Source: a virus (taxonomy: Duplodnaviria; Caudoviricetes). Taken from it: a DNA stretch of 64,000 nucleotides. Position 1 is the first letter of the stretch, and each line of letters begins with the position of its first letter. The notes under the pieces are model-generated. The model was not told the DNA's origin and did not search any database. It saw only the letters and a list, made by a program, of their open reading frames with translations. The DNA is taken from positions 1-64,000 of IMG/VR virus record IMGVR_UViG_3300028048_000121; one strand, 5' to 3'. The position numbers were made by a program, and so were the translations under genes. Of this stretch, positions 1 through 64,000 are shown in pieces.

Positions 1-37
1 TCCCTGGCTATTATCCTATATTTAATTATATTATATA

Positions 38-394
38 TTACTTCAGTTCTTTAAGAAAAGCATTAATAATATCTTCATCACTTTTGTCAATAGAAAGAGA
101 ACCAGTAATTGTCTTATTCCTATCTAGCTTTTTAAGAACATCATAACCAGTCTTAAGGTCCTTTTCCATTGATTTAAGCATTTCAACAATGTCTTTTACA
201 GAGAAGTCCTTTACAAACCCCTCACCAAGAACAAGAGAAAGATATTCAATAATCTCCGCGGCGAGTTCTTCACGAGTATCATTAAGATCCTCTTCTGCAT
301 TATATCTTTTTAATGCGGCTCTCAACTCTTCCTGGAATTTATCTTCAAGTTCATCTGCTGAGGTACCAGCCTTTAGTGCTTCATATAGATCCAT
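38..394 (-). CDS. hypothetical acidic protein
   Basis: 118-aa ORF, AAGGAG SD, upstream TTGAAA/TATAAT promoter. Confidence 0.7.
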   Translation of the reverse strand: MDLYEALKAGTSADELEDKFQEELRAALKRYNAEEDLNDTREELAAEIIEYLSLVLGEGFVKDFSVKDIVEMLKSMEKDLKTGYDVLKKLDRNKTITGSLSIDKSDEDIINAFLKELK

Positions 395-527
395 ATAATT
401 TTCTCCTTTATTATTTTCTATATATATTATAACAAAAATTTTTTAAGTTTTCAAGTGGTGGCGGTCAGTAAGATAGGTTTTTTTTATATTATATCATAAA
501 TTTTTTAATTTGTCAAGCTGAGGATCG

Positions 528-572
528 GGCGGCAGCGGCCATATGAGAGATGGGATGAGTGCCGCTGCCGCC
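528..572. repeat. GC-rich 12-bp inverted repeat GGCGGCAGCGGC/GCCGCTGCCGCC
   Basis: Perfect arms at 528-539 and 561-572 in an AT-rich context. Confidence 0.75.
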
Positions 573-767
573 TTGATGAATTTTGGGAATCTAGGGAACG
601 GGTTCGAAAAAGCCAAGGTTCTGGAAAAAAAGCCCATATAGGACTGGAAGGGGAGAAGCGGGCCTGGGCGGTGGCCCGCGGCCCGACAAAATTTGGAACC
701 TATAACCCTTTATTATACCATAACCCGCAATGTTTTGTCAATAGGTTTTTGAAAATAAAAAAGAGGA

Positions 768-932
768 TTATTCATCCTCTTCATCATCACCAATGGGATT
801 TACATCAACATCATAATTAAAATGAGTATCAGTATCACAATTAAAAAGCTTTTCTGCTTGTTCAATTGCATCCCATTTATTAACAGCATCATCAATAGTA
901 TAATTAATAAGAAAAGTTACATCATATTTCAT
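768..932 (-). CDS. small acidic protein (54 aa, not in ORF track)
   Basis: ATG..TAA with AAGGAG SD and its own TTGACA/TATAAT promoter at ~962-990. Confidence 0.6.
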   Translation of the reverse strand: MKYDVTFLINYTIDDAVNKWDAIEQAEKLFNCDTDTHFNYDVDVNPIGDDEEDE

Positions 933-1105
933 TTGTTTATCTCCTTTTTTTTGATGATTTAATTATAACTGATTTAAAATTATTTGTCAAGAACTTTCTT
1001 TAAAAAATCATAAAGAATGTTTCCCACGAAAGTGCCAACAAAAACATAACTAAGAATTTCTAATGTTGTCATATTATTTTATCCTTTCTGGAGATGGAAG
1101 AAGAT

Positions 1106-1288
1106 TTATTCTTCTTCCATCTCAAAACCGCAAATGGGGCAAAGACATCCGTACAATTCTACATCAGACCAGTCACATTCATAGATAGGCTCACCGCACT
1201 CGGGACAATGATAAAATCTTTCATCCCAATCTACAAGACAACCATAAGCCTGTTCGGCAATTTCAGCATTAAATTCCCATGTCTTCAT
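1106..1288 (-). CDS. small zinc-ribbon protein
   Basis: CPECG...CPICG motifs, SD and own promoter. Confidence 0.7.
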   Translation of the reverse strand: MKTWEFNAEIAEQAYGCLVDWDERFYHCPECGEPIYECDWSDVELYGCLCPICGFEMEEE

Positions 1289-1331
1289 ATTTTTATTTTC
1301 CTTTCTCTTTTGATGATTTAATTATATCAAA

Positions 1332-1583
1332 TTAAGATTGAGATGTCAAGTATATTTCTTCAAAAAAATCACATGCCCATCTTGCTAACTGGAAAGCATG
1401 GAAAGGAAAAGTTAATTTTGATGCACATTCATAAATCCAAGAAATAATCTGAGATTCCGGCTGAATCCACTCACACAAGAGGAAATCAGAAAAGAAGAAA
1501 ACACTGTCGGGATGTTTAGTAGATGCGCCCCAAAGCTCAAGAATGGTTTCTTTATCGGAAAGCCTGGAATAAAGTTTATACAT
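1332..1583 (-). CDS. hypothetical protein
   Basis: 83-aa ORF with GGAGG SD. Confidence 0.55.
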   Translation of the reverse strand: MYKLYSRLSDKETILELWGASTKHPDSVFFFSDFLLCEWIQPESQIISWIYECASKLTFPFHAFQLARWACDFFEEIYLTSQS

Positions 1584-1585
1584 TT

Positions 1586-1792
1586 TTAATCCTCCTCTTC
1601 CTCGGTGAGTTCACCAAACATTGTGCAAGTACAATTCCATCTTTCTGTATCTTCAGCAATTGCTTTAAAAATGGCATCTTTACAAAAATCAAATAACCAG
1701 TCTTCCCAGACGGCATAGTCTCCATGCTTAACAAGATATGTATCCATCTGCCTAAGAAAGTCAATTCTCAGTTCAACCATGTTTTTATTCAT
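1586..1792 (-). CDS. hypothetical protein
   Basis: 68-aa ORF with SD and own promoter. Confidence 0.65.
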   Translation of the reverse strand: MNKNMVELRIDFLRQMDTYLVKHGDYAVWEDWLFDFCKDAIFKAIAEDTERWNCTCTMFGELTEEEED

Positions 1793-1846
1793 CTTTTTTC
1801 TTCCTTTCTTTTGATGATTTAATTATATCAGATGGGGAAGCGTTTG

Positions 1847-2332
1847 TCAATACATTTCCCATCCGTTAATATCACCAAATTTATCCAATGCTTTATAGAT
1901 TCTTTTGGTCATTTTTTTACACCAATGCGGGTAATCTTTCATAAAATCTATCGCCCACTGAGTAGCAATGATTTCGGAAGGAAGAGAAAAATAAGCTTCA
2001 TTTTTTCTATTGTCAGATTCTTCAGAAAATTTTAAAACCTGTCGGCACAAAATTTCATATTCTAAATCTTCATCTGTTAAACTTTTCATTGTGTAATGAT
2101 GTCCAATTTCATGAAGAAGGGAAAACAGAAAATAATCTCTTTCTGTAACTGTAAAATCAAGAAAATCTGAAATCCACTGTCTATGAAAATCATCAACAGA
2201 ACAAGTAAAAGGCGTAAAATAAACTGTGCAGGTCTCAAGGTCATAAGAAAAATCATCACCTAAAACCACTCTTACATCAAAGTTTTCAAGGACTTTAGCA
2301 ATTACGTTTCTAAATTTTCTTTTACCTTTCAT
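1847..2332 (-). CDS. HExxH zinc-metallopeptidase-like protein
   Basis: LLHEIGHH motif with a downstream E (PSEIIA). Confidence 0.6.
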   Translation of the reverse strand: MKGKRKFRNVIAKVLENFDVRVVLGDDFSYDLETCTVYFTPFTCSVDDFHRQWISDFLDFTVTERDYFLFSLLHEIGHHYTMKSLTDEDLEYEILCRQVLKFSEESDNRKNEAYFSLPSEIIATQWAIDFMKDYPHWCKKMTKRIYKALDKFGDINGWEMY

Positions 2333-2439
2333 GTTATTTCCTCTCTTTCTTTCTATAAAAATTATAATATATTTTTTAGGAAAATGTCAACAAGAAAAAT
2401 TAAACAAAAATCTGCTGAAAATTTGTGCAGAATACATAT

Positions 2440-2527
2440 TGACTTGGAACTCGGGCCCGCGCTGGTTGTGCGCGGGCCGCCCATTATACCATAAAAATTT
2501 AGGGTTGTCAATAGTAAAAATGCACAA
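2440..2527 (-). repeat. operator/promoter/GC-hairpin element (inverted copy)
   Basis: On minus strand: TTGTGCA, TTGACA-N17-TATAAT, then GGCCCGCGC..GCGCGGGCC hairpin. Confidence 0.6.
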
Positions 2528-2587
2528 AAAAAATGGCTTTTTGTCATGTTTTTTGACAAAAAACCATTTGAAAAGTTGTCAGACTAT

Positions 2588-2980
2588 TCACTTTTTGGGC
2601 GGACGCTGTTTGATTAAATCCAGCTTATAGTGATTTCCGCCAACATTAAACTCAATAATCTTGCTTTTGTTGGTAATTTCCGTTTCAAAACCCTCAGTTT
2701 TCAGACAATTTGCAAGAATTTCGATGAGTTTTTCCTTTTCTTCATCGGGTTTCCGCTCTTTTTTGACAGTTTTTCGGGGCTTGTCTGATTTGGCTTCGTG
2801 GTTGATTTTATTTTCTTTAGCCTTTTTAGTAAGCTCTTCCACGATTTCATTTTCAAGATACCCTTCGTCCTCAAGCCAAACCTTAATTGCTTCATCCTTC
2901 GGAAGCTGAAGGGATTCCATGTATTCCTTAATGTCAGAGTCGGGGATGCGAATGTTTTTACCGTTCAGATTGTAAGTCAT
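2588..2980 (-). CDS. early protein, paralog family B
   Basis: Shares SDKPRK..KKERK.DE.K and Y.L.LIK.R with 6198..6530. Confidence 0.75.
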   Translation of the reverse strand: MTYNLNGKNIRIPDSDIKEYMESLQLPKDEAIKVWLEDEGYLENEIVEELTKKAKENKINHEAKSDKPRKTVKKERKPDEEKEKLIEILANCLKTEGFETEITNKSKIIEFNVGGNHYKLDLIKQRPPKK

Positions 2981-3075
2981 GTGTTTTACCTCTTTTCTTT
3001 TGATGGTTTAATTATACCACATCCCTTATCTTTTGTCAAGAGGGGAAGAAAATTTTCTTCCCCTCTTTTTCAAAG

Positions 3076-3429
3076 TCATGCCTTGATGGAGAAGTAGGGA
3101 ACCTTCTTCACATATTCCTTGACAAGGATTTCACCTTTCACAAGGTCAGTAAGCAGATGCGTGATACGCTGATTCGTCAGACCGCCAATAGACGGGATTT
3201 CTGCCTGAAGCTCCTTAATGCACTTCGGGGCATCCGCATCGGTGAGGAAAGCGATAATGTCAGCCTTGAAACCCTCATTGTCAATCTGAGTCTGAGTCGG
3301 CTTCTTTGCGGAAGTGCGCTTCTTGTCCAGAAGAGCAATTTCCTTATCAATGAAAGCAACCATGTCGGCATTGTCAGCAACGATAGAACGGATAGCAGTG
3401 AACATCTCTCTCTTAGTCATACTTAGCAC
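3076..3429 (-). CDS. winged-helix-like DNA-binding protein, paralog family A (start may be 3420)
   Basis: MTKREM..VAFID.E..LLD...KPT.TQ..NE...LTNQR.TH.LTDL shared with 4784 and 7126 genes. Confidence 0.75.
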   Translation of the reverse strand: MLSMTKREMFTAIRSIVADNADMVAFIDKEIALLDKKRTSAKKPTQTQIDNEGFKADIIAFLTDADAPKCIKELQAEIPSIGGLTNQRITHLLTDLVKGEILVKEYVKKVPYFSIKA

Positions 3430-3630
3430 CTCTTTCTTTTGTTTGTTTTTTTTTATCTTACATATTTATTATATCACAAGGCTTTTGTTTTGTCAAGAAC
3501 TTTTTTAACTTTTTTAACTTTTTTAAAAGTTTTTTGTGGTTGACTTCTTTGACTTTCCTTACCTTGTATATAAATTATATCAAATTTTTTTTAAAATGTC
3601 AAGAAGTTTTTTTGGTAGAGATTGTATACA

Positions 3631-4323
3631 TTATGTATACAATCTCTTTTCCATTTTCTTGTGCTGTCTCAGACAGTGAGCAAAAATTACAGTTTCAATC
3701 AATACATCTTCTAGACCTGTATGAGACTCATCGAAATCCTCAATACCTGAGATGTATCTATAAAGAATTTCAGCAGTTAATCTACACTGAGGAGTTTTAT
3801 GCTTTGTCATGTATCCTTTTTCATTACAGAAGCGGATATATGATTTCTGCTTTCCAATGACCTGCCTGCTCATTTTTAGCGTATCCCAAATTTCAACAGA
3901 CTGCGGAAAGAAGAAACGAAACTTTGAATCACTAATGTATCTGATAGTGTTATTCAATGCTCTTACATCGAATCCAGCATTATGAGCGAATACATTTTTA
4001 ATTCCATATTCTTTTAAGTCATCCTTAAAAGCTTTCCAAGCTGTCCAGATGCTTACAAGCTTGCGCTGTCCAGACTGAATCTCATTCCAATAGTTCGGAA
4101 TCTTTTCCGCATAATATGCGGATGTCATAACATCCTTCATCCCTACAAAAGTTTCATAAAGGACGAATGAACGAGTTTTGTATACATTACCACGCTTGTC
4201 ACAGATTGCCCATCCGATGTCATATACAAGCGACTGTGACAAATCAAGCTTGTCATCTTTTGTGACAATACCGTTGCAGGTTTCAGTATCCAGACCCATA
4301 TAGTACTTTCTTCTCTTGTCCAT
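3631..4323 (-). CDS. DEDDh 3'-5' exonuclease (DnaQ-like)
   Basis: LDTET, AHNAGFD and HTGLED motifs. Confidence 0.85.
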   Translation of the reverse strand: MDKRRKYYMGLDTETCNGIVTKDDKLDLSQSLVYDIGWAICDKRGNVYKTRSFVLYETFVGMKDVMTSAYYAEKIPNYWNEIQSGQRKLVSIWTAWKAFKDDLKEYGIKNVFAHNAGFDVRALNNTIRYISDSKFRFFFPQSVEIWDTLKMSRQVIGKQKSYIRFCNEKGYMTKHKTPQCRLTAEILYRYISGIEDFDESHTGLEDVLIETVIFAHCLRQHKKMEKRLYT

Positions 4324-4483
4324 TGGTGTTTTCCTCTTTTCTTGTTTTCTATGTCTTTATTATATCATGGGTTTTAGTGTTTGTCAAGAGTTTTTTTTAT
4401 TTTTTTTGAAGTGTTTTTGCTCTCTGTTCCCTTGACAAGTATAATTATAGCAGATGGGGGAAGGGTTTGCAATATCGGAATGT

Positions 4484-4606
4484 TGCACAAATTTTGGGAT
4501 TTTTTTGGCTTAAAATTTGTGCAAATTTTCTCTTGACAAAAAGTGCGGCGGTGTGGTATAATGGAATTTCGGCGCTTTTGCGCGCAAAAGCGCCCCGACA
4601 AAAAAG
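4484..4606 (+). repeat. operator/promoter/GC-hairpin element
   Basis: TGCACAA..TTGTGCA, TTGACA-N18-TATAAT, perfect palindrome GGCGCTTTTGCGCGCAAAAGCGCC. Confidence 0.7.
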
Positions 4607-4625
4607 CATCCCCCGAAGGGGATGC
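4600..4625 (-). terminator. intrinsic terminator downstream of the tRNA-like gene
   Basis: GCATCCCC-TTCG-GGGGATGC followed by a T-run on the minus strand. Confidence 0.75.
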
Positions 4626-4658
4626 CCAAGAAAGGAGGAACGAATATTGTCAGTAGAG

Positions 4659-4742
4659 TGGACAGCTGAGGATTCGAACCTCAGATTTGCAGGCAAGGGC
4701 TAGCACCTTGTTGACCGCCGTCTCCCATTGAACTACTGCCCC
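4659..4742 (-). tRNA. atypical tRNA-like gene with a CUA-centred 7-nt loop (possible amber suppressor or degenerate tRNA)
   Basis: TAGTTCAATGG D-arm start; canonical T-arm TGAGG-TTCGAAT-CCTCA; acceptor-like GGGCAG/CTGTCC; elongated anticodon arm ending CAAGG-TGCTAGC-CCTTG; no CCA. Confidence 0.55.
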
Positions 4743-4783
4743 ATAATAGTGCGGTTTTAAGGGATGACCGCAAACCCTTAACC

Positions 4784-5152
4784 TTACTCCTCAGTGTCCT
4801 CAGAGCCGAGGGAGAAGTAAGCGACCTTTTTGATGTAGGTACGCTTGACCTCACCGTTCTTGCGAAGGTCAGTCAGCATATGGGTTACACGCTGATTGGT
4901 CAGACCTGCGATTGCAGGGCAAACCTCGGCAAGACCCTTGATGGTCACAGGCTCGTCAACCTCGGTCAGTGCGGCAAGAATGTTAGCCTTATAGTTTTCA
5001 TTTTCAACCTGAGTCTTAGTGGGCTTACGAGAACCAGACTTCTTCTTGTCAAGAAGCTCTACCTCATGGTCAATGAAAGCGACCATCTCAGCGTTGTCAG
5101 CAACAATCTTACGAATCTCAGCATACATCTCTCTCTTAGTCATAATCAGCAC
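4784..5152 (-). CDS. winged-helix-like protein, paralog family A
   Basis: High similarity to the 3076 and 7126 ORFs. Confidence 0.75.
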   Translation of the reverse strand: MLIMTKREMYAEIRKIVADNAEMVAFIDHEVELLDKKKSGSRKPTKTQVENENYKANILAALTEVDEPVTIKGLAEVCPAIAGLTNQRVTHMLTDLRKNGEVKRTYIKKVAYFSLGSEDTEE

Positions 5153-5313
5153 CTCTTTCTAAAATTTGTTTTTTGTTTTCTTTGTATCTTTATTATACTT
5201 TATTTTTTTAAGTTTGTCAAGAGTTTTTTAAATTAATTTTTTAATGAGTTGTTTCGGCGGGTCTCTCATGATTTTTACCTCTTTCCTTTTGTACCTTTAT
5301 TATATCATGTATT

Positions 5314-5523
5314 TTATTCTTTGTCAATATATATTTCAACAAGTTTCTTAGTAATGTCTTTCATCAAGACAGGCATGAAAGAAGAGTTTTCTATATCTTT
5401 ATAAGAAATATCATAATCATAATTCACTCTATCCTCAACACCACCAATGATGTCATCAATAAAATCATCTATATCAATATGAAGGGTTCCAATTTTTGTA
5501 AGCGTATAATATCTTTTATCCAT
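5314..5523 (-). CDS. hypothetical protein
   Basis: ATG after AAGGAAG SD, own promoter. Confidence 0.6.
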   Translation of the reverse strand: MDKRYYTLTKIGTLHIDIDDFIDDIIGGVEDRVNYDYDISYKDIENSSFMPVLMKDITKKLVEIYIDKE

Positions 5524-5712
5524 TTTTTTCTTCCTTTCTTTCTTTTGTACCTTTATTATATCATAGCTTTTTTTATTTGTCAAGGTTTTTTTAAAGATTT
5601 TTTTCAGATAATCAGAAGGCGCGAAGCTCTGCCAACTACCTTATTTTTTCTTTTTCTCTTACCTTGTAAATACATTATAACAAAAGTTTTTTAAAAAATC
5701 AAGAGGTGATTT

Positions 5713-5836
5713 TGCACTAATTTTGGGATAAATGTTTGTGCAAGTTTTTTGCGGTTTTTGCTTGACAAAATGTGCGGGATGTGGTATAATGGAAATTTCG
5801 CGCTGAGCCGATGGTCAGCGCGGCGACGAAAAAAAA
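5713..5836 (+). repeat. operator/promoter/GC-hairpin element
   Basis: TGCACTAA..TTGTGCA, TTGACA-N17-TATAAT, CGCGCTGA..TCAGCGCG hairpin, A-run. Confidence 0.7.
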
Positions 5837-5844
5837 GCGGATGA

Positions 5845-6132
5845 TTAACAATCATCCGTAAAGCAACCCATGTAGGGGTCAAAACCGCAGTCATCATCAA
5901 TGTTCGCAGGTTCATAGTCTTCGTCCTCATCATCATCAGACCCAAAGACATCGTCCTGACACTTGAGGCAGATGCCAGAAATGAGAATCTCACGCTCAGA
6001 AGCGTCAAGATAAGGGAAGCAGTTCTGAACAAGTTCGCCAGAACCCCAAGCGAGGTAATCTTCCTCATTTACACCAACAACAGAAACATGACCACAGAAC
6101 GGGCAACGGACTTCGATAGTAATCTTCTTCAT
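5845..6132 (-). CDS. zinc-ribbon protein with acidic tail
   Basis: CPFCG...CLKC and D/E-rich C-terminus. Confidence 0.7.
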   Translation of the reverse strand: MKKITIEVRCPFCGHVSVVGVNEEDYLAWGSGELVQNCFPYLDASEREILISGICLKCQDDVFGSDDDEDEDYEPANIDDDCGFDPYMGCFTDDC

Positions 6133-6197
6133 TTTATTTTTTCCTTTCTTTCTTTGATGATTTAAGTATAACATAAGGGGTTGATTTTGTCAACCAT

Positions 6198-6530
6198 TTA
6201 TTTATCTTTTTTGCGATGTTTAATAAGTTTCAAACTGTATTCCTCACCATCAAGGGAGAACGTAAGTTCAGTTTCTGTCTTGATTCCAAGGGTTTTTGCT
6301 CCCATTCCTTCAAACAGAACTTTGCAACAGTAGAGAAGATGTCTCTTTTTCTCGTCAACCTTGCGCTCTTTTTTGGCGGGCTTGCGCGGTTTATCAGAGG
6401 TTTCATAACGCTTGATGCCGCTTGCTTTAATTTCCATTTCCGCCATCTCTTCAGCTTCTTCTCTTGTAACAGGCTCTCCATCCTGTTCACACTCTTTCAT
6501 GATTCTTGCGATGAGTTTTTCTTTATCCAT
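6198..6530 (-). CDS. early protein, paralog family B
   Basis: Similar to 2588..2980; AAGGAG SD. Confidence 0.75.
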   Translation of the reverse strand: MDKEKLIARIMKECEQDGEPVTREEAEEMAEMEIKASGIKRYETSDKPRKPAKKERKVDEKKRHLLYCCKVLFEGMGAKTLGIKTETELTFSLDGEEYSLKLIKHRKKDK

Positions 6531-6589
6531 GTTTATCTCTCCTTTCTGAAATCATTATAGCATGAACAGGATGTTTTGTCAAGAGTTTT

Positions 6590-6898
6590 TTAAAAATTCA
6601 TAATGCAATTTTCAATTTTGTATTCTCTATACCAAGAAACAAGATTCATAATCGCATCTTCAACGGTGAGCCTGGTAACATCATCTCCATCCCAAGGACA
6701 TCCCATAGATTCAACATCCCCATATTCATGTCCATAAGAAAAGTAGTGGCAAACAAAATCGCCATTATTCCAAGGAAAACGAATCTGTAAACCATCATGA
6801 ATAGTATTAATAGTATGAGGAATTTTTTCTGAAGTGCAGAGATTGGCAAGTGCAAGAATCGGCTTAGCATAGTCGGGATTAATCATCATTTTTTCCAT
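6590..6898 (-). CDS. hypothetical protein
   Basis: 102-aa ORF with SD and own promoter. Confidence 0.7.
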   Translation of the reverse strand: MEKMMINPDYAKPILALANLCTSEKIPHTINTIHDGLQIRFPWNNGDFVCHYFSYGHEYGDVESMGCPWDGDDVTRLTVEDAIMNLVSWYREYKIENCIMNF

Positions 6899-6960
6899 TT
6901 TTATTTTCCTCTCTTTTTCTTTTGTAACTTAATTATAACAAATAAATATTTGTTTGTCAA

Positions 6961-7075
6961 GTACAAATTTTGGGATTAAAAACATTAAAAATTTGTGCAA
7001 ATTTCCTATTGACAAAAATGGGCGAGGTATGTTATAATGGAGTTTCGGCGCGAGGCGAACCATCGCGCGCCGACA
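6961..7075 (+). repeat. operator/promoter/GC-hairpin element
   Basis: GTACAAA..TTGTGCA, TTGACA..TATAAT, TCGGCGCG..CGCGCCGA hairpin; terminator AAAGACAGCTAC..GTAGCTGTCTTT follows. Confidence 0.7.
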
Positions 7076-7125
7076 AACAAAAAAAAAAGACAGCTACCTT
7101 TTAGTAGCTGTCTTTACTTAGCCGC

Positions 7126-7470
7126 TCAAGCGGCAATGGAGAAGTAAGGAACCTTCTTTACATACTCCTTAACCACAACCTCTGCCTTGACCAAATCGGT
7201 CAGCAGGTGGGTGATGCGCTGATTCGTGAGGTCTGCCATCTCAGGCACCTCAGCCTGAATCTCCTTGATGCTCTTAGGAGCATCCACCGCAGTGAAGTAC
7301 GCCATCAGCGTAGCCTTGAAGCCCTCATTCTGAATCTGGGTTTTGGTAGGCTTTTTAGAAGCACTGCGCTTGTTGTCGAGGAGTTCCACCTCATGGTCAA
7401 TAAAAGCAACCATGTCGGCGTTATCAGCAACTGCCTTACGGATTTCTGCGAACATCTCTCTCTTAGTCAT
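7126..7470 (-). CDS. winged-helix-like protein, paralog family A
   Basis: High similarity to the 3076 and 4784 ORFs. Confidence 0.75.
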   Translation of the reverse strand: MTKREMFAEIRKAVADNADMVAFIDHEVELLDNKRSASKKPTKTQIQNEGFKATLMAYFTAVDAPKSIKEIQAEVPEMADLTNQRITHLLTDLVKAEVVVKEYVKKVPYFSIAA

Positions 7471-7868
7471 AATTCATACTTCCTTTCTTTTTTGGTTTTC
7501 TTTTGTTTTTGTACTTTTATTATATACTATATTTAATTGTTTGTCAAGAGTTTTTTTCAAGATTTTTATTTGTTGGGGAAGTGGAAGTTGTGTTTACCGC
7601 GGATACACATTTCTCACTTCAAGGACTTCATCTCTGTCATCCTCTTGACTTTTGTAACTTTATTATAGCAGATTTTTTAAAAATTGTCAAGGGGTTCTCA
7701 AAAGTTTTTGAAAAATTCTTTCGGTGTCCTCTCCTATTACCTACCTGTGCGTTGGTAATATACGTACCTATGTTTCAAGGCTCCCGACAAGTTTTCTTGT
7801 GATGGTCGTCACCGCCCCTTGACAATTATAATTATAGCAGATTATACCAAAAATACAAGTGGTAATGT

Positions 7869-7983
7869 TGCACAAAATATTAGGAAAAAATTTGTATAAT
7901 TTGCCGAGTAAAAATCACTTGACAAAATCTGTGCGGTATGGTATAATTGAAAATTCGGCGCCAGAGGAACGCTGGCGCCCCGC
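7869..7983 (+). repeat. operator/promoter/GC-hairpin element
   Basis: TGCACAA..TTGTATA, TTGACA..TGGTATAAT, GGCGCCAG..CTGGCGCC hairpin. Confidence 0.7.
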
Positions 7984-8052
7984 CATTTATCAAGAGGGAA
8001 ATTTCAGTTTTCAAATTTAAAAACCCCTTCTAAAAATCAGAAGGGATTTTAA

Positions 8053-8250
8053 TTATTTATTTCTAATTTTTGCCCAGACCTTTTCTCTGTGCTTTCTCAG
8101 CCTTTCGGAATCCTTCTCCGCATCCTCATCAAACTCGGTGAGAAAAGTGCGGGTAATGTGAGAATAAGCGGAGTTTCTTGCTTCAGCGTAACTGGTGGTA
8201 ACAAACTTAGAACCGTCTTTCCGCATCACTTCATAATTTACTAATCTCAT
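8053..8250 (-). CDS. hypothetical protein
   Basis: 65-aa ORF with SD and promoter. Confidence 0.65.
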   Translation of the reverse strand: MRLVNYEVMRKDGSKFVTTSYAEARNSAYSHITRTFLTEFDEDAEKDSERLRKHREKVWAKIRNK

Positions 8251-8319
8251 TTTTTATTTTTCCTTTCTCTCTTGATGATTTTATTATATCAGATGTTTTT
8301 AGATTTGTCAAGGGGATTT

Positions 8320-8760
8320 TTACATCCCCTTGAGAATTTCAATGATTGCATTTACATCAAATGCTTTTCCTGTCCAGTTGTTGCGGTTCTTTTCCTCATC
8401 ATCGAAAAGGATGTCATTTTCAGTTCTGGCGAACACCTGTTTGGGAGTTCCATATTTCACAATGTTGATTTCATCGAAGTGAACGCTTGCCAGATGCTTT
8501 TTAAGCCAATTCTTTTTTACTTCTGTGACAGCGTTGTTGTATTCCTCAGTTCCGCTCTTTGAAAGCCAAGAGATGATACCAATGCGATAGCCTTCTCTCT
8601 GAAGTCTGTTGAGAACCCTTGCAAGAGAGTTAAGCTTCAGAAGCGGTTTAGCGATTGCATAAGGAAGAGTATCAGAAGCGATGAGATAATCTAACCAGTT
8701 TTCTACTCCATAGAGGTCAGCGATTGTTCCATCCATATCGAAGAAGATTGTTGCTGTCAT
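8320..8760 (-). CDS. HAD-family phosphatase, 5'(3')-deoxyribonucleotidase-like
   Basis: FFDMDGTIADL motif I and LFDD motif IV. Confidence 0.8.
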   Translation of the reverse strand: MTATIFFDMDGTIADLYGVENWLDYLIASDTLPYAIAKPLLKLNSLARVLNRLQREGYRIGIISWLSKSGTEEYNNAVTEVKKNWLKKHLASVHFDEINIVKYGTPKQVFARTENDILFDDEEKNRNNWTGKAFDVNAIIEILKGM

Positions 8761-8789
8761 TTTTGTTTTCCCCTTTCCTTTTCTGTATC

Positions 8790-8975
8790 TTAATTATATC
8801 CCATCTCTTTCAATTTGTCAAGTGCTTTTTTCAATCTTTTTATATTTTTATATTTTCGGTTTTCTTCACACCAAGGACATCCGCCATGATTTCTACATGT
8901 TCTATCAATGGCTTTTCCGCCTGTATAGGGTTTTCTATGTTCTTTTCCATGCTGAATTGCTTTATCAAGTGCCAT
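8790..8975 (-). CDS. small basic Cys/His protein
   Basis: GKEHRKPY..CRNHGGCPWC..NR motif. Confidence 0.65.
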   Translation of the reverse strand: MALDKAIQHGKEHRKPYTGGKAIDRTCRNHGGCPWCEENRKYKNIKRLKKALDKLKEMGYN

Positions 8976-9052
8976 TGATTTTTTCTCCTTTCCTTTTGTA
9001 AATACATTATATCATTTTTTATTTTATTTGTCAATAGAAAAATAAAAAAGAC

Positions 9053-9259
9053 TTATTCAGTCTTTTTTACAAATCTATTATAATATCTTATCATAACGTC
9101 AATTTTTTCCCAGTCTCTTTTACTTAACACAAATTTTGCTTTACCTTCTCTTGTCTTTCTCCATCCAAAAAAACTGTTAAAAATATAACTTTTTCCTTCT
9201 GTGTAAGTCGATGTGATAACATATTCAAGAGTATCATTATCAATCCATTTTGTAATCAT
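9053..9259 (-). CDS. hypothetical protein
   Basis: 68-aa ORF with SD. Confidence 0.6.
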   Translation of the reverse strand: MITKWIDNDTLEYVITSTYTEGKSYIFNSFFGWRKTREGKAKFVLSKRDWEKIDVMIRYYNRFVKKTE

Positions 9260-9277
9260 TTTATTTATATCCTTTCT

Positions 9278-9514
9278 TTATTTTAACATATCTAAAACAA
9301 CACCATGATTTCCACAGTTGTTACAATGATAATCAGTAAAGGAATTTCCATTATAAACCCACTGGTTAGTTACATATAAGTGATTACATTTTCTGCAAAA
9401 TCCGTGGTTATAGTTATAGATGCCATATGCGTACCATGCCAGAATCAGTACAATCAGCAAAAGCACAAATCTAATAGGAAGACCCATAAAAGGCTCAGAT
9501 TTCGTTTTTCTCAT
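9278..9514 (-). CDS. membrane-anchored small Zn-ribbon protein
   Basis: Hydrophobic N-terminal stretch, CRKC...CNNC. Confidence 0.6.
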   Translation of the reverse strand: MRKTKSEPFMGLPIRFVLLLIVLILAWYAYGIYNYNHGFCRKCNHLYVTNQWVYNGNSFTDYHCNNCGNHGVVLDMLK

Positions 9515-9598
9515 TTTTCTTTCTCTCCTCTCTTGTTCCTTTCTATACATAGTATATCACATTGGCGGGCGGCTGTCAACTATTTTTTTAAAAAATAT

Positions 9599-9723
9599 TG
9601 CACAATTTTGGGAGATTTTTGAGCAGAATCTTTGTACAAATTGCCTATTGACAAATCTGCGAGGATCTGGTATAATTGAGGTTCGGGCTCTGCCCGAGCG
9701 CCCTCGGCGCGACGAAAAAAAAA
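9599..9723 (+). repeat. operator/promoter/GC-hairpin element
   Basis: TGCACAA..TTGTACA, TTGACA..TGGTATAAT, TCGGGC..GCCCGA, A-run. Confidence 0.65.
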
Positions 9724-9732
9724 GAGGATTTT

Positions 9733-9924
9733 TCAATCCTCTTCTTCCATTTCATTTTCAATGAAGCTTTCCCATGTTCTGTATCCAGTTCTTACATAGC
9801 AGACCGCGTCAAGAACTTCATTCCAACTACCGCTCAGAAGGTTTCTTGCAAGATTCAGCTCCTCAGCAGTTGCAATGTTCCATTCTACCATCTGGTCGTA
9901 TTTCATCATTTCTTCCTGTGTCAT
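9733..9924 (-). CDS. hypothetical acidic protein
   Basis: 63-aa ORF with SD and promoter. Confidence 0.65.
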   Translation of the reverse strand: MTQEEMMKYDQMVEWNIATAEELNLARNLLSGSWNEVLDAVCYVRTGYRTWESFIENEMEEED

Positions 9925-10396
9925 TTTTTATTTCCTCTCTTTCTCTTTTCTTGATTTAATTATAGCACTTGTTTTTTGTTTTGTCAAGATTTTTTTTACT
10001 CTACATAGTCATCGTAAATTGTAATAATCATGTTAGTGAAATCTATAATAAGCTTTTTATTTATTGCTTTCAGCTTTTTTAAAGAATTCACTGTTATAGT
10101 CTCATTGTAATTATAATCAGAAGCTTTTCTTACGGTAAAAGTCATTTTTTTTATCTCCTCTCTTTCTTTCTGTATTTATTATAACAGATGCTCTTTAGAT
10201 TGTCAAGAATTTTTTTTATTTTGGAAGAGGGTTTTTCAACCCTCTTCCCATTCCTCAGCGGTGATTCCCGCTTCTCTGAGAAGGTCTTCGAAGCTTGCTC
10301 CTGCGATAACCATCATTTCGAGTGTCATTTTTTTGTCCTCCTGTCTCTTTCTGATTATAGTATAGCAAAAGCTTTATTATTTGTCAAGCAAAAAAA

Positions 10397-10502
10397 TACA
10401 CAATTTTAGGATTGGATTTTTGTGTAAAATTACCGCAAATTTAGTCTTGACAAACCGCATCATAGTGTGGTAAAATTTTACGGCGCCACTCGATCGGTGA
10501 CG
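10397..10502 (+). repeat. degenerate operator/promoter/hairpin element
   Basis: TACACAA..TTGTGTA, TTGACA..TGGTAAAAT, CGGCGCC. Confidence 0.5.
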
Positions 10503-10770
10503 TTAATAAAAAGAGAAGCTTTTCAGCTTCTCTTTAATATGCTACATATCCGCGAAACTTTTTAGTATTGATTCCCATTTCAGTACAAAGCTTTTCAAAA
10601 TCTTTAGCTTTCAGATTGTTTTTTGCTTCCTCGAGTGTCCAAACAACCTTTTCTCTCGTACCATCCGCCTTGAAGATTGTCATGTAAGCTTTAAGATTTG
10701 TCATTGTTTTTCCTTCCTTTCTTTTGTTTGTTTCTTTCCTCTTTCTGATTATAGTATAGCAGATGATTTA

Positions 10771-11079
10771 TCATTTGTCAACCACTTTTTTTACATTTTC
10801 TATTTTATCATCATAGATATTATCTATTGTTCCTAATGAATTCATTGTGAGTTTAACAACATCACCTTTGTGATACTGTCTTTCATCATCCTCGAATTCC
10901 CATTCATCATCGAATGTGTCTTTGACTGTAACAATGTTTTTATAGACTGAAATGACCGTTGCTGTCTTGGTGTAATGTGTTTCATACCATGAGCATACAC
11001 AAAAGATAGTAAGGAATAAAATTGCCACAAACATCTGTACAAAAAATTCTTTAATCTTTCTAACAGTTTTTCTTTTCAT
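10771..11079 (-). CDS. membrane-anchored hypothetical protein
   Basis: N-terminal hydrophobic helix followed by a beta-rich domain. Confidence 0.65.
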   Translation of the reverse strand: MKRKTVRKIKEFFVQMFVAILFLTIFCVCSWYETHYTKTATVISVYKNIVTVKDTFDDEWEFEDDERQYHKGDVVKLTMNSLGTIDNIYDDKIENVKKVVDK

Positions 11080-11409
11080 TTTAATTACTTCCTTTCTTTT
11101 GATAATACTATTATAACAAATAATATTTACTTTGTCAATAGATAGAGTGATAGAAGATTTCTATCACTCTTCGAATGTATGTTCGGTATTCCTTTTGCTC
11201 AGTTTAATCCATTTAACATTAGTTACATTACATTTATCTGTTATTCTTTTAACAAACTGCTGTGCTAACCTCGGATTGTTTGTCTTTTTATAGATTGTTT
11301 TAGTATAGTTTATCTCTATCATGATTAAGTATTCAGTCATCTCTTTATTGCTCCTTTCTCTTCCTTTCTGTCTTTATTGTATCACACTTTCATCATCTTG
11401 TCAACATAC

Positions 11410-11716
11410 AAATTGCACAAATTTTTGTTAAGTTTTTTGTACAACTTTTTACTTGACTTTTTAGTTTTCTTGTGATTTATTGTCAAAATGCACAAAAGGC
11501 ACAGCTCAAGTTTGTGCATTTTGTCTATTGACAAACTCGCCAATACCTGTCAATAGACAAAATGCACAAAAATAAAAAAGTTTTTTGTGCATTTTGACGA
11601 ATAAGCACAAAATTCGGGATTTGTCAAGTCGGCAGAATGCACAAAAAATCCAGCAAAAAATTGTGCAATATTACTACTTGACAGAACAGCGGGCTTGAGC
11701 TATCGCTCGCCGCCCG
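11410..11716. repeat. array of TGCACAA/TTGTGCA inverted sites with a 23-bp perfect inverted repeat
   Basis: TTTGTGCATTTTGTCTATTGACA (11511-11533) / TGTCAATAGACAAAATGCACAAA (11548-11570), plus several more half-sites. Confidence 0.8.
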
Positions 11717-12084
11717 AGAAATGATATAAATAATATCATAACAAAGGAAAGATTTTCTATTATATTAAAAAAAGATAATGAAACAAGTTCTAATTGTAAT
11801 TCATTATCTTTATAATTGATTCATTAAAATTATATTTATAGAGAAGTGTTTATCTTTGTTGTTGTGCGGCGTTTATTTTTTCTTGGGGATCTCCCGCCTA
11901 TGCATTGACTCAAGGCTCATCGAAAATCATCAAGGTAGTTAATATACCGGGGGGTATATTTTGGGAAAAAAATTTTTTGAATTTGTAAAAATGGTTTGGT
12001 CTCGACATTTCCCTCTCCAAATTAATTTTTAAATCGAAAAAACGAAATTTAACCTTTAAGTGAAAGTTGCAATGGTATTTGTGT

Positions 12085-12288
12085 TCAATCTTGCGAGATT
12101 CCATCTAGAAAAGATAAGTCTAAATCTGTAACATTGGCTTCAAATCCTTCATCACTATGACGTATAACAATATTTTTATTTATAGCATTAATATAGCTAT
12201 CATGTCGCATAGCCTCTTCAATAGTTGGTCTAAATAAAGAATTTACAAATCTTACAGAATCTTCACCTGACAAAGAAATCCTTTCCAC
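12085..12288 (-). CDS. hypothetical protein
   Basis: 67-aa ORF, GTG start. Confidence 0.5.
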   Translation of the reverse strand: MERISLSGEDSVRFVNSLFRPTIEEAMRHDSYINAINKNIVIRHSDEGFEANVTDLDLSFLDGISQD

Positions 12289-12694
12289 TCTTAAATCACA
12301 CCCTTCTCCAAATCAATTTTTAAAATATATCACAATTACATTTACCTTTTGGCATCTCTTCATTCATTTCTGTGTTCAATATTTCATCAAGAGATTGATT
12401 AAATAAATACGAATACATAAGTAAATATTGAATAGAATTTATTTTTCTTCATTATTTGTTAAACTTTTTATAAAATCTTTAATTTTCATAACATTTAACT
12501 TTCTTGCATTTTTTTGGAACTTCTTCATTCCAAATTGCCATATATACAACTTGTTTTAATGAATTAGTAGCTTTTCTTTTAAGTTTATTTTTCTTTTTCA
12601 TGTAACCACTTTTTCATCCTATTAAAATCCATGTTGTAAATAAAACCAATATCACCCATGCCGCAATAAAACCCGATGTCTTTTAGTTTGTCGA

Positions 12695-13027
12695 TCATTC
12701 CTGTCCCTCTTTGTACTCTTTGTTCAACCATGCACTCACATCCTGATGATGACTTACCTTTCCCTCACCGTCACGACAGACCACCTCAATAGAATCAAGG
12801 TCTATCCCGAACACTTCACGAAATTTCATACCATTCGTGACAATTGGATGTTCAACCGCCCACCGCATAATGATGCGCTCAGCTTCTTCTGAATGATACC
12901 TAATCCAGTTACTACATGATTTACAGGCATTATCTTTTATTCTTTGTATCTGACATGAACCGCACGAATCACAATAAGTATTGCACATTCTATTGAGTTC
13001 GCTCATTACCTTCTGAAATTCAGCCAT
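12695..13027 (-). CDS. Cys-rich hypothetical phage protein
   Basis: RMC..C..C.I..C..WI..H.EEA..I..WA.EHP pattern. Confidence 0.7.
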   Translation of the reverse strand: MAEFQKVMSELNRMCNTYCDSCGSCQIQRIKDNACKSCSNWIRYHSEEAERIIMRWAVEHPIVTNGMKFREVFGIDLDSIEVVCRDGEGKVSHHQDVSAWLNKEYKEGQE

Positions 13028-13028
13028 T

Positions 13029-13232
13029 TTAATCCTCCTTATCCTTTTCGCTCATCTTATCAACAATAATAGCAAGAGATTTGGCAATTGACGAAAGATA
13101 TGTCGCTATCACTAATTTTAAAGAAATTAAATTTAGGATATTAGGAGACATAAGGCCAGCGTTTTTTTTAAGCAGCTCCTCACTTTCAAGTAAAGCATTA
13201 TTCAGCTTATCTAACTCTTCTAAATTAGTCAT
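13029..13232 (-). CDS. hypothetical protein
   Basis: ORF tightly packed in operon, SD present. Confidence 0.6.
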   Translation of the reverse strand: MTNLEELDKLNNALLESEELLKKNAGLMSPNILNLISLKLVIATYLSSIAKSLAIIVDKMSEKDKED

Positions 13233-13545
13233 TATCTAACTTCCTCCTTAATTTCGCCCTTTATCCAGTCAATCCTAGCCTGGTCGCTGCTCAAATATCC
13301 ACGGCCAAACACATACATAAGCCAGTAAATAATTCGATATTGTTCCTCTGGCGTTTTTCCACGAAGTTCCTTTTCCAAACGTGTTTCCATTATTTCTCCT
13401 TAGTCCGTTTATACTCTTCGGCCCAATACGTTTTTACAAAATTCTAGTATAATAAGTACTATAGATCTTTTCGTTGCATAACCAACACTTTACATCTTTA
13501 TCTTCCACATTACAACTTATAAGATTATTAATATTATTCATTTTG

Positions 13546-13764
13546 TTATATTGATGATAGTTTATCCCGCATACATGCAATAACCTGTTCTTTGGTATAG
13601 CTTTCACGACCATAAAACTTATCTGCTGCATACTCTATTTGAAACATATTGCATGACGGACATCTTACAATCCAGTTTTTATATGATCCATCCATACCAC
13701 CATTATGGTAAGTGATGCCAATCTGTAAAGTATTATTGCAAATCGGACACTTTAAATTACTCAT
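13546..13764 (-). CDS. Lar-like zinc-ribbon protein
   Basis: LKCPIC...VRCPSC. Confidence 0.55.
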   Translation of the reverse strand: MSNLKCPICNNTLQIGITYHNGGMDGSYKNWIVRCPSCNMFQIEYAADKFYGRESYTKEQVIACMRDKLSSI

Positions 13765-14194
13765 TTCTGTTTCCTTCCCACGGTTTCGGCAGTGGCATCC
13801 ATGCCAAAACCTTTGTCACCTCATAAAATCCATATTCACTGTCATAATCAATAAAACCGGGTTTATGCTCTTCAATATCGTACTCAATGTATATATCCTG
13901 GTGAAAATCAGCAATTCGAAGATATGTCGCTTTCCCCACATAGCCTTGAACTGTACAAAGATATAATCCTTCTTTGTTCGGGAGCCTCTCCGTCACTGGA
14001 ATCCACTGCTGTGCCGCCGCATATCCCGCCTGAAAGCCCATGCGATAGGACTTAGGTTCTGACTGTACTGGCGGCAACGCCTTTATAGCTTTTTCGATCC
14101 GTTTCTGCCGCCCAATGTTCGTACCACCGTCCCAGTCGTCAGCCGCTTCGATGGCGGTATCAATCGCCGCCTGTCTGCTTATCATGTCATCCAT
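13757..14194 (-). CDS. DUF551-like protein
   Basis: WIPVTERLP and VLAWMPLPKPW motifs; start at MDDMISRQ after AGGAG. Confidence 0.75.
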   Translation of the reverse strand: MDDMISRQAAIDTAIEAADDWDGGTNIGRQKRIEKAIKALPPVQSEPKSYRMGFQAGYAAAQQWIPVTERLPNKEGLYLCTVQGYVGKATYLRIADFHQDIYIEYDIEEHKPGFIDYDSEYGFYEVTKVLAWMPLPKPWEGNRNE

Positions 14195-14408
14195 GCTCTT
14201 CTCCTTCCTGGCGATGTTTGAAGGCGTTGAACATACGCATAAATCGCTCAGAGCAGTCTTCGCACAAATCATAAAAGCGGCAAATCTTCAAATCGCCTCT
14301 GCCTTTGGTACTGTCTCCTAAAACAATTTCTAATCTGTCATGTTCAAAAGGAATCTCCCGTTCGCATAGATCACAGTTATATATAGTTTTATTTGCCATG
14401 TCGTTCAC
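14187..14408 (-). CDS. small Zn-binding hypothetical protein
   Basis: CDLC...DLCEDC. Confidence 0.6.
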   Translation of the reverse strand: MNDMANKTIYNCDLCEREIPFEHDRLEIVLGDSTKGRGDLKICRFYDLCEDCSERFMRMFNAFKHRQEGEEHG

Positions 14409-14728
14409 CTTCTTTCCTCTATCTTTGCTACCTTCAATTCACCATTTCCACAAAACCAATTATCCATAGGTTTCCACGAATACCAATAATCCTCACACTT
14501 ACATGGACATTTATCATCTGGAAATTCTAAATCATCTCTATCTGTTCCTGTTGGTTTATGTTTGCATTCCTTGCATCTTACTACCTCAACAGCATCTACA
14601 GACGATAGCGCCTTTAAGATTTTCTCAATTCGTTTTTGCCTCCCAATACTTGTGTTACCTTCCCAATTATCAACCGCCTCAATTGCGGCATCAATCGCCA
14701 CATTGAGACTTATCAATCTATCATTCAT
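14405..14728 (-). CDS. phage protein with DAVEVVRCKEC motif
   Basis: N-terminus paralogous to the 13757 gene (AIDAAIEA.D.W.G.T.IGRQKRIEK); VRCKEC...WFC. Confidence 0.7.
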   Translation of the reverse strand: MNDRLISLNVAIDAAIEAVDNWEGNTSIGRQKRIEKILKALSSVDAVEVVRCKECKHKPTGTDRDDLEFPDDKCPCKCEDYWYSWKPMDNWFCGNGELKVAKIEERR

Positions 14729-14737
14729 TTATCTCAC

Positions 14738-15199
14738 TCATGTATCCTTTCCATCCATCTGTATGCCACGACTGCAAAAATCATTGCGGTTTCTGTATCT
14801 GATTCCACCTTCTCCAGTAAGACATTTAGCTAAACCTTCACAGGAAACATGGTCTCTGTCCCAAAAGTCACACTTATTGCATCTAATTACTGAAACAGCG
14901 TCCACAGGCGAAAGGTTTTTGAGCATTTTTATCACCGCTTTACCGGCATTTACATATCCCTCGGCATACTCGGTTTTTGGATACCCATATACCTCGTCTA
15001 CCTTCTTTTCAATTCTCCATATAGCTTCTTGCAGTACAGACGGCAAAGCATCCATACTTTCCGGGCATCCTTCGTCTGTCATAGCGTCCAAAAACTCTGC
15101 TATAGTTCCTGTGTGTTCCGGGTAGCTCTCAGTTTCATCGTCATAACTCTGCCAATGCACGACCGTATCAGCGTTGATCAGCTTCATTTCTATCCTCAT
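14738..15199 (-). CDS. phage protein with DAVSVIRCNKC motif
   Basis: KLINAD start and RC..C...DFCS.G end. Confidence 0.65.
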   Translation of the reverse strand: MRIEMKLINADTVVHWQSYDDETESYPEHTGTIAEFLDAMTDEGCPESMDALPSVLQEAIWRIEKKVDEVYGYPKTEYAEGYVNAGKAVIKMLKNLSPVDAVSVIRCNKCDFWDRDHVSCEGLAKCLTGEGGIRYRNRNDFCSRGIQMDGKDT

Positions 15200-15470
15200 C
15201 TCTTTCTCGCTCTGCTTCAATCTCCTGCTTGTACCGCCACTCCCGCACCATATCATCTATACTGTCACCGCCAATGGGTGTACTGTTAAAAAGGTTGATC
15301 CAATCTATCGGTATAGCATCTATGGGGTCAGCATTATCAATAGCAATACAAATATCTTCAAATTCTTTACCACGACCACAGGATTCATAACTTCCCCAAT
15401 CGCATTTATTACAATCTTCACTTGTAATACCTAATGCTTTTTTTAATTTATCTGCATCAATTAATCTCAT
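15168..15470 (-). CDS. phage protein (MRLIDAD family)
   Basis: MRLIDADKLK..AIDNADPIDA. Confidence 0.65.
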   Translation of the reverse strand: MRLIDADKLKKALGITSEDCNKCDWGSYESCGRGKEFEDICIAIDNADPIDAIPIDWINLFNSTPIGGDSIDDMVREWRYKQEIEAERERDEDRNEADQR

Positions 15471-15742
15471 TCTTCTTCTCCACTACTACAAAAATCATTT
15501 GCGGTTGTTGCAATTATTTTAGAATGATTGCGGCAAGCGTGAAATTGTGTAGATAAATCACAATTAGGAAATTTGTCCCATGATTTACAATTTTTACATC
15601 TAACAACTGCAACTACATCTGCGGGAGGTATCTTATCTAATATTTCTTCAAGAATTATTTTTGCAGTTGCTGTATCAAACCAAGCATAATGTTCAATTAA
15701 AGTATTGTAAACCGCACTTATATTAACATATCTATCTTTCAT
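15467..15742 (-). CDS. phage protein with ADVVAVVRCKNC motif
   Basis: IPPADV..VVRCKNC...DFCS.GE. Confidence 0.7.
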   Translation of the reverse strand: MKDRYVNISAVYNTLIEHYAWFDTATAKIILEEILDKIPPADVVAVVRCKNCKSWDKFPNCDLSTQFHACRNHSKIIATTANDFCSSGEEE

Positions 15743-16154
15743 TTTCTTTTGGCTTGCACGGCTCCTTTAACATACCATAATCATAAAGATTATCCAACTT
15801 TTTTGCAGTTTTATTAATATAATTTTTAATCTGATTATTAATATCTACCTGTCTCATTTTTTCGGCGCGGTATTCAGCTAAATGTTTTCCATAAGTTTCA
15901 TCCCATTCATCATTAGGAGAACATTTTGCAATTCCTTTATAAATGCGGTTATCAAATGGATGATACTCATCTTCCCAGCCTAAATAAAGTCCATATTTAT
16001 TCACTCTAGTAAGAAAATCTTCATGAGTTGTTAAAATACATGCAATAGTTCTTTTTTCTTTATTAATTTTAAATTCTTTTTTTACTGTATTAAATTTTTT
16101 TAATTTTACTTTCATTGCGGTTTTCGCAGGTATATGGCTGTCACTAACCTGCAT
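15732..16154 (-). CDS. hypothetical phage protein
   Basis: GIAKCSPNDEWDETYGK.LAEYRA motif. Confidence 0.7.
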   Translation of the reverse strand: MQVSDSHIPAKTAMKVKLKKFNTVKKEFKINKEKRTIACILTTHEDFLTRVNKYGLYLGWEDEYHPFDNRIYKGIAKCSPNDEWDETYGKHLAEYRAEKMRQVDINNQIKNYINKTAKKLDNLYDYGMLKEPCKPKENER

Positions 16155-16168
16155 CTCCCTCCTTTTTA

Positions 16169-16354
16169 TTATTTTTCAAAATAAAATAGTGCATTAAACT
16201 CAGAAAAATAAAAATCTTGCTCTTTACTTTCTTCTGTTGTTACAAAAATTTTATTATTATCATATCTGTATTTATAATTTTGACCTTTTTTAAAAGATCC
16301 AAAATCAAAACTCATATCATATCTTGCTATTGCTAAATCTTTATTAGAAATCAT
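16169..16354 (-). CDS. hypothetical protein
   Basis: 61-aa ORF overlapping the upstream stop. Confidence 0.55.
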   Translation of the reverse strand: MISNKDLAIARYDMSFDFGSFKKGQNYKYRYDNNKIFVTTEESKEQDFYFSEFNALFYFEK

Positions 16355-16782
16355 ATTTTTAATCCCTCATAATCTATAATTTCTTTATTTTGTTGTAAAG
16401 CATAATTTCTTGTGATAAAAGTTCCTCCACTGCCAACTCCATCCCATACGCATAATAATTTATCTGCGGCATCTACCATATATTTATCTCTTAGCCAATA
16501 AACATTTTTAGAATATTGCGGTGATACTATAACAATTTGATTATTTTCCATAATCCATTCTTCTGTTGGATGATAATTTTTTTTAGGAAAAGCATAACAA
16601 CAGATAATAGGTATTCCAAGTTTTTTTGCAACAGTTGCTATAATTTGATCTACCCCTTGTGCCATACCGTCATATATTACAGATGGCTGAAGGCGAATAA
16701 GTTGCTTTTCCGCCCATTCTGCTATCATTTTCTCTTGCCCTTTTAATCTCTATGGACGATGTCCTGTAACAGCTATTGTCAT
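16351..16782 (-). CDS. YspA/SLOG-family (DUF1273-like) protein, 1 in-frame TAG
   Basis: TAG read-through restores the N-terminal IAVTGHRP motif; GMAQGVD, RDKYMVD, WDG..SGGT. Confidence 0.8.
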
Positions 16783-16864
16783 ATATTTTTCCTTTCTTAA
16801 TTTCTTAATAATATTATAATATTTTTTTTTATAAAAATCAAATAAAAGTTCTATGGAATTGGAT

Positions 16865-16893
16865 TTGACAAATAAAAATTTTTTTGGTATAAT
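16865..16893 (+). promoter_or_regulatory. consensus sigmaA-type promoter at the strand switch
   Basis: TTGACA-N17-(TGG)TATAAT. Confidence 0.8.
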
Positions 16894-16927
16894 GTAATTA
16901 CAAGATTAGTAGAAAGGATATATTTTC

Positions 16928-18043
16928 ATGGAAAAAGAAAACATTATAATATCTAATAAATAGGACGATAAGAGACCTTATCCTAAACTAGATTATACTA
17001 TTATAGATATTCAAGAGAGAAATAAAAAAGTCCATGAAATTGTTAATTCTGTTCCTATATAGAAACTAACTCCTTATTATTTAGAAGAACTTACAAAATA
17101 TTTGACTGAAACACCATAGAATAAAAAAGAAAAGAAAATATTAACTGACAATAGAATGGTAACAGTAAATAAAAGAGAAATTTCATATGAAGGTCTTATT
17201 TCAAAATTAGAAAATGGTTAGGATGGTATATATAATTTTATAACTGATGGTGATAAAAATATTTTATTAGTTCCAAAAATTTAGATTACAGAAAATGATA
17301 TAGAAACAATACCAGGATTAAAAGAACTTAGAGAAGAAATTAAAAAGATAGAAATAAGACAAAGTGCGGCAAGAGGTAAACAAAAATTTTTATTAACTAA
17401 ACAGCTAATTGAAATGAGGCAAGATCAATATGTTTTAAAAAGTATTTATAAACCGCCAATTACTTTAATGAAGGTAACTAAAAATTTAAATCAAATTAAT
17501 TTAGATGAATGTATAACAGTTGATTAGAATGGTGAACCTATAAGTAATTCTTTAGTATCTTTATTTAATCCTTATCATGTTTGTTGTTTATTATGTAATT
17601 ATTCTAAATTAAAGGAGGATTGTTGGGGACATTTTGATAATGATTGGTGGTATTTAATGGAAGATTTTGATAATCTTTCAGAAAGAGCATTAAAAAAAGA
17701 TTATCCTATTTTATATGATATTATGATTTATAAAATTGATGGTATGCAAAATAAAGATATTCAAGAAAAAATAAAATAGGATTATGGAATAACTTATTCT
17801 ATTACATATCTATCTGCGGTATGGCGACAAAAAATTCCTAAAATAATTTCTGAGAAAGCAAAAGAAGAATGGATTATTTGGCATTATACTTTTGAAGAAA
17901 AGGGAAAATGGAAAAAATGTTCTCGTTGTCATTAGATTAAGCTTGCCCATCCTTATTTTTTTACAAAAAATAAAACTGCAAAAGACGGTTGGTATAGTAT
18001 GTGTAAATGTTGCAGAAATAAAAAGAAAATTAAAATTAATTAA
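16928..18043 (+). CDS. 371-aa protein with C-terminal HTH-like region and Zn finger (candidate late transcription regulator); 8 in-frame TAGs; absent from ORF track
   Basis: Open from ATG to TAA if TAG is sense; YKIDGMQNKDI..GITYS..YLS..W then CSRC..CKCC. Confidence 0.7.
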
Positions 18044-18045
18044 AT

Positions 18046-18090
18046 GGACAAAAATCTTTAATTTGTATTAATTTTTTTTATATAATATAA
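18046..18090 (+). promoter_or_regulatory. putative phage-specific (late) promoter motif GGWCAAA-N6-TAA-N14-TTTTA
   Basis: Same spacing recurs at 21185 and 24213 (+) and at ~41031 and ~55115 (-). Confidence 0.55.
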
Positions 18091-18110
18091 ATAAGAAAGA
18101 AGGAAATGTT

Positions 18111-19451
18111 ATGGCAACAAAAAAATTAAAAGGACAACAAGAAGATGCAAATGGAAAATGTCAATGTTAGAGATGCGGTAAACGCATTGGTCAAATAAAT
18201 TTTTATACATATAAAGATGGTAGCAAGTGTGAAATTTGTAAACCTTGTCTAACAGCTCGTATTGATAATTTTGATCCTACTACTTTTGAATGGATTCTTG
18301 AAAAAATGGATGTTCCTTATGTACCAACTGAATGGAATGTATTAAGAGATAGGGCTTTTGCTAAAGATCCGTACAAAATGAATGGAATGTCTGTTATTGG
18401 TAAGTATCTTGCAAAAATGAAACTGAAACAGTGGAGTAAATATGGATACGCTGATACAAAAAAGATTCAAGAAGAAATGGAAGCTGAAAAGGCTAAAAAG
18501 GAGAAAGCAGAAGCTGATGAAAAGGCACGATATGAAGCTGAGCTTAAAGTAAAATTAAGTTAGGGAAAAATATCTCCCGCTCAATATCAGACTCTTGTTA
18601 GCACAGAAACTCAAAATAAAGAGTTACTACGTTGGGGAGATGTAATCACTGGTTAGCATTTAGGTCAAATATTTTAGACTAATGGTCAACCGCAATCTTA
18701 TGAGGAAGCATTAAAGCAAGCAAAAAATCCTTTTCAAGAACAGAATTTTATGTCTGAAAGTGATATAATAGACCCTGGCGCTGATTTAGATAAAGAAGAT
18801 AAAATGTATCTTGCGGTTAAATGGGGAAGGCTTTATAAGCCTAGTCAATGGGTTGCTCTTGAACAGTTATATAATGAATTTATGGATTCTTTTGATATTC
18901 AAGGCGCGGCACGTATAGATACATTAAAAATGATTTGTAAAACTTCTTTAAAAATGAATGAAGCAATTGATTGCGGCGATATTGATTCTTATCAGAAACT
19001 ATCTCGTGTATACGATTCTATGATGAAATCCGCAAAATTTACAGAAGCACAAAATAAAGATAAAGATGGAGATGCTATTGATTCTGCATCTGCTATTGTT
19101 GATTTTGTTGAGGCTCATACTGGTGAAATTCCACGTTATGAATGTAAAGAGCCACAAGATATTGTAGATCAAATTATTGCTGATTTAAAAGCTTATAATA
19201 AGAGTTTAATTTATGAAGATAAATCTTTGGCTCAAGAAATTGAAAAATATTTACAAGATAAACGAATTTCAGAAGAAATGAAAAAAGATAAAAAAGATGC
19301 AAGAGCAAAAGGTTTGGAAAATGTTGAACTTGAAGATGATGATTTTACTGATTATAAAAATTCCTTAAATCATATGAAATCTCATGATAAAGATTTAAAT
19401 GATGAATTAATTTAGGAAGAATATATAAACAGGAGGGTTCAACACGAATGA
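18111..19451 (+). CDS. Zn-finger-containing protein upstream of TerL (possible terminase small subunit); 5 TAGs
   Basis: TAG read-through joins ORFs 18306 and 18750; its TGA overlaps the TerL ATG (ATGA). Confidence 0.7.
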
Positions 19452-21184
19452 ATTTAAAAGAGTTATTAAAATTATCTTCTGACAGAGAATATAAAAAGCA
19501 AGGAATATCAGAATAGCGATTATTAAAAGATATTACTGGATTAAGAAAATTAATTGCTTATTTTAGATAGTATCCTGATATTTTTGTTGATTTTATAAAA
19601 GGAAAAGATAGTACATTTAATTTTTTATTTTATCAAAGAGTGTTTCTTAGAATTGTTATGCGGCATCGTTATGTGTACGCGACTTTTCCGCGCGCTTATT
19701 CGAAGTCTTTTTTGTCAATGATGGCGCTGATGATAAGATGCATTTTATATCCTAACTCACATTTGTTTGTGACCACTGGCGGCAAGGAACAAGCAGCTAG
19801 TATCACAATTGCTAAGATCTAGGAAATATGTAAACTTATACCTGGTTTAAATAATGAAATTAACTGGGATCGCGGTGTTTCGACTAGATCAAAAGATAAT
19901 GTTAAATATGTATTTAAAAATGGTTCTACTATTGACATATTGGCGGCAAGACAGTCTTCAAGAGGACAACGTAGAACTGGTGGCTTGATGGAGTAGTGCG
20001 TTTTAATTGATGGTGATATTCTAAATGAAGTTATTATTCCTACAACAAACGTTGATAGACGCTTGTCTGATGGTACTCGTCATAAAGAAGAGAATGTTAA
20101 TAAATCACAGATTTATATAACCACCGCTGGATGGAAAAATTCGTTTGCATATCACAAACTGATATAGATCTTGATTAATTCAATTTTAGATCCAGATGAA
20201 TATATGATTATGGGGGGAACTTATTAGACTCCAGTTATTTCTGGTCTATTGGATGAAGATTTTGTATAGCAATTAAGATTACAAGGTACATTTAATGATG
20301 AATCATTTAATAGATAGTATCGTAGTATTTGGTCTGGTGATGTAGAAAATGCATTTTTCTCTTCTGAAAAATTTGATAAATATAGAGTATTATTACAACC
20401 ATAGTATGAATATAGCGGGCGGTCTGCAAAAAATGCATATTATGTATTTGGAATAGACGTTGGGCGTGTAGGATGTACAACTGAAATTTGTGTTTTTAAA
20501 GTAACACCGCAAATTCAAGGGGCAGCTCATAAGACTCTTGTTAATATTTACACTTATGATGCAGAACATTTTGAAACTCAATGTATTCATATAAAACATT
20601 TATATGCAAAATATAGACCTCGAAGAATTGCAATAGACGCCAATGGCTTAGGCGTTGGACTAATAGATTATTTAGTAAAAACACAAGATACAGAAGATGG
20701 CTAGTATCTTGCTCCTTTTGGAGTTTATAATACAGATGAATATCCTGAATATAAAAAATTTATAACTCCAGATACAGTACGAGATATTTTATTTTTAATA
20801 AAAGCAAATGCTCCTATTAATACTGAAGCATATAGTTATGCACAAACTCAAATGTTTAGTGGTAAAATTAGATTTTTAATTGATGAAGGATTAGCAAAAA
20901 CTAAATTAATGTCCACTAAACAAGGTCAAAATATGAACATTGATGAAAGAAATGAATATTTAAGACCTTTTATTTTAACCTCTATTTTAAAAGAACAAAT
21001 GTTAAATTTAGTAGAAGAAAATGAAGGAGTTAATATTATTCTTAAACAAAGTAATAGAAGTATCAAGAAAGATAAATTTTCTGCTTTTATTTATGGACTT
21101 TATTATATTAGATATGAAGAAGAATTAAATAAAAAGAAAAGAAAACGTAATATTTCTGATTTTTTATTTTTTACTCCAAGTTAA
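19448..21184 (+). CDS. terL: terminase large subunit (578 aa, 10 in-frame TAGs)
   Basis: Walker A FPRAYSKS, RGQRRTGGLME*C Walker B, YITTAG motif III, nuclease motifs GIDVGR / IDANGLG / KKDKFSA. Confidence 0.9.
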
Positions 21185-21333
21185 GGTCAAATTTTATTAA
21201 TGTTATAGAGAAAATTTTATAATAATAGTGAAGGAGAAAAAAGGGAACAATAGATTAGCTACCTATTGAGTAATGTTTACTCCTTTTAAACAAGCTTTTT
21301 TCTTTTTAATATTTTTATAAAGGAGATAAAAAT

Positions 21334-22239
21334 ATGAAAAAAATGACGATAGGAGAATATAATAAAAAGTTACAAGAAAAATATCCTAAAGATAATTTAT
21401 CTTGTCTTGAATATTCTTTAATGACAAAACCGTGTATAATTCAATGTAATAACTGTGGTAAAATATATTCTTTTACTCAGGGGCAATTTGCTTTAAAACG
21501 AAAAGATATATTTTGTAAAAAATGTAAAGATTCTAATAGATGGAGAGAAACTAAAGAAAAATTTAAAGATTGGTTAAATTATCAATAGAATTTTACATTA
21601 ATAGATGATTTATCAGATATTTATGATTCACAACAACATGTGAAATGTCGATGTAATAAATGTGGAAAAATTCAAGAAAATAAAAAAATTTATGATTATT
21701 TACGAGGTGTTCGATGTTATTGTGAAACTAAAAGCAGTAAAAAGACAGAATAGATCTTGAGAAAAGAGTTGGATAATGAATATGATTTTTCTTTTGAAGA
21801 ATATGTAAATACAGATACAAAAATGAATTTTATACATAAAAAGTGTGGACAGAATTTTATTTATACGCCAAGGGATTTATTACGTAATTATGGGTTTTGT
21901 CCTAATTGTAATAAAAATCGTTCACATGGTGAAAATACAATTCATAACTTATTAGTTGATGCTTCTATTTCTTTTATAGAAGAATATCAAATTAATATAG
22001 ATAAACGAACCTTGAGATTAGATTTCTTTTTACCAAAAAATAATATTGCGATTGAATTTAATGGGATTCAACATTATCAATCTATATAGCATTTTGGTGG
22101 ATAGGAAGCCTTTATAAAAAGACAAAGATATGATAATATAAAAAAACAATGGTGTGAACATAATAATATTAAATTAATTATTATAAAATATGATGAAGAT
22201 ATATTAAAAAGGTTAGAGATGGAAGGGGTTATAAAATGA
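21334..22239 (+). CDS. Zn-ribbon plus PD-(D/E)xK (DUF559/Vsr-like) endonuclease; 4 TAGs
   Basis: Repeated CxxC, S.GE..I, LRLDFFL...AIEFNGIQHY; TGA overlaps the next ATG. Confidence 0.75.
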
Positions 22240-22592
22240 AGGCATCGAGAGGTGAAATAAAGATTTTTTAGATTCTAAAATAGTCTGGATTAGAGTTCGC
22301 AGAAGAATACTCTTTTCCAGATTTAGTAAGTAATATGGGTCGTCCATTAAGATTTGATTTTGCGGTTTTTGATGATTAGCATAATATTGATTTTCTTATT
22401 GAATTTCAAGGTATTCAACATTATGAAGCTAAAGAAAAATTTGGTGGTTATAATGGATTAAGAAAACAACAATATAATGATATGAAGAAAAGATAGTATT
22501 GTCGAGATCATGGTATTAATTTAGTTATTATTCCTTATTGGGATTAGGCAATAGTAACCTATGATTATATTCTCAATGCGGCGGGCTATTGA
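22236..22592 (+). CDS. small DUF559/Vsr-like endonuclease; 5 TAGs; absent from ORF track
   Basis: SRGEIKI..LRFDFAV..LIEFQGIQHY..FGG..D..KR*YC..IPYWD. Confidence 0.8.
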
Positions 22593-22612
22593 AGAAGGAG
22601 AGGTATCTAAAG

Positions 22613-24193
22613 TTGATTAATCGAATGGCTTAGATAAAAAAGAAAGGCTTTAATATGATTGGCACTGAAGATGATCAAATTCTTAATTAGGCTAATGGTT
22701 CTTATGTACCTGTTGATTTTGCAAAAATTCGAGTTGGAGTAAAATCTGTTTCAGATGCAATTCTTAAATTAGGTGATTTTCGTAAAATAAGTCCACAGTT
22801 AGCAGATAAGGTACAAGTTTTAAGAGCGATTCATTATGGTGACCTTGATAGAATGAGAGATATATCTAATTATTTTTATAAAATTAGTGGTATTTATCAA
22901 AGGTTATGTCGTTATATGGCATATATGTATAGATATGATTGGCTCGTAACTCCTTATTATGATACTGATACAATTAAACCAAATAAATTACTCGATGGTT
23001 TTAATAAAGTTTTAACATATTTGGATAAATTTTAGGCGAAAAAATTTTTTGGTGAAGTTGCTTTAAAAGTAGTTAGAAATGGCTGTTATTATGGTTATTT
23101 AATTGCACGTAATGGAACTGTTGTTGTTCAGGAGCTACCACCAAAATATTGCAGATCACGTCTTATTGTAAATGGACAACCAGCTGTTGAATTTAATATG
23201 AAATATTTTAATGATATGTTCATGGATACAGAACAAAGAGCAAGAATGTTAAAAATATTCCCACCAGAGTTTGAAAAGGGTTATAAATTATATAAACAAG
23301 GAAAATTAAAACCTGAATTTCCTGGAGATGAATCTGGTTGGTATTTACTTGAAGTTGGTTCTGTTATTAAATTTAATTTAAATGGAGAAGATTTTCCACC
23401 TTTTATTGCGGTTATTCCTGCAATCATTGACTTAGATGCAGCTCAAGATCTCGATCGCCGCAAGATGCAACAGCAATTATTAAAAATCATTATTCAGAAA
23501 ATGCCTATTGATAAGAATGGTGATTTGGTATTTGATGTGGATGAGGCACAACAACTCCACAATAACGCAGTGCAAATGCTATCAAAAGCTATTGGTATTG
23601 ATGTTCTAACAACTTTTGCTGATGTTGAAGTTGCAGATATGGCAGATAATAAAACATCAACAACTACAGATGATTTAGAAAAAGTGGAACGCACAGTTTA
23701 TAATGAAGCTGGTGTTTCACAGATGCAATTTAATACTGATGGTAATATTGCTCTTGAAAAATCTATTTTAAATGATGAAGCTTCAATGTGGAATTTAATT
23801 CAACAATTTGAAACATTTTTAAATATTTTATTAATACCATATAATAAAAGTCCAAAGAAAGTAAGTTATAGAGCGCAAATTCTTCCTACTACAATTTATA
23901 ATTATAAAGACTTAGCTAAACAATATAAAGAACACACTCAATTAGGATATTCAAAAATGTTACCACAAATAGCTTTAGGACAATCTCAAAGTGCAGTATT
24001 AGCTACGGCATACTTTGAAAATGATATTCTTGATTTAGTTAATGTATTTATTCCACCATTAATGTCTAGTACAATGAATGCAGAAGTATTAAATCGTAAT
24101 AAAAATAATAGTGGAGAAGGGGCGGGTAGACCTGAAAAAGCTGATGATGAAAAGTCTACTAAAACATTACAGAATCAAGAATCATTAAGTTAA
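22613..24193 (+). CDS. portal protein (SPbeta-like); TTG start; 3 TAGs
   Basis: 526 aa after read-through, lies between terminase and protease, GGAGAGG SD. Confidence 0.75.
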
Positions 24194-24263
24194 AAAATTT
24201 TTAAAATTTTTTGGACAAAAGTTATTAAAGAAAAAAGTTAATTTTTTATTATATATATGAGGG

Positions 24264-25625
24264 ATGAAAGGAGAATTTTTACTTATGCATCAATCAGTTG
24301 CAACAATTGATTCTCCAGAATTTTTAAATCTTCAACCTCTTGATATTAACCCTTTAATGTCAAAATGTGAAATTAAAGTCCTTTATGTAGGAGCTAATAG
24401 AAACCACACTTTTATTAGTGAAGAAGTTGCGGCTGAGATTGGTAAAACTCTTCGTGGCGCCCCTATTGTTGGTTATTATAAATAGAGTAAAGAAGATTTC
24501 AGAGATCATGGAGAAAAAGTAATTATTGATGATGAAGGAGTTAAATTCGAATGTCAAACTATTCCTTATGGATTTGTAGCACCAGATGCTAAAGTTTGGT
24601 TTCAAAATTTTGAAGACCATGATGGAATGGGAAATTCAGTAATTCATAAATATCTTATGACTACTGGTTATCTCTGGACAGGTCAATTCCCAGAATCCAG
24701 CTTACCTGTGGAAGAAGGTCGTCCGCAATCAATGGAACTTCAAAATGAATCTGTACAAGGACATTGGGAAACTAATTATGATAATGGAATGGACTTCTTT
24801 ATTATAAATGATGCAATTATTCAAAAAATTTGCATATTAGGAGACGATGTTGAGCCTTGCTTCGAAGGCGCTTCTGTAACGGCTCCAGATGTAAGTACAA
24901 AATTTACATTAGACGATAATTTTAAGCACACACTTTATAGTATGATGCAAGATTTAAAGAATGCCCTAAACGGAGGAGGACAACAGATGGATAATCTTGA
25001 AAACACTGTTTCTGTTGAAGAAGAGACTGTAACACCTGTATCTGATTTTACTCAGGTAGACGAAGTAGCTTCTGAAACAGTTTCAGAGGTTAATGAAAAC
25101 ATAGAGGATACTTCTGCTCCTGCTGATTATGTAAAAGAAGACGATGAAAAGAAAGAAGAATCTGATGATTCTGATTCTGATTCTGAATCTGAAGATGGTA
25201 ATGATAAAGAGGATGAAGATAAAGAAAAAGCTAAAAAGTATGATTTACTTGAAGAGTCTTTTAATATTTTAAATGAATCTTTTAATACTTTAAAAGATTC
25301 TTATAGCGCACTTCAAAGTCAATATCAAGAACTTGTAAATTTCAAGAGAGAAATTGATAATCAGAAAAAGGATGCCCTTATTGCTGAATTTTATATGCTT
25401 TCCGATGAGGATAAAGCAGATGTCATTCAGAATAAAGAAAAGTATACTTTAGAAGAAATTAAAGCAAAACTTTCTGTAACTTGTTTTGATAAAAAAGTTA
25501 GTTTTTCTAAAGAAGAAACTAATAACAAGGAAGAAGAAATTGTTACTTATACAATAAATGATAATGAAAACAACAGCCTACCAGATTGGGTGAAAGCTGT
25601 TAAAGAACAAGAGAAACTTGGTTAA
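24264..25625 (+). CDS. prohead protease/scaffold protein; 1 TAG (start may be 24285)
   Basis: GANRNHT..GAPIVG..PYG..QSMEL..ICILGDDVEPCFEGA followed by an acidic coiled-coil scaffold-like tail. Confidence 0.75.
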
Positions 25626-25650
25626 TTAATTTTTAGGAGGATGCTTAAAA

Positions 25651-26238
25651 ATGGCAGATATTAAGAGAAAAGGCTATGGACAGGTTGAGCCTAATCACCT
25701 TTCTGGTATTGTCACTGGTCAGATTTATGCACAATTACCTGCAATGACTATTACTACAACTGGTTCAGGTGAGAGTGCGGTAACTACAAAGACTCCAATG
25801 AATCAGCTTGAGCAGGGTCAATTTGCAAAATATGATTATGCGGCTGGCGCTGTAGATTTTACCGGTGAGGGTGAATTCATGCTTGTCTATAATGAAGAGA
25901 AACTTTATGATGAGAGAAAACAATCTCATAAAGATTTTGTTTATAAGGCAACAGATTTTACAGATGGAAAAATGTTTCCACGTTTAATTAGAACTTATAT
26001 TGGAGATATTTTTACAACTAATATGATTGGTGCTGCTAATACCGCCGATAGTGAAACTGATGTTACTATTGGTACAGATGCAACTTTAGTGGTCGGAGCT
26101 TATGTTGCTCCAAATGCAAATACTGGAATTTTAACAGTTTCAGCTAATAAACCAGCTAGTGGTATGGCATGGAAGATTGTTAAAGTTTATACAATGCCAG
26201 ACGGTCAGTTTGGTGTTAAGATTCAAAGAGTACAGTAA
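25651..26238 (+). CDS. capsid-associated/decoration protein
   Basis: Directly upstream of the major capsid gene; GYGQVEPNHLS; strong SD; no TAG. Confidence 0.6.
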   Translation: MADIKRKGYGQVEPNHLSGIVTGQIYAQLPAMTITTTGSGESAVTTKTPMNQLEQGQFAKYDYAAGAVDFTGEGEFMLVYNEEKLYDERKQSHKDFVYKATDFTDGKMFPRLIRTYIGDIFTTNMIGAANTADSETDVTIGTDATLVVGAYVAPNANTGILTVSANKPASGMAWKIVKVYTMPDGQFGVKIQRVQ

Positions 26239-26255
26239 TAAGGAGGAAAGAAAAA

Positions 26256-27332
26256 ATGGCATTAACAAGAGATCAACTTATTGAGTTAGCTAGAGCCAAT
26301 GCGAAAGCTTCATTAAATCCTTCTGTTGCTTATTCTTTTGGCGGCGAAAAGCTTTCAGCGGAAGCTTTGAATAAAACATTTATTAAGGAGTTAAATGAAC
26401 TTGGTTCTACTCCTCAGGATTTTAGAGAAAATAAAAATCTTATTTATACATTAATGGAAGTCGGTCTTACTGAGGTTCTTCCTCAGAAGGTAATGCAAGC
26501 TTATGGACAGTTTGCTGATGTTCGTACTTTTGCACAGGGTGTGAAACCTGTTTATAAAGTAAGAATTAGTGAAGCTTCCAAGAAACGTGCTAAGCAGTTT
26601 GTTACTAGAGTCGGTCTTGCTGGTAGATATGAAGTCTTTAAACTTGATGGATATTCACTTGAAGTTCCTACAGCTGCTTATGGCGGAGCTTCTCGAATTG
26701 AATGGGAAGAGCTGCTTGATGGTCGTATGACTATGAATGATTATTACAGCCTTGTTCTTGAAGGAATGGATGAAGCTGTTTATAAAGAAATTGCAAAAGC
26801 ACTTGAAGCATTAATTAATGTTGTTCCTGCACTTCAGAAAGTTGTAAGAAGTGGATTTAGTGAGACACATATGGATCAGCTTCTTTCTATTGCAGATAGT
26901 TATGGTGGAAAGAGTACAATTTATTGTACTTTTGAATTTGCTACTACAATGCTTCCTTCTACAGCAAATAATTATGCTTCCTGGTCTGATGCAATGAAAG
27001 ATGAGATTTGGGCAAATGGATATTTTGCAACGTATAAGGGACATAGAGTAATTATCTTACCACAGTCTTTAGAAGATAATGCTGGTAAGACTGCAACTCG
27101 TGTAAATAAGGTTATTAATCCTCAGTTTGCTTATATTATCCCAACTGGCGCTGAAAAGCCTGTTAAGGTTGCATTTGAGGGCGGTGCTCAGGTGAAATCT
27201 TTTGATAACCGCGATTGGTCTACTGAAATTCAGACTTATCAGAAACTTGGTGTAGCTACTTATTTAGTTAATCCTGGAATTTGTGTCTACCAAAATGAAG
27301 CTTTAAATCCTTATATTGGATTGCTTAACTAA
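26256..27332 (+). CDS. major capsid protein
   Basis: 358 aa, position after the protease, biased codon usage, terminator follows; no TAG. Confidence 0.8.
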   Translation: MALTRDQLIELARANAKASLNPSVAYSFGGEKLSAEALNKTFIKELNELGSTPQDFRENKNLIYTLMEVGLTEVLPQKVMQAYGQFADVRTFAQGVKPVYKVRISEASKKRAKQFVTRVGLAGRYEVFKLDGYSLEVPTAAYGGASRIEWEELLDGRMTMNDYYSLVLEGMDEAVYKEIAKALEALINVVPALQKVVRSGFSETHMDQLLSIADSYGGKSTIYCTFEFATTMLPSTANNYASWSDAMKDEIWANGYFATYKGHRVIILPQSLEDNAGKTATRVNKVINPQFAYIIPTGAEKPVKVAFEGGAQVKSFDNRDWSTEIQTYQKLGVATYLVNPGICVYQNEALNPYIGLLN

Positions 27333-27349
27333 TAGTATTTAAAATTACA

Positions 27350-27387
27350 TAGGGGAGGATTATTAATAATTCTCCCCTTATTTTTTA
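27350..27387 (+). terminator. intrinsic terminator after the major capsid gene
   Basis: AGGGGAG..CTCCCCT hairpin plus T-run. Confidence 0.7.
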
Positions 27388-27415
27388 TAATAGGAGATAA
27401 AAGGAGTTTTAAATT

Positions 27416-28000
27416 ATGGATAAAAATAAAATGGTAAAAGTTATTAATAAATTTAATGGTATTGTTGGATATGAAGTTCCAGAGTTAGGTGTTAATAGAA
27501 CTTTTTATCCTAGAGAAAGTAAAAATATTAGTTATGATGAATTAGAAAAGTTATCATATTTACCTGGCGGTTCTTCTATTTTAAGAAATTATCTTGAAAT
27601 TACTGATGAAGAAGTTATAATGGAATTGTTTAATATAAAGCCTGAACCAGAGTATCATTATTCTGAAGATGATGTAAAAAAATTACTTATAACAGGTTCA
27701 TTAGATCAGTTTTTAGATTGTTTAGATTTTGCTCCTCCAGTGATCATAGATATGATTAAAGATATGGCGGTTACACTTCCGCTTAATGATATGGCAAAAA
27801 GAGAAGCTATAAAAGATAAAATAGGTTTTGATGTAACAAAAGCTATTGAAATTAAAAATACTAAATATGATGGAGAAGTAGAAAATGATGTTGAAGAAAA
27901 AGTTTCAACTTCTGGACGTAGAACAGCTCCAATTAAAAATGATAATTCATCTGCTGCCCCATCTGGACGTAGATATAAACCAATTACTAAAAATGATTAA
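27416..28000 (+). CDS. hypothetical virion-module protein
   Basis: 194-aa ORF with SD. Confidence 0.7.
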   Translation: MDKNKMVKVINKFNGIVGYEVPELGVNRTFYPRESKNISYDELEKLSYLPGGSSILRNYLEITDEEVIMELFNIKPEPEYHYSEDDVKKLLITGSLDQFLDCLDFAPPVIIDMIKDMAVTLPLNDMAKREAIKDKIGFDVTKAIEIKNTKYDGEVENDVEEKVSTSGRRTAPIKNDNSSAAPSGRRYKPITKND

Positions 28001-28021
28001 TTTTTATTAGGGGGTATATAA

Positions 28022-28735
28022 ATGAATACAACTTCATTTTCACTTGTATATGACTCCTTTCTTTCAAAAATTACAGATGATATGTATCTAGAATTAACAG
28101 AATTAGATACATTTAGAATGTTAGAACAACTTTTACTTTCTGCTATTGAAAAATTTGAATTTCCCAGAGTAAATTTATGGGATTATGAATTATTTGAAAT
28201 TGTAGATGAAGTAACTTACAATGGAATAGAAAGCAATTATCAGGATGTTCAAGCGATTATTTATGATGGTGGTTATTTTAATAATAATTTAACTCATGAA
28301 GAAATTAATGTTTTAGCTGTTTACATGATTGTAGAATGGTTAAGTCAACAATTAGCAAGCGTTGAAAATACTCGAATGAAGTATAGTGGTTCTGATTTTA
28401 AATTTACTTCTCAAGCTAATCATATGCAAAAACTTTTGCAAATGAAGAAAGATTATGAAAGAGAAGGTTTTCATCTTCAACGATTATATAAAAGAAGAAT
28501 ACAGGATAAAAGAGGTGTTATGCGTTCAACTTTTGGAGTTATTATGCAGCCTACATTTTATCCATCAGATGATCTTACACAAGATGAATATAGAAATAGA
28601 AATGTTATTAATTATGAAGATTTAATTAATAAACCAAAAATAGAACATCATGAATTAATTAATGATAAAACTTTTGATGAATTAGATATGTCAAGAATTG
28701 ATTTTGATGAGCTTGATAATATCACTTCATCATAA
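28022..28735 (+). CDS. putative head-tail adaptor
   Basis: F..VYD.FLSKITDD..EI..LA..M..EWL..DFK..SQANH; position in module. Confidence 0.6.
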   Translation: MNTTSFSLVYDSFLSKITDDMYLELTELDTFRMLEQLLLSAIEKFEFPRVNLWDYELFEIVDEVTYNGIESNYQDVQAIIYDGGYFNNNLTHEEINVLAVYMIVEWLSQQLASVENTRMKYSGSDFKFTSQANHMQKLLQMKKDYEREGFHLQRLYKRRIQDKRGVMRSTFGVIMQPTFYPSDDLTQDEYRNRNVINYEDLINKPKIEHHELINDKTFDELDMSRIDFDELDNITSS

Positions 28736-28751
28736 AATGGGGGGTGTAAAT

Positions 28752-29162
28752 ATGCCAAAATATTTAGACTCAGATGGTGTTGCTTATTTATGGGGAAAAT
28801 TAAAGAATAATTTAAATAATAAAATGATTTATTATTCTAAAAAGAAAGCTGAATGGGATTTAAATAAAGACCTTATATCTTAGAAAAATGTTCTTTATAT
28901 TTATTCAGATTATAAAAGTGTAAATAAAGATACAAAATAGGTTTTTATTCCTGGATTAAAAATTGGGGATGGAACTACTTATTTAATTGATTTACCTTTT
29001 ATTAATGATACTGCTGGAGGTAGTGAAATTGAATAGATGATATTAGATCATATCAATAATAATATAATTCATATTTCAGCAGAAGAAAGAAACTTTTGGA
29101 ATAATAAATTAAATTTATTATTATAGCCTGAATCATAGACTCTTATTTTTAATAGATATTAA
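28752..29162 (+). CDS. virion fibre-associated protein; 5 TAGs
   Basis: YLD.DG..YLW, KIGDGTT...LPF, HINN..IHIS.EER.FWNNK. Confidence 0.7.
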
Positions 29163-29175
29163 GGAGATTATAAAA

Positions 29176-30249
29176 ATGCCGACACCTTAGATTTCGAAGA
29201 TCACATTACCAAGTGGTCAAACTTATTTTATAAAAGATGCAGAAGCAAGATCTCAAATACAGGCTTTAGTTGGCGGTGATGCAGTTGTTTTTATGGGAGT
29301 TTCTACTACAGAAATTACAGATGGAGGAAGTGAAATTCCAACTATAGGAGGAGAAGTAGTTACTCCAGCTACTGGTCAATTATTCTTTTATGGAACAGAA
29401 TAGTTTGTTTGGGGGCCAGATGGAACTTGGCATGAATTGGGAAGTTTAGATTCTTTAGGAGCTTTAGCTTATAAAGATTCTGCTACTGGCAATTATACTC
29501 CTTCAGGAACTGTTTCTCAACCAACTTTTACTGGTACGAGTAGTACAGTAACAATTACCGCAGAAAATAATAATTCTGGGAATTATCAACCAGCGGGGAC
29601 TATTTCCGGTGGTGCCTTCACTGGTTCTAATACTACTTTTACTGGAAAATTTACCCCTTCGGGAAATATAACTACAACTACAGCAACTACTGAAAATAAA
29701 ACAGCTACAGTGAGTAAAGCAGCTTCTGGCACTGCAACATATACTCCTTAGGGATCTGTTGAAGCACCCACTATTTCAGTAAAAACAGCTGGTTCTACAA
29801 CAACTGTTAAAAATCCAACTTCTGTGACTGTAGCAAAAACTGTTATTGCGGCTGCTCCTGGGACAACAGCTCCTGATAATTCTTTAACTTATTATTCTGT
29901 TAGTAATGAAACTTTAAGTTTATATCAATTAGGATATACAACTGGAGATTCTATTACAACAAATAACGTAACTGTAAAAACTGGAGATGCTGCATATGAA
30001 GCTACCGCACCAACTTTTACAGGAACTGGCGCTAGATTGGTAACTGACAATATAGTCGTGCCAAAAACTTATACTAGTACTTTTAATGGTACAGAGGGGA
30101 ATGTTAGTACAAGTGGTACGCCAAATGGTAGTAATAGTAGTATATCATTTACTGGAACTAAAGTTCAAATTTCTGGTACGACAACTGCAAATGGTACAGT
30201 TTCTCAACCAACATTTACTGGAACACAAGATTCGGTTACTGTATCGTAA
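29176..30249 (+). CDS. Thr/Gly-rich repeat fibre protein; 3 TAGs
   Basis: Read-through joins ORFs 29437 and 29824; repeated PxGTVSQPTFTG-like units. Confidence 0.75.
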
Positions 30250-30264
30250 TAAAGGAGGTATCAC

Positions 30265-30894
30265 ATGGCTGATATTTCCAAAATCATACTCCCAAATGGA
30301 GATGAATACAATTTAAAAGATTCGACCAGTGGTTATATTACTGGGATGACAATACTTTCATATGGAAGTAGTACATGGGCTGATTTTCTTACCGCATATA
30401 ATGCAAAAAAAGTAGTTTATTGTAGAGCATCATCAAACGCAAATCCAGCAACTGGTTCTCAGACAAGACTCGCATTCATGGCGTATGTTAATAATGCTAC
30501 AACTCCTACTGAAGTTGAATTCCAGTATTATAGGTCTATGTCATCTCACAGTGCTACACAGCAGGGCGATCAAGTGTATGTTTATAAACTTACATCAGCA
30601 AACAAGTGGACTGTTACTGTTAGAGAATCATATACAAAAATTATCGCGGGGTCTGGACTTTCAAGTTCATACGCCAATAGTGCTATAACACTTAGCACAA
30701 CTCATACTGTTAACACCGATGTACCTGCAAATGCTCATTTTATGGAAGTTTCTTCAACACAACCTTCAAATCAAGCTACAGGAGATTATTGGTTTGTATT
30801 AGAAGAAAATATAACATCTGATTATCAATAGGTATCTAATACTTATGGGGGTAATACAGCATATATATCAAGTACAGTTTAGGAGGGGGAATAA
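30265..30894 (+). CDS. virion fibre-associated protein; 2 TAGs
   Basis: Read-through ends at a TAA overlapping the next ATG (TAATG); N-terminus paralogous to the 29176 gene. Confidence 0.7.
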
Positions 30895-31133
30895 TGGCTT
30901 TAAACAAAATAATATATAAAGATAGAACCCTCATAGATTTAACTAATACTACAGCTGTAGAATCAGATGTTTTTTCAGGAAAAATTTTCCATAAAGCAGA
31001 TGGAACAACCGCAGTTGGAACTGGCGGTGGATCATTAAAATTATATTTAAAACATTCAGCTGGACAATTTACCCCTCCAGCTGGATGCTCTTAGGTTACA
31101 GTTGGTGAAATTGGTTTTATTATTGAAAAATAA
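30894..31133 (+). CDS. small fibre-associated protein; 1 TAG
   Basis: NKIIY..TLIDLT.TTA..SDV..GK.F..ADG...GT motif. Confidence 0.65.
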
Positions 31134-31153
31134 CTTTTCTGGAGGGTAAAAAT

Positions 31154-31504
31154 GTGATTTTAAAATATAATATAAAAATACTTGATGAAGATATTTCTAA
31201 TAGATTACAAAATCTTATAAATCAAGTATATAAGCTTTTACCAATCAGAGAAGAATAGGAAGATTGGGAAAAGCCTTTAGAAACAATATTGGAATAGCTT
31301 GCTGGGATGCAAAGATTAATGAATAATAATTATTCAGAAATTTTTTTTCCATTATTAAGTAAGCTAGAAGGACTTTATTCATTAATTGATGATGAAGATT
31401 TTTCTTGTTATAGAAGGACAATTTTTGAATGTTTAGGATTGATGAATGAGTTGCAAAAAGTAATAATTTGTAAAGGAGATGTAAAATGTCCTTAGAATTA
31501 TTAA
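31154..31504 (+). CDS. hypothetical neck-region protein; GTG start; TAGs
   Basis: INQVYKLLP.REE..W..PLETI.E*L.G after a GGAGG SD. Confidence 0.6.
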
Positions 31505-32472
31505 ATAAAAGATTGCAATATCAAGGCGGGAATCAAGAACAAAGATTTATCAATGATAAATTAAGAAGTTTAAAAAGAGCTTTATTATATTCCTACCAAG
31601 CTGCCACGGCAATTTTATCAGATGGAAAAGAATTTAGATGTTTAATTAATCCAGATAAAAACAAGCCTGCTTATGATAATAAAATTATTTCTATTCCATA
31701 TAAAGACATTTGTTTAAATGCTCCAAGAATTGGAAAAACTTCATAGGGTGAAATTGATATAAATATAAAAACAGGTGATGTTTTTACTTGGAAATAGACA
31801 AATACACATTGGTTAGTATATTTATAGTATATAGAAGAAGATGCTTATTTTAGGTCAGAAATTCGTAGATGCGATCAAGAAATAAAAATTGGAAATAATT
31901 CTTATTGGGTTTATATTCGTGGTCCTGTTGAAACGTCTATTGAATGGACTCAAAAATCTGGTATTGAATGGAATACTTTAAATTATTCATTGGTTATGTA
32001 CATTACCGCTGATGAAAATACTAATAATTATTTTGAAAGATTTAAAACAGTAAAAGTTTTAGACCCAAGATATAATACAGAAAAAACTTGGCAAGTTGTT
32101 GGCGTAGATCCATATTATGGCGATGGAATTATTCAAGTGTTTTTAGATGAATATTTTGAAAATTCAATAGCTGATGCGGTTTAGACTGAAAATTCTACAA
32201 ATACTAGTGAACAAGATCCTATAGATGCGGCAGCCGCTTACATTGATGGACCCACTACTGTTTAGAGATACAGTAAAGCATATTATGAAATTCATAATGC
32301 TGAAAATGGACATTGGTATTTAAAATGGGATAATAAAGAACAAGATTTAAAGAGTTCCTTAAAAATTATTCCATTGAGTATTACTATTGATAAGGTTGGA
32401 ACTTTTACTTTAATATATAGAGTTGATGGATAGGATGATATTACATTAGATGTAAAAGTCATTGCTATATAA
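31486..32472 (+). CDS. putative head-closure/neck protein; 6 TAGs
   Basis: Read-through joins ORFs 31486 and 31990 and extends to TAA. Confidence 0.65.
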
Positions 32473-32497
32473 GAGATAAAAGGAGTAGACAAAACAT

Positions 32498-33100
32498 ATG
32501 AAAAAAGATTTGGCTTTAAGACCAGTTGATTTTACTTCATCATTTTTATCTTGTGAAAAAGATTTAGAAGAAATTTTACGAAGACTTTTTATAGAAAGTC
32601 AACCATATAGTGATGAGTTAAAAAAATTATTGGTAATTAATACAAAAGATTGTTTAGATAATAAAACAAGTGAAGTATATAAAAATGCAATAAAAGATAT
32701 GAGTTTAGCAAAATTACGAGATGATGGTTATATTAAATTTGAACCTAAAGTAAAAATGCCTGAACATGAAGAAATTAAAAGTTATTTAATTTTTTCTTTT
32801 GACAATTTTACTACTAATCAAAATAATCCAGAATTTCGTGATTGCAATGTTTATATTGATATATTATGTCATACAGATTGTTGGGATCTTGGTAATTTTA
32901 GAATTAGACCTTTAAAGATAGCTGGCTATATTGACGGTATTTTAAATAAGGCTAGACTATCTGGAATAGGAACTTTCCAATTCACGGGGTGTAATGAATT
33001 AGTCCTTGATGAAACTTTATCTGGTTATACTTTATCATATTCTGCAATTCATGGAACAGATGATGTTTTGCCAAGTTCTCATGACTGGATAGAAAGATGA
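32498..33100 (+). CDS. putative tail terminator/neck protein
   Basis: N.EFRDC...DI.CH.D.W....RP..IAG.IDG; position in module. Confidence 0.6.
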   Translation: MKKDLALRPVDFTSSFLSCEKDLEEILRRLFIESQPYSDELKKLLVINTKDCLDNKTSEVYKNAIKDMSLAKLRDDGYIKFEPKVKMPEHEEIKSYLIFSFDNFTTNQNNPEFRDCNVYIDILCHTDCWDLGNFRIRPLKIAGYIDGILNKARLSGIGTFQFTGCNELVLDETLSGYTLSYSAIHGTDDVLPSSHDWIER

Positions 33101-33837
33101 AAAATATTGATGATTTGCTTTTATTATCTGGTAACGATCTTCCTTTTTTAGAAGCAAGATTAACAATTCATCAACCGCGTATAAAAGAAATAGCTTATAT
33201 TACTGAAGGGCATTTTTGGTCTGCATGTGAATTATTAAAATTTGATAAAGAAATTTTACCAGATTAGGACAAAGTTGATTTATTAAATAAGTCAAATTTT
33301 AATATAATAATGATGATGATACAAGAAAAAAGTTTGGAATCTCAACAAGCTCAATTAAATCTTGTATCTCTTCTTGCATTATTATTTCCAACAGATAAAA
33401 TTTTGTTGAATAATAAGACAATTCAATTACAAAATTATTAGACTAATGAAATTAAAGAAATTAATGAAGAAAATTTTGAAAGTTTTAAGGAAATTGTAAT
33501 TAATATGTTTTGTCTTACTAGCAAGGAAAATAAATAGTATAATCCAGATGGTGCTTTAGCTAAGAAGATTGCAAATCAGCTTAAAAAAGGAAGATAGAAA
33601 AAGGCGAAGCTGGCGCCGCAAACTAAAATTTCTATTTTAAGTAGGTATGTATCTATTCTTGCTGTTGGAGAACAAAAAGATATAAATATTTTAATGAATT
33701 ATACTGTTTATCAATTAATGGATGAATTTAACCGATATATGTTAAAAATGCATTATGACGCTTGGGAAAAATATAGAATTGCGGGAGCGACTGGTATGGA
33801 AGATCCTGAAGATTGGTTAAAAGATATCCATGAGTAA
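33097..33837 (+). CDS. hypothetical tail-region protein; 4 TAGs; absent from ORF track
   Basis: ATGA overlap with the upstream stop; SG.D.PF...IHQP.IKEI..YTVYQL.DEF.R..AGA. Confidence 0.7.
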
Positions 33838-33891
33838 AAAATTAAATTGAAACAATAAATATTTTGTACAAAATATAAGGAGGAAATCCAA

Positions 33892-34902
33892 ATGAAATTT
33901 GGTGTACGTGAAATTGCTAATGTAGTGTTCAGAGCCAAAAATGAACAAAGAATTGGTAACCAGACTTTCGCAAAAGGTCAGCCAGTTTTTTATCTGGATA
34001 CCGCAAAAACATCTTCTATGGAAGGTGCTGCAACCACTGTTTATGCTACTGGTGGTCGTGGTAATACTCGTTTAATTGCTTGGGAAGGTGAGAAAACTTT
34101 AACTTTCACAGTTGAAGATGCTCTTCTTTCTCCTATTAGTTTTGCTATGTTATCTGGTGCTGGAGTTATTAAGGGTGCGGCTGATTCCACTAAAGAAGTT
34201 CACTTCCATCAGACAACTAATGCTGTTATTGGTGCTGCTACTGGCGGTGGACTTGAAATTGATTTAAATGACGCTTTGGAGTCTACTGAAAAGATTTGCC
34301 CAACTGCTCCAATTTATATTATGAAACTTGATTCTTATGGTGATTTAACTGGTGAAGTTCTTTCTGGATGGAGTGTTGATAGCACTGGTAAGAAATTAAC
34401 TCATGGTAATGTTGCTGGTCTTACTGGCGCAGTCATGGTTGACTATTATGTACTCAAGAAAGAAGGAACTGTTTCCGAACTTCAGATCGATGCAGAACAC
34501 TTTGGTGGATACTACTATGTAGAAGCAGATACTCTGTTCAGACGTCAGTCTGATGGTAAAGATTTACCTGCTAACCTTACATTCCCGAATGTTAAGATTC
34601 AGTCTAACTTTACTTTCTCTATGGCTTCTACTGGTGATCCAAGTACCTTTACATTTACTATGGACGTGTTCCCTGGATATACATACTTCAATAAGACTAA
34701 TAAAGTTCTTTGTGCTATCCAGGTTGTTGATGATGCAACAGAAGCTAAGTATGAAGCTAAACCTTTGTTCCCACATCCAACTGGCTTCATGATTGAGGAA
34801 TCTATTCCGAGAGTTGAAACCGATGGTACTGTGACCAGATATGGTGATTCTGTCGACGGTGCAGATGATGAATACGAGGGCGATACCCCAACGCAGGGTT
34901 GA
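33892..34902 (+). CDS. major tail (tube) protein
   Basis: KFGVREI..V.F..YATGG.GN.RLI.WEGEK..P.VKIQSNFTF.MA..GDPSTF.F; strong SD; no TAG. Confidence 0.75.
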   Translation: MKFGVREIANVVFRAKNEQRIGNQTFAKGQPVFYLDTAKTSSMEGAATTVYATGGRGNTRLIAWEGEKTLTFTVEDALLSPISFAMLSGAGVIKGAADSTKEVHFHQTTNAVIGAATGGGLEIDLNDALESTEKICPTAPIYIMKLDSYGDLTGEVLSGWSVDSTGKKLTHGNVAGLTGAVMVDYYVLKKEGTVSELQIDAEHFGGYYYVEADTLFRRQSDGKDLPANLTFPNVKIQSNFTFSMASTGDPSTFTFTMDVFPGYTYFNKTNKVLCAIQVVDDATEAKYEAKPLFPHPTGFMIEESIPRVETDGTVTRYGDSVDGADDEYEGDTPTQG

Positions 34903-34922
34903 TGATTAATTAAAATAAAATA

Positions 34923-34956
34923 GGGAGGGTTATTATATAATCCTCCCATTTTTTTA
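34923..34956 (+). terminator. intrinsic terminator after the tail tube gene
   Basis: GGGAGG..CCTCCC plus T-run. Confidence 0.7.
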
Positions 34957-34979
34957 TTAGATTGGTGGTATATAGAAAC

Positions 34980-36212
34980 ATGGAAGCAACTATTTATCAT
35001 GATCATGAAGAAAATAGAAAAGTTATTTTTTCAGGTATTCAATCAAAAATAAAAAATGGATTATAGTAGGATGGATTAAATTATTATACTAATATGACAA
35101 AAGATTAGATAGAAAAAAGATTAATTGATTATAAAACTGGTTTTTTAGATTATAAAAATAAATTATCAAATACAGACAGTATTTAGGAATATTTTAATGC
35201 ATATTAGTATATTTTATAGTTTAGAAAATTTATTTTAGGAAATTTAGGAGAAATTAATTACACTTTTGTTATTAGAACAAATACAAAAGATTTTGTTAAT
35301 ATTCAAACTCTTACATTGGGGTCAGCATCTTTTATAGATTTAATAAAAAATTAGTCTGGAGTTATTACTGGTTTAAAGAGAGATGGAGATAATATTAGAA
35401 TTTCTGGAATTATTCCTAAATTAAGAGAATTAATTGTATCTATACAAGGACAAGGAATGCAAATAAAAATTTCTCAAAATTGTAGCTCTTTCGTTTTAAC
35501 TAATGATAGACTAGGTACTCGACAAGAGTTTTCAAATGGAAAATTATTTAAATCATATATTTAGACTTTACAAAGACATCAAAATGCTGGAAAATGGTAT
35601 GATTTTGAATTAAAAATTAATAAAGATAATTCTACTGAGAGTGAGACTAAAGTTTTTAGTATTGAAATACTAAATGTGCATAATAGTCCTAAATCTTCTA
35701 GTATTTTTTCTGCAATAGGAAAATATTTTACTGATGAGACAATTGCTAAAAAAAATATTGCTAATTTAGCTAATATAAGTATAGATTCTAATATGCCAAA
35801 TGCAGGTAATTTAACTGAATTATATATTCTTGCTAAGGCAAGATTAAATAATGGACAAAATAATTTTTATCATCCTCGTAGACAACCTGTAAAAGGATAG
35901 GATCTTTTTGCATTATACAAATAGGTAAAAAGTAATACTAATCCTTTTTATTCTGGTGGTGACTTTTTAATGAATCAAATAAAAAGTTTTCTTGGTTCCA
36001 ATCCATCTTTAACTAGTTATAAAACAATAAGAAAATCAATTGAGAATTTTTATAATGCATTAAATTCTACAAATACATAGACAATAAAAGAATCTCTATC
36101 AAAATTATTATTACAAAAATCATCTACTTAGAATACTATTACTGAGATTTAGAAAGATTTAAGTAATGACATAGCAAATGCTTTTGAGCAATTTTTTAGT
36201 AAATTACAATAA
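34980..36212 (+). CDS. ~410-aa hypothetical protein with ~13 in-frame TAGs
   Basis: Fills a 1.2-kb gap only if TAG is sense; includes tandem TAG TAG. Confidence 0.6.
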
Positions 36213-36244
36213 TTTTTTATTTAGAGTTAAAAGGAGAATTAAAT

Positions 36245-36799
36245 ATGAAAGTATCTTATGCAAATATGAAGTTAAAAGTTAATACTTCTGTGAAAACTTT
36301 TGATTTTGGCGGGCAGAAGGTAGAAGTCCTTCAGTATCTTCCCGCACAGGATAAGTATGATTTGTTAATGGTAACATTACAAAAGTCAATGGAGAATGGT
36401 GCTTATAATGAATTTAAATTAAATTTATATTTTGAATTAAACTTAGTGTATATGTATACAAATATTTCATTCACTGAAAAGCAAAGAGAAGATGAATTTA
36501 AGTTATATGATACATTAAAAAGTAATGGATTTTATGAACCATTTTTCCAAGCAATAAATGAAGATGAATATAATGAACTTTTTGCACAACTTAATGCTAT
36601 TAAGGAAGCAAGTTCTGCACATAGAATGAGTGCGGGGGCGTTGATTAGTTAGTTAATTGATGACCTACCTGCAAATGCGGAAGCTGCTGCTAAGATTGTT
36701 GAAAACTTTGATCCAAAGCAATTCAAAGCAGTTGTTGATTTTGCCACATATGCAAATGGTGGTAGAAATATTAAAACAAATTTACCAATGAGTGAATAA
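36245..36799 (+). CDS. hypothetical protein (possible tail assembly chaperone); 1 TAG
   Basis: Read-through extends the ORF to a TAA adjacent to the terminator. Confidence 0.65.
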
Positions 36800-36801
36800 A
36801 A

Positions 36802-36833
36802 AAGAGGGCAGATGATTTAATCATCTGCCCTTT
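36802..36833. terminator. bidirectional terminator between convergent modules
   Basis: AGGGCAGATGA-TTTAA-TCATCTGCCCT flanked by A and T runs. Confidence 0.85.
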
Positions 36834-36842
36834 ATTTTTTTA

Positions 36843-37283
36843 TTAAAATTTCCCAGAGTCCCCAAAACCCGAACTACCGCGTTCTGTGTTAGAAAGTTCA
36901 TTTACTTCATTGAATTTCATTTCAATATATGGAAGAAGAATCATTTGAGCAATTCTTTCTCCAGGCTCAATGCTTTGCATTTCATCAGTATCGTTGTGAA
37001 GTGCGACAATATATTCTCCTCGATAATCTGAATCACAGATACCAGTACAATTTGCGGGGCGAAGACCGCGTTTAGTAGCAATACCTGACCGCGCATATAT
37101 TGCTGCAAAAGTTCCTTCTGGTAATTCAAAAGAAAGACCTGTTCCAACTTTTATAGTAGAATGAGGCGCAATATCAAGAATCTAGTTGGTTGCCGCATAT
37201 AAATCATAACCCGCCGCGTCTGAAGAACCCCTTGTTGGAAGTTTTGCAAATTCATTTAATTTTTTAACTTTGATATTTGCCAT
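36843..37283 (-). CDS. dut: trimeric dUTPase; 1 TAG; absent from ORF track
   Basis: AAGYDL, RSG, GICDSDYRGE, ERIAQ and RG..GFG.SG motifs all in one frame with TAG at 37182-37184. Confidence 0.9.
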
Positions 37284-37285
37284 TA

Positions 37286-37531
37286 TTAGTCTACCTCATA
37301 ATTAATAGTTACCGTAGAATCGGGTTCTTTAATATTATTAAAAATTTTTGTTAAAGAAAGTTTCCAATATTCATCAATAACTTCGCCTTTTGATTTTTGC
37401 TCTTTGTGTTCACTAGTATATTTTCCAAGAACATAAGATTTATCTGCTTTGGCTTCTTCAATGGCTCTTGTTGCTTCTGCTTCTGTATCAACTCTATAGG
37501 TTTCTACTGTACTAACTAAATATTTTGACAT
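37286..37531 (-). CDS. hypothetical protein
   Basis: 81-aa ORF with SD. Confidence 0.7.
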   Translation of the reverse strand: MSKYLVSTVETYRVDTEAEATRAIEEAKADKSYVLGKYTSEHKEQKSKGEVIDEYWKLSLTKIFNNIKEPDSTVTINYEVD

Positions 37532-37550
37532 CCTTTTATCTCCTTTATTT

Positions 37551-37811
37551 TTAAATACATTTAATAATTAATTTATTTTCATTGTATTTAGTAATTTCTT
37601 TTTCTTGAATTTGTTTAATCAATCCTTTTGTAAAATGCTGCGCTCCAGATAAATCAACTTGATAAACATCATAAGTTTGAGACAATTCAAAAATAGTATC
37701 TGGTATATCTTTTACTTTTGTTTGGACTACTTCAAGTTTATTTCCATCCTAATAGACATAGAAAGTTTGATATATATCAAAAGGATGAATAATTCCAATA
37801 ATTTTCTTCAT
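37551..37811 (-). CDS. hypothetical protein; 1 TAG
   Basis: MKKIIGIIHPF..YVY*DGNK..; AGGAG SD; ends in TAA. Confidence 0.65.
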
Positions 37812-37828
37812 AAAAAATTAACTCCTTT

Positions 37829-38218
37829 TTAACATTGGATTACCCAATCATCACAATTAAATAAATAATAAGCAAAAGCTTCTCCATCAATATTTAGCCA
37901 AATTTCCCAAGCATTATTAATAATGTTGGAGTCTTTTTCAATAGAAAGAATATTTCCTCTATTTTTAAGTAAATCAATAAGTTCTGTTACTGCAATTTCA
38001 CAAGGATTAGAATTTTGTTTTTCATACAAATGAAATATTGTAAAATCATGTCTTTCACGACAGAGCAGCATAGCATAACCATCTATTTGCCAATTAAACC
38101 ATTCTTCAAGTTCTGGTTTAATTGAATTAATTTTTGATTTACTAAGTTTATTTTCTTTTGACATTATTTGCTTATTAAAATCATAAAGGGTTCCAAGTGA
38201 AACATTATTACTATTCAT
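37829..38218 (-). CDS. hypothetical protein
   Basis: LYDFNKQ..MLLCRE.HDFT.F..RG..AWEIW..YYLF.CD. Confidence 0.7.
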   Translation of the reverse strand: MNSNNVSLGTLYDFNKQIMSKENKLSKSKINSIKPELEEWFNWQIDGYAMLLCRERHDFTIFHLYEKQNSNPCEIAVTELIDLLKNRGNILSIEKDSNIINNAWEIWLNIDGEAFAYYLFNCDDWVIQC

Positions 38219-38346
38219 TATTAAGTTCCTTTTCTTTAGCTTCTTTAACTGTTTTATATTGTGGATTATAATCTTGTCTATTGCAAATTTCATAATCACA
38301 CATAATACAACCATTTTCTATAGTGCAATATTTCATATTTTATACC

Positions 38347-38826
38347 TTAACTAATTTTTTCTGCATATTGATTATCTGATGATAATTTTACACCTAATAT
38401 TGAATCGAGATGAGGTTCTTGATTCGGAATGTATCTTCCATATTTAATAATAATATTTTCATATTGTTCAATATATTTTATAAACCAATTAATTTCTTCT
38501 TTTGTGTATCCTGTATAAATTACTATATCATCTAAACATTTATATTTTACACGAAGCCAAAGTATTAAATTCATAACATCAGAAAAAGAATCAAAAGGCT
38601 CTAATCCTTGCATTACAATTGCTTTTGTAATAGGATTATTAATATATCTAGTTAATAATTTATCATAATCTATTTCAATATTAGGTTCATTAACTAAATC
38701 ACTATTTTGACATACTTGTTGCCCGCATTCCTTATCACACTTAAAAGTGCAATAAGGAAATTCAATTACCATTGCGGGCTTTTTATAATTTACAAAATCT
38801 TCATCAATTAATCCTTTAACTATCAT
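38347..38826 (-). CDS. nrdG: anaerobic RNR activase (radical SAM)
   Basis: CTFKC..C, GLEP, IYTGY, S.NQ; adjacent to nrdD. Confidence 0.85.
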   Translation of the reverse strand: MIVKGLIDEDFVNYKKPAMVIEFPYCTFKCDKECGQQVCQNSDLVNEPNIEIDYDKLLTRYINNPITKAIVMQGLEPFDSFSDVMNLILWLRVKYKCLDDIVIYTGYTKEEINWFIKYIEQYENIIIKYGRYIPNQEPHLDSILGVKLSSDNQYAEKIS

Positions 38827-40744
38827 TTACTTTTTCCCATCTTCTCATATTATACTCTAATTTTCTTTGAGTAGACCATGATTTTATTGGAGTATAAAAA
38901 CCAACAATTCTTGTATATTCAGTTTCTATTGCTTTCCCGCAAACTGGACAGGTAGTTCCATAGAAAGCATGATTATCTTCACAACTTTGGATTTTTGTAT
39001 TAAACGCAAAATATGTGACACCTTGGTCTGCGATATATTTTACCATATTCCAAGCTTTATCAAAACTATCGAATGGAGCATCTATATTTGCATGTAAAAT
39101 AGAACCTCCATTACAATAATGGTCAAATAAAGCTTGAATCTTAATTCTTTCTTGTAAAGTTGTTTTTATACCAAGAGGAATAAATTGATTTCCATAAAGT
39201 GGCAAATCATATATATTAGCATTTGGATAAAAGAATTTATCTTTTTTCATTAGTTTATCTGCGGCTGTTTCTCCTGGAATTTGTTCAGTATTTATTTTAT
39301 AATCAGCACCAATTTTTTCAATAAATGCATCTGCTGTTGAATGAATTACATCAAAAATTTTTTCACCAAATTTAGAAGCTTCTTCTGTATAAAAAACATT
39401 ACCAAATTCATCTTGTTTTGTATATCCAAAAGCTTTCATAGTTTCATAAATACCTAAAAAACCAATTGTATTATATAAATGCTCAAAATCAATTAATTTA
39501 TAACTATAATTAGGAAGAAGTCCTTTTTCAACATTTCTTTTAATAATATGTCTAACACAATCAAGAGCTTGTAAGCAAACAATTGTTCTTCTTTCAAGTT
39601 CTTTAAGATATTCTTCTTCTGAACTAGTATCTAATGCTAATCTTGCTAAATTAATTGTATTTACTTTAACAGAACCAACTTTTAACGCAGTTCCACCAAT
39701 AGAATTAAAATAACCAAGGTCTCTAACATTACTTTTTAATCTACAACAATTAGAAAGGCTATTAACGCTATCATCAACAAATAAATTACTATCAGACCAT
39801 TTCATATTATGTTTAATTGCCCATTTTGCAAAATCTTTATCTACAAAATCATTATTTTGATATAATAAAGATATTGTACTAACAGGGAATGTCATCATAT
39901 TTTCAGAACGAATATCTGACATGGTTTTCATATATAATTTTTGAAACTCAATGATTTCATCTTCATAATCAATCATAAAAGTTCCATCAGGAAAAGTACT
40001 ACCGCCAAATAATGCTTCAAAATATGGTCTATCAAATACAGATGTATTAGTAAATGCAGATTGAGATCCATCTCTTACATAAGGCTGATTTACTGCATAA
40101 ATAAATCTTTGGAAATTTTGAACTGCATATCTTTCTGGATCGCCTTCCCAATATTTATTATCAATATCTTTTTTCCAAAAATAATACATATATGGAATTA
40201 GATTAGGTAAACCGACCGCACCAGAAGTTCTATTACTATTGTATGAGATAAATTCTTTTACAAAATCAACAAAAGTACCTAAATGTTGCGGCGGTTTTGC
40301 ATTAAAATTTTTTCCTAAGAAAAATAATCCTTTTTCCGCAACTTCTTTTAAATCATATGCAAAACAATAACTTTTAAATGTAGATGTATCAGAATCATGC
40401 ATATATAATGCACCAATCCATTCTAATTTTAACCATTCATTTGCTGCCTTAAATCCGTACTTCTTTTGCATTTCATAATGAATTTTATTAAATGCTAAAA
40501 GTTTTCTATGAGATTTTGGCATTTCATTTAATAGTGTTACAATATCTTTATGTGAAACATTTGAATTGCCATCAATACTAGCATCTGCCACTGTTGTTTC
40601 ATTAATAAAATTACTAATAAAATCATTATATGATAACTGTTCATCTGCAAAACCATTAATTTTTGCAATCTCAGTTCCATATTCAGCTTGCAATCTGTTG
40701 TATGCTGTTGTAAAATTTTTATTTAATCTAATTGTAATATTCAA
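38816..40744 (-). CDS. nrdD: anaerobic (class III) ribonucleoside-triphosphate reductase
   Basis: YCFAY, SNCCRL, EQIPGE, C..H..CP.CG, glycyl-radical motif RIVGF. Confidence 0.92.
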   Translation of the reverse strand: MNITIRLNKNFTTAYNRLQAEYGTEIAKINGFADEQLSYNDFISNFINETTVADASIDGNSNVSHKDIVTLLNEMPKSHRKLLAFNKIHYEMQKKYGFKAANEWLKLEWIGALYMHDSDTSTFKSYCFAYDLKEVAEKGLFFLGKNFNAKPPQHLGTFVDFVKEFISYNSNRTSGAVGLPNLIPYMYYFWKKDIDNKYWEGDPERYAVQNFQRFIYAVNQPYVRDGSQSAFTNTSVFDRPYFEALFGGSTFPDGTFMIDYEDEIIEFQKLYMKTMSDIRSENMMTFPVSTISLLYQNNDFVDKDFAKWAIKHNMKWSDSNLFVDDSVNSLSNCCRLKSNVRDLGYFNSIGGTALKVGSVKVNTINLARLALDTSSEEEYLKELERRTIVCLQALDCVRHIIKRNVEKGLLPNYSYKLIDFEHLYNTIGFLGIYETMKAFGYTKQDEFGNVFYTEEASKFGEKIFDVIHSTADAFIEKIGADYKINTEQIPGETAADKLMKKDKFFYPNANIYDLPLYGNQFIPLGIKTTLQERIKIQALFDHYCNGGSILHANIDAPFDSFDKAWNMVKYIADQGVTYFAFNTKIQSCEDNHAFYGTTCPVCGKAIETEYTRIVGFYTPIKSWSTQRKLEYNMRRWEKVNDS

Positions 40745-40745
40745 T

Positions 40746-40946
40746 TTATTTTTGCTCCTTTATCCAATTTACAGCTTTAGAAAAATTTAAATATTGATCA
40801 TTAACTTTTAAAATAGGAGCTTCCATAAATCCTAATTCAATAAGTTCATCTATATTATTTGATATTTCAAAATCTATATTAAGACTTTGAAGTTTTTGTT
40901 TTAGAACATTACATTTTGGGCAATTCGTTGAATATAATGTAATCAT
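40746..40946 (-). CDS. glutaredoxin/NrdH-like protein
   Basis: LYSTNCPKC..LK..L..AP.L. Confidence 0.8.
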   Translation of the reverse strand: MITLYSTNCPKCNVLKQKLQSLNIDFEISNNIDELIELGFMEAPILKVNDQYLNFSKAVNWIKEQK

Positions 40947-41019
40947 AAAAAAACCTCCTGTTTTAGTAAAAATGATCTAAAGTTGTCTATATTATTTAAA
41001 ATTATTTTAATAAGATTTA

Positions 41020-41451
41020 TTATCTTTGACCAATTTCCTCTCTAAAAGTAATTGTTGGTTTAATATCAGTTGTATTTTGAATAGGGTTTTCATTTTTTGG
41101 ATAATGGAATTCTCTTTTTCCTTTTCTCCATTCCAAATCGCACATTTCTGGACATTCTTCTTCCATTTGCAATGCTCCTAAAATATTAAATGCGGCTGCT
41201 GCTAGATGATCTTCATCATCCCACCCCGCGATGTATTTAGCTAAATGTCTTTCTGCTGAATCAAGAAAAGATGATAATGGAATACCCTTTAAATAATTAA
41301 AACGTCCATATTTTTTTGCACCTTCTTCATAGTGACGCGACAATCTAAGTAATGCCATCATAGGAAGGGAGAGCATATCTCCCTTCCCTTCATGCATATC
41401 TCTAACTGCACCAGTGTTAAATTCTGTTCTTTCACCAGAGTCTTTAATCAT
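41020..41451 (-). CDS. DUF5664 dATP/dGTP diphosphohydrolase-like protein
   Basis: TGAVRD..GKG...GA.KYG..N..KG....SA.RH......EDHLAAA.FN. Confidence 0.75.
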   Translation of the reverse strand: MIKDSGERTEFNTGAVRDMHEGKGDMLSLPMMALLRLSRHYEEGAKKYGRFNYLKGIPLSSFLDSAERHLAKYIAGWDDEDHLAAAAFNILGALQMEEECPEMCDLEWRKGKREFHYPKNENPIQNTTDIKPTITFREEIGQR

Positions 41452-41453
41452 AT

Positions 41454-44400
41454 TTACTCCTTTATATTAATTCTTTCATGTTCTAAAGTCATATTTGAAC
41501 CGTTAATATTTACAATTCTATATAATTGATGTGTTGAGGTTGTTTTATAAGTTTTAGCAACAAATGTATCTTCTCTTCTATATCCTGTTACCATAATTTT
41601 GGTTCCTCTAGAAAACCATCCTTTTTCTAATACTTTTTTACTACCATCTGTTTGTACTTCTGAAATTTGACGATTATACATGGCATAATATTCTTTAGTA
41701 AATTTTACATTAACAACACCTTCTGTTGTTAAAACCATAACCGATGCTTTTGTATTATTTTTACTAATAATTGTTCCTGCAATTTTATATAATTTAAAGA
41801 TTGGAATATCTCTACCAGCTCTTTTGAAGAAATAATCTATTTCAGGTTCATATGATAAAGTTGAAAAATTAACAATACCATATTTATGTTTATCAATATT
41901 AGCTAATTCATGTTCATGATAGTAAAAACACAAACTTTCCATTTCCCATGCGGAAATATTTCCAGTCGCATATTTATTCCATGTTTCATTAAATAACAAA
42001 TTGTTATATTGATTTAATACTTCATTTTGATTTTCTTTTAACCAATTTCTTGCTTCATCCATTTCTTTTTGATAGATTTTATCCCATTTTGTTTGGAGAA
42101 TACAAGTAATTCCATTAATAACATCAAGTTCATTTAAATCATAATATTGTGAATAAAAATTTAATGAACCTTCATCAAACACATAATATTTACCAACTTT
42201 TTTATTATCCTTAAGAAATTTATTAAAAACAAATACTTGTTTTTGTTTATTTAATTCTTCTGGTACTAATCCACTTTTTAACAATCCATTAAAGTTCTGT
42301 AAAGTTAATCGTTTCTTTGGATCGCAAATTAATGATATATAATAAGCCATAATTGAATATCTTGGATTTTCTTTACAAATTTTTGATGCCCATTTATTAT
42401 CAATCTTATCAAAGGCTCCTGACTTAATTAAAGATACCATTTGAGTTTTATTTAATGGGCATCTGCTCATAAAATCAATAATACCTTTATATGGGCGGCC
42501 GCTAATAATTTGATCAATTACTGGTCCACCAATTTTATTAACACCTTTTAGTCCAAACAAAATTTCATTATTTATTTCATCTGGTTCAAAACTAAAACCA
42601 GATTTATTAATATCAATTAGAGATACCTTAATTCCTCTTGATGTTATATCACCAATGGCTTTTGCTAATTTGGAATAATCAGTTGATTTATCTTTTGTAT
42701 TACCATCATCGTCATCGTCTTCTTCATCTTCAAGAGATGCGCTATTAACAATGAGACAAGCTGTATTCCAATAAATTGGATTCCAATGAGTTGCAATATA
42801 AATTGTTTGCACTCCGATAAATGAATACGCAAGAGCGTGAATAATTGAGAATGAATACCCCATCTGAGGTCCAACACCACATTCCCAAATATATTTACCA
42901 AGAGCAGGACTTGTTGCCTTATCCAAAATTTGTTGATGCAATTCTGGAATTTTTGCCATTTGTTTTTTACCAACAATCTTGCGTGCGGCGTTTGCTTCTT
43001 TAAGAGAGAAACCACAGATTTTATCATCCATCAACATTCGCATTAACTGTTCCTGAGATGGAGGTACTCCATAAGATTGTTTAAAATATGGTTCAACCGC
43101 AGTTTGCTCTTCTTTTGTTAAACCAGCTCGATCCATTTCTTGATACCATAATGATAAATTATTTTTATAACGAATATATTTTTCCATTGGTGTTTCTGCG
43201 CCTTTTTCTGCGGTCATAAGACGCATCAAACCATTGGCATCCGCCATCTCCAAAATATTCGTTGGTTTAATTTTTTTTGCCGCCTGAGAACCGACATCTG
43301 AATCAAACTGAAATATATTTAATACACTACCCTCTTGTAGAGCTTTCCATATTTCTTTTTTATCTAATGGCAAAACTTCTGGATGAAGATATTTATTATA
43401 TACTTCTCTTAGTGTTAAATTACTATCAATTTTATTATATTTTTGAAGAAGTCTAATAGTTTCTGCAATTTTGTCTTGTACTTCTGTTACAAGAAAATCA
43501 TACTTTGTCATACCACATGCTTCACAATTATGAAGATCCCATTGTGTAATAATTTCACCTTTTGGAGTCTTCATGAAACATCCAAATTCATATGGATCTT
43601 CATCAAACAAAATTACACCTGAAGCATGACTAGAACGTTTATTAACAATTCCCTCTATCGCCATTGCAATATCTAAAAGACCAGGATATTTGTTTATTTC
43701 ATTAATAAAAGCTGTAATGGGTTTTCTATCTTTATCTTTATTACCATAAACGACATCTTTAAGAGGCCAGAGAAATCCTCTTTCACTTGGAATCAATGAT
43801 GATAAGTATTGTGCTGTATCTACATCTATTCCATCTCGATAATCAGTTATCCATCCATCTTCATTTTCATTTGTTGGTCCAGATACAGTATATCCAGATC
43901 CTTGACCCCTATATCCTCGACAAGCTGTAAGAATCGCACTCTTTGTTCCCTCGGTTCCAAAAGTGGCAATAAGAGTACATCCAAGATTTTTCCTTGAAAG
44001 TTCATCAATTTCATTTGAAAAGTTTGCACCACGTTCCTTTTTTATTTCTTGAAGAATTAATGGTCTTTTGCTTGGACACAGATCGATATCGATGTCGCCA
44101 AGTTCTACACGGTCTCGATTGAGATATCTCCAAAATGGCAACTCCCACTGAATAGGGTCAAGCTGAGTAATACCTAAAAGATAATGATTTAATCCTGAAC
44201 ATGATGAACCTCTACCAGCACCAACTGTACTACCACATTCCCAAAATAAGTCAACATAATGTTGAAGAGTAATTGGATAACTAAACATATTAGTTTCAAG
44301 CTTTTTACTAATCGTTTTTTTAATATCTGCTTCTTCTTCAAGTCGAGAAAGATAAATATCATTATCTTTATTAAGTTGTTTTAATTTTATTAAACATTCA

Positions 44401-45428
44401 TTTACCCAATATCTTTCATATTTATCATTTGATATTTTCATATTATATAAATTTGGATATTGAGATAAACTTTTATCTTCATATGGAAGATAATTTTTTA
44501 CTTCTACTTTTGGAATAGTTTGTTTATGTCTAATATCATAATTTTCAATTTTATTATAAATCTCATATGAATTATTTACTAATTCATCATAATCTAATTC
44601 AGATGGAGCAATATTTTCTTTTATATCATTTTCATCTTGAAGATATGTATATTCATAAAATGCATCAACTTCACGTTCTCCACCTTTTGAATTAAGATAT
44701 GCTTTATGAACAAATCTATCTTCTTTTTTAAGATAATGAGCATCTGACCCAAGAACCATTTTACATTTAAATGCGGCAGCCACAGCTTTAAGACGCCTAT
44801 TAACCGCAATTTGTTCGTTTGATTGACCTGGTGCACATTCAATATAGAAGTCTTCATTAAAAAGATTTTTACACCATAAAATAAATTTTACAATATTATT
44901 ATGGGCTTCTGTAATTCCTATTGTATCTTTATGTTTTTCAGCTTTAATAAGATTTAAAACTTGTGATGATACTTCTCCGCCTAAACAAGCTGTTGTTGCA
45001 ATTAAACTATTTGGATATTTATTAACAATTTCCTCAAGTTCATCATAAATAGTTGGAACTCTTTCAAGTCCTCTATCCCAATAGCTGTTCATCCACGCCC
45101 TTGAAGATAATTCTCTTAATGCTCTAAAACCAGTTTTATTTTTTGCAATCAAAATAAAATGATAATATTTTTGACCCATTTCTCTATTTGGCGTTAAATA
45201 TATTTCATTACCTAGTGCAACTTTAAAATCTGGATGTTCTTTTAATATATCTTGAGCATAAAAATTTGCTTGCGGCGCCCCCGATAGACATTCATGATCC
45301 GTAAGTGCCAATCCGCATAAACCTATTTCTATCGCTCTATCTATAAGAGCTGGAATTTTTATTATACTATCAAGCAAACGAATATTTGAGTATTCACTGT
45401 GCGAGTGCGGCTCAAAGCGTTTTATCAT
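41454..45428 (-). CDS. dnaE: DNA polymerase III alpha subunit (family C, with PHP domain)
   Basis: HSHSEYS, LTDH, GRGS, DIDID, H.SGV, K.DFL, YSFS..HA; no TAG in 1324 codons. Confidence 0.93.
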   Translation of the reverse strand: MIKRFEPHSHSEYSNIRLLDSIIKIPALIDRAIEIGLCGLALTDHECLSGAPQANFYAQDILKEHPDFKVALGNEIYLTPNREMGQKYYHFILIAKNKTGFRALRELSSRAWMNSYWDRGLERVPTIYDELEEIVNKYPNSLIATTACLGGEVSSQVLNLIKAEKHKDTIGITEAHNNIVKFILWCKNLFNEDFYIECAPGQSNEQIAVNRRLKAVAAAFKCKMVLGSDAHYLKKEDRFVHKAYLNSKGGEREVDAFYEYTYLQDENDIKENIAPSELDYDELVNNSYEIYNKIENYDIRHKQTIPKVEVKNYLPYEDKSLSQYPNLYNMKISNDKYERYWVNECLIKLKQLNKDNDIYLSRLEEEADIKKTISKKLETNMFSYPITLQHYVDLFWECGSTVGAGRGSSCSGLNHYLLGITQLDPIQWELPFWRYLNRDRVELGDIDIDLCPSKRPLILQEIKKERGANFSNEIDELSRKNLGCTLIATFGTEGTKSAILTACRGYRGQGSGYTVSGPTNENEDGWITDYRDGIDVDTAQYLSSLIPSERGFLWPLKDVVYGNKDKDRKPITAFINEINKYPGLLDIAMAIEGIVNKRSSHASGVILFDEDPYEFGCFMKTPKGEIITQWDLHNCEACGMTKYDFLVTEVQDKIAETIRLLQKYNKIDSNLTLREVYNKYLHPEVLPLDKKEIWKALQEGSVLNIFQFDSDVGSQAAKKIKPTNILEMADANGLMRLMTAEKGAETPMEKYIRYKNNLSLWYQEMDRAGLTKEEQTAVEPYFKQSYGVPPSQEQLMRMLMDDKICGFSLKEANAARKIVGKKQMAKIPELHQQILDKATSPALGKYIWECGVGPQMGYSFSIIHALAYSFIGVQTIYIATHWNPIYWNTACLIVNSASLEDEEDDDDDGNTKDKSTDYSKLAKAIGDITSRGIKVSLIDINKSGFSFEPDEINNEILFGLKGVNKIGGPVIDQIISGRPYKGIIDFMSRCPLNKTQMVSLIKSGAFDKIDNKWASKICKENPRYSIMAYYISLICDPKKRLTLQNFNGLLKSGLVPEELNKQKQVFVFNKFLKDNKKVGKYYVFDEGSLNFYSQYYDLNELDVINGITCILQTKWDKIYQKEMDEARNWLKENQNEVLNQYNNLLFNETWNKYATGNISAWEMESLCFYYHEHELANIDKHKYGIVNFSTLSYEPEIDYFFKRAGRDIPIFKLYKIAGTIISKNNTKASVMVLTTEGVVNVKFTKEYYAMYNRQISEVQTDGSKKVLEKGWFSRGTKIMVTGYRREDTFVAKTYKTTSTHQLYRIVNINGSNMTLEHERINIKE

Positions 45429-45486
45429 TACTCTACTACCTCTTTCATTATATTATATTTATATTATAATATAAATTAATAAAAAA

Positions 45487-45691
45487 GTCAAGCGAGTTGC
45501 CCCGCTTGACTCGAATCAAAAATAAATATTAATTTACGTTGTCCATTGGAGTGTACCTCCTATAAAGTATTAAGGTATTAATTACAAAAATATTAAATTA
45601 CTGCAAATTACCTGTACATTGGACCGTACCTCTCTTTCATAATATTTATTTCTTACAATTATATTATACCAAAAATTTTTTATTTTGTCAA
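45487..45691 (-). ncRNA. self-contained small transcript with two SD-led minigenes (MYR at 45608-45619; MDNVN at 45529-45546), copy 1
   Basis: TTGACA-N17-TATAAT; GAGAGG and GGAGG SDs; terminator GTCAAGCGGG-GCAA-CTCGCTTGAC-T6. Confidence 0.6.
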
Positions 45692-45698
45692 ATTTTAT

Positions 45699-46154
45699 TT
45701 AAATTGGATAATTTAATTCTTTACATTTTATACCATGTGAACAAAAATAATCTTGTAAAGCAACTCTTTCACTACATAAATTATTTGGCGCTTCATAAAC
45801 TATTAAAACAATAGTATCTTTATTAAATTTATTTAAACAAAATTCAAATGCTTTTATCATTTTATCAAAATCAACAGTTTCAAGTAATTGTCGGTATTCT
45901 TTCATTGTAGGACAATTTCCTTGTAAAATGTTTTTATTTTCACAGGGACAATAATGAGTTCCCTGAGACTGGACTATAAGAGGTTCATATCGAAGTCCGC
46001 ATACTATTCCTCTTTTATCTCTATAATATTCTTCGCCTTGAGGCGGGCGGTACCAGTCTGGATCGCGGAGGCAGGTTGAAACAGGTATGAGATTAGGGGT
46101 AAAGTTCCTAATCTGATAAAAATAGCTAGTTTTTATTTTTATCATTATATTCAT
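45699..46154 (-). CDS. DUF488-like protein, copy 1
   Basis: TSYFYQIRNF..VL.VYEAPNNLCSER; highly similar to the 47133 gene. Confidence 0.7.
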   Translation of the reverse strand: MNIMIKIKTSYFYQIRNFTPNLIPVSTCLRDPDWYRPPQGEEYYRDKRGIVCGLRYEPLIVQSQGTHYCPCENKNILQGNCPTMKEYRQLLETVDFDKMIKAFEFCLNKFNKDTIVLIVYEAPNNLCSERVALQDYFCSHGIKCKELNYPI

Positions 46155-46331
46155 TTATCGCTTTCTTTAAAACTTCTTTTGGTATTATTTCATAATTTCT
46201 TTTATTAAACCAATAATATCCAGGTTTATCTTCTACTGTTTCAAAAGTAAAAATTATTTCAATTTCCTTCAATCAATCTTCTTAATTCGCTTTCTTCTAC
46301 TAATCTATATTTTTTCATAAAATCCCCTTAT

Positions 46332-46685
46332 TTAATAATATCCTACTTTATCATACATTTGAGCATATGTTTTTACATGATTATGAGTTAAAACACCTAA
46401 TAATGTTTCTTTATCATCTTCTTCTTTTATATATATACGTGCTGTATCTGTAGTGATAGCAGAACGTCCTTTAGGTCTAGTTAATCGTTTAGCGCAATTC
46501 TCAATTCTTTTCATATCAGTCGTGTTTAACTCCATCCGACCTTCTGTTCCCACTACTACAAAGATAGGTTTTCCATTTTTAAATATAGGTTTGGTGTCTT
46601 TTATTTTACCGCACCATTTAATACTATATTCTTCATGCACGTCTGTTACTATAAGGTGACTCTTTATATTAATTTCTTCTATCAT
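46332..46685 (-). CDS. hypothetical protein
   Basis: 117-aa ORF with SD. Confidence 0.65.
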   Translation of the reverse strand: MIEEINIKSHLIVTDVHEEYSIKWCGKIKDTKPIFKNGKPIFVVVGTEGRMELNTTDMKRIENCAKRLTRPKGRSAITTDTARIYIKEEDDKETLLGVLTHNHVKTYAQMYDKVGYY

Positions 46686-46686
46686 T

Positions 46687-46893
46687 TTATTTCTCCAAAG
46701 AATTAAAAAAATCCATTATATCATTACTTACTTCTCTTGTAATTATGTTCTCACTTCGAGGAGCATCTTTAGATTTGTGATAAGGATGAATTTCCTTCCA
46801 GCATTTTAGCATATGCTTTCTAACTTTATCTTCTATTTTAAATTCTTTACTACAAGTTGGACATACATACATTTTATTATTTACCTCTTTCAT
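46687..46893 (-). CDS. small zinc-finger protein
   Basis: YVCPTC.K.F......H..KC. Confidence 0.6.
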   Translation of the reverse strand: MKEVNNKMYVCPTCSKEFKIEDKVRKHMLKCWKEIHPYHKSKDAPRSENIITREVSNDIMDFFNSLEK

Positions 46894-46932
46894 TTATATT
46901 ATATTTATATTATAATATAATAAAATAAAAAA

Positions 46933-47125
46933 GTCAAGTGGGAAACAATCCCACTTGACATATAAAATAAATATTTTTAAGCTACATTGTCCATTGGAGT
47001 GCCCTCCATAATTCTTGTTGAAGCGTCTACGGGTTACAAATTATTTAGCCCATTGGACCGTACCTCTCTTTCGTAATATTTATTTCTTATAATTATATTA
47101 TATCAAAAATTTTTGAAGTTGTCAA
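46933..47125 (-). ncRNA. self-contained small transcript with two SD-led minigenes (MG at 47045-47053; MDNVA at 46977-46994), copy 2
   Basis: Same architecture as copy 1; terminator GTCAAGTGGGA..TCCCACTTGAC followed by a T-run. Confidence 0.6.
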
Positions 47126-47132
47126 ATTTTAT

Positions 47133-47579
47133 TTAAATTGGATAATTTAATTCTTTACAATTTATACCATGTGAACAAAAATATTCTTGTAGACACTTTC
47201 GTTCACTACATAAATTATTGGGAGCTTCATATACCATTAAAACTATAATATCTTTATTAAATTTATTTAAACAAAATTCAAATGCTTTTATCATTTTGTC
47301 AAAATCAATAGTTTCAAGTAATTGTCTATATTCTTGCATAGTAGGACAGCTACCTTTTAATATTTCTTTTTCTTCGCATGGGCAATAATGCGTTCCCTGA
47401 GATTGGACTATAAGAGGTTCATAGCGGAGACCGCATATTATTCCTTTTTTGTCTATATAATATTCTTTTCCTATTGGCGGTTTAAACCATTTAGGATCTG
47501 ATAGACAAGTTGAAACTGGCACCATATTTTGTTTAAAATTACGAATTTGATAAAAGTATGAAGTATATATTTTTATCAT
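47133..47579 (-). CDS. DUF488-like protein, copy 2
   Basis: Paralog of 45699..46154. Confidence 0.7.
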   Translation of the reverse strand: MIKIYTSYFYQIRNFKQNMVPVSTCLSDPKWFKPPIGKEYYIDKKGIICGLRYEPLIVQSQGTHYCPCEEKEILKGSCPTMQEYRQLLETIDFDKMIKAFEFCLNKFNKDIIVLMVYEAPNNLCSERKCLQEYFCSHGINCKELNYPI

Positions 47580-47965
47580 TAATAATATCTTAGAGGAGCT
47601 GAGTAATAAGGAAATAAAAATTGCATTTGATTGGAATATAATAATTGTTGTTTACAACTATTTAATCTTTCTTGCAACATTTTAAATTCCATATCATGCA
47701 ATCTTAAATCAGCTAGTATTTTTGCTTGAACATCAGAAGAAGGAACTTCATCTACTTTATAATATTTTCTCATAATTTCATTTTCTTGAGAAAGCTTATC
47801 TATTTCAATGACCCGATTATTTAATGTGGTATTATTATTTTTTAAAATATTATTTTCTTCTTTTAAATCATCAATTGTTTTTTGAAGCTCATCGCAACTT
47901 TTTTGCCAAAAAGCCAAATCTCTCTCTAAGGATTCAATTTTCTTTTTATATTTATTAAAAAACAT
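47579..47965 (-). CDS. coiled-coil hypothetical protein
   Basis: Heptad pattern; TAATG overlap with the next gene. Confidence 0.65.
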   Translation of the reverse strand: MFFNKYKKKIESLERDLAFWQKSCDELQKTIDDLKEENNILKNNNTTLNNRVIEIDKLSQENEIMRKYYKVDEVPSSDVQAKILADLRLHDMEFKMLQERLNSCKQQLLYSNQMQFLFPYYSAPLRYY

Positions 47966-48141
47966 TTAATTTAGAACCTCATTTAATTTATTTATAATAT
48001 TCGTACTTTAAATTAATCCATTCAATAAATTTTTCAGTTGATTCATTATATAAATCATTATAAATATCAATTTCCTCATCAGATAATAAGTCAAAAACAA
48101 CTTTCATTTTGTCAATAAAAATAATTATATCATTCATATTG

Positions 48142-49323
48142 TCACCTTACCAATACTAATTTTTCACTAGCTCTTGTACAAGCTGTATATAACCATCGAA
48201 TATGTTCTTTTTTATCAAAAGGAAAAGATTCCTCCAAAACGAGAACTTTAGACCACTCTGACCCCTGTGACTTGTGGCATGTAATCGCATATGCATAAGT
48301 AAATTCCTTCGGCACTATTTCACCATATCCAAGCTTCAGTTTTCCAAGTTTATAAGACAGCTTCCAATCACAACATTTAACTCCAGACATAATCATTTGT
48401 CTATCCATTTCTGTCATTAAATACACATCATCCATATCTGGAATAACCAAATCTCCCATTAATACATCAAATTTTCTAATATTACTTTTTACAAACCGCG
48501 GGATTTGTCTCCAAGTTTGAAAACTGTTTTGAAGAATACCAATAGTACCATTAATTAGTGGGTCTCCTTTATTACTAAGGTCATCCCAATAATTACGTAG
48601 ACAAATCATTTTATCTCCGTCTACAGGATAGTCTGGATGGTTTAACAACTGTCTCATTTGATTATTAATAGATTCACGTTTAGCATTTGTTGCAGTTAAT
48701 ACTTGATCTGCCCACTGTAATGCTCCAGTATTAAGTTGAGAGTATGGAATGATTTTTACTTCTTTCCCATCATAATAATCAATTGGTTCATTGTTTCTAA
48801 TTTTCATTGTAAGTCGAATAATTTCTGATTCTTGCGCTTGCCGCATAATTTCATCCAGAAAAATATGAGGATGGTCTAATAGATGATTATCTTCATCCTT
48901 ATCTATTGGCGGCAACTGACCAGGATCACCTAAACAAATTACATATACATTATGAGTAAATAATAAATCTATTAATGTTTTAGGAGCCATACTTACTTCA
49001 TCAACGACGATAATACTATAATCTAATTGCGGTTTTGGTTTTCTAAAAAATCCACCATCAGGCTTTGGAATGGATTCATATAAAAGTTTATGTAAAGTAC
49101 AAGCATTTTTATTACCTTTTTTGCGAAGAACCTCTGCAGCCTTACCAGTGAAAGCACAATAACATACATTATCTTCATCAACATCTAAAGCTTCAATAAT
49201 AAATCGCACAAGCGTACTTTTTCCACTACCCGCGTAACCACTAATTACTGTATATTTTTTACCTGCGTTATATCTATCTATTGAAATTAATAATCCTTCT
49301 GCTTGTTTTTTTGTTAAAATCAT
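48142..49323 (-). CDS. RecD/Dda-like SF1B helicase
   Basis: GYAGSGKS, DEVSM, GDPGQLPP, ITCHKSQGSEW, YTA.TRA. Confidence 0.9.
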   Translation of the reverse strand: MILTKKQAEGLLISIDRYNAGKKYTVISGYAGSGKSTLVRFIIEALDVDEDNVCYCAFTGKAAEVLRKKGNKNACTLHKLLYESIPKPDGGFFRKPKPQLDYSIIVVDEVSMAPKTLIDLLFTHNVYVICLGDPGQLPPIDKDEDNHLLDHPHIFLDEIMRQAQESEIIRLTMKIRNNEPIDYYDGKEVKIIPYSQLNTGALQWADQVLTATNAKRESINNQMRQLLNHPDYPVDGDKMICLRNYWDDLSNKGDPLINGTIGILQNSFQTWRQIPRFVKSNIRKFDVLMGDLVIPDMDDVYLMTEMDRQMIMSGVKCCDWKLSYKLGKLKLGYGEIVPKEFTYAYAITCHKSQGSEWSKVLVLEESFPFDKKEHIRWLYTACTRASEKLVLVR

Positions 49324-49460
49324 TTAATTTACTCCCTATAATTTTCTCTTATATATATTATATCAAAAAATAAGAAAAAAATCAAATTAAGAAAATGCGT
49401 TTGAAAAAATCCAAACGCATTTTTTGTTTCCATGTTAGTGGTCATATACGCGCCGAGCAA

Positions 49461-49676
49461 TTAAGAAGATACTCCTAATGAATCTAAAAAATTTGCTATA
49501 TGCATAGCACAAGTAGGACATATTTCAATATTAGATAATTCTATGTCAGATTTAAATTTAGCTAATTTAATTCCATTTTTCATTGCATATATATATTTAT
49601 TGGTTGGAATTGACATTGTTATAAATTTATTGTCTTCACATACTTTTTTACATATATCGCATTTATAAACTATCAT
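49461..49676 (-). CDS. small Zn-binding hypothetical protein
   Basis: CDIC...ICPTC. Confidence 0.6.
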   Translation of the reverse strand: MIVYKCDICKKVCEDNKFITMSIPTNKYIYAMKNGIKLAKFKSDIELSNIEICPTCAMHIANFLDSLGVSS

Positions 49677-49689
49677 TTTTTATTTCCTT

Positions 49690-50376
49690 TTATAAATATT
49701 CCCAATGATAACCACCGCTTGTTTTTTGAGCGCCTCTACAGGTTGCGGCTATTCCAGTGTGTGCAATCCCTGTTTTTTGGCTAGCTTCACGAGTTGATTG
49801 AAAAATTTGATTTAATTCAATACATAAACATTTTTTACCATTACTATGTTTACCATAATTAGGGTTGTTTGAGCCAGACATTCTTTTACTATGATTAATT
49901 TTCCATTCTTCATCATGTTTTATTTGTGGAGATGGATGAGTTTTCCAATACTATTTTAAAAATATAGAATGTTCTTTTCTTCTTTTCTAACCTTCTTTAG
50001 TTTGATAATATTCTTTTTTTAACTAACTTTGTTTTGTTTTCCATTCTTTAGATGGATGCCAACCAGAAGTCCCCTAACCACCTTCGGTTAAATTATAATG
50101 ATTTGGATTTTTAAAACTATTATAATGATTTATCCAAAATTTTTCTCTATCAGAAGCAATTAATGAATATTGCTCTTCAGGGATGTTTTCTATAATAGAT
50201 AGTATAAAATTATCCTTTCCATATTTATTAATAGCATGATTTAATGCCGCACATCCTTTTCTATTATATTTTGCCTCAGATAAATGTGTACTCCAACGAT
50301 TTTCAATATTTTTGGCCTTGCCAATATAAATATGATGATTTATTTTATTTTCAATTTTATAAATTCCACAACTCAT
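49690..50376 (-). CDS. GIY-YIG homing endonuclease with NUMOD-type tail; 4 TAGs
   Basis: GIYKI..YIG..YNLTEGG*G, G.NNPNYGK, F.S.REA...I...CRG..KT.GGY.W. Confidence 0.85.
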
Positions 50377-52157
50377 TAAAAATAATACCCCTCATCTATA
50401 ATTTCAATATTTTCAACAATTAATTGAGGATAAATTTTATTATTCCAAAAATTTTGATTGCATTTGCAAATTGCATTTGCTTCTTTAAATTTATCTGGTT
50501 GAACAGTAAATTTTTCAATCTATTCTTCAGTTCCATTAAACTTAATAATAGATAATCCATTTTTAAGATTAAATTTTAAAGTATTACTTTTCATTATTTG
50601 AAAATTAGAATTTGTAATTTTAAAATTAATATTTACATAAGCTCTATCAATATCTTGTCCCCAATAGTCATTCATGTTTGCAATATCTAATATTGTTTGA
50701 TTATTATTTTCATTTTCTTTAAAATCATAATCAATTCTGTAAATAGGCTCAATAGATACATCTTCTAATAGTTGATCAATATGATAAAGAAAATTATTAA
50801 CTTGATTTCCTTTTATTCCAATACCATGTGCATTATCATGTCCTTCTACATAAATTACTTCAGGACATTGTTCAAGAATTTCTTTAAAACTATTAATTCC
50901 AGTTTTTGTATATCCGCGTCCAGAACCTTCATATGTTTCCTCACCTTTTCTATTGGTTCTCGTTAATAAACAACATGGTCTTTGATATTTTGCCATAAAT
51001 TTATTTGCAATCAAACCGCGAATTTCAGAATCAATTTGACCAGGTTCTAATAAAAATAAAAGAATTTTATGGTCAAGCATATGATTAGTTTCAATCATTT
51101 TCTCTAACATAGCCAAACCTGCATCTTCTGCTCTTGTCTGTCTATTTTTAACATTTGTAACTATTCTAATTGCTTGTAAAATTAATTTTTCTGTCTCTCC
51201 TAATTTATGTCCATGTTTATTTGAAATAACTTCTTCAAATGCTTTATGATTTAGCATAGCATTAAATAATAAATTTTTCTATTCTATAGTGCCACTTCTG
51301 GTAATAGCATTAACAAAAGGAACAATAAAAAAGGCGGCGCCGATAGAAGTACAACTCATATCAGAATTAGAAGGAATATAGTCTGGTTTAGTTAATGGAA
51401 AAGAGTTTTTATCAAGCATATAATCAATAAAAGGATTTTTTATATTCTATTTTTTAAATCCTTTTGTAATTAAATAGCGAGTTTCAAATGAACGTAAACT
51501 CATCATATCTGCATCTAATCCAAGAGCAACTAAATCAATAAAATTATCAGCATAATTTACATTTAATATACTATCTATATATCGACAAAATTGCCAGACT
51601 ACGCCAACACCAGATAATTCTTTATTAGGATAATCAGATAATTGATTATTAATAATTACTGCATATTCACTAATATGATCTGCTAAATGGTGGTCTAATA
51701 CTAATACTCCTATTCCTTTTTTAAATAGTTGATAATGATAATCATAATCATTGCTACTTGAATCTGGACAAATTACTAATGAATAATTATTAGATATTTT
51801 ATTTATACAATCAGATAAGCCATGCTGCTTACTATCATGCATTATCCATGTTAAATGATTATTAATCCAAGTTGGAAATATTGAATATAAATAATTAATT
51901 AAAAGGGCGGCTGATGTATATCCATCGCAATCACAGTCTACAACAATTAAAGCATTTTGATTCTTTGATATTGTATTAAGTAATAATTTTAATCCATCTT
52001 TTAAATTTTTCTATCCTAATAATAAGGGTGAATTAATATCTTTATCTGATAAATTTATATAATGTAATATATCATTTTCTGCAATACCTCTATTATATAA
52101 AACTTGTTGAATTGCTGAAAAATTTTTATTTGGTTTATTTATTAATTCATATTTCAT
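50376..52157 (-). CDS. recJ: RecJ-like DHH ssDNA exonuclease; 4 TAGs
   Basis: VDCDCDGYTS, VLDHH, LSGVGV, GSGRG and GHDNAHG all in one frame after read-through. Confidence 0.85.
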
Positions 52158-52216
52158 TTAATTACTTCCTTTTATTTTAATATTTATATTTATTATATCA
52201 AAAAAAGAAAGAATTG

Positions 52217-52891
52217 TCAAGTCAATTCTTTCTTTTTCCAATAGTAATTTTTATATTTAGTATGTAATTCTATTGCTCTAGTTAAAGGTTCGTAACAAGT
52301 AATATTTAAATAATTTAAAGCTTCTTTTTTAGAATCAAATGTTTTTAATAAAATTTCATTATCATCAAACATTTGGATAGCAATTTTATTATTTGGTTTT
52401 CTTAATTTAGCTTTTTCACTCATAATTTTTTTAGCTTCAGTAGAATGCTTTTTGCCCTTAAAAGGATTTTCATGCGTTAAAAAATATTCTTTTTGTTGTT
52501 TGCTAAGTTTAGCTTTTTCTTTTTTACCTTTATCAGTCTAATAATACTTTTTTAAAGAATTACTAATTTTTAATTTTAATTCATCGGTTTTTTCTGGGGT
52601 TGCATCTCCACCTGCTGTTTGATTATATCCATATAAACTATTATTAGTGTTATATAAAGCAATTAATTCAATTTCTTTTTGTTTAGCCTATTGCTCTGTT
52701 AAATTTGTAAAAAGAATTTTATGCTAAAAATTATTCCATCCATATTTCTAAATTGCTTTATAAAAAATTTGTCGTTTATAGCCTAAACCATTTTTCCATC
52801 TTTTATTTGGATCTTTTTCTGATGTAATACCAATGTATTTTTTATTATTAATTTTATTAATATGAATATAAACTTGCCACTTATTTTCCAT
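52217..52891 (-). CDS. GIY-YIG homing endonuclease; 4 TAGs
   Basis: VYIH.NKIN.K.YIGIT, AI*KYGW.NF*H, GYN.T.GG, KGKKHS. Confidence 0.85.
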
Positions 52892-53996
52892 CGGCATCTA
52901 ACCTTTCTTGTAATAATTGTAAAAATATTTCTTTTCCCTTGTCAATTGGAGCATCTTTGTAATCTAATAAATTTTTAGTATCAAATATAAAACTAATATT
53001 ACAAAAATTTCTATATTTTTGAGAAATCTTTTTTAATTTATTAATCCATATTTGATATTCTTCATCTCCTATTTTTTGATATTGTCGATCAAAAGCAATT
53101 ATAATTTCTTTTACCCCTAAATTATAAAGTAATAAAAATTGATAATTTAATAGATTACTACCACAAACCGCCCCTGTAATATCATTTTCAATACCAAAAT
53201 AACTTGCATATTTTAAGCAACTTTTTTCTGATTCAAAAATAATTGCTTTTTGAAGTTTTTTTATATTCTCTTTTGAATTATTTAAATTATAAATATTAAA
53301 AGACAAAGGATGATTATATAATTTGCCATTTAAATAAGCAGGACGATATTTACCTTGTATTTGTTCATTCTCTTTGATAAGAGTTCTTTCCCTAATTCCA
53401 ATAAGATTTCCATCTATATCATAATGTGGTATTACAATACCCTCATTAATAGGATCATAACATATTCCTCTTGATTCTATAACATTAAAAGTTATATCTT
53501 CTTTTTCCCATGGAATGATGCGGGGATGAGGTAAATATCTTAATATTTTATTATCATAAACTTTTAATTCTATAATTTGCGGTTGAGTTTTTTCTTTGTT
53601 TCTTTTAAAATTATTAATAATTTGCCAATCTTCATTTGCTTCTTGATTATCTTCAAAATCAAAAGTTTCTGCTGTATATCCAAAATATTTAGCGACAAAA
53701 GCAATAGCACGAGGTAAGGAAAAATTTTGGATACCAGCAGTTTTATTTACTCTTAATACTAAATCATATATATCAAATGAAGCATCTCCGCATCCTGTGT
53801 AACAATGAAATAGATGTGTATTTGAATAGTAATAAAGTTTGTGACTCGCATTAGTTAAATCACTATTATGACATATTGTTTTACAAATAATACAATTATC
53901 TTTAAGAATTGGCTCTGCCCCTAATTCTGTTAATAAATCATAGACTTGCTCTAAAGTTAATTCTTTTTTTAATTCTTCTTTATCATATTTATACAT
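52881..53996 (-). CDS. DNA primase (DnaG-like)
   Basis: TICH..KLYYY..FHCYTGC Zn domain; TOPRIM FESEKS..AFD; no TAG. Confidence 0.8.
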   Translation of the reverse strand: MYKYDKEELKKELTLEQVYDLLTELGAEPILKDNCIICKTICHNSDLTNASHKLYYYSNTHLFHCYTGCGDASFDIYDLVLRVNKTAGIQNFSLPRAIAFVAKYFGYTAETFDFEDNQEANEDWQIINNFKRNKEKTQPQIIELKVYDNKILRYLPHPRIIPWEKEDITFNVIESRGICYDPINEGIVIPHYDIDGNLIGIRERTLIKENEQIQGKYRPAYLNGKLYNHPLSFNIYNLNNSKENIKKLQKAIIFESEKSCLKYASYFGIENDITGAVCGSNLLNYQFLLLYNLGVKEIIIAFDRQYQKIGDEEYQIWINKLKKISQKYRNFCNISFIFDTKNLLDYKDAPIDKGKEIFLQLLQERLDADGK

Positions 53997-55008
53997 AGCT
54001 TTCTATTGCCCTATAAACAGTTCTTTCTGAACATCCAATTTGATTTGCAATTTCTTTTTTTGTAAATTTTCCAGTTAAATATAATTTATAAATTTGTTCA
54101 TATCTTTCAGATTGCATTTTTTTATTTTGTGGATTATAATTATTTCTATTATAAATAGGATATTCTTTATAGGTTTTTCCTTTTAACATATCACAAAAAG
54201 CATCATAAGATATTTTGTCAGCTACTTCGCTATTTTTCCAAATATCTTTCATAGTTAATTGGGTATTTTTATATTGAGTTCTATATTTTATAACTTGTTC
54301 TTTTGAAAATTTAAATTGTTTAATTAAATCTCCATCAACATCTTTTCTTGTTTTTCCAGTTGTTAAGGATGAAATTTGACTTGTTGTTGTATTATATTTT
54401 ATAGCTAAATCGGTCGTTGGTATACCAGATTTTCTTAATTCACGAATCTATTTTACTTGATTGTCGGTAAATTTTTTAACTCCATTTAATTTGCTTAATG
54501 GATATATTTCTTTATCACTATGCCAAGTTCTACCAGTATTTATTGCACTAATCATTCCCATTGTTGCTTGTGGAATAATTAATTGTATTTCTTTAACAGA
54601 TTTACCCTTTTTTAATTCTTCTCTTATTATTTTCGCTTCTTGCTAAGTAATTTTATGATTTGGTCTTTGTTCACCTTTTAAATGTGGATAAGTCTGTCCT
54701 CCAATAGTATGATTATATCCATTTGGAGTTATACTATTAAATTTTCTTATATAATATTGCTCTCTTTCATCCAATAAATTTTCAGAACAATATTCAATTA
54801 TTTCAAAATTAAAATCAGAATCATTTTGACTTTTCATCATATCTTGATGAATTTCCATATTTACTTCTGTTTTTAAGCTACTCTATTTATATTGATCTGG
54901 ATGTAGAAAACACCAATGACGCCATTTTCTATTTTGTAAATCTACCGCACGTCCAATATAAATTTTATTATTTTTTAAATTAGTAATTTTATAAATACCG
55001 CTTTTCAT
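53989..55008 (-). CDS. GIY-YIG endonuclease with HTH repeats; 3 TAGs
   Basis: SGIYKITN..IYIG, LDERE.YYI..PNGYN; C-terminal IA..IGCSERTV. Confidence 0.8.
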
Positions 55009-55118
55009 ATGCTATCTCCTATCTGACACAACCTAAATTTAAATAAAGTTCATTTCTTTCTCTTCTGTGTCATAATATATTAAAATTACTAATAATAAAT
55101 TAATTAAGTTTGTCCAAA

Positions 55119-55571
55119 TTATTCATAATAATCTTTTAGTTTAATTTTCAATCCAGAAGTTAATATTTGGATCATTTGTAAAATATCGGCATTATCAAAA
55201 ATAATAAATAAATCAACCATATTATATTCTTCAATATTCCAATCAAAATTAAATACTTCTCCATGATGAGGTATAATACAAGTAGCTCCAAAATCGCCAT
55301 CCGTAACCATAATTTCACTATTTATTATATCTGGGCTATATTCCGCAAATACGATTCCACCATCTGGATATTCTTCTATTAATTTTTTAAATTCATTTTT
55401 ATTTATAATTTTCATAAATCTCTCCTGACTGTCACCACCATGACAAATTGTGCGGGCGGTGAATAATCCATTTCCCATTGTAGGTTCTCCGCCCAATTCA
55501 CTTACAAGGTCAAATACTTCTTCTATTGTTAAATTTTCTTTTAATGTATCTTTATCATATTTGAACCTCAT
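55119..55571 (-). CDS. chimeric ORF: primase-like N-terminal fragment fused to an unrelated domain
   Basis: First ~48 aa align with the primase N-terminus up to TICH. Confidence 0.55.
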   Translation of the reverse strand: MRFKYDKDTLKENLTIEEVFDLVSELGGEPTMGNGLFTARTICHGGDSQERFMKIINKNEFKKLIEEYPDGGIVFAEYSPDIINSEIMVTDGDFGATCIIPHHGEVFNFDWNIEEYNMVDLFIIFDNADILQMIQILTSGLKIKLKDYYE

Positions 55572-55581
55572 ATTAACCCCT

Positions 55582-55767
55582 TTAATGTAATATCATAGCA
55601 AAAAAATTTATAATTGGATGCTGTTTTGCGATTATATCAATTTTTTGACAAGTTTCTTCAGCTTTTCTCCAATTCCCGCACCATAGTACAAAACCCAACC
55701 AGCTCCATAAGGATTTTAATTCTTTATATGTTTTCATATTCTTTAATATAGGCTTGTAAACAACCAT
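55582..55767 (-). CDS. hypothetical protein
   Basis: Short ORF within the operon. Confidence 0.45.
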   Translation of the reverse strand: MVVYKPILKNMKTYKELKSLWSWLGFVLWCGNWRKAEETCQKIDIIAKQHPIINFFAMILH

Positions 55768-56140
55768 CTTTTGGTAATATTACAACAGTTTTATTAACTG
55801 AAGATTTTGTTATAATATCTCCAATCCATTTATCCCAATTTATTTCAATTAAAGCTGTAAAATCAATATTATTTCCTCTTTTGATATATCTATCTTTATA
55901 GATAGAAACATCAGTAAAAGGAGGCACTACAACAGTATATCTTACTTCCATTTGTTCAAATTGTTCTAACAACTGAGGATGAGTAGACACCATAACATTA
56001 TATCCATTATCACTCATGTGTTTTGCTACTTTTGCATAACGAACCCAATCTTTCTCAAATGGGGTACTTTCTAAATCTACCCAATTAGAAAATTTTGCTA
56101 AGATAGATTTTCCAACCCCAGGAAAACCACAAATAATCAT
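55724..56140 (-). CDS. P-loop nucleotide kinase-like protein
   Basis: IICGFPGVGKS, DLES. Confidence 0.75.
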   Translation of the reverse strand: MIICGFPGVGKSILAKFSNWVDLESTPFEKDWVRYAKVAKHMSDNGYNVMVSTHPQLLEQFEQMEVRYTVVVPPFTDVSIYKDRYIKRGNNIDFTALIEINWDKWIGDIITKSSVNKTVVILPKDGCLQAYIKEYENI

Positions 56141-56313
56141 TTATTTATTTCCTCCTTATATTTTTTTATTAACTCTAATGCGTCAGCAGTTAAATGTTGA
56201 ACACATATTCTTGGAGGATAATTGTCATAATTACAATCACTACAAGCATCTGGAACTCCACAACAACATCGTTCAAGTGACCAAATAATATTATCTTCTG
56301 TCATTTTTTCTCC

Positions 56314-58867
56314 TTAAAACGCACTTGCTTCAATTTTAGGTGTAACTTTAATTTTTAAATCTTCAATATCCATTAGTTCATAATTATAATTAGTTATAAA
56401 TATAGGATCAATACGACATATTCCTCTATCAGATTTACACCAAAGAAGAATATCTTTATATCTTCCTCGTCTATTTTTATAAACAGAAATTTTTATATCA
56501 GGCATTTCAATACCCATAGAATTAACAATATTTTTTAATGCTTCTCTATCATCTTGACTGACTTGAAGCATAATCATACCACAGTCAATTTTATCTGCAA
56601 TAGCTTTTGCCATATACTCCAATATTTCTATTGGTACTGACTATATTTTAACAACATATGTTGCTATATCTCTTTCGATTTTTCAGATGCTTCGTTTCCT
56701 AAAACATCGCTACGTGCTAATAGTAGCTCTACTCCCCAGCATTTCAACCTAAGGGATAGTCGATAGCCCGCTCTAATTACTTCTCATCATAAAAAGATGG
56801 ATTATTAATCATTTTCCATAAAGTGCCATAACCCACATAACACTCAGGAGTTTTACTAAATTTGTTTAATGACAAACCACTTTCTTTATATAACTCAGTT
56901 ATCAAATCTCGATCTTGTTTAGAATATGCTCCTTTATGAGGATTATTTTTGAAAACCTCTGCTTTAATATGTTTCCAAGTTTTTCCATGCCACATTCTTA
57001 AAAATCCACTATAACTTATTTTATTTAAAAAATATTGATTATAAATATCCCGACTTCTTAATCCTTTTTGATAACATTCTCTACAAAAAACAACATCGCT
57101 TTCTGATAATAGAGCCATCCCATGCTCTTCTCCTTTGTGGATTGTATTATATCCAGGTAAATCTCCACCAGGAGTTTCATTATAATGCTATCTATTATTA
57201 TAAGTATTGAATTTATTAATCCAAAAAATTTCTCTTTGTTTCATAGTTTCAACATCTTTTAAATTATCTTCTAAAATTTTAAAATCAAAATTATCAATTC
57301 CATATTTTCTAATTGCACGATGAATTGCTAAATTATAATCTTTGTTATTTATATTAAAAGATGCTGAAAGATGATCATTATAGCGTCTTTTTGGATCTTT
57401 CGCAAATCCAATATACATATGTCCATTGATTTTATTCGTATATTGATATATACAATTCAAATTTTTACCTCCTTTCTTTTTATTTTATTGGGTTAAGTAA
57501 TTAGAATGAGACGGGATTGCCTTCAGCTTAACCTGGTCAGGTTTCCCCGTTAGCCGCTTTATTCGCGACCCCTCTTAGCAAAAGAGGATAAGATATATTA
57601 AGGCACAAATAATTATTCTACCTCTCAATAAATTCTGATCATATTGTTGAGCTGATACATAATCTGCATTTAATTGAGTAGCTGACATTACAAAAACGCC
57701 ATATTGATTACATAAATCTTTAATTCTTACACTAATCATAAAAAGAATATTATCTTCTCTTAATCCTTTAACTCCAGCTTTTGAACTAATTTCACTAAGA
57801 ATTTTCATACTTGAATGAATATAATCCATAAATACATATCTTACATCATATTGACGAATACCAAATTTAATTGTATTTTCAATATCTTGTAATGAAAAAT
57901 CTGGAAGTTTTTTAATATATAAAGGACTTTTTGAAAGAATTGCGGCAGCTTCACTTACTCGCTCCCACTCACCTTCGGTATATGTATTTTCAAGAATATG
58001 ATCTTCATTTACTCCAGATAGGAAAGCAATCATCATGGTTTGGATTTCATCTTCTTCCTGCTCTGTAGTTATAAATTGAGTTGGTTCTCGAGTTCCATTA
58101 TCTTCCCATTGTTTTGTTTCAAGATTATAAATTTTATTACAAGCAATAGAACAAGCATCTGCAATCATGGAACGAGTTTTTCCAACACCAGTAGCCGCAG
58201 ACCGCAAATAAAACTTTTTTAATCTTGCTCCTCGGTGGATTGCATTAACTAACCTTCCGTAAAGAGGATAACCAATCTCTGGATTATTTTTTAATCTTTC
58301 AAGAAGTGTTAATGCACCATCTCCAGCCTGAATCACTCCATCTTCTGAATTATCTACATATTTAGCTTTAATTTCATCAATTTTATCATTAATAACATTA
58401 GCAATTTCATTGATTGGAGTATTATCAAACCATGATTCTTGTGCTTCTTTCTTTTTTGCATCTAATACATTATCAGGATCGTATAACCATGATAAATCCA
58501 TTCCAACACTTTTATTATACATTCTTAAAAGTGTCATTTTTTTCATACGATTATAATAATAATCAAATGCTGCAAGTTGGCATATTTCTTTAATATTTTC
58601 CAAATATTCAGAACCTTTGTTTACTTTATATATAGCATATTTTTTTGGTCTTTGCTCTAAATATTTTTCTATATCTTCAATAGAAATCTGCTTTGCCCCA
58701 AGTTGATGAAGATTATAAATAGAACCAAATAAAATTCTATGGAATTCTTGCGGGAAGTCTTGCTCATTAAATTTATATTTATCTTCTAAATCCAAAAGAG
58801 AAGGATTAATAAAAACATCTCCAATTACTTGCATATTTGCAGATACATCAACATATTTTGAACTCAT
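56314..58867 (-). CDS. dnaB: DnaB-like replicative helicase, spliced: exon 1 58867-57620, exon 2 56610-56314 (514 aa)
   Basis: SAATGVGKT, DYIH, ATQLN; splicing restores LLRG|AKAIADKID. Confidence 0.88.
56611..57619 (-). mobile_element. group I intron (1009 nt) in dnaB
   Basis: Exon ends in U with GAGGU/GCCUU P1; terminal G; P AACGGGGAAACC, Q GGCAATCCCG, P7 GACTA/TAGTC. Confidence 0.88.
56777..57460 (-). CDS. intron-encoded GIY-YIG homing endonuclease; TTG start; 1 TAG
   Basis: CIYQY.NKING..YIG, AIRKYG..NF, YNETPGG; read-through joins two ORF-track fragments. Confidence 0.85.
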
Positions 58868-59382
58868 CCATTATCTCCCTCTTCCAACCACATATGCGGT
58901 GGCCGCACATATACTCGCGGTGATTCAATATTTATTATTCTTTCTTTTGGTATCGTAAAATTAGAAATATCTTTTTCTTTATTTATTAATTGCGCCTGGT
59001 ATAAAGCATAATAATAATTTAAGGCTTGCTTATAGATATAAGGAATAATTCCTATACTACCATTACTTTTGTCTAAAGAATTACCTTCTTTTTCATAATA
59101 CCATTTAAGAGTTTTTAACATTCCGCTATATGTATAATTATTTTCTTTTACATATTTTTCTGCTAATTTTTTAGTTAATAAATAATTATAATCTTCTCCA
59201 AATAAAATTTTTACATAATTATAAAAAGCTTCTATATCTTTTTCTTCTTCTGTCATGTTGGCTAAATGATTTTCCCAACATTTAATATGAGCATATCTAC
59301 GAGCGGAGACCTGTTTTGTTGGTTCATTATCTCTATCAAACTGTTCACCGCAATATAAACATTTTACATAATGATGAGCCAT
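58864..59382 (-). CDS. Zn-binding protein coupled to the helicase (possible loader)
   Basis: KCLYCG..RY.H..C; overlaps the dnaB start. Confidence 0.6.
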   Translation of the reverse strand: MAHHYVKCLYCGEQFDRDNEPTKQVSARRYAHIKCWENHLANMTEEEKDIEAFYNYVKILFGEDYNYLLTKKLAEKYVKENNYTYSGMLKTLKWYYEKEGNSLDKSNGSIGIIPYIYKQALNYYYALYQAQLINKEKDISNFTIPKERIINIESPRVYVRPPHMWLEEGDNG

Positions 59383-59479
59383 ATAATCTCCTTAAAAATT
59401 TTCTATTTATATTATAACAAAAAAAAGAAAACTTGTCAAAGTAATAAAACCTTTGACAAGTTTCTTTAAAAATATATAA

Positions 59480-60520
59480 TTATTCTGAAGGAAATTCTTT
59501 GGAAAGTAAGAGGAGATCATCATAAATCAAAGATAAAGCTTCAACCTGTTCTCTCGAACACTGACTCATCTTTTGACCTTTACCTAAATATCTATCAGTA
59601 ATCTGAACGATACGAGGCTGATAAAATTCTCTAAAGATTTCTTCAGAATTATTATCAATCATTCCCTTAATTAGATTATTACAATTCTTCATTAACTCAT
59701 CAAAATTAAGGTCTTTAGTAGTATCTGTATAAAGATTATTTTTCTTATCTGTAAAATATTCTTGTCCATCTTCTTGAGCTTGTTTATCAATTGCATCAGA
59801 AATAGCTTTAACAAGATTATCATAAGAAAAATCAATATAATCTGGTGTATATTTAAATCTAGAACCAGCTTCATATCTTGGAGTGCCACGCATAAAAAGC
59901 TTAGTTATATTATTGCCATCTTTATCCGTAACAATTCTAGAATATCCAATAATATCTGCCATTCTAGCTACAATATTATTTGCTCTTTTATCAAGAGTTG
60001 GAACAATCTTATTATACTCTGCACCAGCTTCATCTTTAAAAACCTTATCTGTTGCATGAGAAATAAGAATAAGACCGTAATCCATCATAACAATAGATCT
60101 AAGACATTCATCAAATTCTTTTGATACAAGTCCATATCCTTTACCAAAAGGAATGTCACTAATACTATCAACCCCATAGCCGCCATCTGAACGAAGTGCA
60201 TTGTCACAAATATATTTAGTGCAATAATCATAAGCAATATCACAAGTATCAATAGTAATAGTATAAAATTTTTCTTTTGCTTTTGGATCTTTGAGCTGGC
60301 GGAGAACTTTCCTAAATTCTGCCCAGTTATTAATAGGCTGCGCCATTACGCCAGGAATGGCATTATAACCTTTTTCAAAAGCTAAAAGAAGGTTATTTTC
60401 AAATTTTGATGCGGTTGTTGTCTTACCAGACTTTGGTTCTCCGTAGAAAAAGATCGAGTATCCGCGAAGATTTCTACTCACTTGATGCGGCTAAATGTTA
60501 AAAATATTAATATCTGCCAT
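59480..60520 (-). CDS. AAA_24/Sak4-like P-loop ATPase; 1 TAG at codon 10
   Basis: YGEPKSGKTT, TIDT, LISH; upstream ATG with AAGGA SD is in frame through the TAG. Confidence 0.8.
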
Positions 60521-60572
60521 AATGATAATATCCTTTCTTTATAAGAAAGGGAGAAAATTAATTCTCCCTTTA

Positions 60573-61562
60573 TTAAAATTTAAACTCTCCTACGGAAACG
60601 GTATTCTGAGCAGCTTTTGTTGCAGCCGCAACATCAAAATTTGCCCCATTCGTTGCTTTGGTTGTCTGACGTTCATTAAATCTCTTTTCAACTTCAGCAA
60701 GCTTAATCTGACGATCCTGAGCCATCTTACTTACATCTGTTGCAGTAAGAACTTCTTCGTCACCAAAATCATAAGGAACTTTTGCAGTACCAGTAATCAC
60801 ATATTCACGGCTCTTTCTTTCATAAGTCTGAACTGCCGCCTCACCAAATGCAGATTCTTCCTTCTTTTCCGTCTTAATTGTCATGCAATTAATGCGTCCC
60901 CAAACTTTTGTAAAAGTAGGATTAGAAGGAGATGCATCAAGTCCTTCAAAATAGCTCATTCCCATTGCATTACGAACAACGAAAGATACAGGAAGAAGAA
61001 CTGGACCATAACCAAAAATTGCGCCACTAACTGTTGCAAAATCTTCTGTAATATTCTTATCAGGATCCGCATCAACATGAGTTACTTTTGTAATAAGCAT
61101 GTCAGTGGAAAAAGTACTTCTCTCTGCTTCTGGACCAAATTCAGCAACGATGGTGCAGAAACCGTTTTCATTCCTTGGCGCAGCTACCTTAGAACCATCT
61201 GCCGCAATAAAATCATTAATACCGATAGATGTTCCAGTACACTGAACCTTAAAAGCATTTTCCTTGCCGCCATTAATCCAAGTCTTATCTGGATTATCAA
61301 TAATCTTCTTTAATGCAACATATGTATTATTGGTCTGACCGCTCTTTGCATATGTAGGTGTTACATAAGAATAATGAACTGTAACAACATTCAGACCATT
61401 TTCATCTGTTGCAATATCGAGGTCACCTGCAATATATTTCGTACCAGGGTTTTTTGAATTTTCTCCAGTTACTCTTTCAGAAAGCTGATTAAAATTACTA
61501 CCTGTGCTATAAACATATCCTTCAATTTTCTCTGTGTTAATAAATTTTGCGTTTGTTTTCAT
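60573..61562 (-). CDS. putative single-stranded DNA-binding protein
   Basis: Beta-rich protein ending in F.F, adjacent to the recombinase-like ATPase. Confidence 0.55.
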   Translation of the reverse strand: MKTNAKFINTEKIEGYVYSTGSNFNQLSERVTGENSKNPGTKYIAGDLDIATDENGLNVVTVHYSYVTPTYAKSGQTNNTYVALKKIIDNPDKTWINGGKENAFKVQCTGTSIGINDFIAADGSKVAAPRNENGFCTIVAEFGPEAERSTFSTDMLITKVTHVDADPDKNITEDFATVSGAIFGYGPVLLPVSFVVRNAMGMSYFEGLDASPSNPTFTKVWGRINCMTIKTEKKEESAFGEAAVQTYERKSREYVITGTAKVPYDFGDEEVLTATDVSKMAQDRQIKLAEVEKRFNERQTTKATNGANFDVAAATKAAQNTVSVGEFKF

Positions 61563-61625
61563 TAAATTATTTTCTCCTTATTAAATCAACTTTATTTCTG
61601 TATTTATATTATATCAAAAATTTTT

Positions 61626-62033
61626 TTAATTTTCAAGTTGATAACTCTTACCAGCTTCAGTAAGAGAATATTTAACAGGATCCTTTCCTGTTTTTTCAAC
61701 ATAACCATCTGCAATTAGTTTTCGCATAGAACCAGCAATAGAGCGGCCGCTAGTAAAAAGAGCCTCCGCCGCCTCCTTAGATGTAAAAACATTAGACATT
61801 GCATCTGTATTCTCTTGCATCCAAGAAAGCAACTTTTTGCCATTTTCTGTTATTGCTGCTCCTGAATCTTTTACTTTTCCGTCTTTAAAATCTTTCCAAA
61901 ACTCCATCGCAATATCATAATCATTTGTTGTAATATTATATTTTTCACTTATATCATTCATATAAGTTATCTCATCTTCAGCAATTTTAATTGCAACCTC
62001 AATAAATTTAATAAAAGTTTCTTTCTTAGTCAT
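61626..62033 (-). CDS. winged-helix DNA-binding protein
   Basis: FTSKE.AE.LF.SGRS..GSMRKL..DGYVEK...PV.Y.LT. Confidence 0.7.
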   Translation of the reverse strand: MTKKETFIKFIEVAIKIAEDEITYMNDISEKYNITTNDYDIAMEFWKDFKDGKVKDSGAAITENGKKLLSWMQENTDAMSNVFTSKEAAEALFTSGRSIAGSMRKLIADGYVEKTGKDPVKYSLTEAGKSYQLEN

Positions 62034-62101
62034 TTGCGATTTTTTCCTTTTTATTTATAATATAATTTTTATCTTATAATTATATTATAACATTTTATTT
62101 T

Positions 62102-63001
62102 TTATTTTTCAATTTGAAAAGGAATATTTTCATCATCAAAAATTAAATATTGAGCATAAGGAAGCTCACGTGCCCATTTAATAAAATTTATTTTAGATGG
62201 GTCATCTTGCCCGCTCCACTCATTTAATTTATGATTACGTCTTTGTCCAGGAGAACAAATGGCGCGGATAGTCTCATAATTAGCTGTCCAAGTTCTCGTT
62301 TGAAGCCAACTTTCAGGCAGCCACCGCACAAGTTCTTTCCAATATCTTTTATCTTTTGTTTCAAGATATTTTTGACGAAGAAATTCGAGTTGTTCAATTA
62401 AAAGTTCAGAGAACATATTAATATCATTTTCAGCAGGTCCGCCCGCATATTCTGGGATGCTATAATAAATTAAATCAGAATGCATATCATCTGTTTCAAA
62501 ACAATCAAGAGTAATTGGCGTTACAGCTAATTTATGCATTTTAGATGTACTATTAGCAACAGTAGCAACTTTGTAGGTGTCAATTTCGCTCCAAAAATAC
62601 ATTGGCGCAGTAATATCAACAGAAACAAAAATTTGACGTAAAAACTTGCGGTGTTCAGGACCAGCTTTAATTAATGTTTGAGCGAGCTTCATATCATTTG
62701 GTCCGATAAAAGCTACTTCTGCAGCGCCATCGCATTCATTAATTTTTAATATACCATTATTAATTAATTTTTCAGAATATTGCTCACAAAGGCTATCACC
62801 TTCTTCAGTATATTGATCCGGCCAGTTGAGATCTGGATGTGATAAATTAATCCAATTATCTGCAATTTCACTTTCATGAGGATATTCATCAATATTAATA
62901 ATCCCAAAAAAACTATCACTATTATTCCAACTGTTTTTAGGATTTCTCATACCCCGTAGGGCGCCTTCAAAATTAGATACATATGTATTTTCAAATTTCA
63001 T
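62102..63001 (-). CDS. ThyX/Thy1-like protein
   Basis: HRKFLRQI.V.VDITAP.Y.W.E.DTYKV..NS.S.MH, LP.S..Q.RT, QR..HKL.EW. Confidence 0.65.
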   Translation of the reverse strand: MKFENTYVSNFEGALRGMRNPKNSWNNSDSFFGIINIDEYPHESEIADNWINLSHPDLNWPDQYTEEGDSLCEQYSEKLINNGILKINECDGAAEVAFIGPNDMKLAQTLIKAGPEHRKFLRQIFVSVDITAPMYFWSEIDTYKVATVANSTSKMHKLAVTPITLDCFETDDMHSDLIYYSIPEYAGGPAENDINMFSELLIEQLEFLRQKYLETKDKRYWKELVRWLPESWLQTRTWTANYETIRAICSPGQRRNHKLNEWSGQDDPSKINFIKWARELPYAQYLIFDDENIPFQIEK

Positions 63002-63004
63002 ATT

Positions 63005-63922
63005 TTAACCATTTCCTTTTGTAGAATTATAACCAAATTTATTACTTTGATACATGTTTATCCAAAACTTTTCTTTTTCATTTAAATTTTCTTTTGGACA
63101 TTCTTCTAATAATTCAAAACTAAAATTCCAAATTTTATCTCGTTGCATGGCATTATATAAAATATTTGTTGCAGAAGCTTCAATACCCAAACCGCATTTA
63201 CAATGTTGTTTCCATCTATCACTAATATTAACGCTTTGTCCAATATAACATTGTTCAGTTAATAAATTAGTAATTTTATAAATTCCACAAACTATTTTTT
63301 TACCTAAAATTCTATCACATAACTCTGTCATTTGTTTTTGAAAATATTGAGTCCATATAAGTTTACTTAAAACAACAGGTTTATGAAAAGAAGTTTTTAG
63401 ATTTTCTAACATTTTTACATCAGATAAATCAGCATCATTTATAGATAATTTATAAAATCCTATTTTATCTTTCTTCTATTGTTCGCGGAGACGTGCCTAT
63501 ACACCTGCACTTAATGAAGCTTTTAATTTATTAATTTCATTTTGGATATTTTGTTTTTCAATTTCTGCATTTTTTTGAAAACATTGTACATCATATTTTA
63601 TATCTTCAATTTGTTCTTGTGCAGATTGATTTGTTTTATTAATAGCCTATTTTGCAAGCTATTGCTGACTTTCTAAATATGTCTCAATTTCTTTTTTTCG
63701 AGATTCTTGAAACTATAATAATTCTTTATTTAATTCTTTCTTTTGTTCATTTTTAAAATTAAGTAAATTATATTTTTCTAACTGTAAATTATTAATTTCA
63801 CGATTTAATATTTTTTTATACTATTCTTGTTGTTCATTTTTATTAATTTTAATTTGATTAGCTTTATAAAAAAGAATTATTCCACATATTAGAAAAATAA
63901 AAGCTAATATTAATGATGTCAT
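63005..63922 (-). CDS. membrane anchor + coiled coil + C-terminal GIY-YIG domain; ~6 TAGs
   Basis: MTSLILAFIFLICGIILFY, long heptads, CGIYKITN..CYIGQS; ATG with SD at 63922. Confidence 0.75.
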
Positions 63923-64000
63923 TATTTTTCTCCTATATACAAAACAGGGATTAGATATTTTATCTAACCCCTGTTATACAGCTAAATTAGTCCTCTGCGT

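What the first reader, a model, noticed from the sequence alone, without database searches (positions are those of the whole stretch)
16750..63922. TAG is a sense codon, and the diagnostic sites indicate glutamate rather than the usual glutamine
Seen: about 100 in-frame TAGs (hand count) in about 26 genes. Reading through them gives full-length TerL, portal, protease, dUTPase, RecJ and endonucleases that end in TAA/TGA, often with ATGA/TAATG overlaps (19448-51, 22236-39, 30892-96, 33097-100). I found no gene that clearly terminates at TAG. Known: phage amber recoding is normally described as TAG=Gln (code 15; Lak and some crAss-like phages). Here TAG 19994-96 sits in TerL Walker B (RTGGLME*CVLID), at the catalytic Glu, where Gln is the classic ATPase-dead substitution. 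Other Glu-type contexts, judged from recalled family consensus: FNR*Y (20315, terminase FxREY), YFR*YPD (19568), ISE*R (19514), YNLTEGG*G (50074, GIY-YIG GG[ED]G), FGG*EAF (22102), KKR*YC (22494). An in-window paralog agrees: MPTP*ISKITLP (TAG at 29188) versus MADISKIILP (30265), acidic at that position. Inference: a phage code with UAG=Glu. I know this assignment from some ciliates and Blastocrithidia but not from phages.
Basis: partly seen in the sequence, partly recalled or inferred. Interest (0 to 1): 0.95.

Follow-up and report, generated by a model that had tools for sequence, protein, structure and literature searches.

The report
Rumen phage reads TAG as glutamate
This cattle-gut phage uses the stop codon TAG about a hundred times inside its genes, and comparison with relatives shows that it stands for glutamate, not the glutamine reported so far for such recoded phages.

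Summary

- At 49 TAG sites with at least 3 standard-code homologues, the consensus is E at 24 and Q at 3. Log-likelihood is -112.0 for E and -140.7 for Q.
- TerL TAG 19994 lies in an hhh[D/E]E motif where 47 of 47 diverse homologues have E.
- Control: in the related phage phAss-1 (published as TAG=Gln), TAGs lie opposite Q (8 of 20).
- 43 of 79 related IMG/VR loci share the recoding. In the tree built from 47 distinct TerL rows, the recoded ones (22, window included) form one clade.

The 81.7-kb contig has no tRNA. Six complete clade members each carry one tRNA(CUA) with a tRNA-Glu-type acceptor stem and D arm, and a CUCUAAA loop where tRNA-Glu(CUC) has CUCUCAA.

Independent DNA and RNA-library assemblies keep the TAGs. 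One early gene has TAG where a close relative has a TAA stop.

My literature searches found only TAG=Gln for phages. This scan has already noted TAG=Glu on other genomes.

The parts
16928..18043 (+). ORF of 371 aa with 8 in-frame TAGs; matches the PHROG family 'sigma factor' (phrog_5767)
   Evidence: TAG columns are mostly E in relatives.
18111..19451 (+). ORF of 446 aa with 5 TAGs, upstream of TerL and overlapping it by ATGA; function unknown (phrog_3314)
19448..21184 (+). Large terminase (YonF/SPbeta type), 578 aa, 10 TAGs. These include 19994-96 in the hhh[D/E]E motif and 20315-17 and 20402-04 in E-dominated columns
   Evidence: Positions 183, 290 and 319 are E in 47, 39 and 37 of 47 diverse homologues.
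21334..22239 (+). ORF of 301 aa with 4 TAGs; Zn-ribbon/DUF723-like, probably a mobile endonuclease gene. It is absent from G001 and from some contigs of runs X3 and X11
   Evidence: joint 21242 to 22272
22236..22592 (+). ORF of 118 aa with 5 TAGs
22589..24193 (+). Portal protein, 534 aa, 3 TAGs
   Evidence: phrog_2739, E 2.9e-84
24264..25625 (+). ORF of 453 aa with 1 TAG (phrog_3313, function unknown)
25651..28735 (+). Four TAG-free ORFs of the head module (195, 358, 194 and 237 aa)
   Evidence: 0 TAG each; for 26256-27332 (phrog_4088)
28662..36799 (+). Further virion-module ORFs carrying TAGs: 28662-29162 (6), 29176-30249 (3), 30265-30894 (2), 31154-31504 (3), 31486-32472 (6), 33097-33837 (4), 34962-36212 (13), 36245-36799 (1). 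TAG-free ORFs 32498-33100 and 33892-34902 lie among them
   Evidence: 33892-34902 is a virion structural protein
38816..45428 (-). TAG-free replication and nucleotide-metabolism genes: NrdD-like reductase (642 aa) and DNA polymerase (1324 aa)
49690..55029 (-). Minus-strand genes with TAGs: GIY-YIG endonuclease 49690-50376 (4), DHH/RecJ-like 50376-52157 (4), GIY-YIG 52217-52984 (6), 52881-54050 (1), GIY-YIG+HTH 53989-55029 (4)
   Evidence: RecJ-like TAG columns 49, 293 and 546 are E in G005, and two of them are also E in G009 or G001.
63005..63922 (-). ORF of 305 aa with 6 TAGs; C-terminal GIY-YIG homing-endonuclease domain
15723..16154 (-). Early-region ORF whose TAG (15732-34) sits where the close relative G001 has a TAA stop. 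The next TAA is 3 codons downstream

Best explanation
The window is the left and central part of a phage of about 133 kb. It is SPbeta/YonF-like, distantly related to phAss-1, and comes from cattle gut. In it UAG is a sense codon for glutamate, while TAA and TGA remain stops.

The decoder is most likely a phage-encoded amber suppressor tRNA(CUA) derived from a Bacillota-type tRNA-Glu(CUC) by the change C36 to A. It lies in the tRNA array of the part of the genome that this contig lacks.

The host's own glutamyl-tRNA synthetase would charge it with Glu. It lacks the acceptor features of tRNA-Gln, so it should be neither glutaminylated nor amidated to Gln.

TAG is used in packaging, virion, homing-endonuclease and some replication genes. 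It is avoided in the largest replication genes and in several head genes. At least one early gene has TAG at its stop position. TAG therefore probably terminates before the suppressor is made and is read as Glu afterwards.

Shown: TAG is in frame, conserved and aligns with Glu, and clade members carry a Glu-type tRNA(CUA). Inferred: that this genome carries the same tRNA, that GluRS charges it, and the early-stop/late-Glu timing.
For: A. Columns against standard-code homologues.
- 49 TAG sites have at least 3 standard-code homologues. The consensus is E 24, G 5, A 4, Q 3, N 3.
- Calibration in the same alignments: true E codons give E at 238 of 371 sites. True Q codons give Q at 83 and E at 16 of 192 sites.
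- Log-likelihood: E -112.0, D -139.0, N -140.6, Q -140.7.

B. Deep sample for TerL, using 47 full-length cluster representatives.
- TAG columns 183, 290 and 319 are E in 47, 39 and 37 of 47.
- Mean E fraction over the 10 TAG columns is 0.42, against 0.31 for the window's own E columns and 0.11 for its Q columns.
- Mean Q fraction is 0.06, against 0.30 for Q columns.

C. Whole contig against two complete standard-code relatives.
- G005: E at 27 of 57 aligned residues, Q at 3.
- G009: E at 20 of 54, Q at 5.

D. Close relatives.
- At 67 window TAG sites the recoded relatives have GAA 531, TAG 453, GAG 113, CAA 62 and CAG 14.
- Against G001 (about 90% nucleotide identity, collinear), 59 TAGs are shared. 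Where G001 has a sense codon it is Glu at 12 of 24 sites, including GAG at TerL 183.

E. Reverse direction: TAGs of recoded relatives lie opposite the window's E. For example, in L031, 54 of 97 are opposite E and 5 opposite Q.

F. Control: phAss-1, published as TAG=Gln (PMC10607447, passages read), has its TAGs opposite the window's Q at 8 of 20 and opposite E at 1 of 20.

G. The tRNA.
- Six complete clade members (G001-G004, G006, G007) each have one tRNA(CUA). Three standard-code relatives (G005, G008, G009) have none.
- Of the 5 distinct clade CUA tRNAs, 5 of 5 have G2.U71 and C3-G70. Four of 5 have A73, a 27-nt 5' half and a 5-nt variable loop.
- Their D arm differs by one base from that of 8 of 8 bacterial tRNA-Glu genes.
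- Their anticodon loop is CUCUAAA, against CUCUCAA in tRNA-Glu(CUC).
- tRNA-Gln and tRNA-Trp in the same sets mostly have G2-C71 and G73 (28 of 33 and 30 of 33), and U1-A72 or A1-U72 in 30 of 33.
- The 5' half is closest to Glu in 4 of 5.

H. No RF-1 domain and no GluRS/GlnRS-family gene was found in 5 complete clade members, so host enzymes must do the charging.

I. The sequence is real. TAG sites stand unchanged in independent DNA and RNA-library contigs.
Against: - The contig itself has no tRNA. The suppressor is inferred from relatives at about 90% identity.
- The tRNA evidence is mixed.
  - The anticodon arm of 3 of 5 CUA tRNAs is identical (anticodon masked) to tRNA-Trp arms.
  - In 200 Bacilli-class genomes the strongest local BLAST hits were tRNA-Trp (15 of 30 loci), against 8 for tRNA-Glu, although the matches that span most of the tRNA were mostly Glu.
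  - The 1:72 pair is C-G in 4 of 5, where tRNA-Glu has G-C.
  - The bacterial tRNA-Glu set was picked by similarity to the query, so its likeness is partly built in.
- About half of the TAG columns are not E in the consensus (25 of 49).
- No protein-level evidence exists. E and Q cannot be told apart without mass spectrometry.
- Whether a GluRS accepts A36 is not known for any candidate host. As I recall it, E. coli tRNA-Glu amber suppressors are largely mischarged with Gln.
- Host identity is weak, resting only on binning of phage contigs into MAGs. GlnRS is present in 42 of 101 genomes of the candidate host class.
Confidence: 0.82

Rival explanations
1. TAG encodes glutamine (genetic code 15), as in crAss-like, Lak and phAss-1 phages. 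The Glu-like columns would then be chance or tolerated E-to-Q replacements.
For: It is the only TAG reassignment reported for phages in the papers I read. A minority of TAG columns have Q: 3 of 49 consensus sites. Site 36650 lies opposite Q, Q and R.
Against: - Q at TAG columns (3 of 49, 6%) is no more frequent than at true E columns (15 of 371, 4%), and far below true Q columns (83 of 192).
- An invariant E (47 of 47) in the hhh[D/E]E motif of the terminase ATPase would become Q.
- The method does call Q for phAss-1.
- The clade's tRNA(CUA) lacks U1-A72, G2-C71 and G73.
Confidence: 0.04
2. Ambiguous decoding. UAG is read as a mixture of Glu and Gln (partial amidation by GatCAB or partial mischarging), or of Glu and termination throughout infection.
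For: - Candidate host MAGs have gatB, and two of three lack a GlnRS above cut-off. Glu-tRNA amidation machinery is therefore present.
- One early gene has TAG at a stop position.
- Several TAGs lie within a few codons of the TAA/TGA end.
Against: - The comparative data show no excess of Q over what true E columns show.
- The tRNA lacks the U1-A72 pair and has the long tRNA-Glu-type D loop. As I recall the literature, those are the features GatCAB uses to accept tRNA-Gln and reject tRNA-Glu.
- Sequence comparison cannot exclude a minor Gln fraction.
Confidence: 0.1
3. The TAGs are not translated: they are assembly or sequencing errors, pseudogenes, or a defective genome.
For: None found. The contig is a fragment (81.7 kb of about 133 kb).
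Against: - The same recoding is seen in 43 of 79 related loci from many metagenomes.
- 59 TAG sites are shared with G001.
- Reading frames are kept over 578 aa (TerL) with 10 TAGs.
- Independent contigs from runs of several studies match exactly.
- Public protein predictions break exactly after TAG positions, as expected from standard-code gene calling of intact genes.
Confidence: 0.01
4. The tRNA(CUA) is a tRNA-Trp-derived suppressor (CCA to CUA) and TAG means Trp, or TAG means pyrrolysine as ARAGORN's label suggests.
For: The anticodon arm is identical to tRNA-Trp arms in 3 of 5 CUA tRNAs. Local BLAST hits go to tRNA-Trp. ARAGORN prints 'tRNA-Pyl' for any CUA anticodon.
Against: - W is never the consensus at a TAG column (0 of 49), although W columns are the best conserved (39 of 53).
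- K (the stand-in for Pyl) is not enriched.
- The acceptor stem, discriminator base and D arm are unlike tRNA-Trp.
Confidence: 0.02

Closest known systems
phAss-1 / proposed Phassvirus group (OQ749652; Babkin et al. 2023, PMC10607447; abstract, passages and section 2.5 read)
   Same: It is a large phage of about 136 kb from gut samples with a homologous TerL (44.7% identity) and a shared head and packaging module. TAG is a sense codon in virion genes. tRNA(CUA) genes lie among many phage tRNAs. No dedicated synthetase was found.
   Different: phAss-1 reads TAG as Gln according to its authors, and in my control its TAGs lie opposite Q. Two of its three CUA tRNAs have U1-A72 or U1.C72 and a G73 discriminator by my reading of their sequences; the table scores one of them differently. 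The third has a long extra arm. Here TAG aligns with Glu and the tRNA is Glu-type. In the TerL tree the two recoded lineages are separated by standard-code lineages (quick tree, phAss-1 on a long branch).
Genetic code 15 phages (crAss-like, Lak, Garnet and others; Borges et al. preprint 10.1101/2021.08.26.457843, passages read; Peters et al. PMC9523058, abstract start in a search listing only)
   Same: Stop-codon recoding is confined mostly to late genes of phages whose hosts use the standard code. A suppressor tRNA is encoded by the phage. The recoded stop is avoided in some genes.
   Different: [quoted passage not shown] Here the amino acid is Glu, and the tRNA body is Glu-type.
NCBI table 30 (peritrich ciliate nuclei, TAA and TAG = Glu; label printed) and the Blastocrithidia code (recalled)
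   Same: UAG is read as glutamate.
   Different: Those are eukaryotic nuclear codes in which UAA is reassigned too. Here TAA is the main stop: 54 of my 63 ORFs end in it. The change belongs to a virus of bacteria.
Laboratory amber suppressors built from E. coli tRNA-Glu (recalled from the literature of about 1990; not read here)
   Same: A tRNA-Glu body with a CUA anticodon.
   Different: As I recall, those were largely mischarged with Gln by E. coli GlnRS. The natural phage tRNA has A73, G2.U71 and C3-G70, unlike every tRNA-Gln in my sets. It probably works in hosts that make Gln-tRNA by amidation (host assignment weak).

Membership tests
TAG-recoded phages of the 'genetic code 15' kind | In-frame TAG in conserved, otherwise intact genes that end in TAA or TGA | tested here: met
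   103 TAGs in 25 ORFs of the window. TerL, portal and others become full length only with TAG read through.
TAG-recoded phages of the 'genetic code 15' kind | TAG columns align with glutamine in standard-code homologues | tested here: not met
   The consensus is Q at 3 of 49 sites and E at 24 of 49. Log-likelihood is -140.7 for Q and -112.0 for E. In the deep TerL sample the mean Q fraction is 0.06.
TAG-recoded phages of the 'genetic code 15' kind | Phage-encoded suppressor tRNA with anticodon CUA | tested here: inconclusive
   None was found in the 81,750-bp contig, which lacks the tRNA-array part of the genome. One is present in each of 6 complete clade members.
TAG-recoded phages of the 'genetic code 15' kind | Suppressor tRNA of glutamine type | tested here: not met
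   The clade's CUA tRNAs have G2.U71, C3-G70, A73 (4 of 5) and no U1-A72. The tRNA-Gln sets mostly have U1-A72 or A1-U72, G2-C71 and G73.
TAG-recoded phages of the 'genetic code 15' kind | Recoded stop concentrated in late (virion, lysis) genes and avoided in early genes | tested here: inconclusive
   TAG is dense in the packaging and virion block 16.9-36.8 kb and absent from the DNA polymerase, NrdD and other large replication genes. It is also absent from four head genes and present in RecJ-like and homing-endonuclease genes. No expression timing is available.
tRNA-Glu-derived amber suppressor | Acceptor stem, discriminator and D arm of tRNA-Glu, with the anticodon loop differing from tRNA-Glu(CUC) at position 36 only | tested here: met
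   G2.U71 and C3-G70 are in 5 of 5, and A73 in 4 of 5. The D arm is one base from that of 8 of 8 bacterial tRNA-Glu. The loop is CUCUAAA against CUCUCAA. Exceptions: 1:72 is C-G in 4 of 5, and the anticodon stem is Trp-like in 3 of 5. This was tested on relatives, not on this contig.
tRNA-Glu-derived amber suppressor | Charged with glutamate in the infected cell | not testable with these tools
   Inferred from the protein columns. No synthetase gene was found in 5 complete relatives.
NCBI table 30 / 31 type codes (UAA and UAG = Glu) | UAA reassigned together with UAG | tested here: not met
   TAA ends 54 of my 63 ORFs. No in-frame TAA pattern appeared in the alignments.
SPbeta/YonF-type large-terminase phages of Bacillota | TerL homologous to YonF-type terminases, with a syntenic portal and head module | tested here: met
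   tblastn found 120 phage records, 116 of them covering at least 80% of TerL. They include Enterococcus, Geobacillus, Bacillus and Lactococcus phages. The module is shared.

The most novel reading that the evidence does not exclude
Within one phage family the same stop codon has been captured twice for different amino acids. It became Gln in the phAss-1 lineage through Gln-type tRNAs, and Glu in this rumen clade through a tRNA-Glu(CUC) whose anticodon changed at one base. The Glu code is also stage-dependent. UAG ends early genes before the suppressor appears, as with the TAG at 15732 that stands where a relative has TAA. It is read as Glu in late genes. If so, which amino acid a phage can assign to UAG would depend on how the host makes Gln-tRNA. 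Hosts that use GatCAB have a GluRS that does not discriminate at position 36 and could accept a CUA anticodon.
Probability: 0.5. Interest if true: 0.88.

Novelty: new variant of a known kind. Interest (0 to 1): 0.8.

Why it matters
1. Amber recoding in phages is known, but the papers I could search describe TAG only as Gln (and TGA as Trp or Gly). Annotation tools and NCBI's 'code 15 clade' assume Gln. A clade that reads TAG as Glu means that translating such genomes with table 15 puts a wrong residue at every TAG. In this TerL that includes a probably catalytic Glu.

2. Standard-code gene calling has already left many fragments of these proteins in public protein sets.

3. It shows that a synthetase other than GlnRS or TrpRS can be recruited for a phage code change. 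Borges et al. took those two to be the enzymes susceptible to it.

4. It offers a natural Glu-inserting amber suppressor for study.

5. The clade is common in cattle-gut data: runs from 11 studies hold this stretch or part of it.

Tried and rejected
- Pfam on TerL and most virion ORFs with X at TAG gave no family at E up to 0.01.
- PDB sequence search with TerL, alone and as a profile, gave nothing related (best E 0.3, a CutA protein). I could not map residue 183 onto a solved terminase.
- An AlphaFold2 model of TerL 1-330 from a 12-row alignment was poor (mean pLDDT 42). I did not use it and ran no fold search. The Walker B reading therefore rests on the motif pattern alone.
- Whole-tRNA pairwise identity among phage tRNAs did not name an isotype for the CUA tRNAs. 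Best non-CUA matches were Asn, Lys, Met, Asp and Trp at 0.64-0.74. Only the segment and identity-element comparisons were informative.
- The tRNA-like element at 4659-4742 (minus strand; lead from note e1-6219221) is not found by ARAGORN or by Rfam at E up to 1. Only its T arm and 3' end align with the same place in G001, where no CUA loop is seen. I do not take it as the decoder.
- Host assignment is weak. TerL relatives occur in three MAGs (Erysipelotrichaceae, Endomicrobiaceae, Clostridium sp.), which may be binning artefacts. GlnRS is above cut-off in 42 of 101 genomes of the first MAG's class, so 'the host lacks GlnRS' cannot be assumed.
- RNA-library contigs cover the region, but such libraries can hold DNA. 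I draw no conclusion about expression.
- Literature: searches found no paper reporting TAG=Glu in a phage. Subscription journals and supplements are not covered. The supplementary data of PMC10607447 (tRNA-SUP analysis) and Table S2 of the Borges preprint could not be seen and may bear on tRNA types.
- Not used: complex prediction, the protein-atlas search, the search for homologous proteins, the listing of cluster members, the look-up of encoding contigs.

Full report
WHAT IS THERE

The window is the first 64 kb of an 81,750-bp virus contig (30% G+C, no N).

Under the bacterial code the block from 16.9 kb onwards is broken into short ORFs. With TAG read through it becomes a row of long ORFs that end in TAA or TGA, several with ATGA or TAATG overlaps.

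I count 103 in-frame TAGs in 25 ORFs of the window and 114 in 63 ORFs of the contig.

PHROGs and Pfam name these genes:
- a large terminase (19448-21184) and a portal (22589-24193);
- a virion structural protein (33892-34902);
- a DNA polymerase (41454-45428) and an NrdD-like reductase (38816-40744);
- a DHH/RecJ-like protein (50376-52157);
- GIY-YIG homing endonucleases.

The TerL is of the YonF/SPbeta kind. It matches 120 phage records, among them Enterococcus, Geobacillus, Bacillus and Lactococcus phages at 32-45% identity. It also matches phAss-1 (44.7%) and an unannotated faecal phage scaffold (74.6%).

IS IT REAL?

A scan of IMG/VR with TerL gave 79 loci. Of these, 43 carry in-frame TAGs in the homologous genes, 35 carry none, and one is unclear.

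A complete relative, G001 (132.7 kb), is collinear with the contig over 2657-81682 at mostly 83-96% nucleotide identity. It shares 59 of the TAG sites.

Public runs from bovine gut samples hold the stretch or part of it, in 11 studies. Contigs of a DNA run and of an RNA-library run cover TerL TAG sites without a single difference.

GAG codons are still used (163), and TAG and CTA trinucleotides are equally frequent (964 and 970). A systematic GAG-to-TAG read error is therefore excluded.

WHAT DOES TAG MEAN?

I aligned all TAG-bearing proteins, with X at TAG, to the DNA of relatives and read off what lies opposite each X.

(a) Against standard-code relatives. 49 TAG sites have at least three homologues. 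Their consensus is E at 24, G 5, A 4, Q 3 and N 3.
- In the same alignments the window's own Glu codons have consensus E at 238 of 371 sites. Its Gln codons have Q at 83 and E at 16 of 192.
- With these empirical substitution frequencies the log-likelihood of the TAG columns is -112.0 for E. It is -139.0 for D, -140.6 for N and -140.7 for Q.

(b) Over the whole contig, two complete standard-code relatives have E at 27 of 57 and 20 of 54 aligned residues. They have Q at 3 and 5. This includes minus-strand genes such as the RecJ-like one.

(c) A search of 1.8 billion cluster representatives gave 47 full-length, mutually distant TerL homologues.
- The TAG at 19994 (residue 183) is E in 47 of 47. 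Residue 290 is E in 39 and residue 319 in 37.
- Over the ten TAG columns the mean E fraction is 0.42 and the mean Q fraction 0.06.
- The window's own E columns give 0.31 and 0.05. Its Q columns give 0.11 and 0.30.

(d) Among recoded relatives, the 67 covered TAG sites hold GAA 531, TAG 453, GAG 113, CAA 62 and CAG 14.
- GAA needs two base changes from TAG, while CAG, TAT and AAG need one. The exchange therefore follows meaning, not mutational nearness.
- At TerL 183, G001 has GAG.

(e) In the reverse direction, TAGs of the relatives lie opposite the window's E far more often than anything else. In L031 it is 54 of 97, with Q at 5.

(f) Control. phAss-1 is related and was published as TAG=Gln (PMC10607447). 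In my alignments its TAGs lie opposite the window's Q at 8 of 20 and opposite E at 1 of 20. The method can therefore call Gln when Gln is meant.

THE TERMINASE SITE

Residue 183 closes a motif that reads GGLME-TAG here and hhh[D/E]E in all homologues. It lies about 95 residues after a P-loop-like PRAYSKS, where R82 and K86 are invariant in both alignments and S87 in the closer one.

I could not confirm it on a structure: there is no PDB relative by sequence, and my model was poor (pLDDT 42).

22102 has no E in any homologue, 19568 is a variable column, and 50074 has no informative homologue. The conclusion does not depend on them.

THE DECODER

The contig has no tRNA. It lacks the right-hand 50 kb, where G001 has an array of 23 tRNA genes.

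Six complete members of the recoded clade each carry exactly one tRNA with anticodon CUA. Three complete standard-code relatives carry none.

Features of the five distinct CUA tRNAs:
- G2.U71 and C3-G70 in 5 of 5.
- A73, a 27-nt 5' half and a 5-nt variable loop in 4 of 5.
- A D arm one base away from that of 8 of 8 tRNA-Glu genes of Bacilli-class genomes.
- The loop CUCUAAA, where tRNA-Glu(CUC) has CUCUCAA.

tRNA-Gln and tRNA-Trp of the same sets mostly have G2-C71 and G73, and U1-A72 or A1-U72. Two of the three CUA tRNAs of phAss-1 have U1-A72 or U1.C72 and a G73 discriminator by my reading of their sequences; the table scores one of them differently.

Against a clean Glu origin:
- The 1:72 pair is C-G in 4 of 5.
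- The anticodon arm of 3 of 5 equals tRNA-Trp arms once the anticodon is masked.
- The best local BLAST hits in 200 genomes were tRNA-Trp, while the matches that span most of the tRNA were mostly tRNA-Glu.
- An arm suited to reading U-starting codons may have been selected or recombined in. That is speculation.

No release-factor domain and no GluRS/GlnRS-type gene occurs in five complete clade members. Host enzymes must therefore charge the tRNA.

HOW IT MOST LIKELY WORKS

Shown: UAG is a sense codon that stands where Glu stands. The clade carries a Glu-type tRNA(CUA).

Inferred: this phage carries the same tRNA, and the host GluRS charges it with Glu. With A73, G2.U71, C3-G70, no U1-A72 and a long tRNA-Glu-type D loop, it is neither taken by GlnRS nor amidated by GatCAB. 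The recognition rules are recalled from the literature, not read here.

Hosts that make Gln-tRNA through GatCAB have a GluRS that accepts both C36 and G36. That would make tolerance of A36 plausible.
- Two of the three MAGs that hold related TerL contigs have gatB and no GlnRS above cut-off. The third has both.
- Binning is weak evidence of host, and GlnRS occurs in 42 of 101 genomes of that class.

TIMING

TAG is dense in the packaging and virion block and in homing-endonuclease genes. It is absent from the largest replication genes and from four head genes.

The ORF 15732-16154 in the leftward early region has TAG exactly where G001 has TAA, with a TAA three codons on. This fits the published model in which early genes are read by the host's code and the suppressor acts later (Borges et al. 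preprint). I have no expression data.

PHYLOGENY

In a quick maximum-likelihood TerL tree of 47 distinct rows, the 22 rows with in-frame TAG (the window among them) form one clade (SH-aLRT 100). That clade is nested among standard-code rows. phAss-1 sits apart on a long branch.

This suggests two separate origins of amber recoding in the family, to different amino acids. The long branch and the midpoint root make this tentative.

NOVELTY

The Borges et al. preprint states that only TAG to Gln and TGA to Trp were seen in phages whose code differs from the host's. Mgcod models amber only as Gln. A survey of 180 phage suppressor tRNAs reports Gln, Trp, Ile and Tyr types, but no Glu (PMC10879173). 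My six searches found no phage TAG=Glu report.

NCBI table 30 reads TAG and TAA as Glu in ciliates. Here TAA stays a stop.

Within this scan the same reading has already been reached on other genomes, seemingly of the same kind of phage, and on this genome by first readers. Those are unchecked notes. My tests here are independent of them and agree.

VERDICT

This is a new variant of a known kind: phage amber recoding, but to glutamate, through a tRNA-Glu-type suppressor. It awaits protein-level proof.

Noticed in passing
window 4659-4742 (-): A tRNA-like element with a good T arm and acceptor pairing, and a two-tier anticodon arm whose 7-nt loop is centred on CUA (lead from note e1-6219221). 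ARAGORN and Rfam (E up to 1) do not find it. At the same place in G001 only the T arm and 3' end are alike, and no CUA loop is seen.
   Followed up: partly
window 15723-16154 (-): The ORF's TAG at 15732-34 aligns with a TAA stop in the close relative G001, and a TAA follows 3 codons later. It is a likely case of TAG at a true stop position in an early gene.
   Followed up: partly
window 21243-22271: The ORF 21334-22239 (Zn-ribbon/DUF723-like, 4 TAGs) is an insertion polymorphism. G001 lacks it, and contigs of runs X3 and X11 join 21242 to 22272. G001 and several IMG/VR relatives instead have an insert of about 0.85 kb inside TerL (their matches span about 2.58 kb rather than 1.74 kb). These are probably mobile homing-endonuclease or intron-type elements.
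   Followed up: partly
relatives G002 (L118:6223-6297) and G005 (L124:6066-6136): tRNA genes with anticodon UUA (ochre-suppressor-like), one in a TAG-recoded genome and one in a standard-code genome. No in-frame TAA was seen in the TerL-region alignments of either genome (loci L011 and L049).
   Followed up: partly
window 11484-11596: A long, nearly perfect inverted repeat (arms of about 23 nt around 11511-11570, with further pairing outside), which Rfam scores weakly as plant or animal miRNA precursors. It looks like an operator or terminator hairpin in the gene-poor left arm.
   Followed up: no
window 1-16700: The left arm has only short ORFs, mostly on the minus strand, and low apparent coding density. 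Its TAG-free ORFs end in TAA or TGA. Earlier notes of the scan describe repeated promoter/hairpin cassettes here.
   Followed up: no
window 28662-28751: ORF 28662-29162 overlaps the end of 28022-28735 by 74 nt when started at its first ATG. An internal ATG near 28752 (MPKYLD...) looks like the real start, which would drop one of its 6 TAGs.
   Followed up: no
public protein clusters P0011, P0054, P0060, P0065 (starting near TerL residue 180-184) and P0039, P0058, P0072, P0076, P0084, P0096 (starting at 292-293): Many database 'proteins' homologous to this TerL begin just after TAG positions 183 and 290. They are fragments left by standard-code gene calling on recoded relatives.
   Followed up: partly
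contig 78375-81750 (+), beyond the window: A long TAG-rich ORF runs off the contig end. It corresponds to the start of G001's 2861-aa ORF with 45 TAGs, probably the tape measure.
   Followed up: partly

Follow-up and report, generated by a model that had tools for sequence, protein, structure and literature searches.

Small phage RNA genes with two tandem gene-start modules look like part of an undescribed RNA family shared with Lachnospiraceae

The bar minigenes of phage lambda consist of a Shine-Dalgarno (SD) sequence, a start codon, a very short open reading frame (ORF) and a stop codon; the engagement of the ribosome, the peptidyl-tRNA or the release factor acts, not the peptide. Their translation leads to peptidyl-tRNA drop-off or tRNA sequestration and is toxic when peptidyl-tRNA hydrolase is limiting. 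CsrB and RsmZ are small RNAs that serve as protein sponges, titrating their regulator, and contain many copies of a short word that looks like the ribosome-binding region of the target mRNAs; to our knowledge, no Csr-type sponge RNA has been reported in Bacillota. Type III antitoxins, as well as the pseudo-ToxI of phage PhiTE, are repeat RNAs; in type III systems the tandem repeats precede a terminator and a same-strand toxin gene of the ToxN/AbiQ family. In the STAB-SD of cryIIIA and in the stabiliser of phage SP82, SD-like tracts bind ribosomes and protect the RNA, and start no protein. Engineered minigenes have 2-8 codons. Sequestration of tRNA by minigenes is described in PMC2490762, and PMC13443453 states that CsrA binds hairpin loops containing GGA. 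The twoAYGGAY RNA (RF01731), found in gut bacteria including Bacillota, is described in bioRxiv 10.64898/2026.09.22.753630 as two hairpins on a basal stem with AYGGAY terminal loops.

The current work concerns two related units in a 64,000-nt stretch of Caudoviricetes DNA (IMG/VR record IMGVR_UViG_3300028048_000121, positions 1 to 64,000), referred to below as the window. The units and their neighbours are as follows.

47133..47579 (-): 148-aa gene upstream of unit A, a neighbour, DUF488-like by a weak lead
47125-46925 (-): unit A as a whole, promoter to terminator
47097..47125 (-): unit A promoter; -35 TTGACA at 47125-47120, 17-nt spacer, -10 TATAAT at 47102-47097
46925..47091 (-): predicted unit A RNA, type 1, about 167 nt, with ends inferred from promoter and terminator
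47045..47072 (-): unit A module 1; GAAAGAGAGGTACGGTCCA followed by ATG GGC TAA, mini-ORF at 47053-47045
46977..47007 (-): unit A module 2; GGAGGGCACTCCA followed by ATG GAC AAT GTA GCT TAA, mini-ORF at 46994-46977
46927..46959 (-): unit A intrinsic terminator; stem GTCAAGTGGG..CCCACTTGAC at 46959-46933, then a T run
45699..46154 (-): 151-aa paralogue upstream of unit B; 122 of 151 residues identical to the 148-aa gene
45691-45479 (-): unit B as a whole, promoter to terminator
45663..45691 (-): unit B promoter; TTGACA at 45691-45686, 17-nt spacer, TATAAT at 45668-45663
45479..45657 (-): predicted unit B RNA, type 2, about 179 nt, with a longer inter-module spacer
45608..45638 (-): unit B module 1; GAAAGAGAGGTACGGTCCA, as in unit A, followed by ATG TAC AGG TAA, mini-ORF at 45619-45608
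45529..45560 (-): unit B module 2; GGAGGTACACTCCA followed by ATG GAC AAC GTA AAT TAA, mini-ORF at 45546-45529
45481..45510 (-): unit B intrinsic terminator; stem at 45510-45487, then a T run
41454..45428 (-): DnaE-type DNA polymerase III alpha gene, with the Pfam domains PHP, DNA_pol3_alpha, finger and HHH_6

Direct reading of the minus strand agrees with the initial annotation in that each unit has a TTGACA-N17-TATAAT promoter, two SD-ATG blocks with ORFs of 2-5 codons and a strong terminator. It also agrees in that an ORF of normal size is absent: neither unit interval contains an ORF of at least 40 aa on either strand. When units A and B are aligned (59.6% identity), conservation covers the promoter, the two blocks and both arms of the terminator, and the intervening spacers have diverged with indels, again as annotated. 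The suggestion of a duplication holds in so far as two units are present; a recent or local event is contradicted by their being only about 60% alike and each closer to a unit of another phage, the nearest relative being 95.6% identical for unit A (locus L030) and 75.7% identical for unit B (L036). Judged by these identities, the two are diverged alleles now within one genome, not a fresh local duplication.

The 3' arm of each terminator contains a TTGACT that is also the -35 of the next promoter. In unit A this hexamer (46937-46932) is paired, over a 17-nt spacer, with TATAAT at 46914-46909; in unit B (45491-45486) it belongs to the DnaE promoter, with TATAAT at 45468-45463. Both -10 elements lie just beyond the terminator ranges. 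Each SD-ATG block constitutes one module, GAGGUA-NN-GUCCA-AUG-G. The module pattern GAGGTANNNTCCAWTG has three exact matches in the window, every one within units A or B (module 2 of unit B among them). With up to two mismatches there are 8 matches, compared with a mean of 2.1 in shuffled sequences, and 0 of 100 shuffles reach 8. The window contains no tRNA or tmRNA gene.

Four bovine-gut metatranscriptome runs hold the region as assembled contigs, which show neither transcription, ends, strand nor level. The contigs from RNA libraries include one of 123 nt (X8, 45502-45624) and one of 112 nt (X5, 45535-45646), from which no transcription is read, and one of 726 nt (X3), which spans unit B into DnaE and is not taken as a transcript. 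Among named phage records, blastn with the 1.8-kb region gave no match.

A covariance model, R1, was run on 80 DnaE-anchored loci and the window; it detected the unit in 27 of the 80 loci and twice in the window (29 matches, all E<=2.5e-5), with scores of 133.7 bits for unit A and 102.4 bits for unit B. In total, 25 distinct versions occur in related bovine-rumen phages of about 135 kb, mostly upstream of the DnaE polymerase gene, and complete genomes carry one copy each in the same slot. Presence is patchy, the unit being absent from three relatives whose DnaE is 85-90% identical. Among the related phages, the modules, 47-75 nt apart, are nearly invariant, while identity in the spacer that separates them has fallen to about 50-60%, with indels. 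The consensus form of the promoter precedes 23 of the 25 units; a downstream promoter, CTTGAC[TA]-N16-18-TA[TA]AAT, is present in 22 and is retained in three loci without a unit (L024, L040, L071). Compensatory changes are found in the terminator stem. The retention of 25 distinct versions argues for the proposed dedicated small RNA gene between promoter and terminator.

The start position is ATG in 23 of the 25 units and TTG in the other two, for both modules. Among 49 parsed mini-ORF stops, 47 are TAA, 2 are TGA and none is TAG, which is a sense codon in this phage. The second mini-ORF (ORF2) has five codons in 22 units, three units have 3-codon ORFs, and a gap of 17-25 nt separates the ORF2 stop from the terminator. 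The ORF1 peptides are MG, MV, MGM, MGN, MGK, MCR and MYR; those of ORF2 are MDNVA, MDNVN, MDSVA, MDRIA, MDNVT, MDTVA, MGYVF, MDI, MDISL and (TTG)YN. ORF2 reads M-D-x-(V/I)-x in 20 of the 25 units, and across all units only the Met is invariant. The SD/start blocks are conserved well beyond the A/B pair, but the peptides vary, which speaks against the signalling pentapeptides suggested in the initial annotation. In the wider family, mini-ORF length is conserved without conserved sequence.

The same module is also found at the start of an ordinary gene. In L174 and L178, a NUMOD4 / I-HmuI-like gene of 155/156 aa has the 24-mer GAAAGAGAGGTATAGTCCAATGGA as its ribosome-binding site (RBS) and start; here the 19-mer of module 1, GAAAGAGAGGTACGGTCCA, followed by ATGGA, is the start of the 155-aa gene. 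These loci represent two diverged, unrelated phage lineages; their flanks differ, and the 24-mer is identical. Homologues of the endonuclease-like gene were detected in only one (G002, weakly, E 1e-7) of five phage genomes searched, and a related-locus search with the gene returned near-identical copies only. Of 60 distinct metagenome stretches with the 19-mer, 35 continue with CCA, CCT or CCG, and only 14 with ATG or TTG. Orphan single modules sit within the tRNA arrays of related phages, and tRNAs were the only Rfam matches at the orphan-module and endonuclease loci. A group I intron origin was considered, as the block resembles an intron core element and precedes an endonuclease-like gene, and was rejected with no intron match in L153 and L164.

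In bacterial genomes the pattern GAGAGGTANNGTCCAATGG has more than 121 matches, a lower bound. Eighty of these loci were taken, 67 of them Clostridia by record title and mostly Lachnospiraceae. A looser pattern gave 31 matches in 25 of 201 sampled Lachnospiraceae genomes, against 3 for a control read backwards. The Lachnospiraceae RNA genes contain 2-7 tandem modules about 54 nt apart and end in a terminator; at least two cores lie within 0.8 kb in 49 of the 67 loci, with spacings clustered at 50-60 nt, a period that would leave room for one ribosome per module. The family is chromosomal and syntenic. An NTG start is kept in 109 distinct bacterial or metagenome modules, of which 28 are followed by a terminator-like hairpin; here the mini-ORF has exactly five codons in 19 and its stop lies 0-1 nt from the stem in 22, and stops in the other two reading frames are scattered. 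TGA, TAA and TAG (the last in L383) all occur as the last stop at the terminator, and the peptides of the last mini-ORF differ (MDEIV, MDGIA, MDSMF, METSS and others). Among 78 additional bacterial modules, an ATG or TTG start is present in 20. A bacterial RNA of about 430 nt has the invariant, start-less first module GGAGGUACGGACCACC and hairpins that covary. In five bacterial contexts the neighbouring genes differ between loci and are often convergent downstream, with no constant protein-gene neighbour.

Model R1 gave only weak matches at the bacterial loci (best E 0.002), so homology is claimed for the module and not for the whole RNA; a search of 20 bacterial loci found no Rfam family at E<=0.1. 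Together, the phage units and the bacterial genes look like an undescribed RNA family, one that probably engages ribosomes or something that reads gene starts.

Folding of the units gave z-scores of -5.46 (unit A) and -5.10 (unit B), and none of 200 shuffled sequences folds equally well. As the initial annotation had noted, the second SD lies in a GGAG/CUCC hairpin in the predicted minimum-energy folds of both units. Module 1 is predicted to pair with module 2 (GUACG-GUCCA with UGGAC-AA-YGUA), and the covariation of this inter-module helix is modest (CG13/UG6/UA1 and AU11/GU8/GC2). Such a helix would hide both start codons. It bears on the synonymous AAC/AAT change as well: the change is present, but the predicted helix (G-C versus G.U) explains it equally well, so that no need for coding follows from it. 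In the structure alignment, which had been fitted to the model, 90% of cells pair, compared with 38-49% in slid controls, and 12 pairs have double changes, a count reached in 0 of 500 shuffles. Every double change in the closing helix comes from the single outlier L043, the core helix GUCCA/UGGAC does not vary among units, and the variable hairpin has compensatory changes. In L017 and L031 the inter-block helix is lost and both modules, with TTG starts, are kept.

Both window units directly follow a paralogue of the 148/151-aa gene, as annotated. The DUF488-like label is only a lead: 18 of 30 hits in an ESM Atlas feature search fall in the DUF488 / DUF488-N3a set (best score 0.93), but Pfam gave 0 families at E<=10 for the two paralogues, with DUF488 (PF04343) not matched, and among the 120 homologues listed of 506 found, none carries a Pfam domain. 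Nor is the association constant. Among 21 other unit loci the gene is adjacent in 5, one gene away in 5 and outside the flank in 11, and in more distant phages it abuts DnaE where the unit is absent. On the downstream side, 20 of the 27 unit-bearing loci have DnaE on the same strand, starting about 80 nt after the end of the unit; in the other 7, other DNA separates the two. A zinc-finger-like ORF follows unit A, and other small genes lie downstream in L014, L016, L033 and L036.

Comparison with the described systems gives partial likenesses. With lambda bar the units share a phage-borne SD, start, very short ORF and stop, and an SD at working distance, an ORF of a few codons and an in-frame stop occur twice in each of the 25 units. 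They differ from bar in forming a dedicated promoter-to-terminator RNA gene, in an SD-start spacer that is a conserved 9-10-nt word, in two modules predicted to pair mutually, and in the repetition of the module in host chromosomal RNA genes, sometimes without a start codon. A terminator-ended RNA, a repeated RBS-like word and one locus per genome recall CsrB and RsmZ. The word, however, is GAGGUA-NN-GUCCA(AUGG) and not A(N)GGA in a hairpin loop; module 1 (GAAAGAGAGGUACGGUCCAAUGGGC) contains no GGA, and the two GGA of module 2 are in predicted stems. The last module also keeps a length-conserved mini-ORF. STAB-SD elements fit the start-less first modules, but such an element occurs singly, at the 5' end of an mRNA, whereas the modules here are repeated in a stand-alone RNA.

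In the phage unit, as in pseudo-ToxI, a tandem-repeat RNA of the host appears in shortened form and is followed by a terminator; unlike ToxI and CptI, the bacterial arrays have no ToxN/AbiQ-like gene or constant neighbour beside them, and the repeats resemble gene starts. A type III toxin-antitoxin RNA was rejected, given that DnaE or small ORFs lie downstream in phages and unrelated, often convergent, genes in the five bacterial contexts. The twoAYGGAY RNA is similar in having two elements on a common basal stem, and the AUGGAC of module 2 fits AYGGAY. Here, however, AUGGAC forms the 3' strand at the foot of a helix rather than a terminal loop, and module 1 has AUGGGC or AUGUAC, with no AYGGAY. 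This candidate was dropped, since RF01731 is not among the cmscan matches at E<=10 and neither fold places AYGGAY in a hairpin loop. For Guanidine-II (ACGR loops), T-box and PyrR, and equally for RNase P CR-I, group II domain V and extended pairing with the 16S 3' tail, the consensus does not fit all module variants and Rfam gave no match. The cmscan of 45300-47300 against 4227 Rfam families at E<=10 returned 5 chance-level, sub-threshold matches to unrelated families, and the whole window had no match in Rfam 15 at gathering thresholds. Full-text searches, limited to the main texts of non-subscription literature, found neither an account of the module nor a report of clostridial RNAs with gene starts in tandem.

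The reading favoured here, with a probability of roughly 0.45, is that the units are ribosome-engaging decoy or minigene RNAs in which the peptide sequence is irrelevant. Of the three roles proposed in the initial annotation, the ribosome or release-factor sink similar to bar fares best: the start position is restricted to ATG or TTG, mini-ORF length is conserved, and the block starts a real gene elsewhere. A consensus sigma-70 promoter would give rise to a small RNA of about 165-180 nt with two tandem gene-start modules, each with a purine-rich SD tract, GUA-NN-(G/C)UCCA and a start codon that has G after it, the mini-ORF then continuing for 1-4 codons to its stop. Transcription would end at an intrinsic terminator whose 3' arm doubles as the -35 of the next gene. 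Ribosomes (30S or 70S) would bind the modules and run very short initiation-termination cycles, and this engagement, not the peptide, would be the working part. Such engagement may drain or gauge initiating ribosomes, initiator tRNA, or the capacity for release or recycling; protection or remodelling of the RNA is another conceivable effect. The phage RNA would be a two-module version of an RNA of the host lineage (Lachnospiraceae), and the phage probably plugs into the role of that host RNA early in infection. Several observations count against this reading. The SD-start spacer (GUA-NN-GUCCA) is conserved far beyond the needs of initiation, which points to a further reader in the form of a protein or an RNA structure; many metagenome and bacterial modules are start-less; in-frame stops close behind a start are unsurprising in sequence this A+T-rich; the predicted inter-module helix hides the starts; and the phage ORF2 stop stands 17-25 nt from the terminator instead of abutting it.

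The invariance of the module spacer, even in the 24-mer common to a real gene start, would be expected of a binding site for a sequence-specific translational regulator. The RNA would then be a sponge in the manner of CsrB and RsmZ, presenting the site 2-7 times in the host and twice in the phage to titrate the regulator; the endonuclease-like mRNA carries the site at its start, and the mini-ORFs would be target mimicry that is not used. Conserved start-less modules such as GGAGGUACGGACCACC of the ~430-nt RNA and the tandem-repeat, terminator-ended, single-locus layout agree with this. We nevertheless consider it rather unlikely: no candidate protein was found and neighbouring genes vary between loci, the most conserved phage block lacks GGA, which makes CsrA itself improbable, and neither the five codons and any-type stop of the last mini-ORF at the terminator nor the ATG/TTG-only start position of the phage units is explained. 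The position of the unit about 80 nt before DnaE in 20 of 27 loci, and the bacterial stops that abut the terminator stem (22 of 28) in the geometry of ribosome-mediated attenuation, would suit a cis-acting leader in which translation of the mini-ORFs, a ligand or a protein permits read-through into DnaE and other early genes. That is improbable when a separate promoter, in and after the terminator, serves the following gene in 22 of 25 units and is also present in the unit-less L024, L040 and L071. The following gene varies in identity (unit A, L014, L016, L033, L036) and is often convergent in bacteria; no antiterminator pairing was seen, and the phage stop lies 17-25 nt from the stem.

The strong and similar folds of both units (z-scores near -5), their pairing statistics and the compensatory changes in terminator and variable hairpin could instead indicate a trans-acting riboregulator that works through its fold, with an AU-rich closing helix, an inter-block helix, a variable hairpin and the GGAG/CUCC hairpin, the SD-ATG appearance being incidental to helices. 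There is little to recommend this over a conserved module, given the model-fitted alignment, the dependence of the closing-helix changes on L043, the invariant GUCCA/UGGAC core, the two loci (L017, L031) that keep both TTG-started modules without the inter-block helix, and the lone modules elsewhere, which mark the module and not a two-block helix as the conserved entity. Patchy presence, a block that starts a real endonuclease-like gene elsewhere and the orphan modules in tRNA arrays would be natural for a non-functional remnant, in which leftover gene starts, for example of lost homing-endonuclease genes, were spread with a resident terminator by recombination. This is very improbable when 25 versions keep modules, promoter and terminator around a spacer of ~50-60% identity, complete genomes have one copy in the same slot, and bacteria have a chromosomal, syntenic family. 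Scarcely credible, finally, are the partner or antitoxin RNA of the DUF488-like protein and the source of signalling pentapeptides, the two other roles initially proposed. Both window units follow the paralogues and 20 of 25 units have an ORF2 of the form M-D-x-(V/I)-x, but only 5 of 21 loci have the gene immediately before the unit; it abuts DnaE without a unit in more distant phages, and bacterial arrays have no such neighbour. As for the peptide, every position except Met varies, three units have 3-codon ORFs, and five residues contain no export or processing signal.

The ribosome-engaging reading can be carried further, in a form that is frankly speculative and on balance doubtful. Lachnospiraceae and rumen or gut phages might share small RNAs made of complete translation-initiation sites in tandem, with frames of 2-5 codons, that act as a tunable sink for ribosomes, initiator tRNA or release factors or as a gauge of translational capacity; the last 5-codon frame might couple ribosome occupancy to the terminator, and the two-module copy of a TAG-recoded phage, under a consensus early promoter, might reset host translation early in infection.

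If the modules are engaged by ribosomes, they would represent a natural and widespread case of an RNA that functions by attracting initiation and not by coding, an idea that so far rests mainly on lambda bar and engineered minigenes. Through the family, a phage RNA would also be connected with a host RNA in Lachnospiraceae, which are dominant among gut and rumen bacteria but have received little genetic study. The 165-nt phage RNA, the multi-module host RNAs and the ~430-nt host RNA with covarying hairpins are testable objects, and the module word is directly searchable, which may open decoy gene starts in bacteria and phages to experiment.

Minus-strand reading of the window bore out the arrangement proposed in the initial annotation, namely two units, each with a promoter, two minigenes and a terminator.

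Units in the window, from sequence reading
-35 box at 47125 to terminator end at about 46925, minus strand: unit A
45691 to about 45479, minus strand: unit B

Neither interval contains an ORF of 40 aa or more, as expected from the claim that no normal-size ORF is present. Both units begin with a perfect TTGACA-N17-TATAAT promoter and end in a G+C-rich hairpin followed by a T run. Block 1, GAAAGAGAGGTACGGTCCA-ATG, opens a frame of 2 codons in A (MG) and 3 codons in B (MYR), and block 2 is GGAGG..CTCCA-ATG-GAC-AAY-GTA-xxx-TAA, which reads MDNVA in A and MDNVN in B; the blocks are copies of one module, GAGGUA-NN-GUCCA-AUG-G, comprising SD, spacer and start. Pairwise alignment of A and B agrees with the earlier statement that the spacers had diverged while the SD/ATG blocks were kept: the promoter, both blocks, the terminator arms and a post-terminator stretch form conserved islands, and the spacers between them are divergent, with indels. 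The 3' arm of the terminator, CTTGACT, is located 17 nt before a TATAAT (46909-46959 and 45463-45510, minus strand); a separate promoter for the next gene thus overlaps the terminator. This promoter is present in 22 of 25 family members, and the terminator/-35 overlap is also found where the unit is absent in the same phage clade (loci L024, L040 and L071). Elsewhere on the minus strand (46126-46323), a 19-codon ATG ORF ending in TGA overlaps a 48-aa ORF in the +1 frame, representing either two tiny genes or one frameshifted gene.

The exact 18-mer of block 1 is present in 11 viral contigs. A covariance model, R1, was built from 9 distinct units and searched against the window and 80 loci fetched via the N-terminus of the DnaE polymerase, whose gene follows unit B. 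It gave 29 strong matches at E<=2.5e-5 (2 in the window, 27 in the loci), and DnaE was at least 79% identical to that of the window in all loci matching R1. The unit is present in 26 of the 31 loci L014-L044; in L032 and L035 the upstream DNA is too short to judge its presence, and L024, L040 and L041 are without it and retain the terminator/promoter or a plain promoter. Among the 47 loci with DnaE at most 69% identical, in which a plain promoter precedes DnaE, no credible R1 match was found (three at E~0.8). Four complete or nearly complete genomes carry one copy each, and the window's record carries two. Two more pattern scans, each on a single block, yielded few extra members, and the non-redundant phage set comprises 25 distinct units, across which the SD/start blocks are kept; their conservation thus extends beyond the two original units.

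The unit of L030 shares 95.6% identity with A and that of L036 75.7% with B, whereas identity between A and B is just 59.6%; the proteins encoded upstream of them are 81% identical. Because each is closer to another phage's unit than to its neighbor, A and B are divergent cassette alleles combined in one genome, not a recent duplication, which explains why their spacers are so unlike. The description "duplicated units" would be better replaced by diverged alleles of one cassette.

The window originates from an 81.7-kb IMG/VR virus record with an estimated completeness of 61%; related phages measure 133-144 kb, and terminal repeats are present in some of them. The region is contained in sequencing runs from the bovine gut, both metagenomic and metatranscriptomic (assembled contigs in the case of the RNA libraries). 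With TAG read as sense, many plus-strand ORFs become longer, single ones containing as many as 13 in-frame TAGs, and ORFs of at least 150 aa total 16,086 aa instead of 10,529 aa. Together with a tRNA with anticodon CUA, found within a 24-tRNA array in relatives, this makes the premise of a stop-recoding phage reasonable, and TAG seems to be read as sense across much of this phage. In-frame TAGs occur in many long ORFs at 16898-36800 (plus strand) and 49690-50375 (minus strand); the GIY-YIG homing-endonuclease gene has 4, and the DnaE and helicase genes have none. In locus L039 (2501-2530), DnaE codon 6 is an in-frame TAG (GAG in other phages), so recoding extends to early genes in that phage. 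In L173 (G004:C1:78000-92000), from a related phage, 24 tRNA genes including anticodon CUA are separated by long (350-900 nt), non-coding, G+C-richer spacers, which have no Rfam match and may be additional structured RNAs.

No conserved peptide was found across the 25 units in either mini-ORF. ORF1, in block 1, commonly reads MG (11), MGM (7) or MV (2), and further MGN (2, one with a TTG start), with MGK, MCR, MYR, MYN and (TTG)DGN once each; ORF2, in block 2, reads MDNVN (7), MDNVA (6), MDSVA (3), MDRIA (2) or (TTG)YN (2), with MDNVT, MDTVA, MGYVF, MDI and MDISL once each. The elements kept are the SD, the spacer, the start and a nearby stop. The start codon is ATG in 23 of 25 units and TTG in 2, both starts being altered in those same two units, and the 49 parsed stops are TAA (47) and TGA (2), with TAG in none.

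A common fold was predicted for the RNAs of A and B.

Elements of the fold predicted in both units
Closing helix: AAGAAAUAAAUAU with AUAUUUAUUUU, A-U-rich
Block-block helix: block 1 UACG-GUCCA with block 2 UGGAC-AA-YGUA
Variable hairpin
GGAG/CUCC hairpin

In the 25-unit alignment, which was itself fitted to the model, pairing is found in 90% of cells versus 38-49% with slid partners, and 12 pairs show double changes, a number reached by 0 of 500 shuffles. A single outlier is the source of every double change in the closing helix. The GUCCA/UGGAC core is invariant except for its loss in L017 and L031, and the outer part of the block-block helix varies with pairing kept (CG 13, UG 6, UA 1; AU 11, GU 8, GC 2). 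The AAC/AAT change, rightly noted earlier but taken as synonymous, is thus equally accounted for by pair-keeping variation. A small hairpin within each single block (GUCC-AAU-GGRC) is an alternative pairing; the shared fold is plausible as a model.

The 148/151-aa paralogues upstream of A and B have no Pfam match even at E<=10, and a Pfam domain is absent from all 120 listed homologues of 506. In an ESM Atlas feature search, 18 of 30 matches belonged to a DUF488 / DUF488-N3a set (best score 0.93), and DUF488-like identity is taken as a lead only. Synteny was counted in 21 unit loci with enough upstream DNA, excluding L023, L121 (too short) and both window units. In 5 of them the gene stops about 43 nt upstream of the unit, in another 5 one small gene intervenes, and in 11 the flank does not contain it; more distant phages have the gene directly next to DnaE, without a unit. 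Since it is adjacent in so few loci and adjoins DnaE without a unit elsewhere, the association is shared synteny, not partnership, and the unit does not always accompany the gene.

The block-1 scan also matched places outside units. In unrelated phages, a 24-mer, GAAAGAGAGGTATAGTCCAATGGA, serves as ribosome-binding site and start of an ORF; five contigs belonging to two diverged lineages show this, L174 and L178 having been read in detail. The 24-mer is the same in both lineages and the flanks are unlike.

L174 1500-1990 and L178 (minus strand): 155/156-aa NUMOD4 / I-HmuI-like ORF with the module as ribosome-binding site

The L174 ORF has NUMOD4 and I-HmuI NUMOD-like domains. In these unrelated phages or prophages, an HTH gene lies on one side of the ORF and a tRNA gene on the other. 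In related large phages, a lone module, GAAAGAGAGGTAT[AG]GTCCA followed by TTG GAC AAT TAA or TTG GGC TAA, is located directly beside the CUA suppressor tRNA (L149, equal to L173 6327-6360; L141; L379).

Scanning one genome per prokaryote species with the pattern GAGAGGTANNGTCCAATGG gave at least 121 matches, and 67 of 80 fetched loci are Clostridia by record title, mostly Lachnospiraceae of guts and rumens. The 13 loci from other phyla were set aside as chance or coding matches (L185, L192, L199, L210, L214, L216, L218, L229, L236, L240, L246, L256 and L260). The 201 genomes sampled from one carrier's family contained 31 matches to a looser word, GAGGTANNNTCCAATGG, distributed over 25 genomes, and 3 to a backwards-read control. 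At least two cores lie within 0.8 kb in 49 of the 67 loci (maximum 7), with spacings clustered at 50-60 nt; module-to-module distances in phages are 47-75 nt. Typical arrays (L253, L201, L259, L193, L231, L196) are preceded by a sigma-70-like promoter and contain modules such as GAAAGAGGUACAAUCCA-AUG-GGA-CGU-UAA; in the last module the SD is fuller and the frame resembles AUG GAU GAA AUA GUA UGA, with a terminator immediately after it. In five genomes there is one array locus per genome, and the neighboring genes are unrelated; one genome has a further match on another contig. One subfamily forms a distinct non-coding RNA in Lachnospiraceae-type genomes.

About 30-500 as oriented, in L191, L197, L200, L204, L212, L217, L222, L238, L247, L262, L189 and L254: RNA of about 430 nt

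Its first module is an invariant GGAGGUACGGACCACC predicted to form a hairpin. The RNA further contains two hairpins that show compensatory changes, the invariant loop GACGAGAAA and a last module, with its 5-codon frame, ahead of the terminator. A radical-SAM-type gene is convergent to it in 9 of 12 loci. No Rfam family matched this RNA, nor did any match twenty of the bacterial loci at E<=0.1. R1 scores bacterial loci weakly (best E 0.002); phage and bacteria have the module and array logic in common, not the full-length RNA.

The main reading of the unit, at a confidence of 0.45, is that of a ribosome-engaging decoy or minigene RNA, in which the modules would be ribosome landing sites and the tiny frames would be run through by ribosomes, the peptide being irrelevant. 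In favor of use as a gene start, the module acts as the start of the endonuclease-like gene. A crude detector placed a terminator-like hairpin after 28 of the 109 distinct modules, bacterial or metagenomic, that keep NTG; 19 of these 28 have a frame of exactly 5 codons, and in 22 the distance from stop to stem is 0-1 nt, other-frame stops being scattered. TGA, TAA and TAG are each found as last-frame stop, with unlike peptides, and GTG and TTG start variants occur in arrays (L259, L231). On the other side, most copies lack ATG when the query does not force it: the triplet after the module is CCA 18, CCT 14, ATG 8, TTG 6, AAG 4, CCG 3, AGG 3 and other 4 in 60 distinct metagenome stretches, and ATG 18, TTG 2, CCA 14, AAG 12, CCG 11, ATC 7 and other 14 in 78 extra bacterial modules. 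The spacer GUA-NN-GUCCA is also conserved well above the need of initiation. Start-less modules are often first in the array; Gram-positive 5' stabilisers bind ribosomes by SD only, and by analogy such a role would make sense for these first modules.

The main rival, a sponge for a putative protein reading this special gene start, is unlikely. It accounts better than the decoy or minigene reading for the conserved spacer and for modules lacking a start, but less well for the conserved length of the last frame and for starts limited to ATG or TTG. An attenuator and a purely structural riboregulator are both improbable, and a scar still more so. Least credible are the roles first suggested as partner or antitoxin of the DUF488-like gene or as a source of signalling pentapeptides; adjacency in 5 of 21 loci, the gene's occurrence without a unit and the varying mini-ORF sequences did not bear them out.

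The closest known systems in working would be lambda bar minigenes or a CsrB-type sponge; the unit belongs to neither family. In a search of the window it matched neither twoAYGGAY nor any other Rfam model, and a literature search found no description of such a unit. The predicted transcript is rated as a small regulatory or decoy RNA, and under the decoy or minigene reading the phage copy would be a two-module version of a host-lineage RNA.
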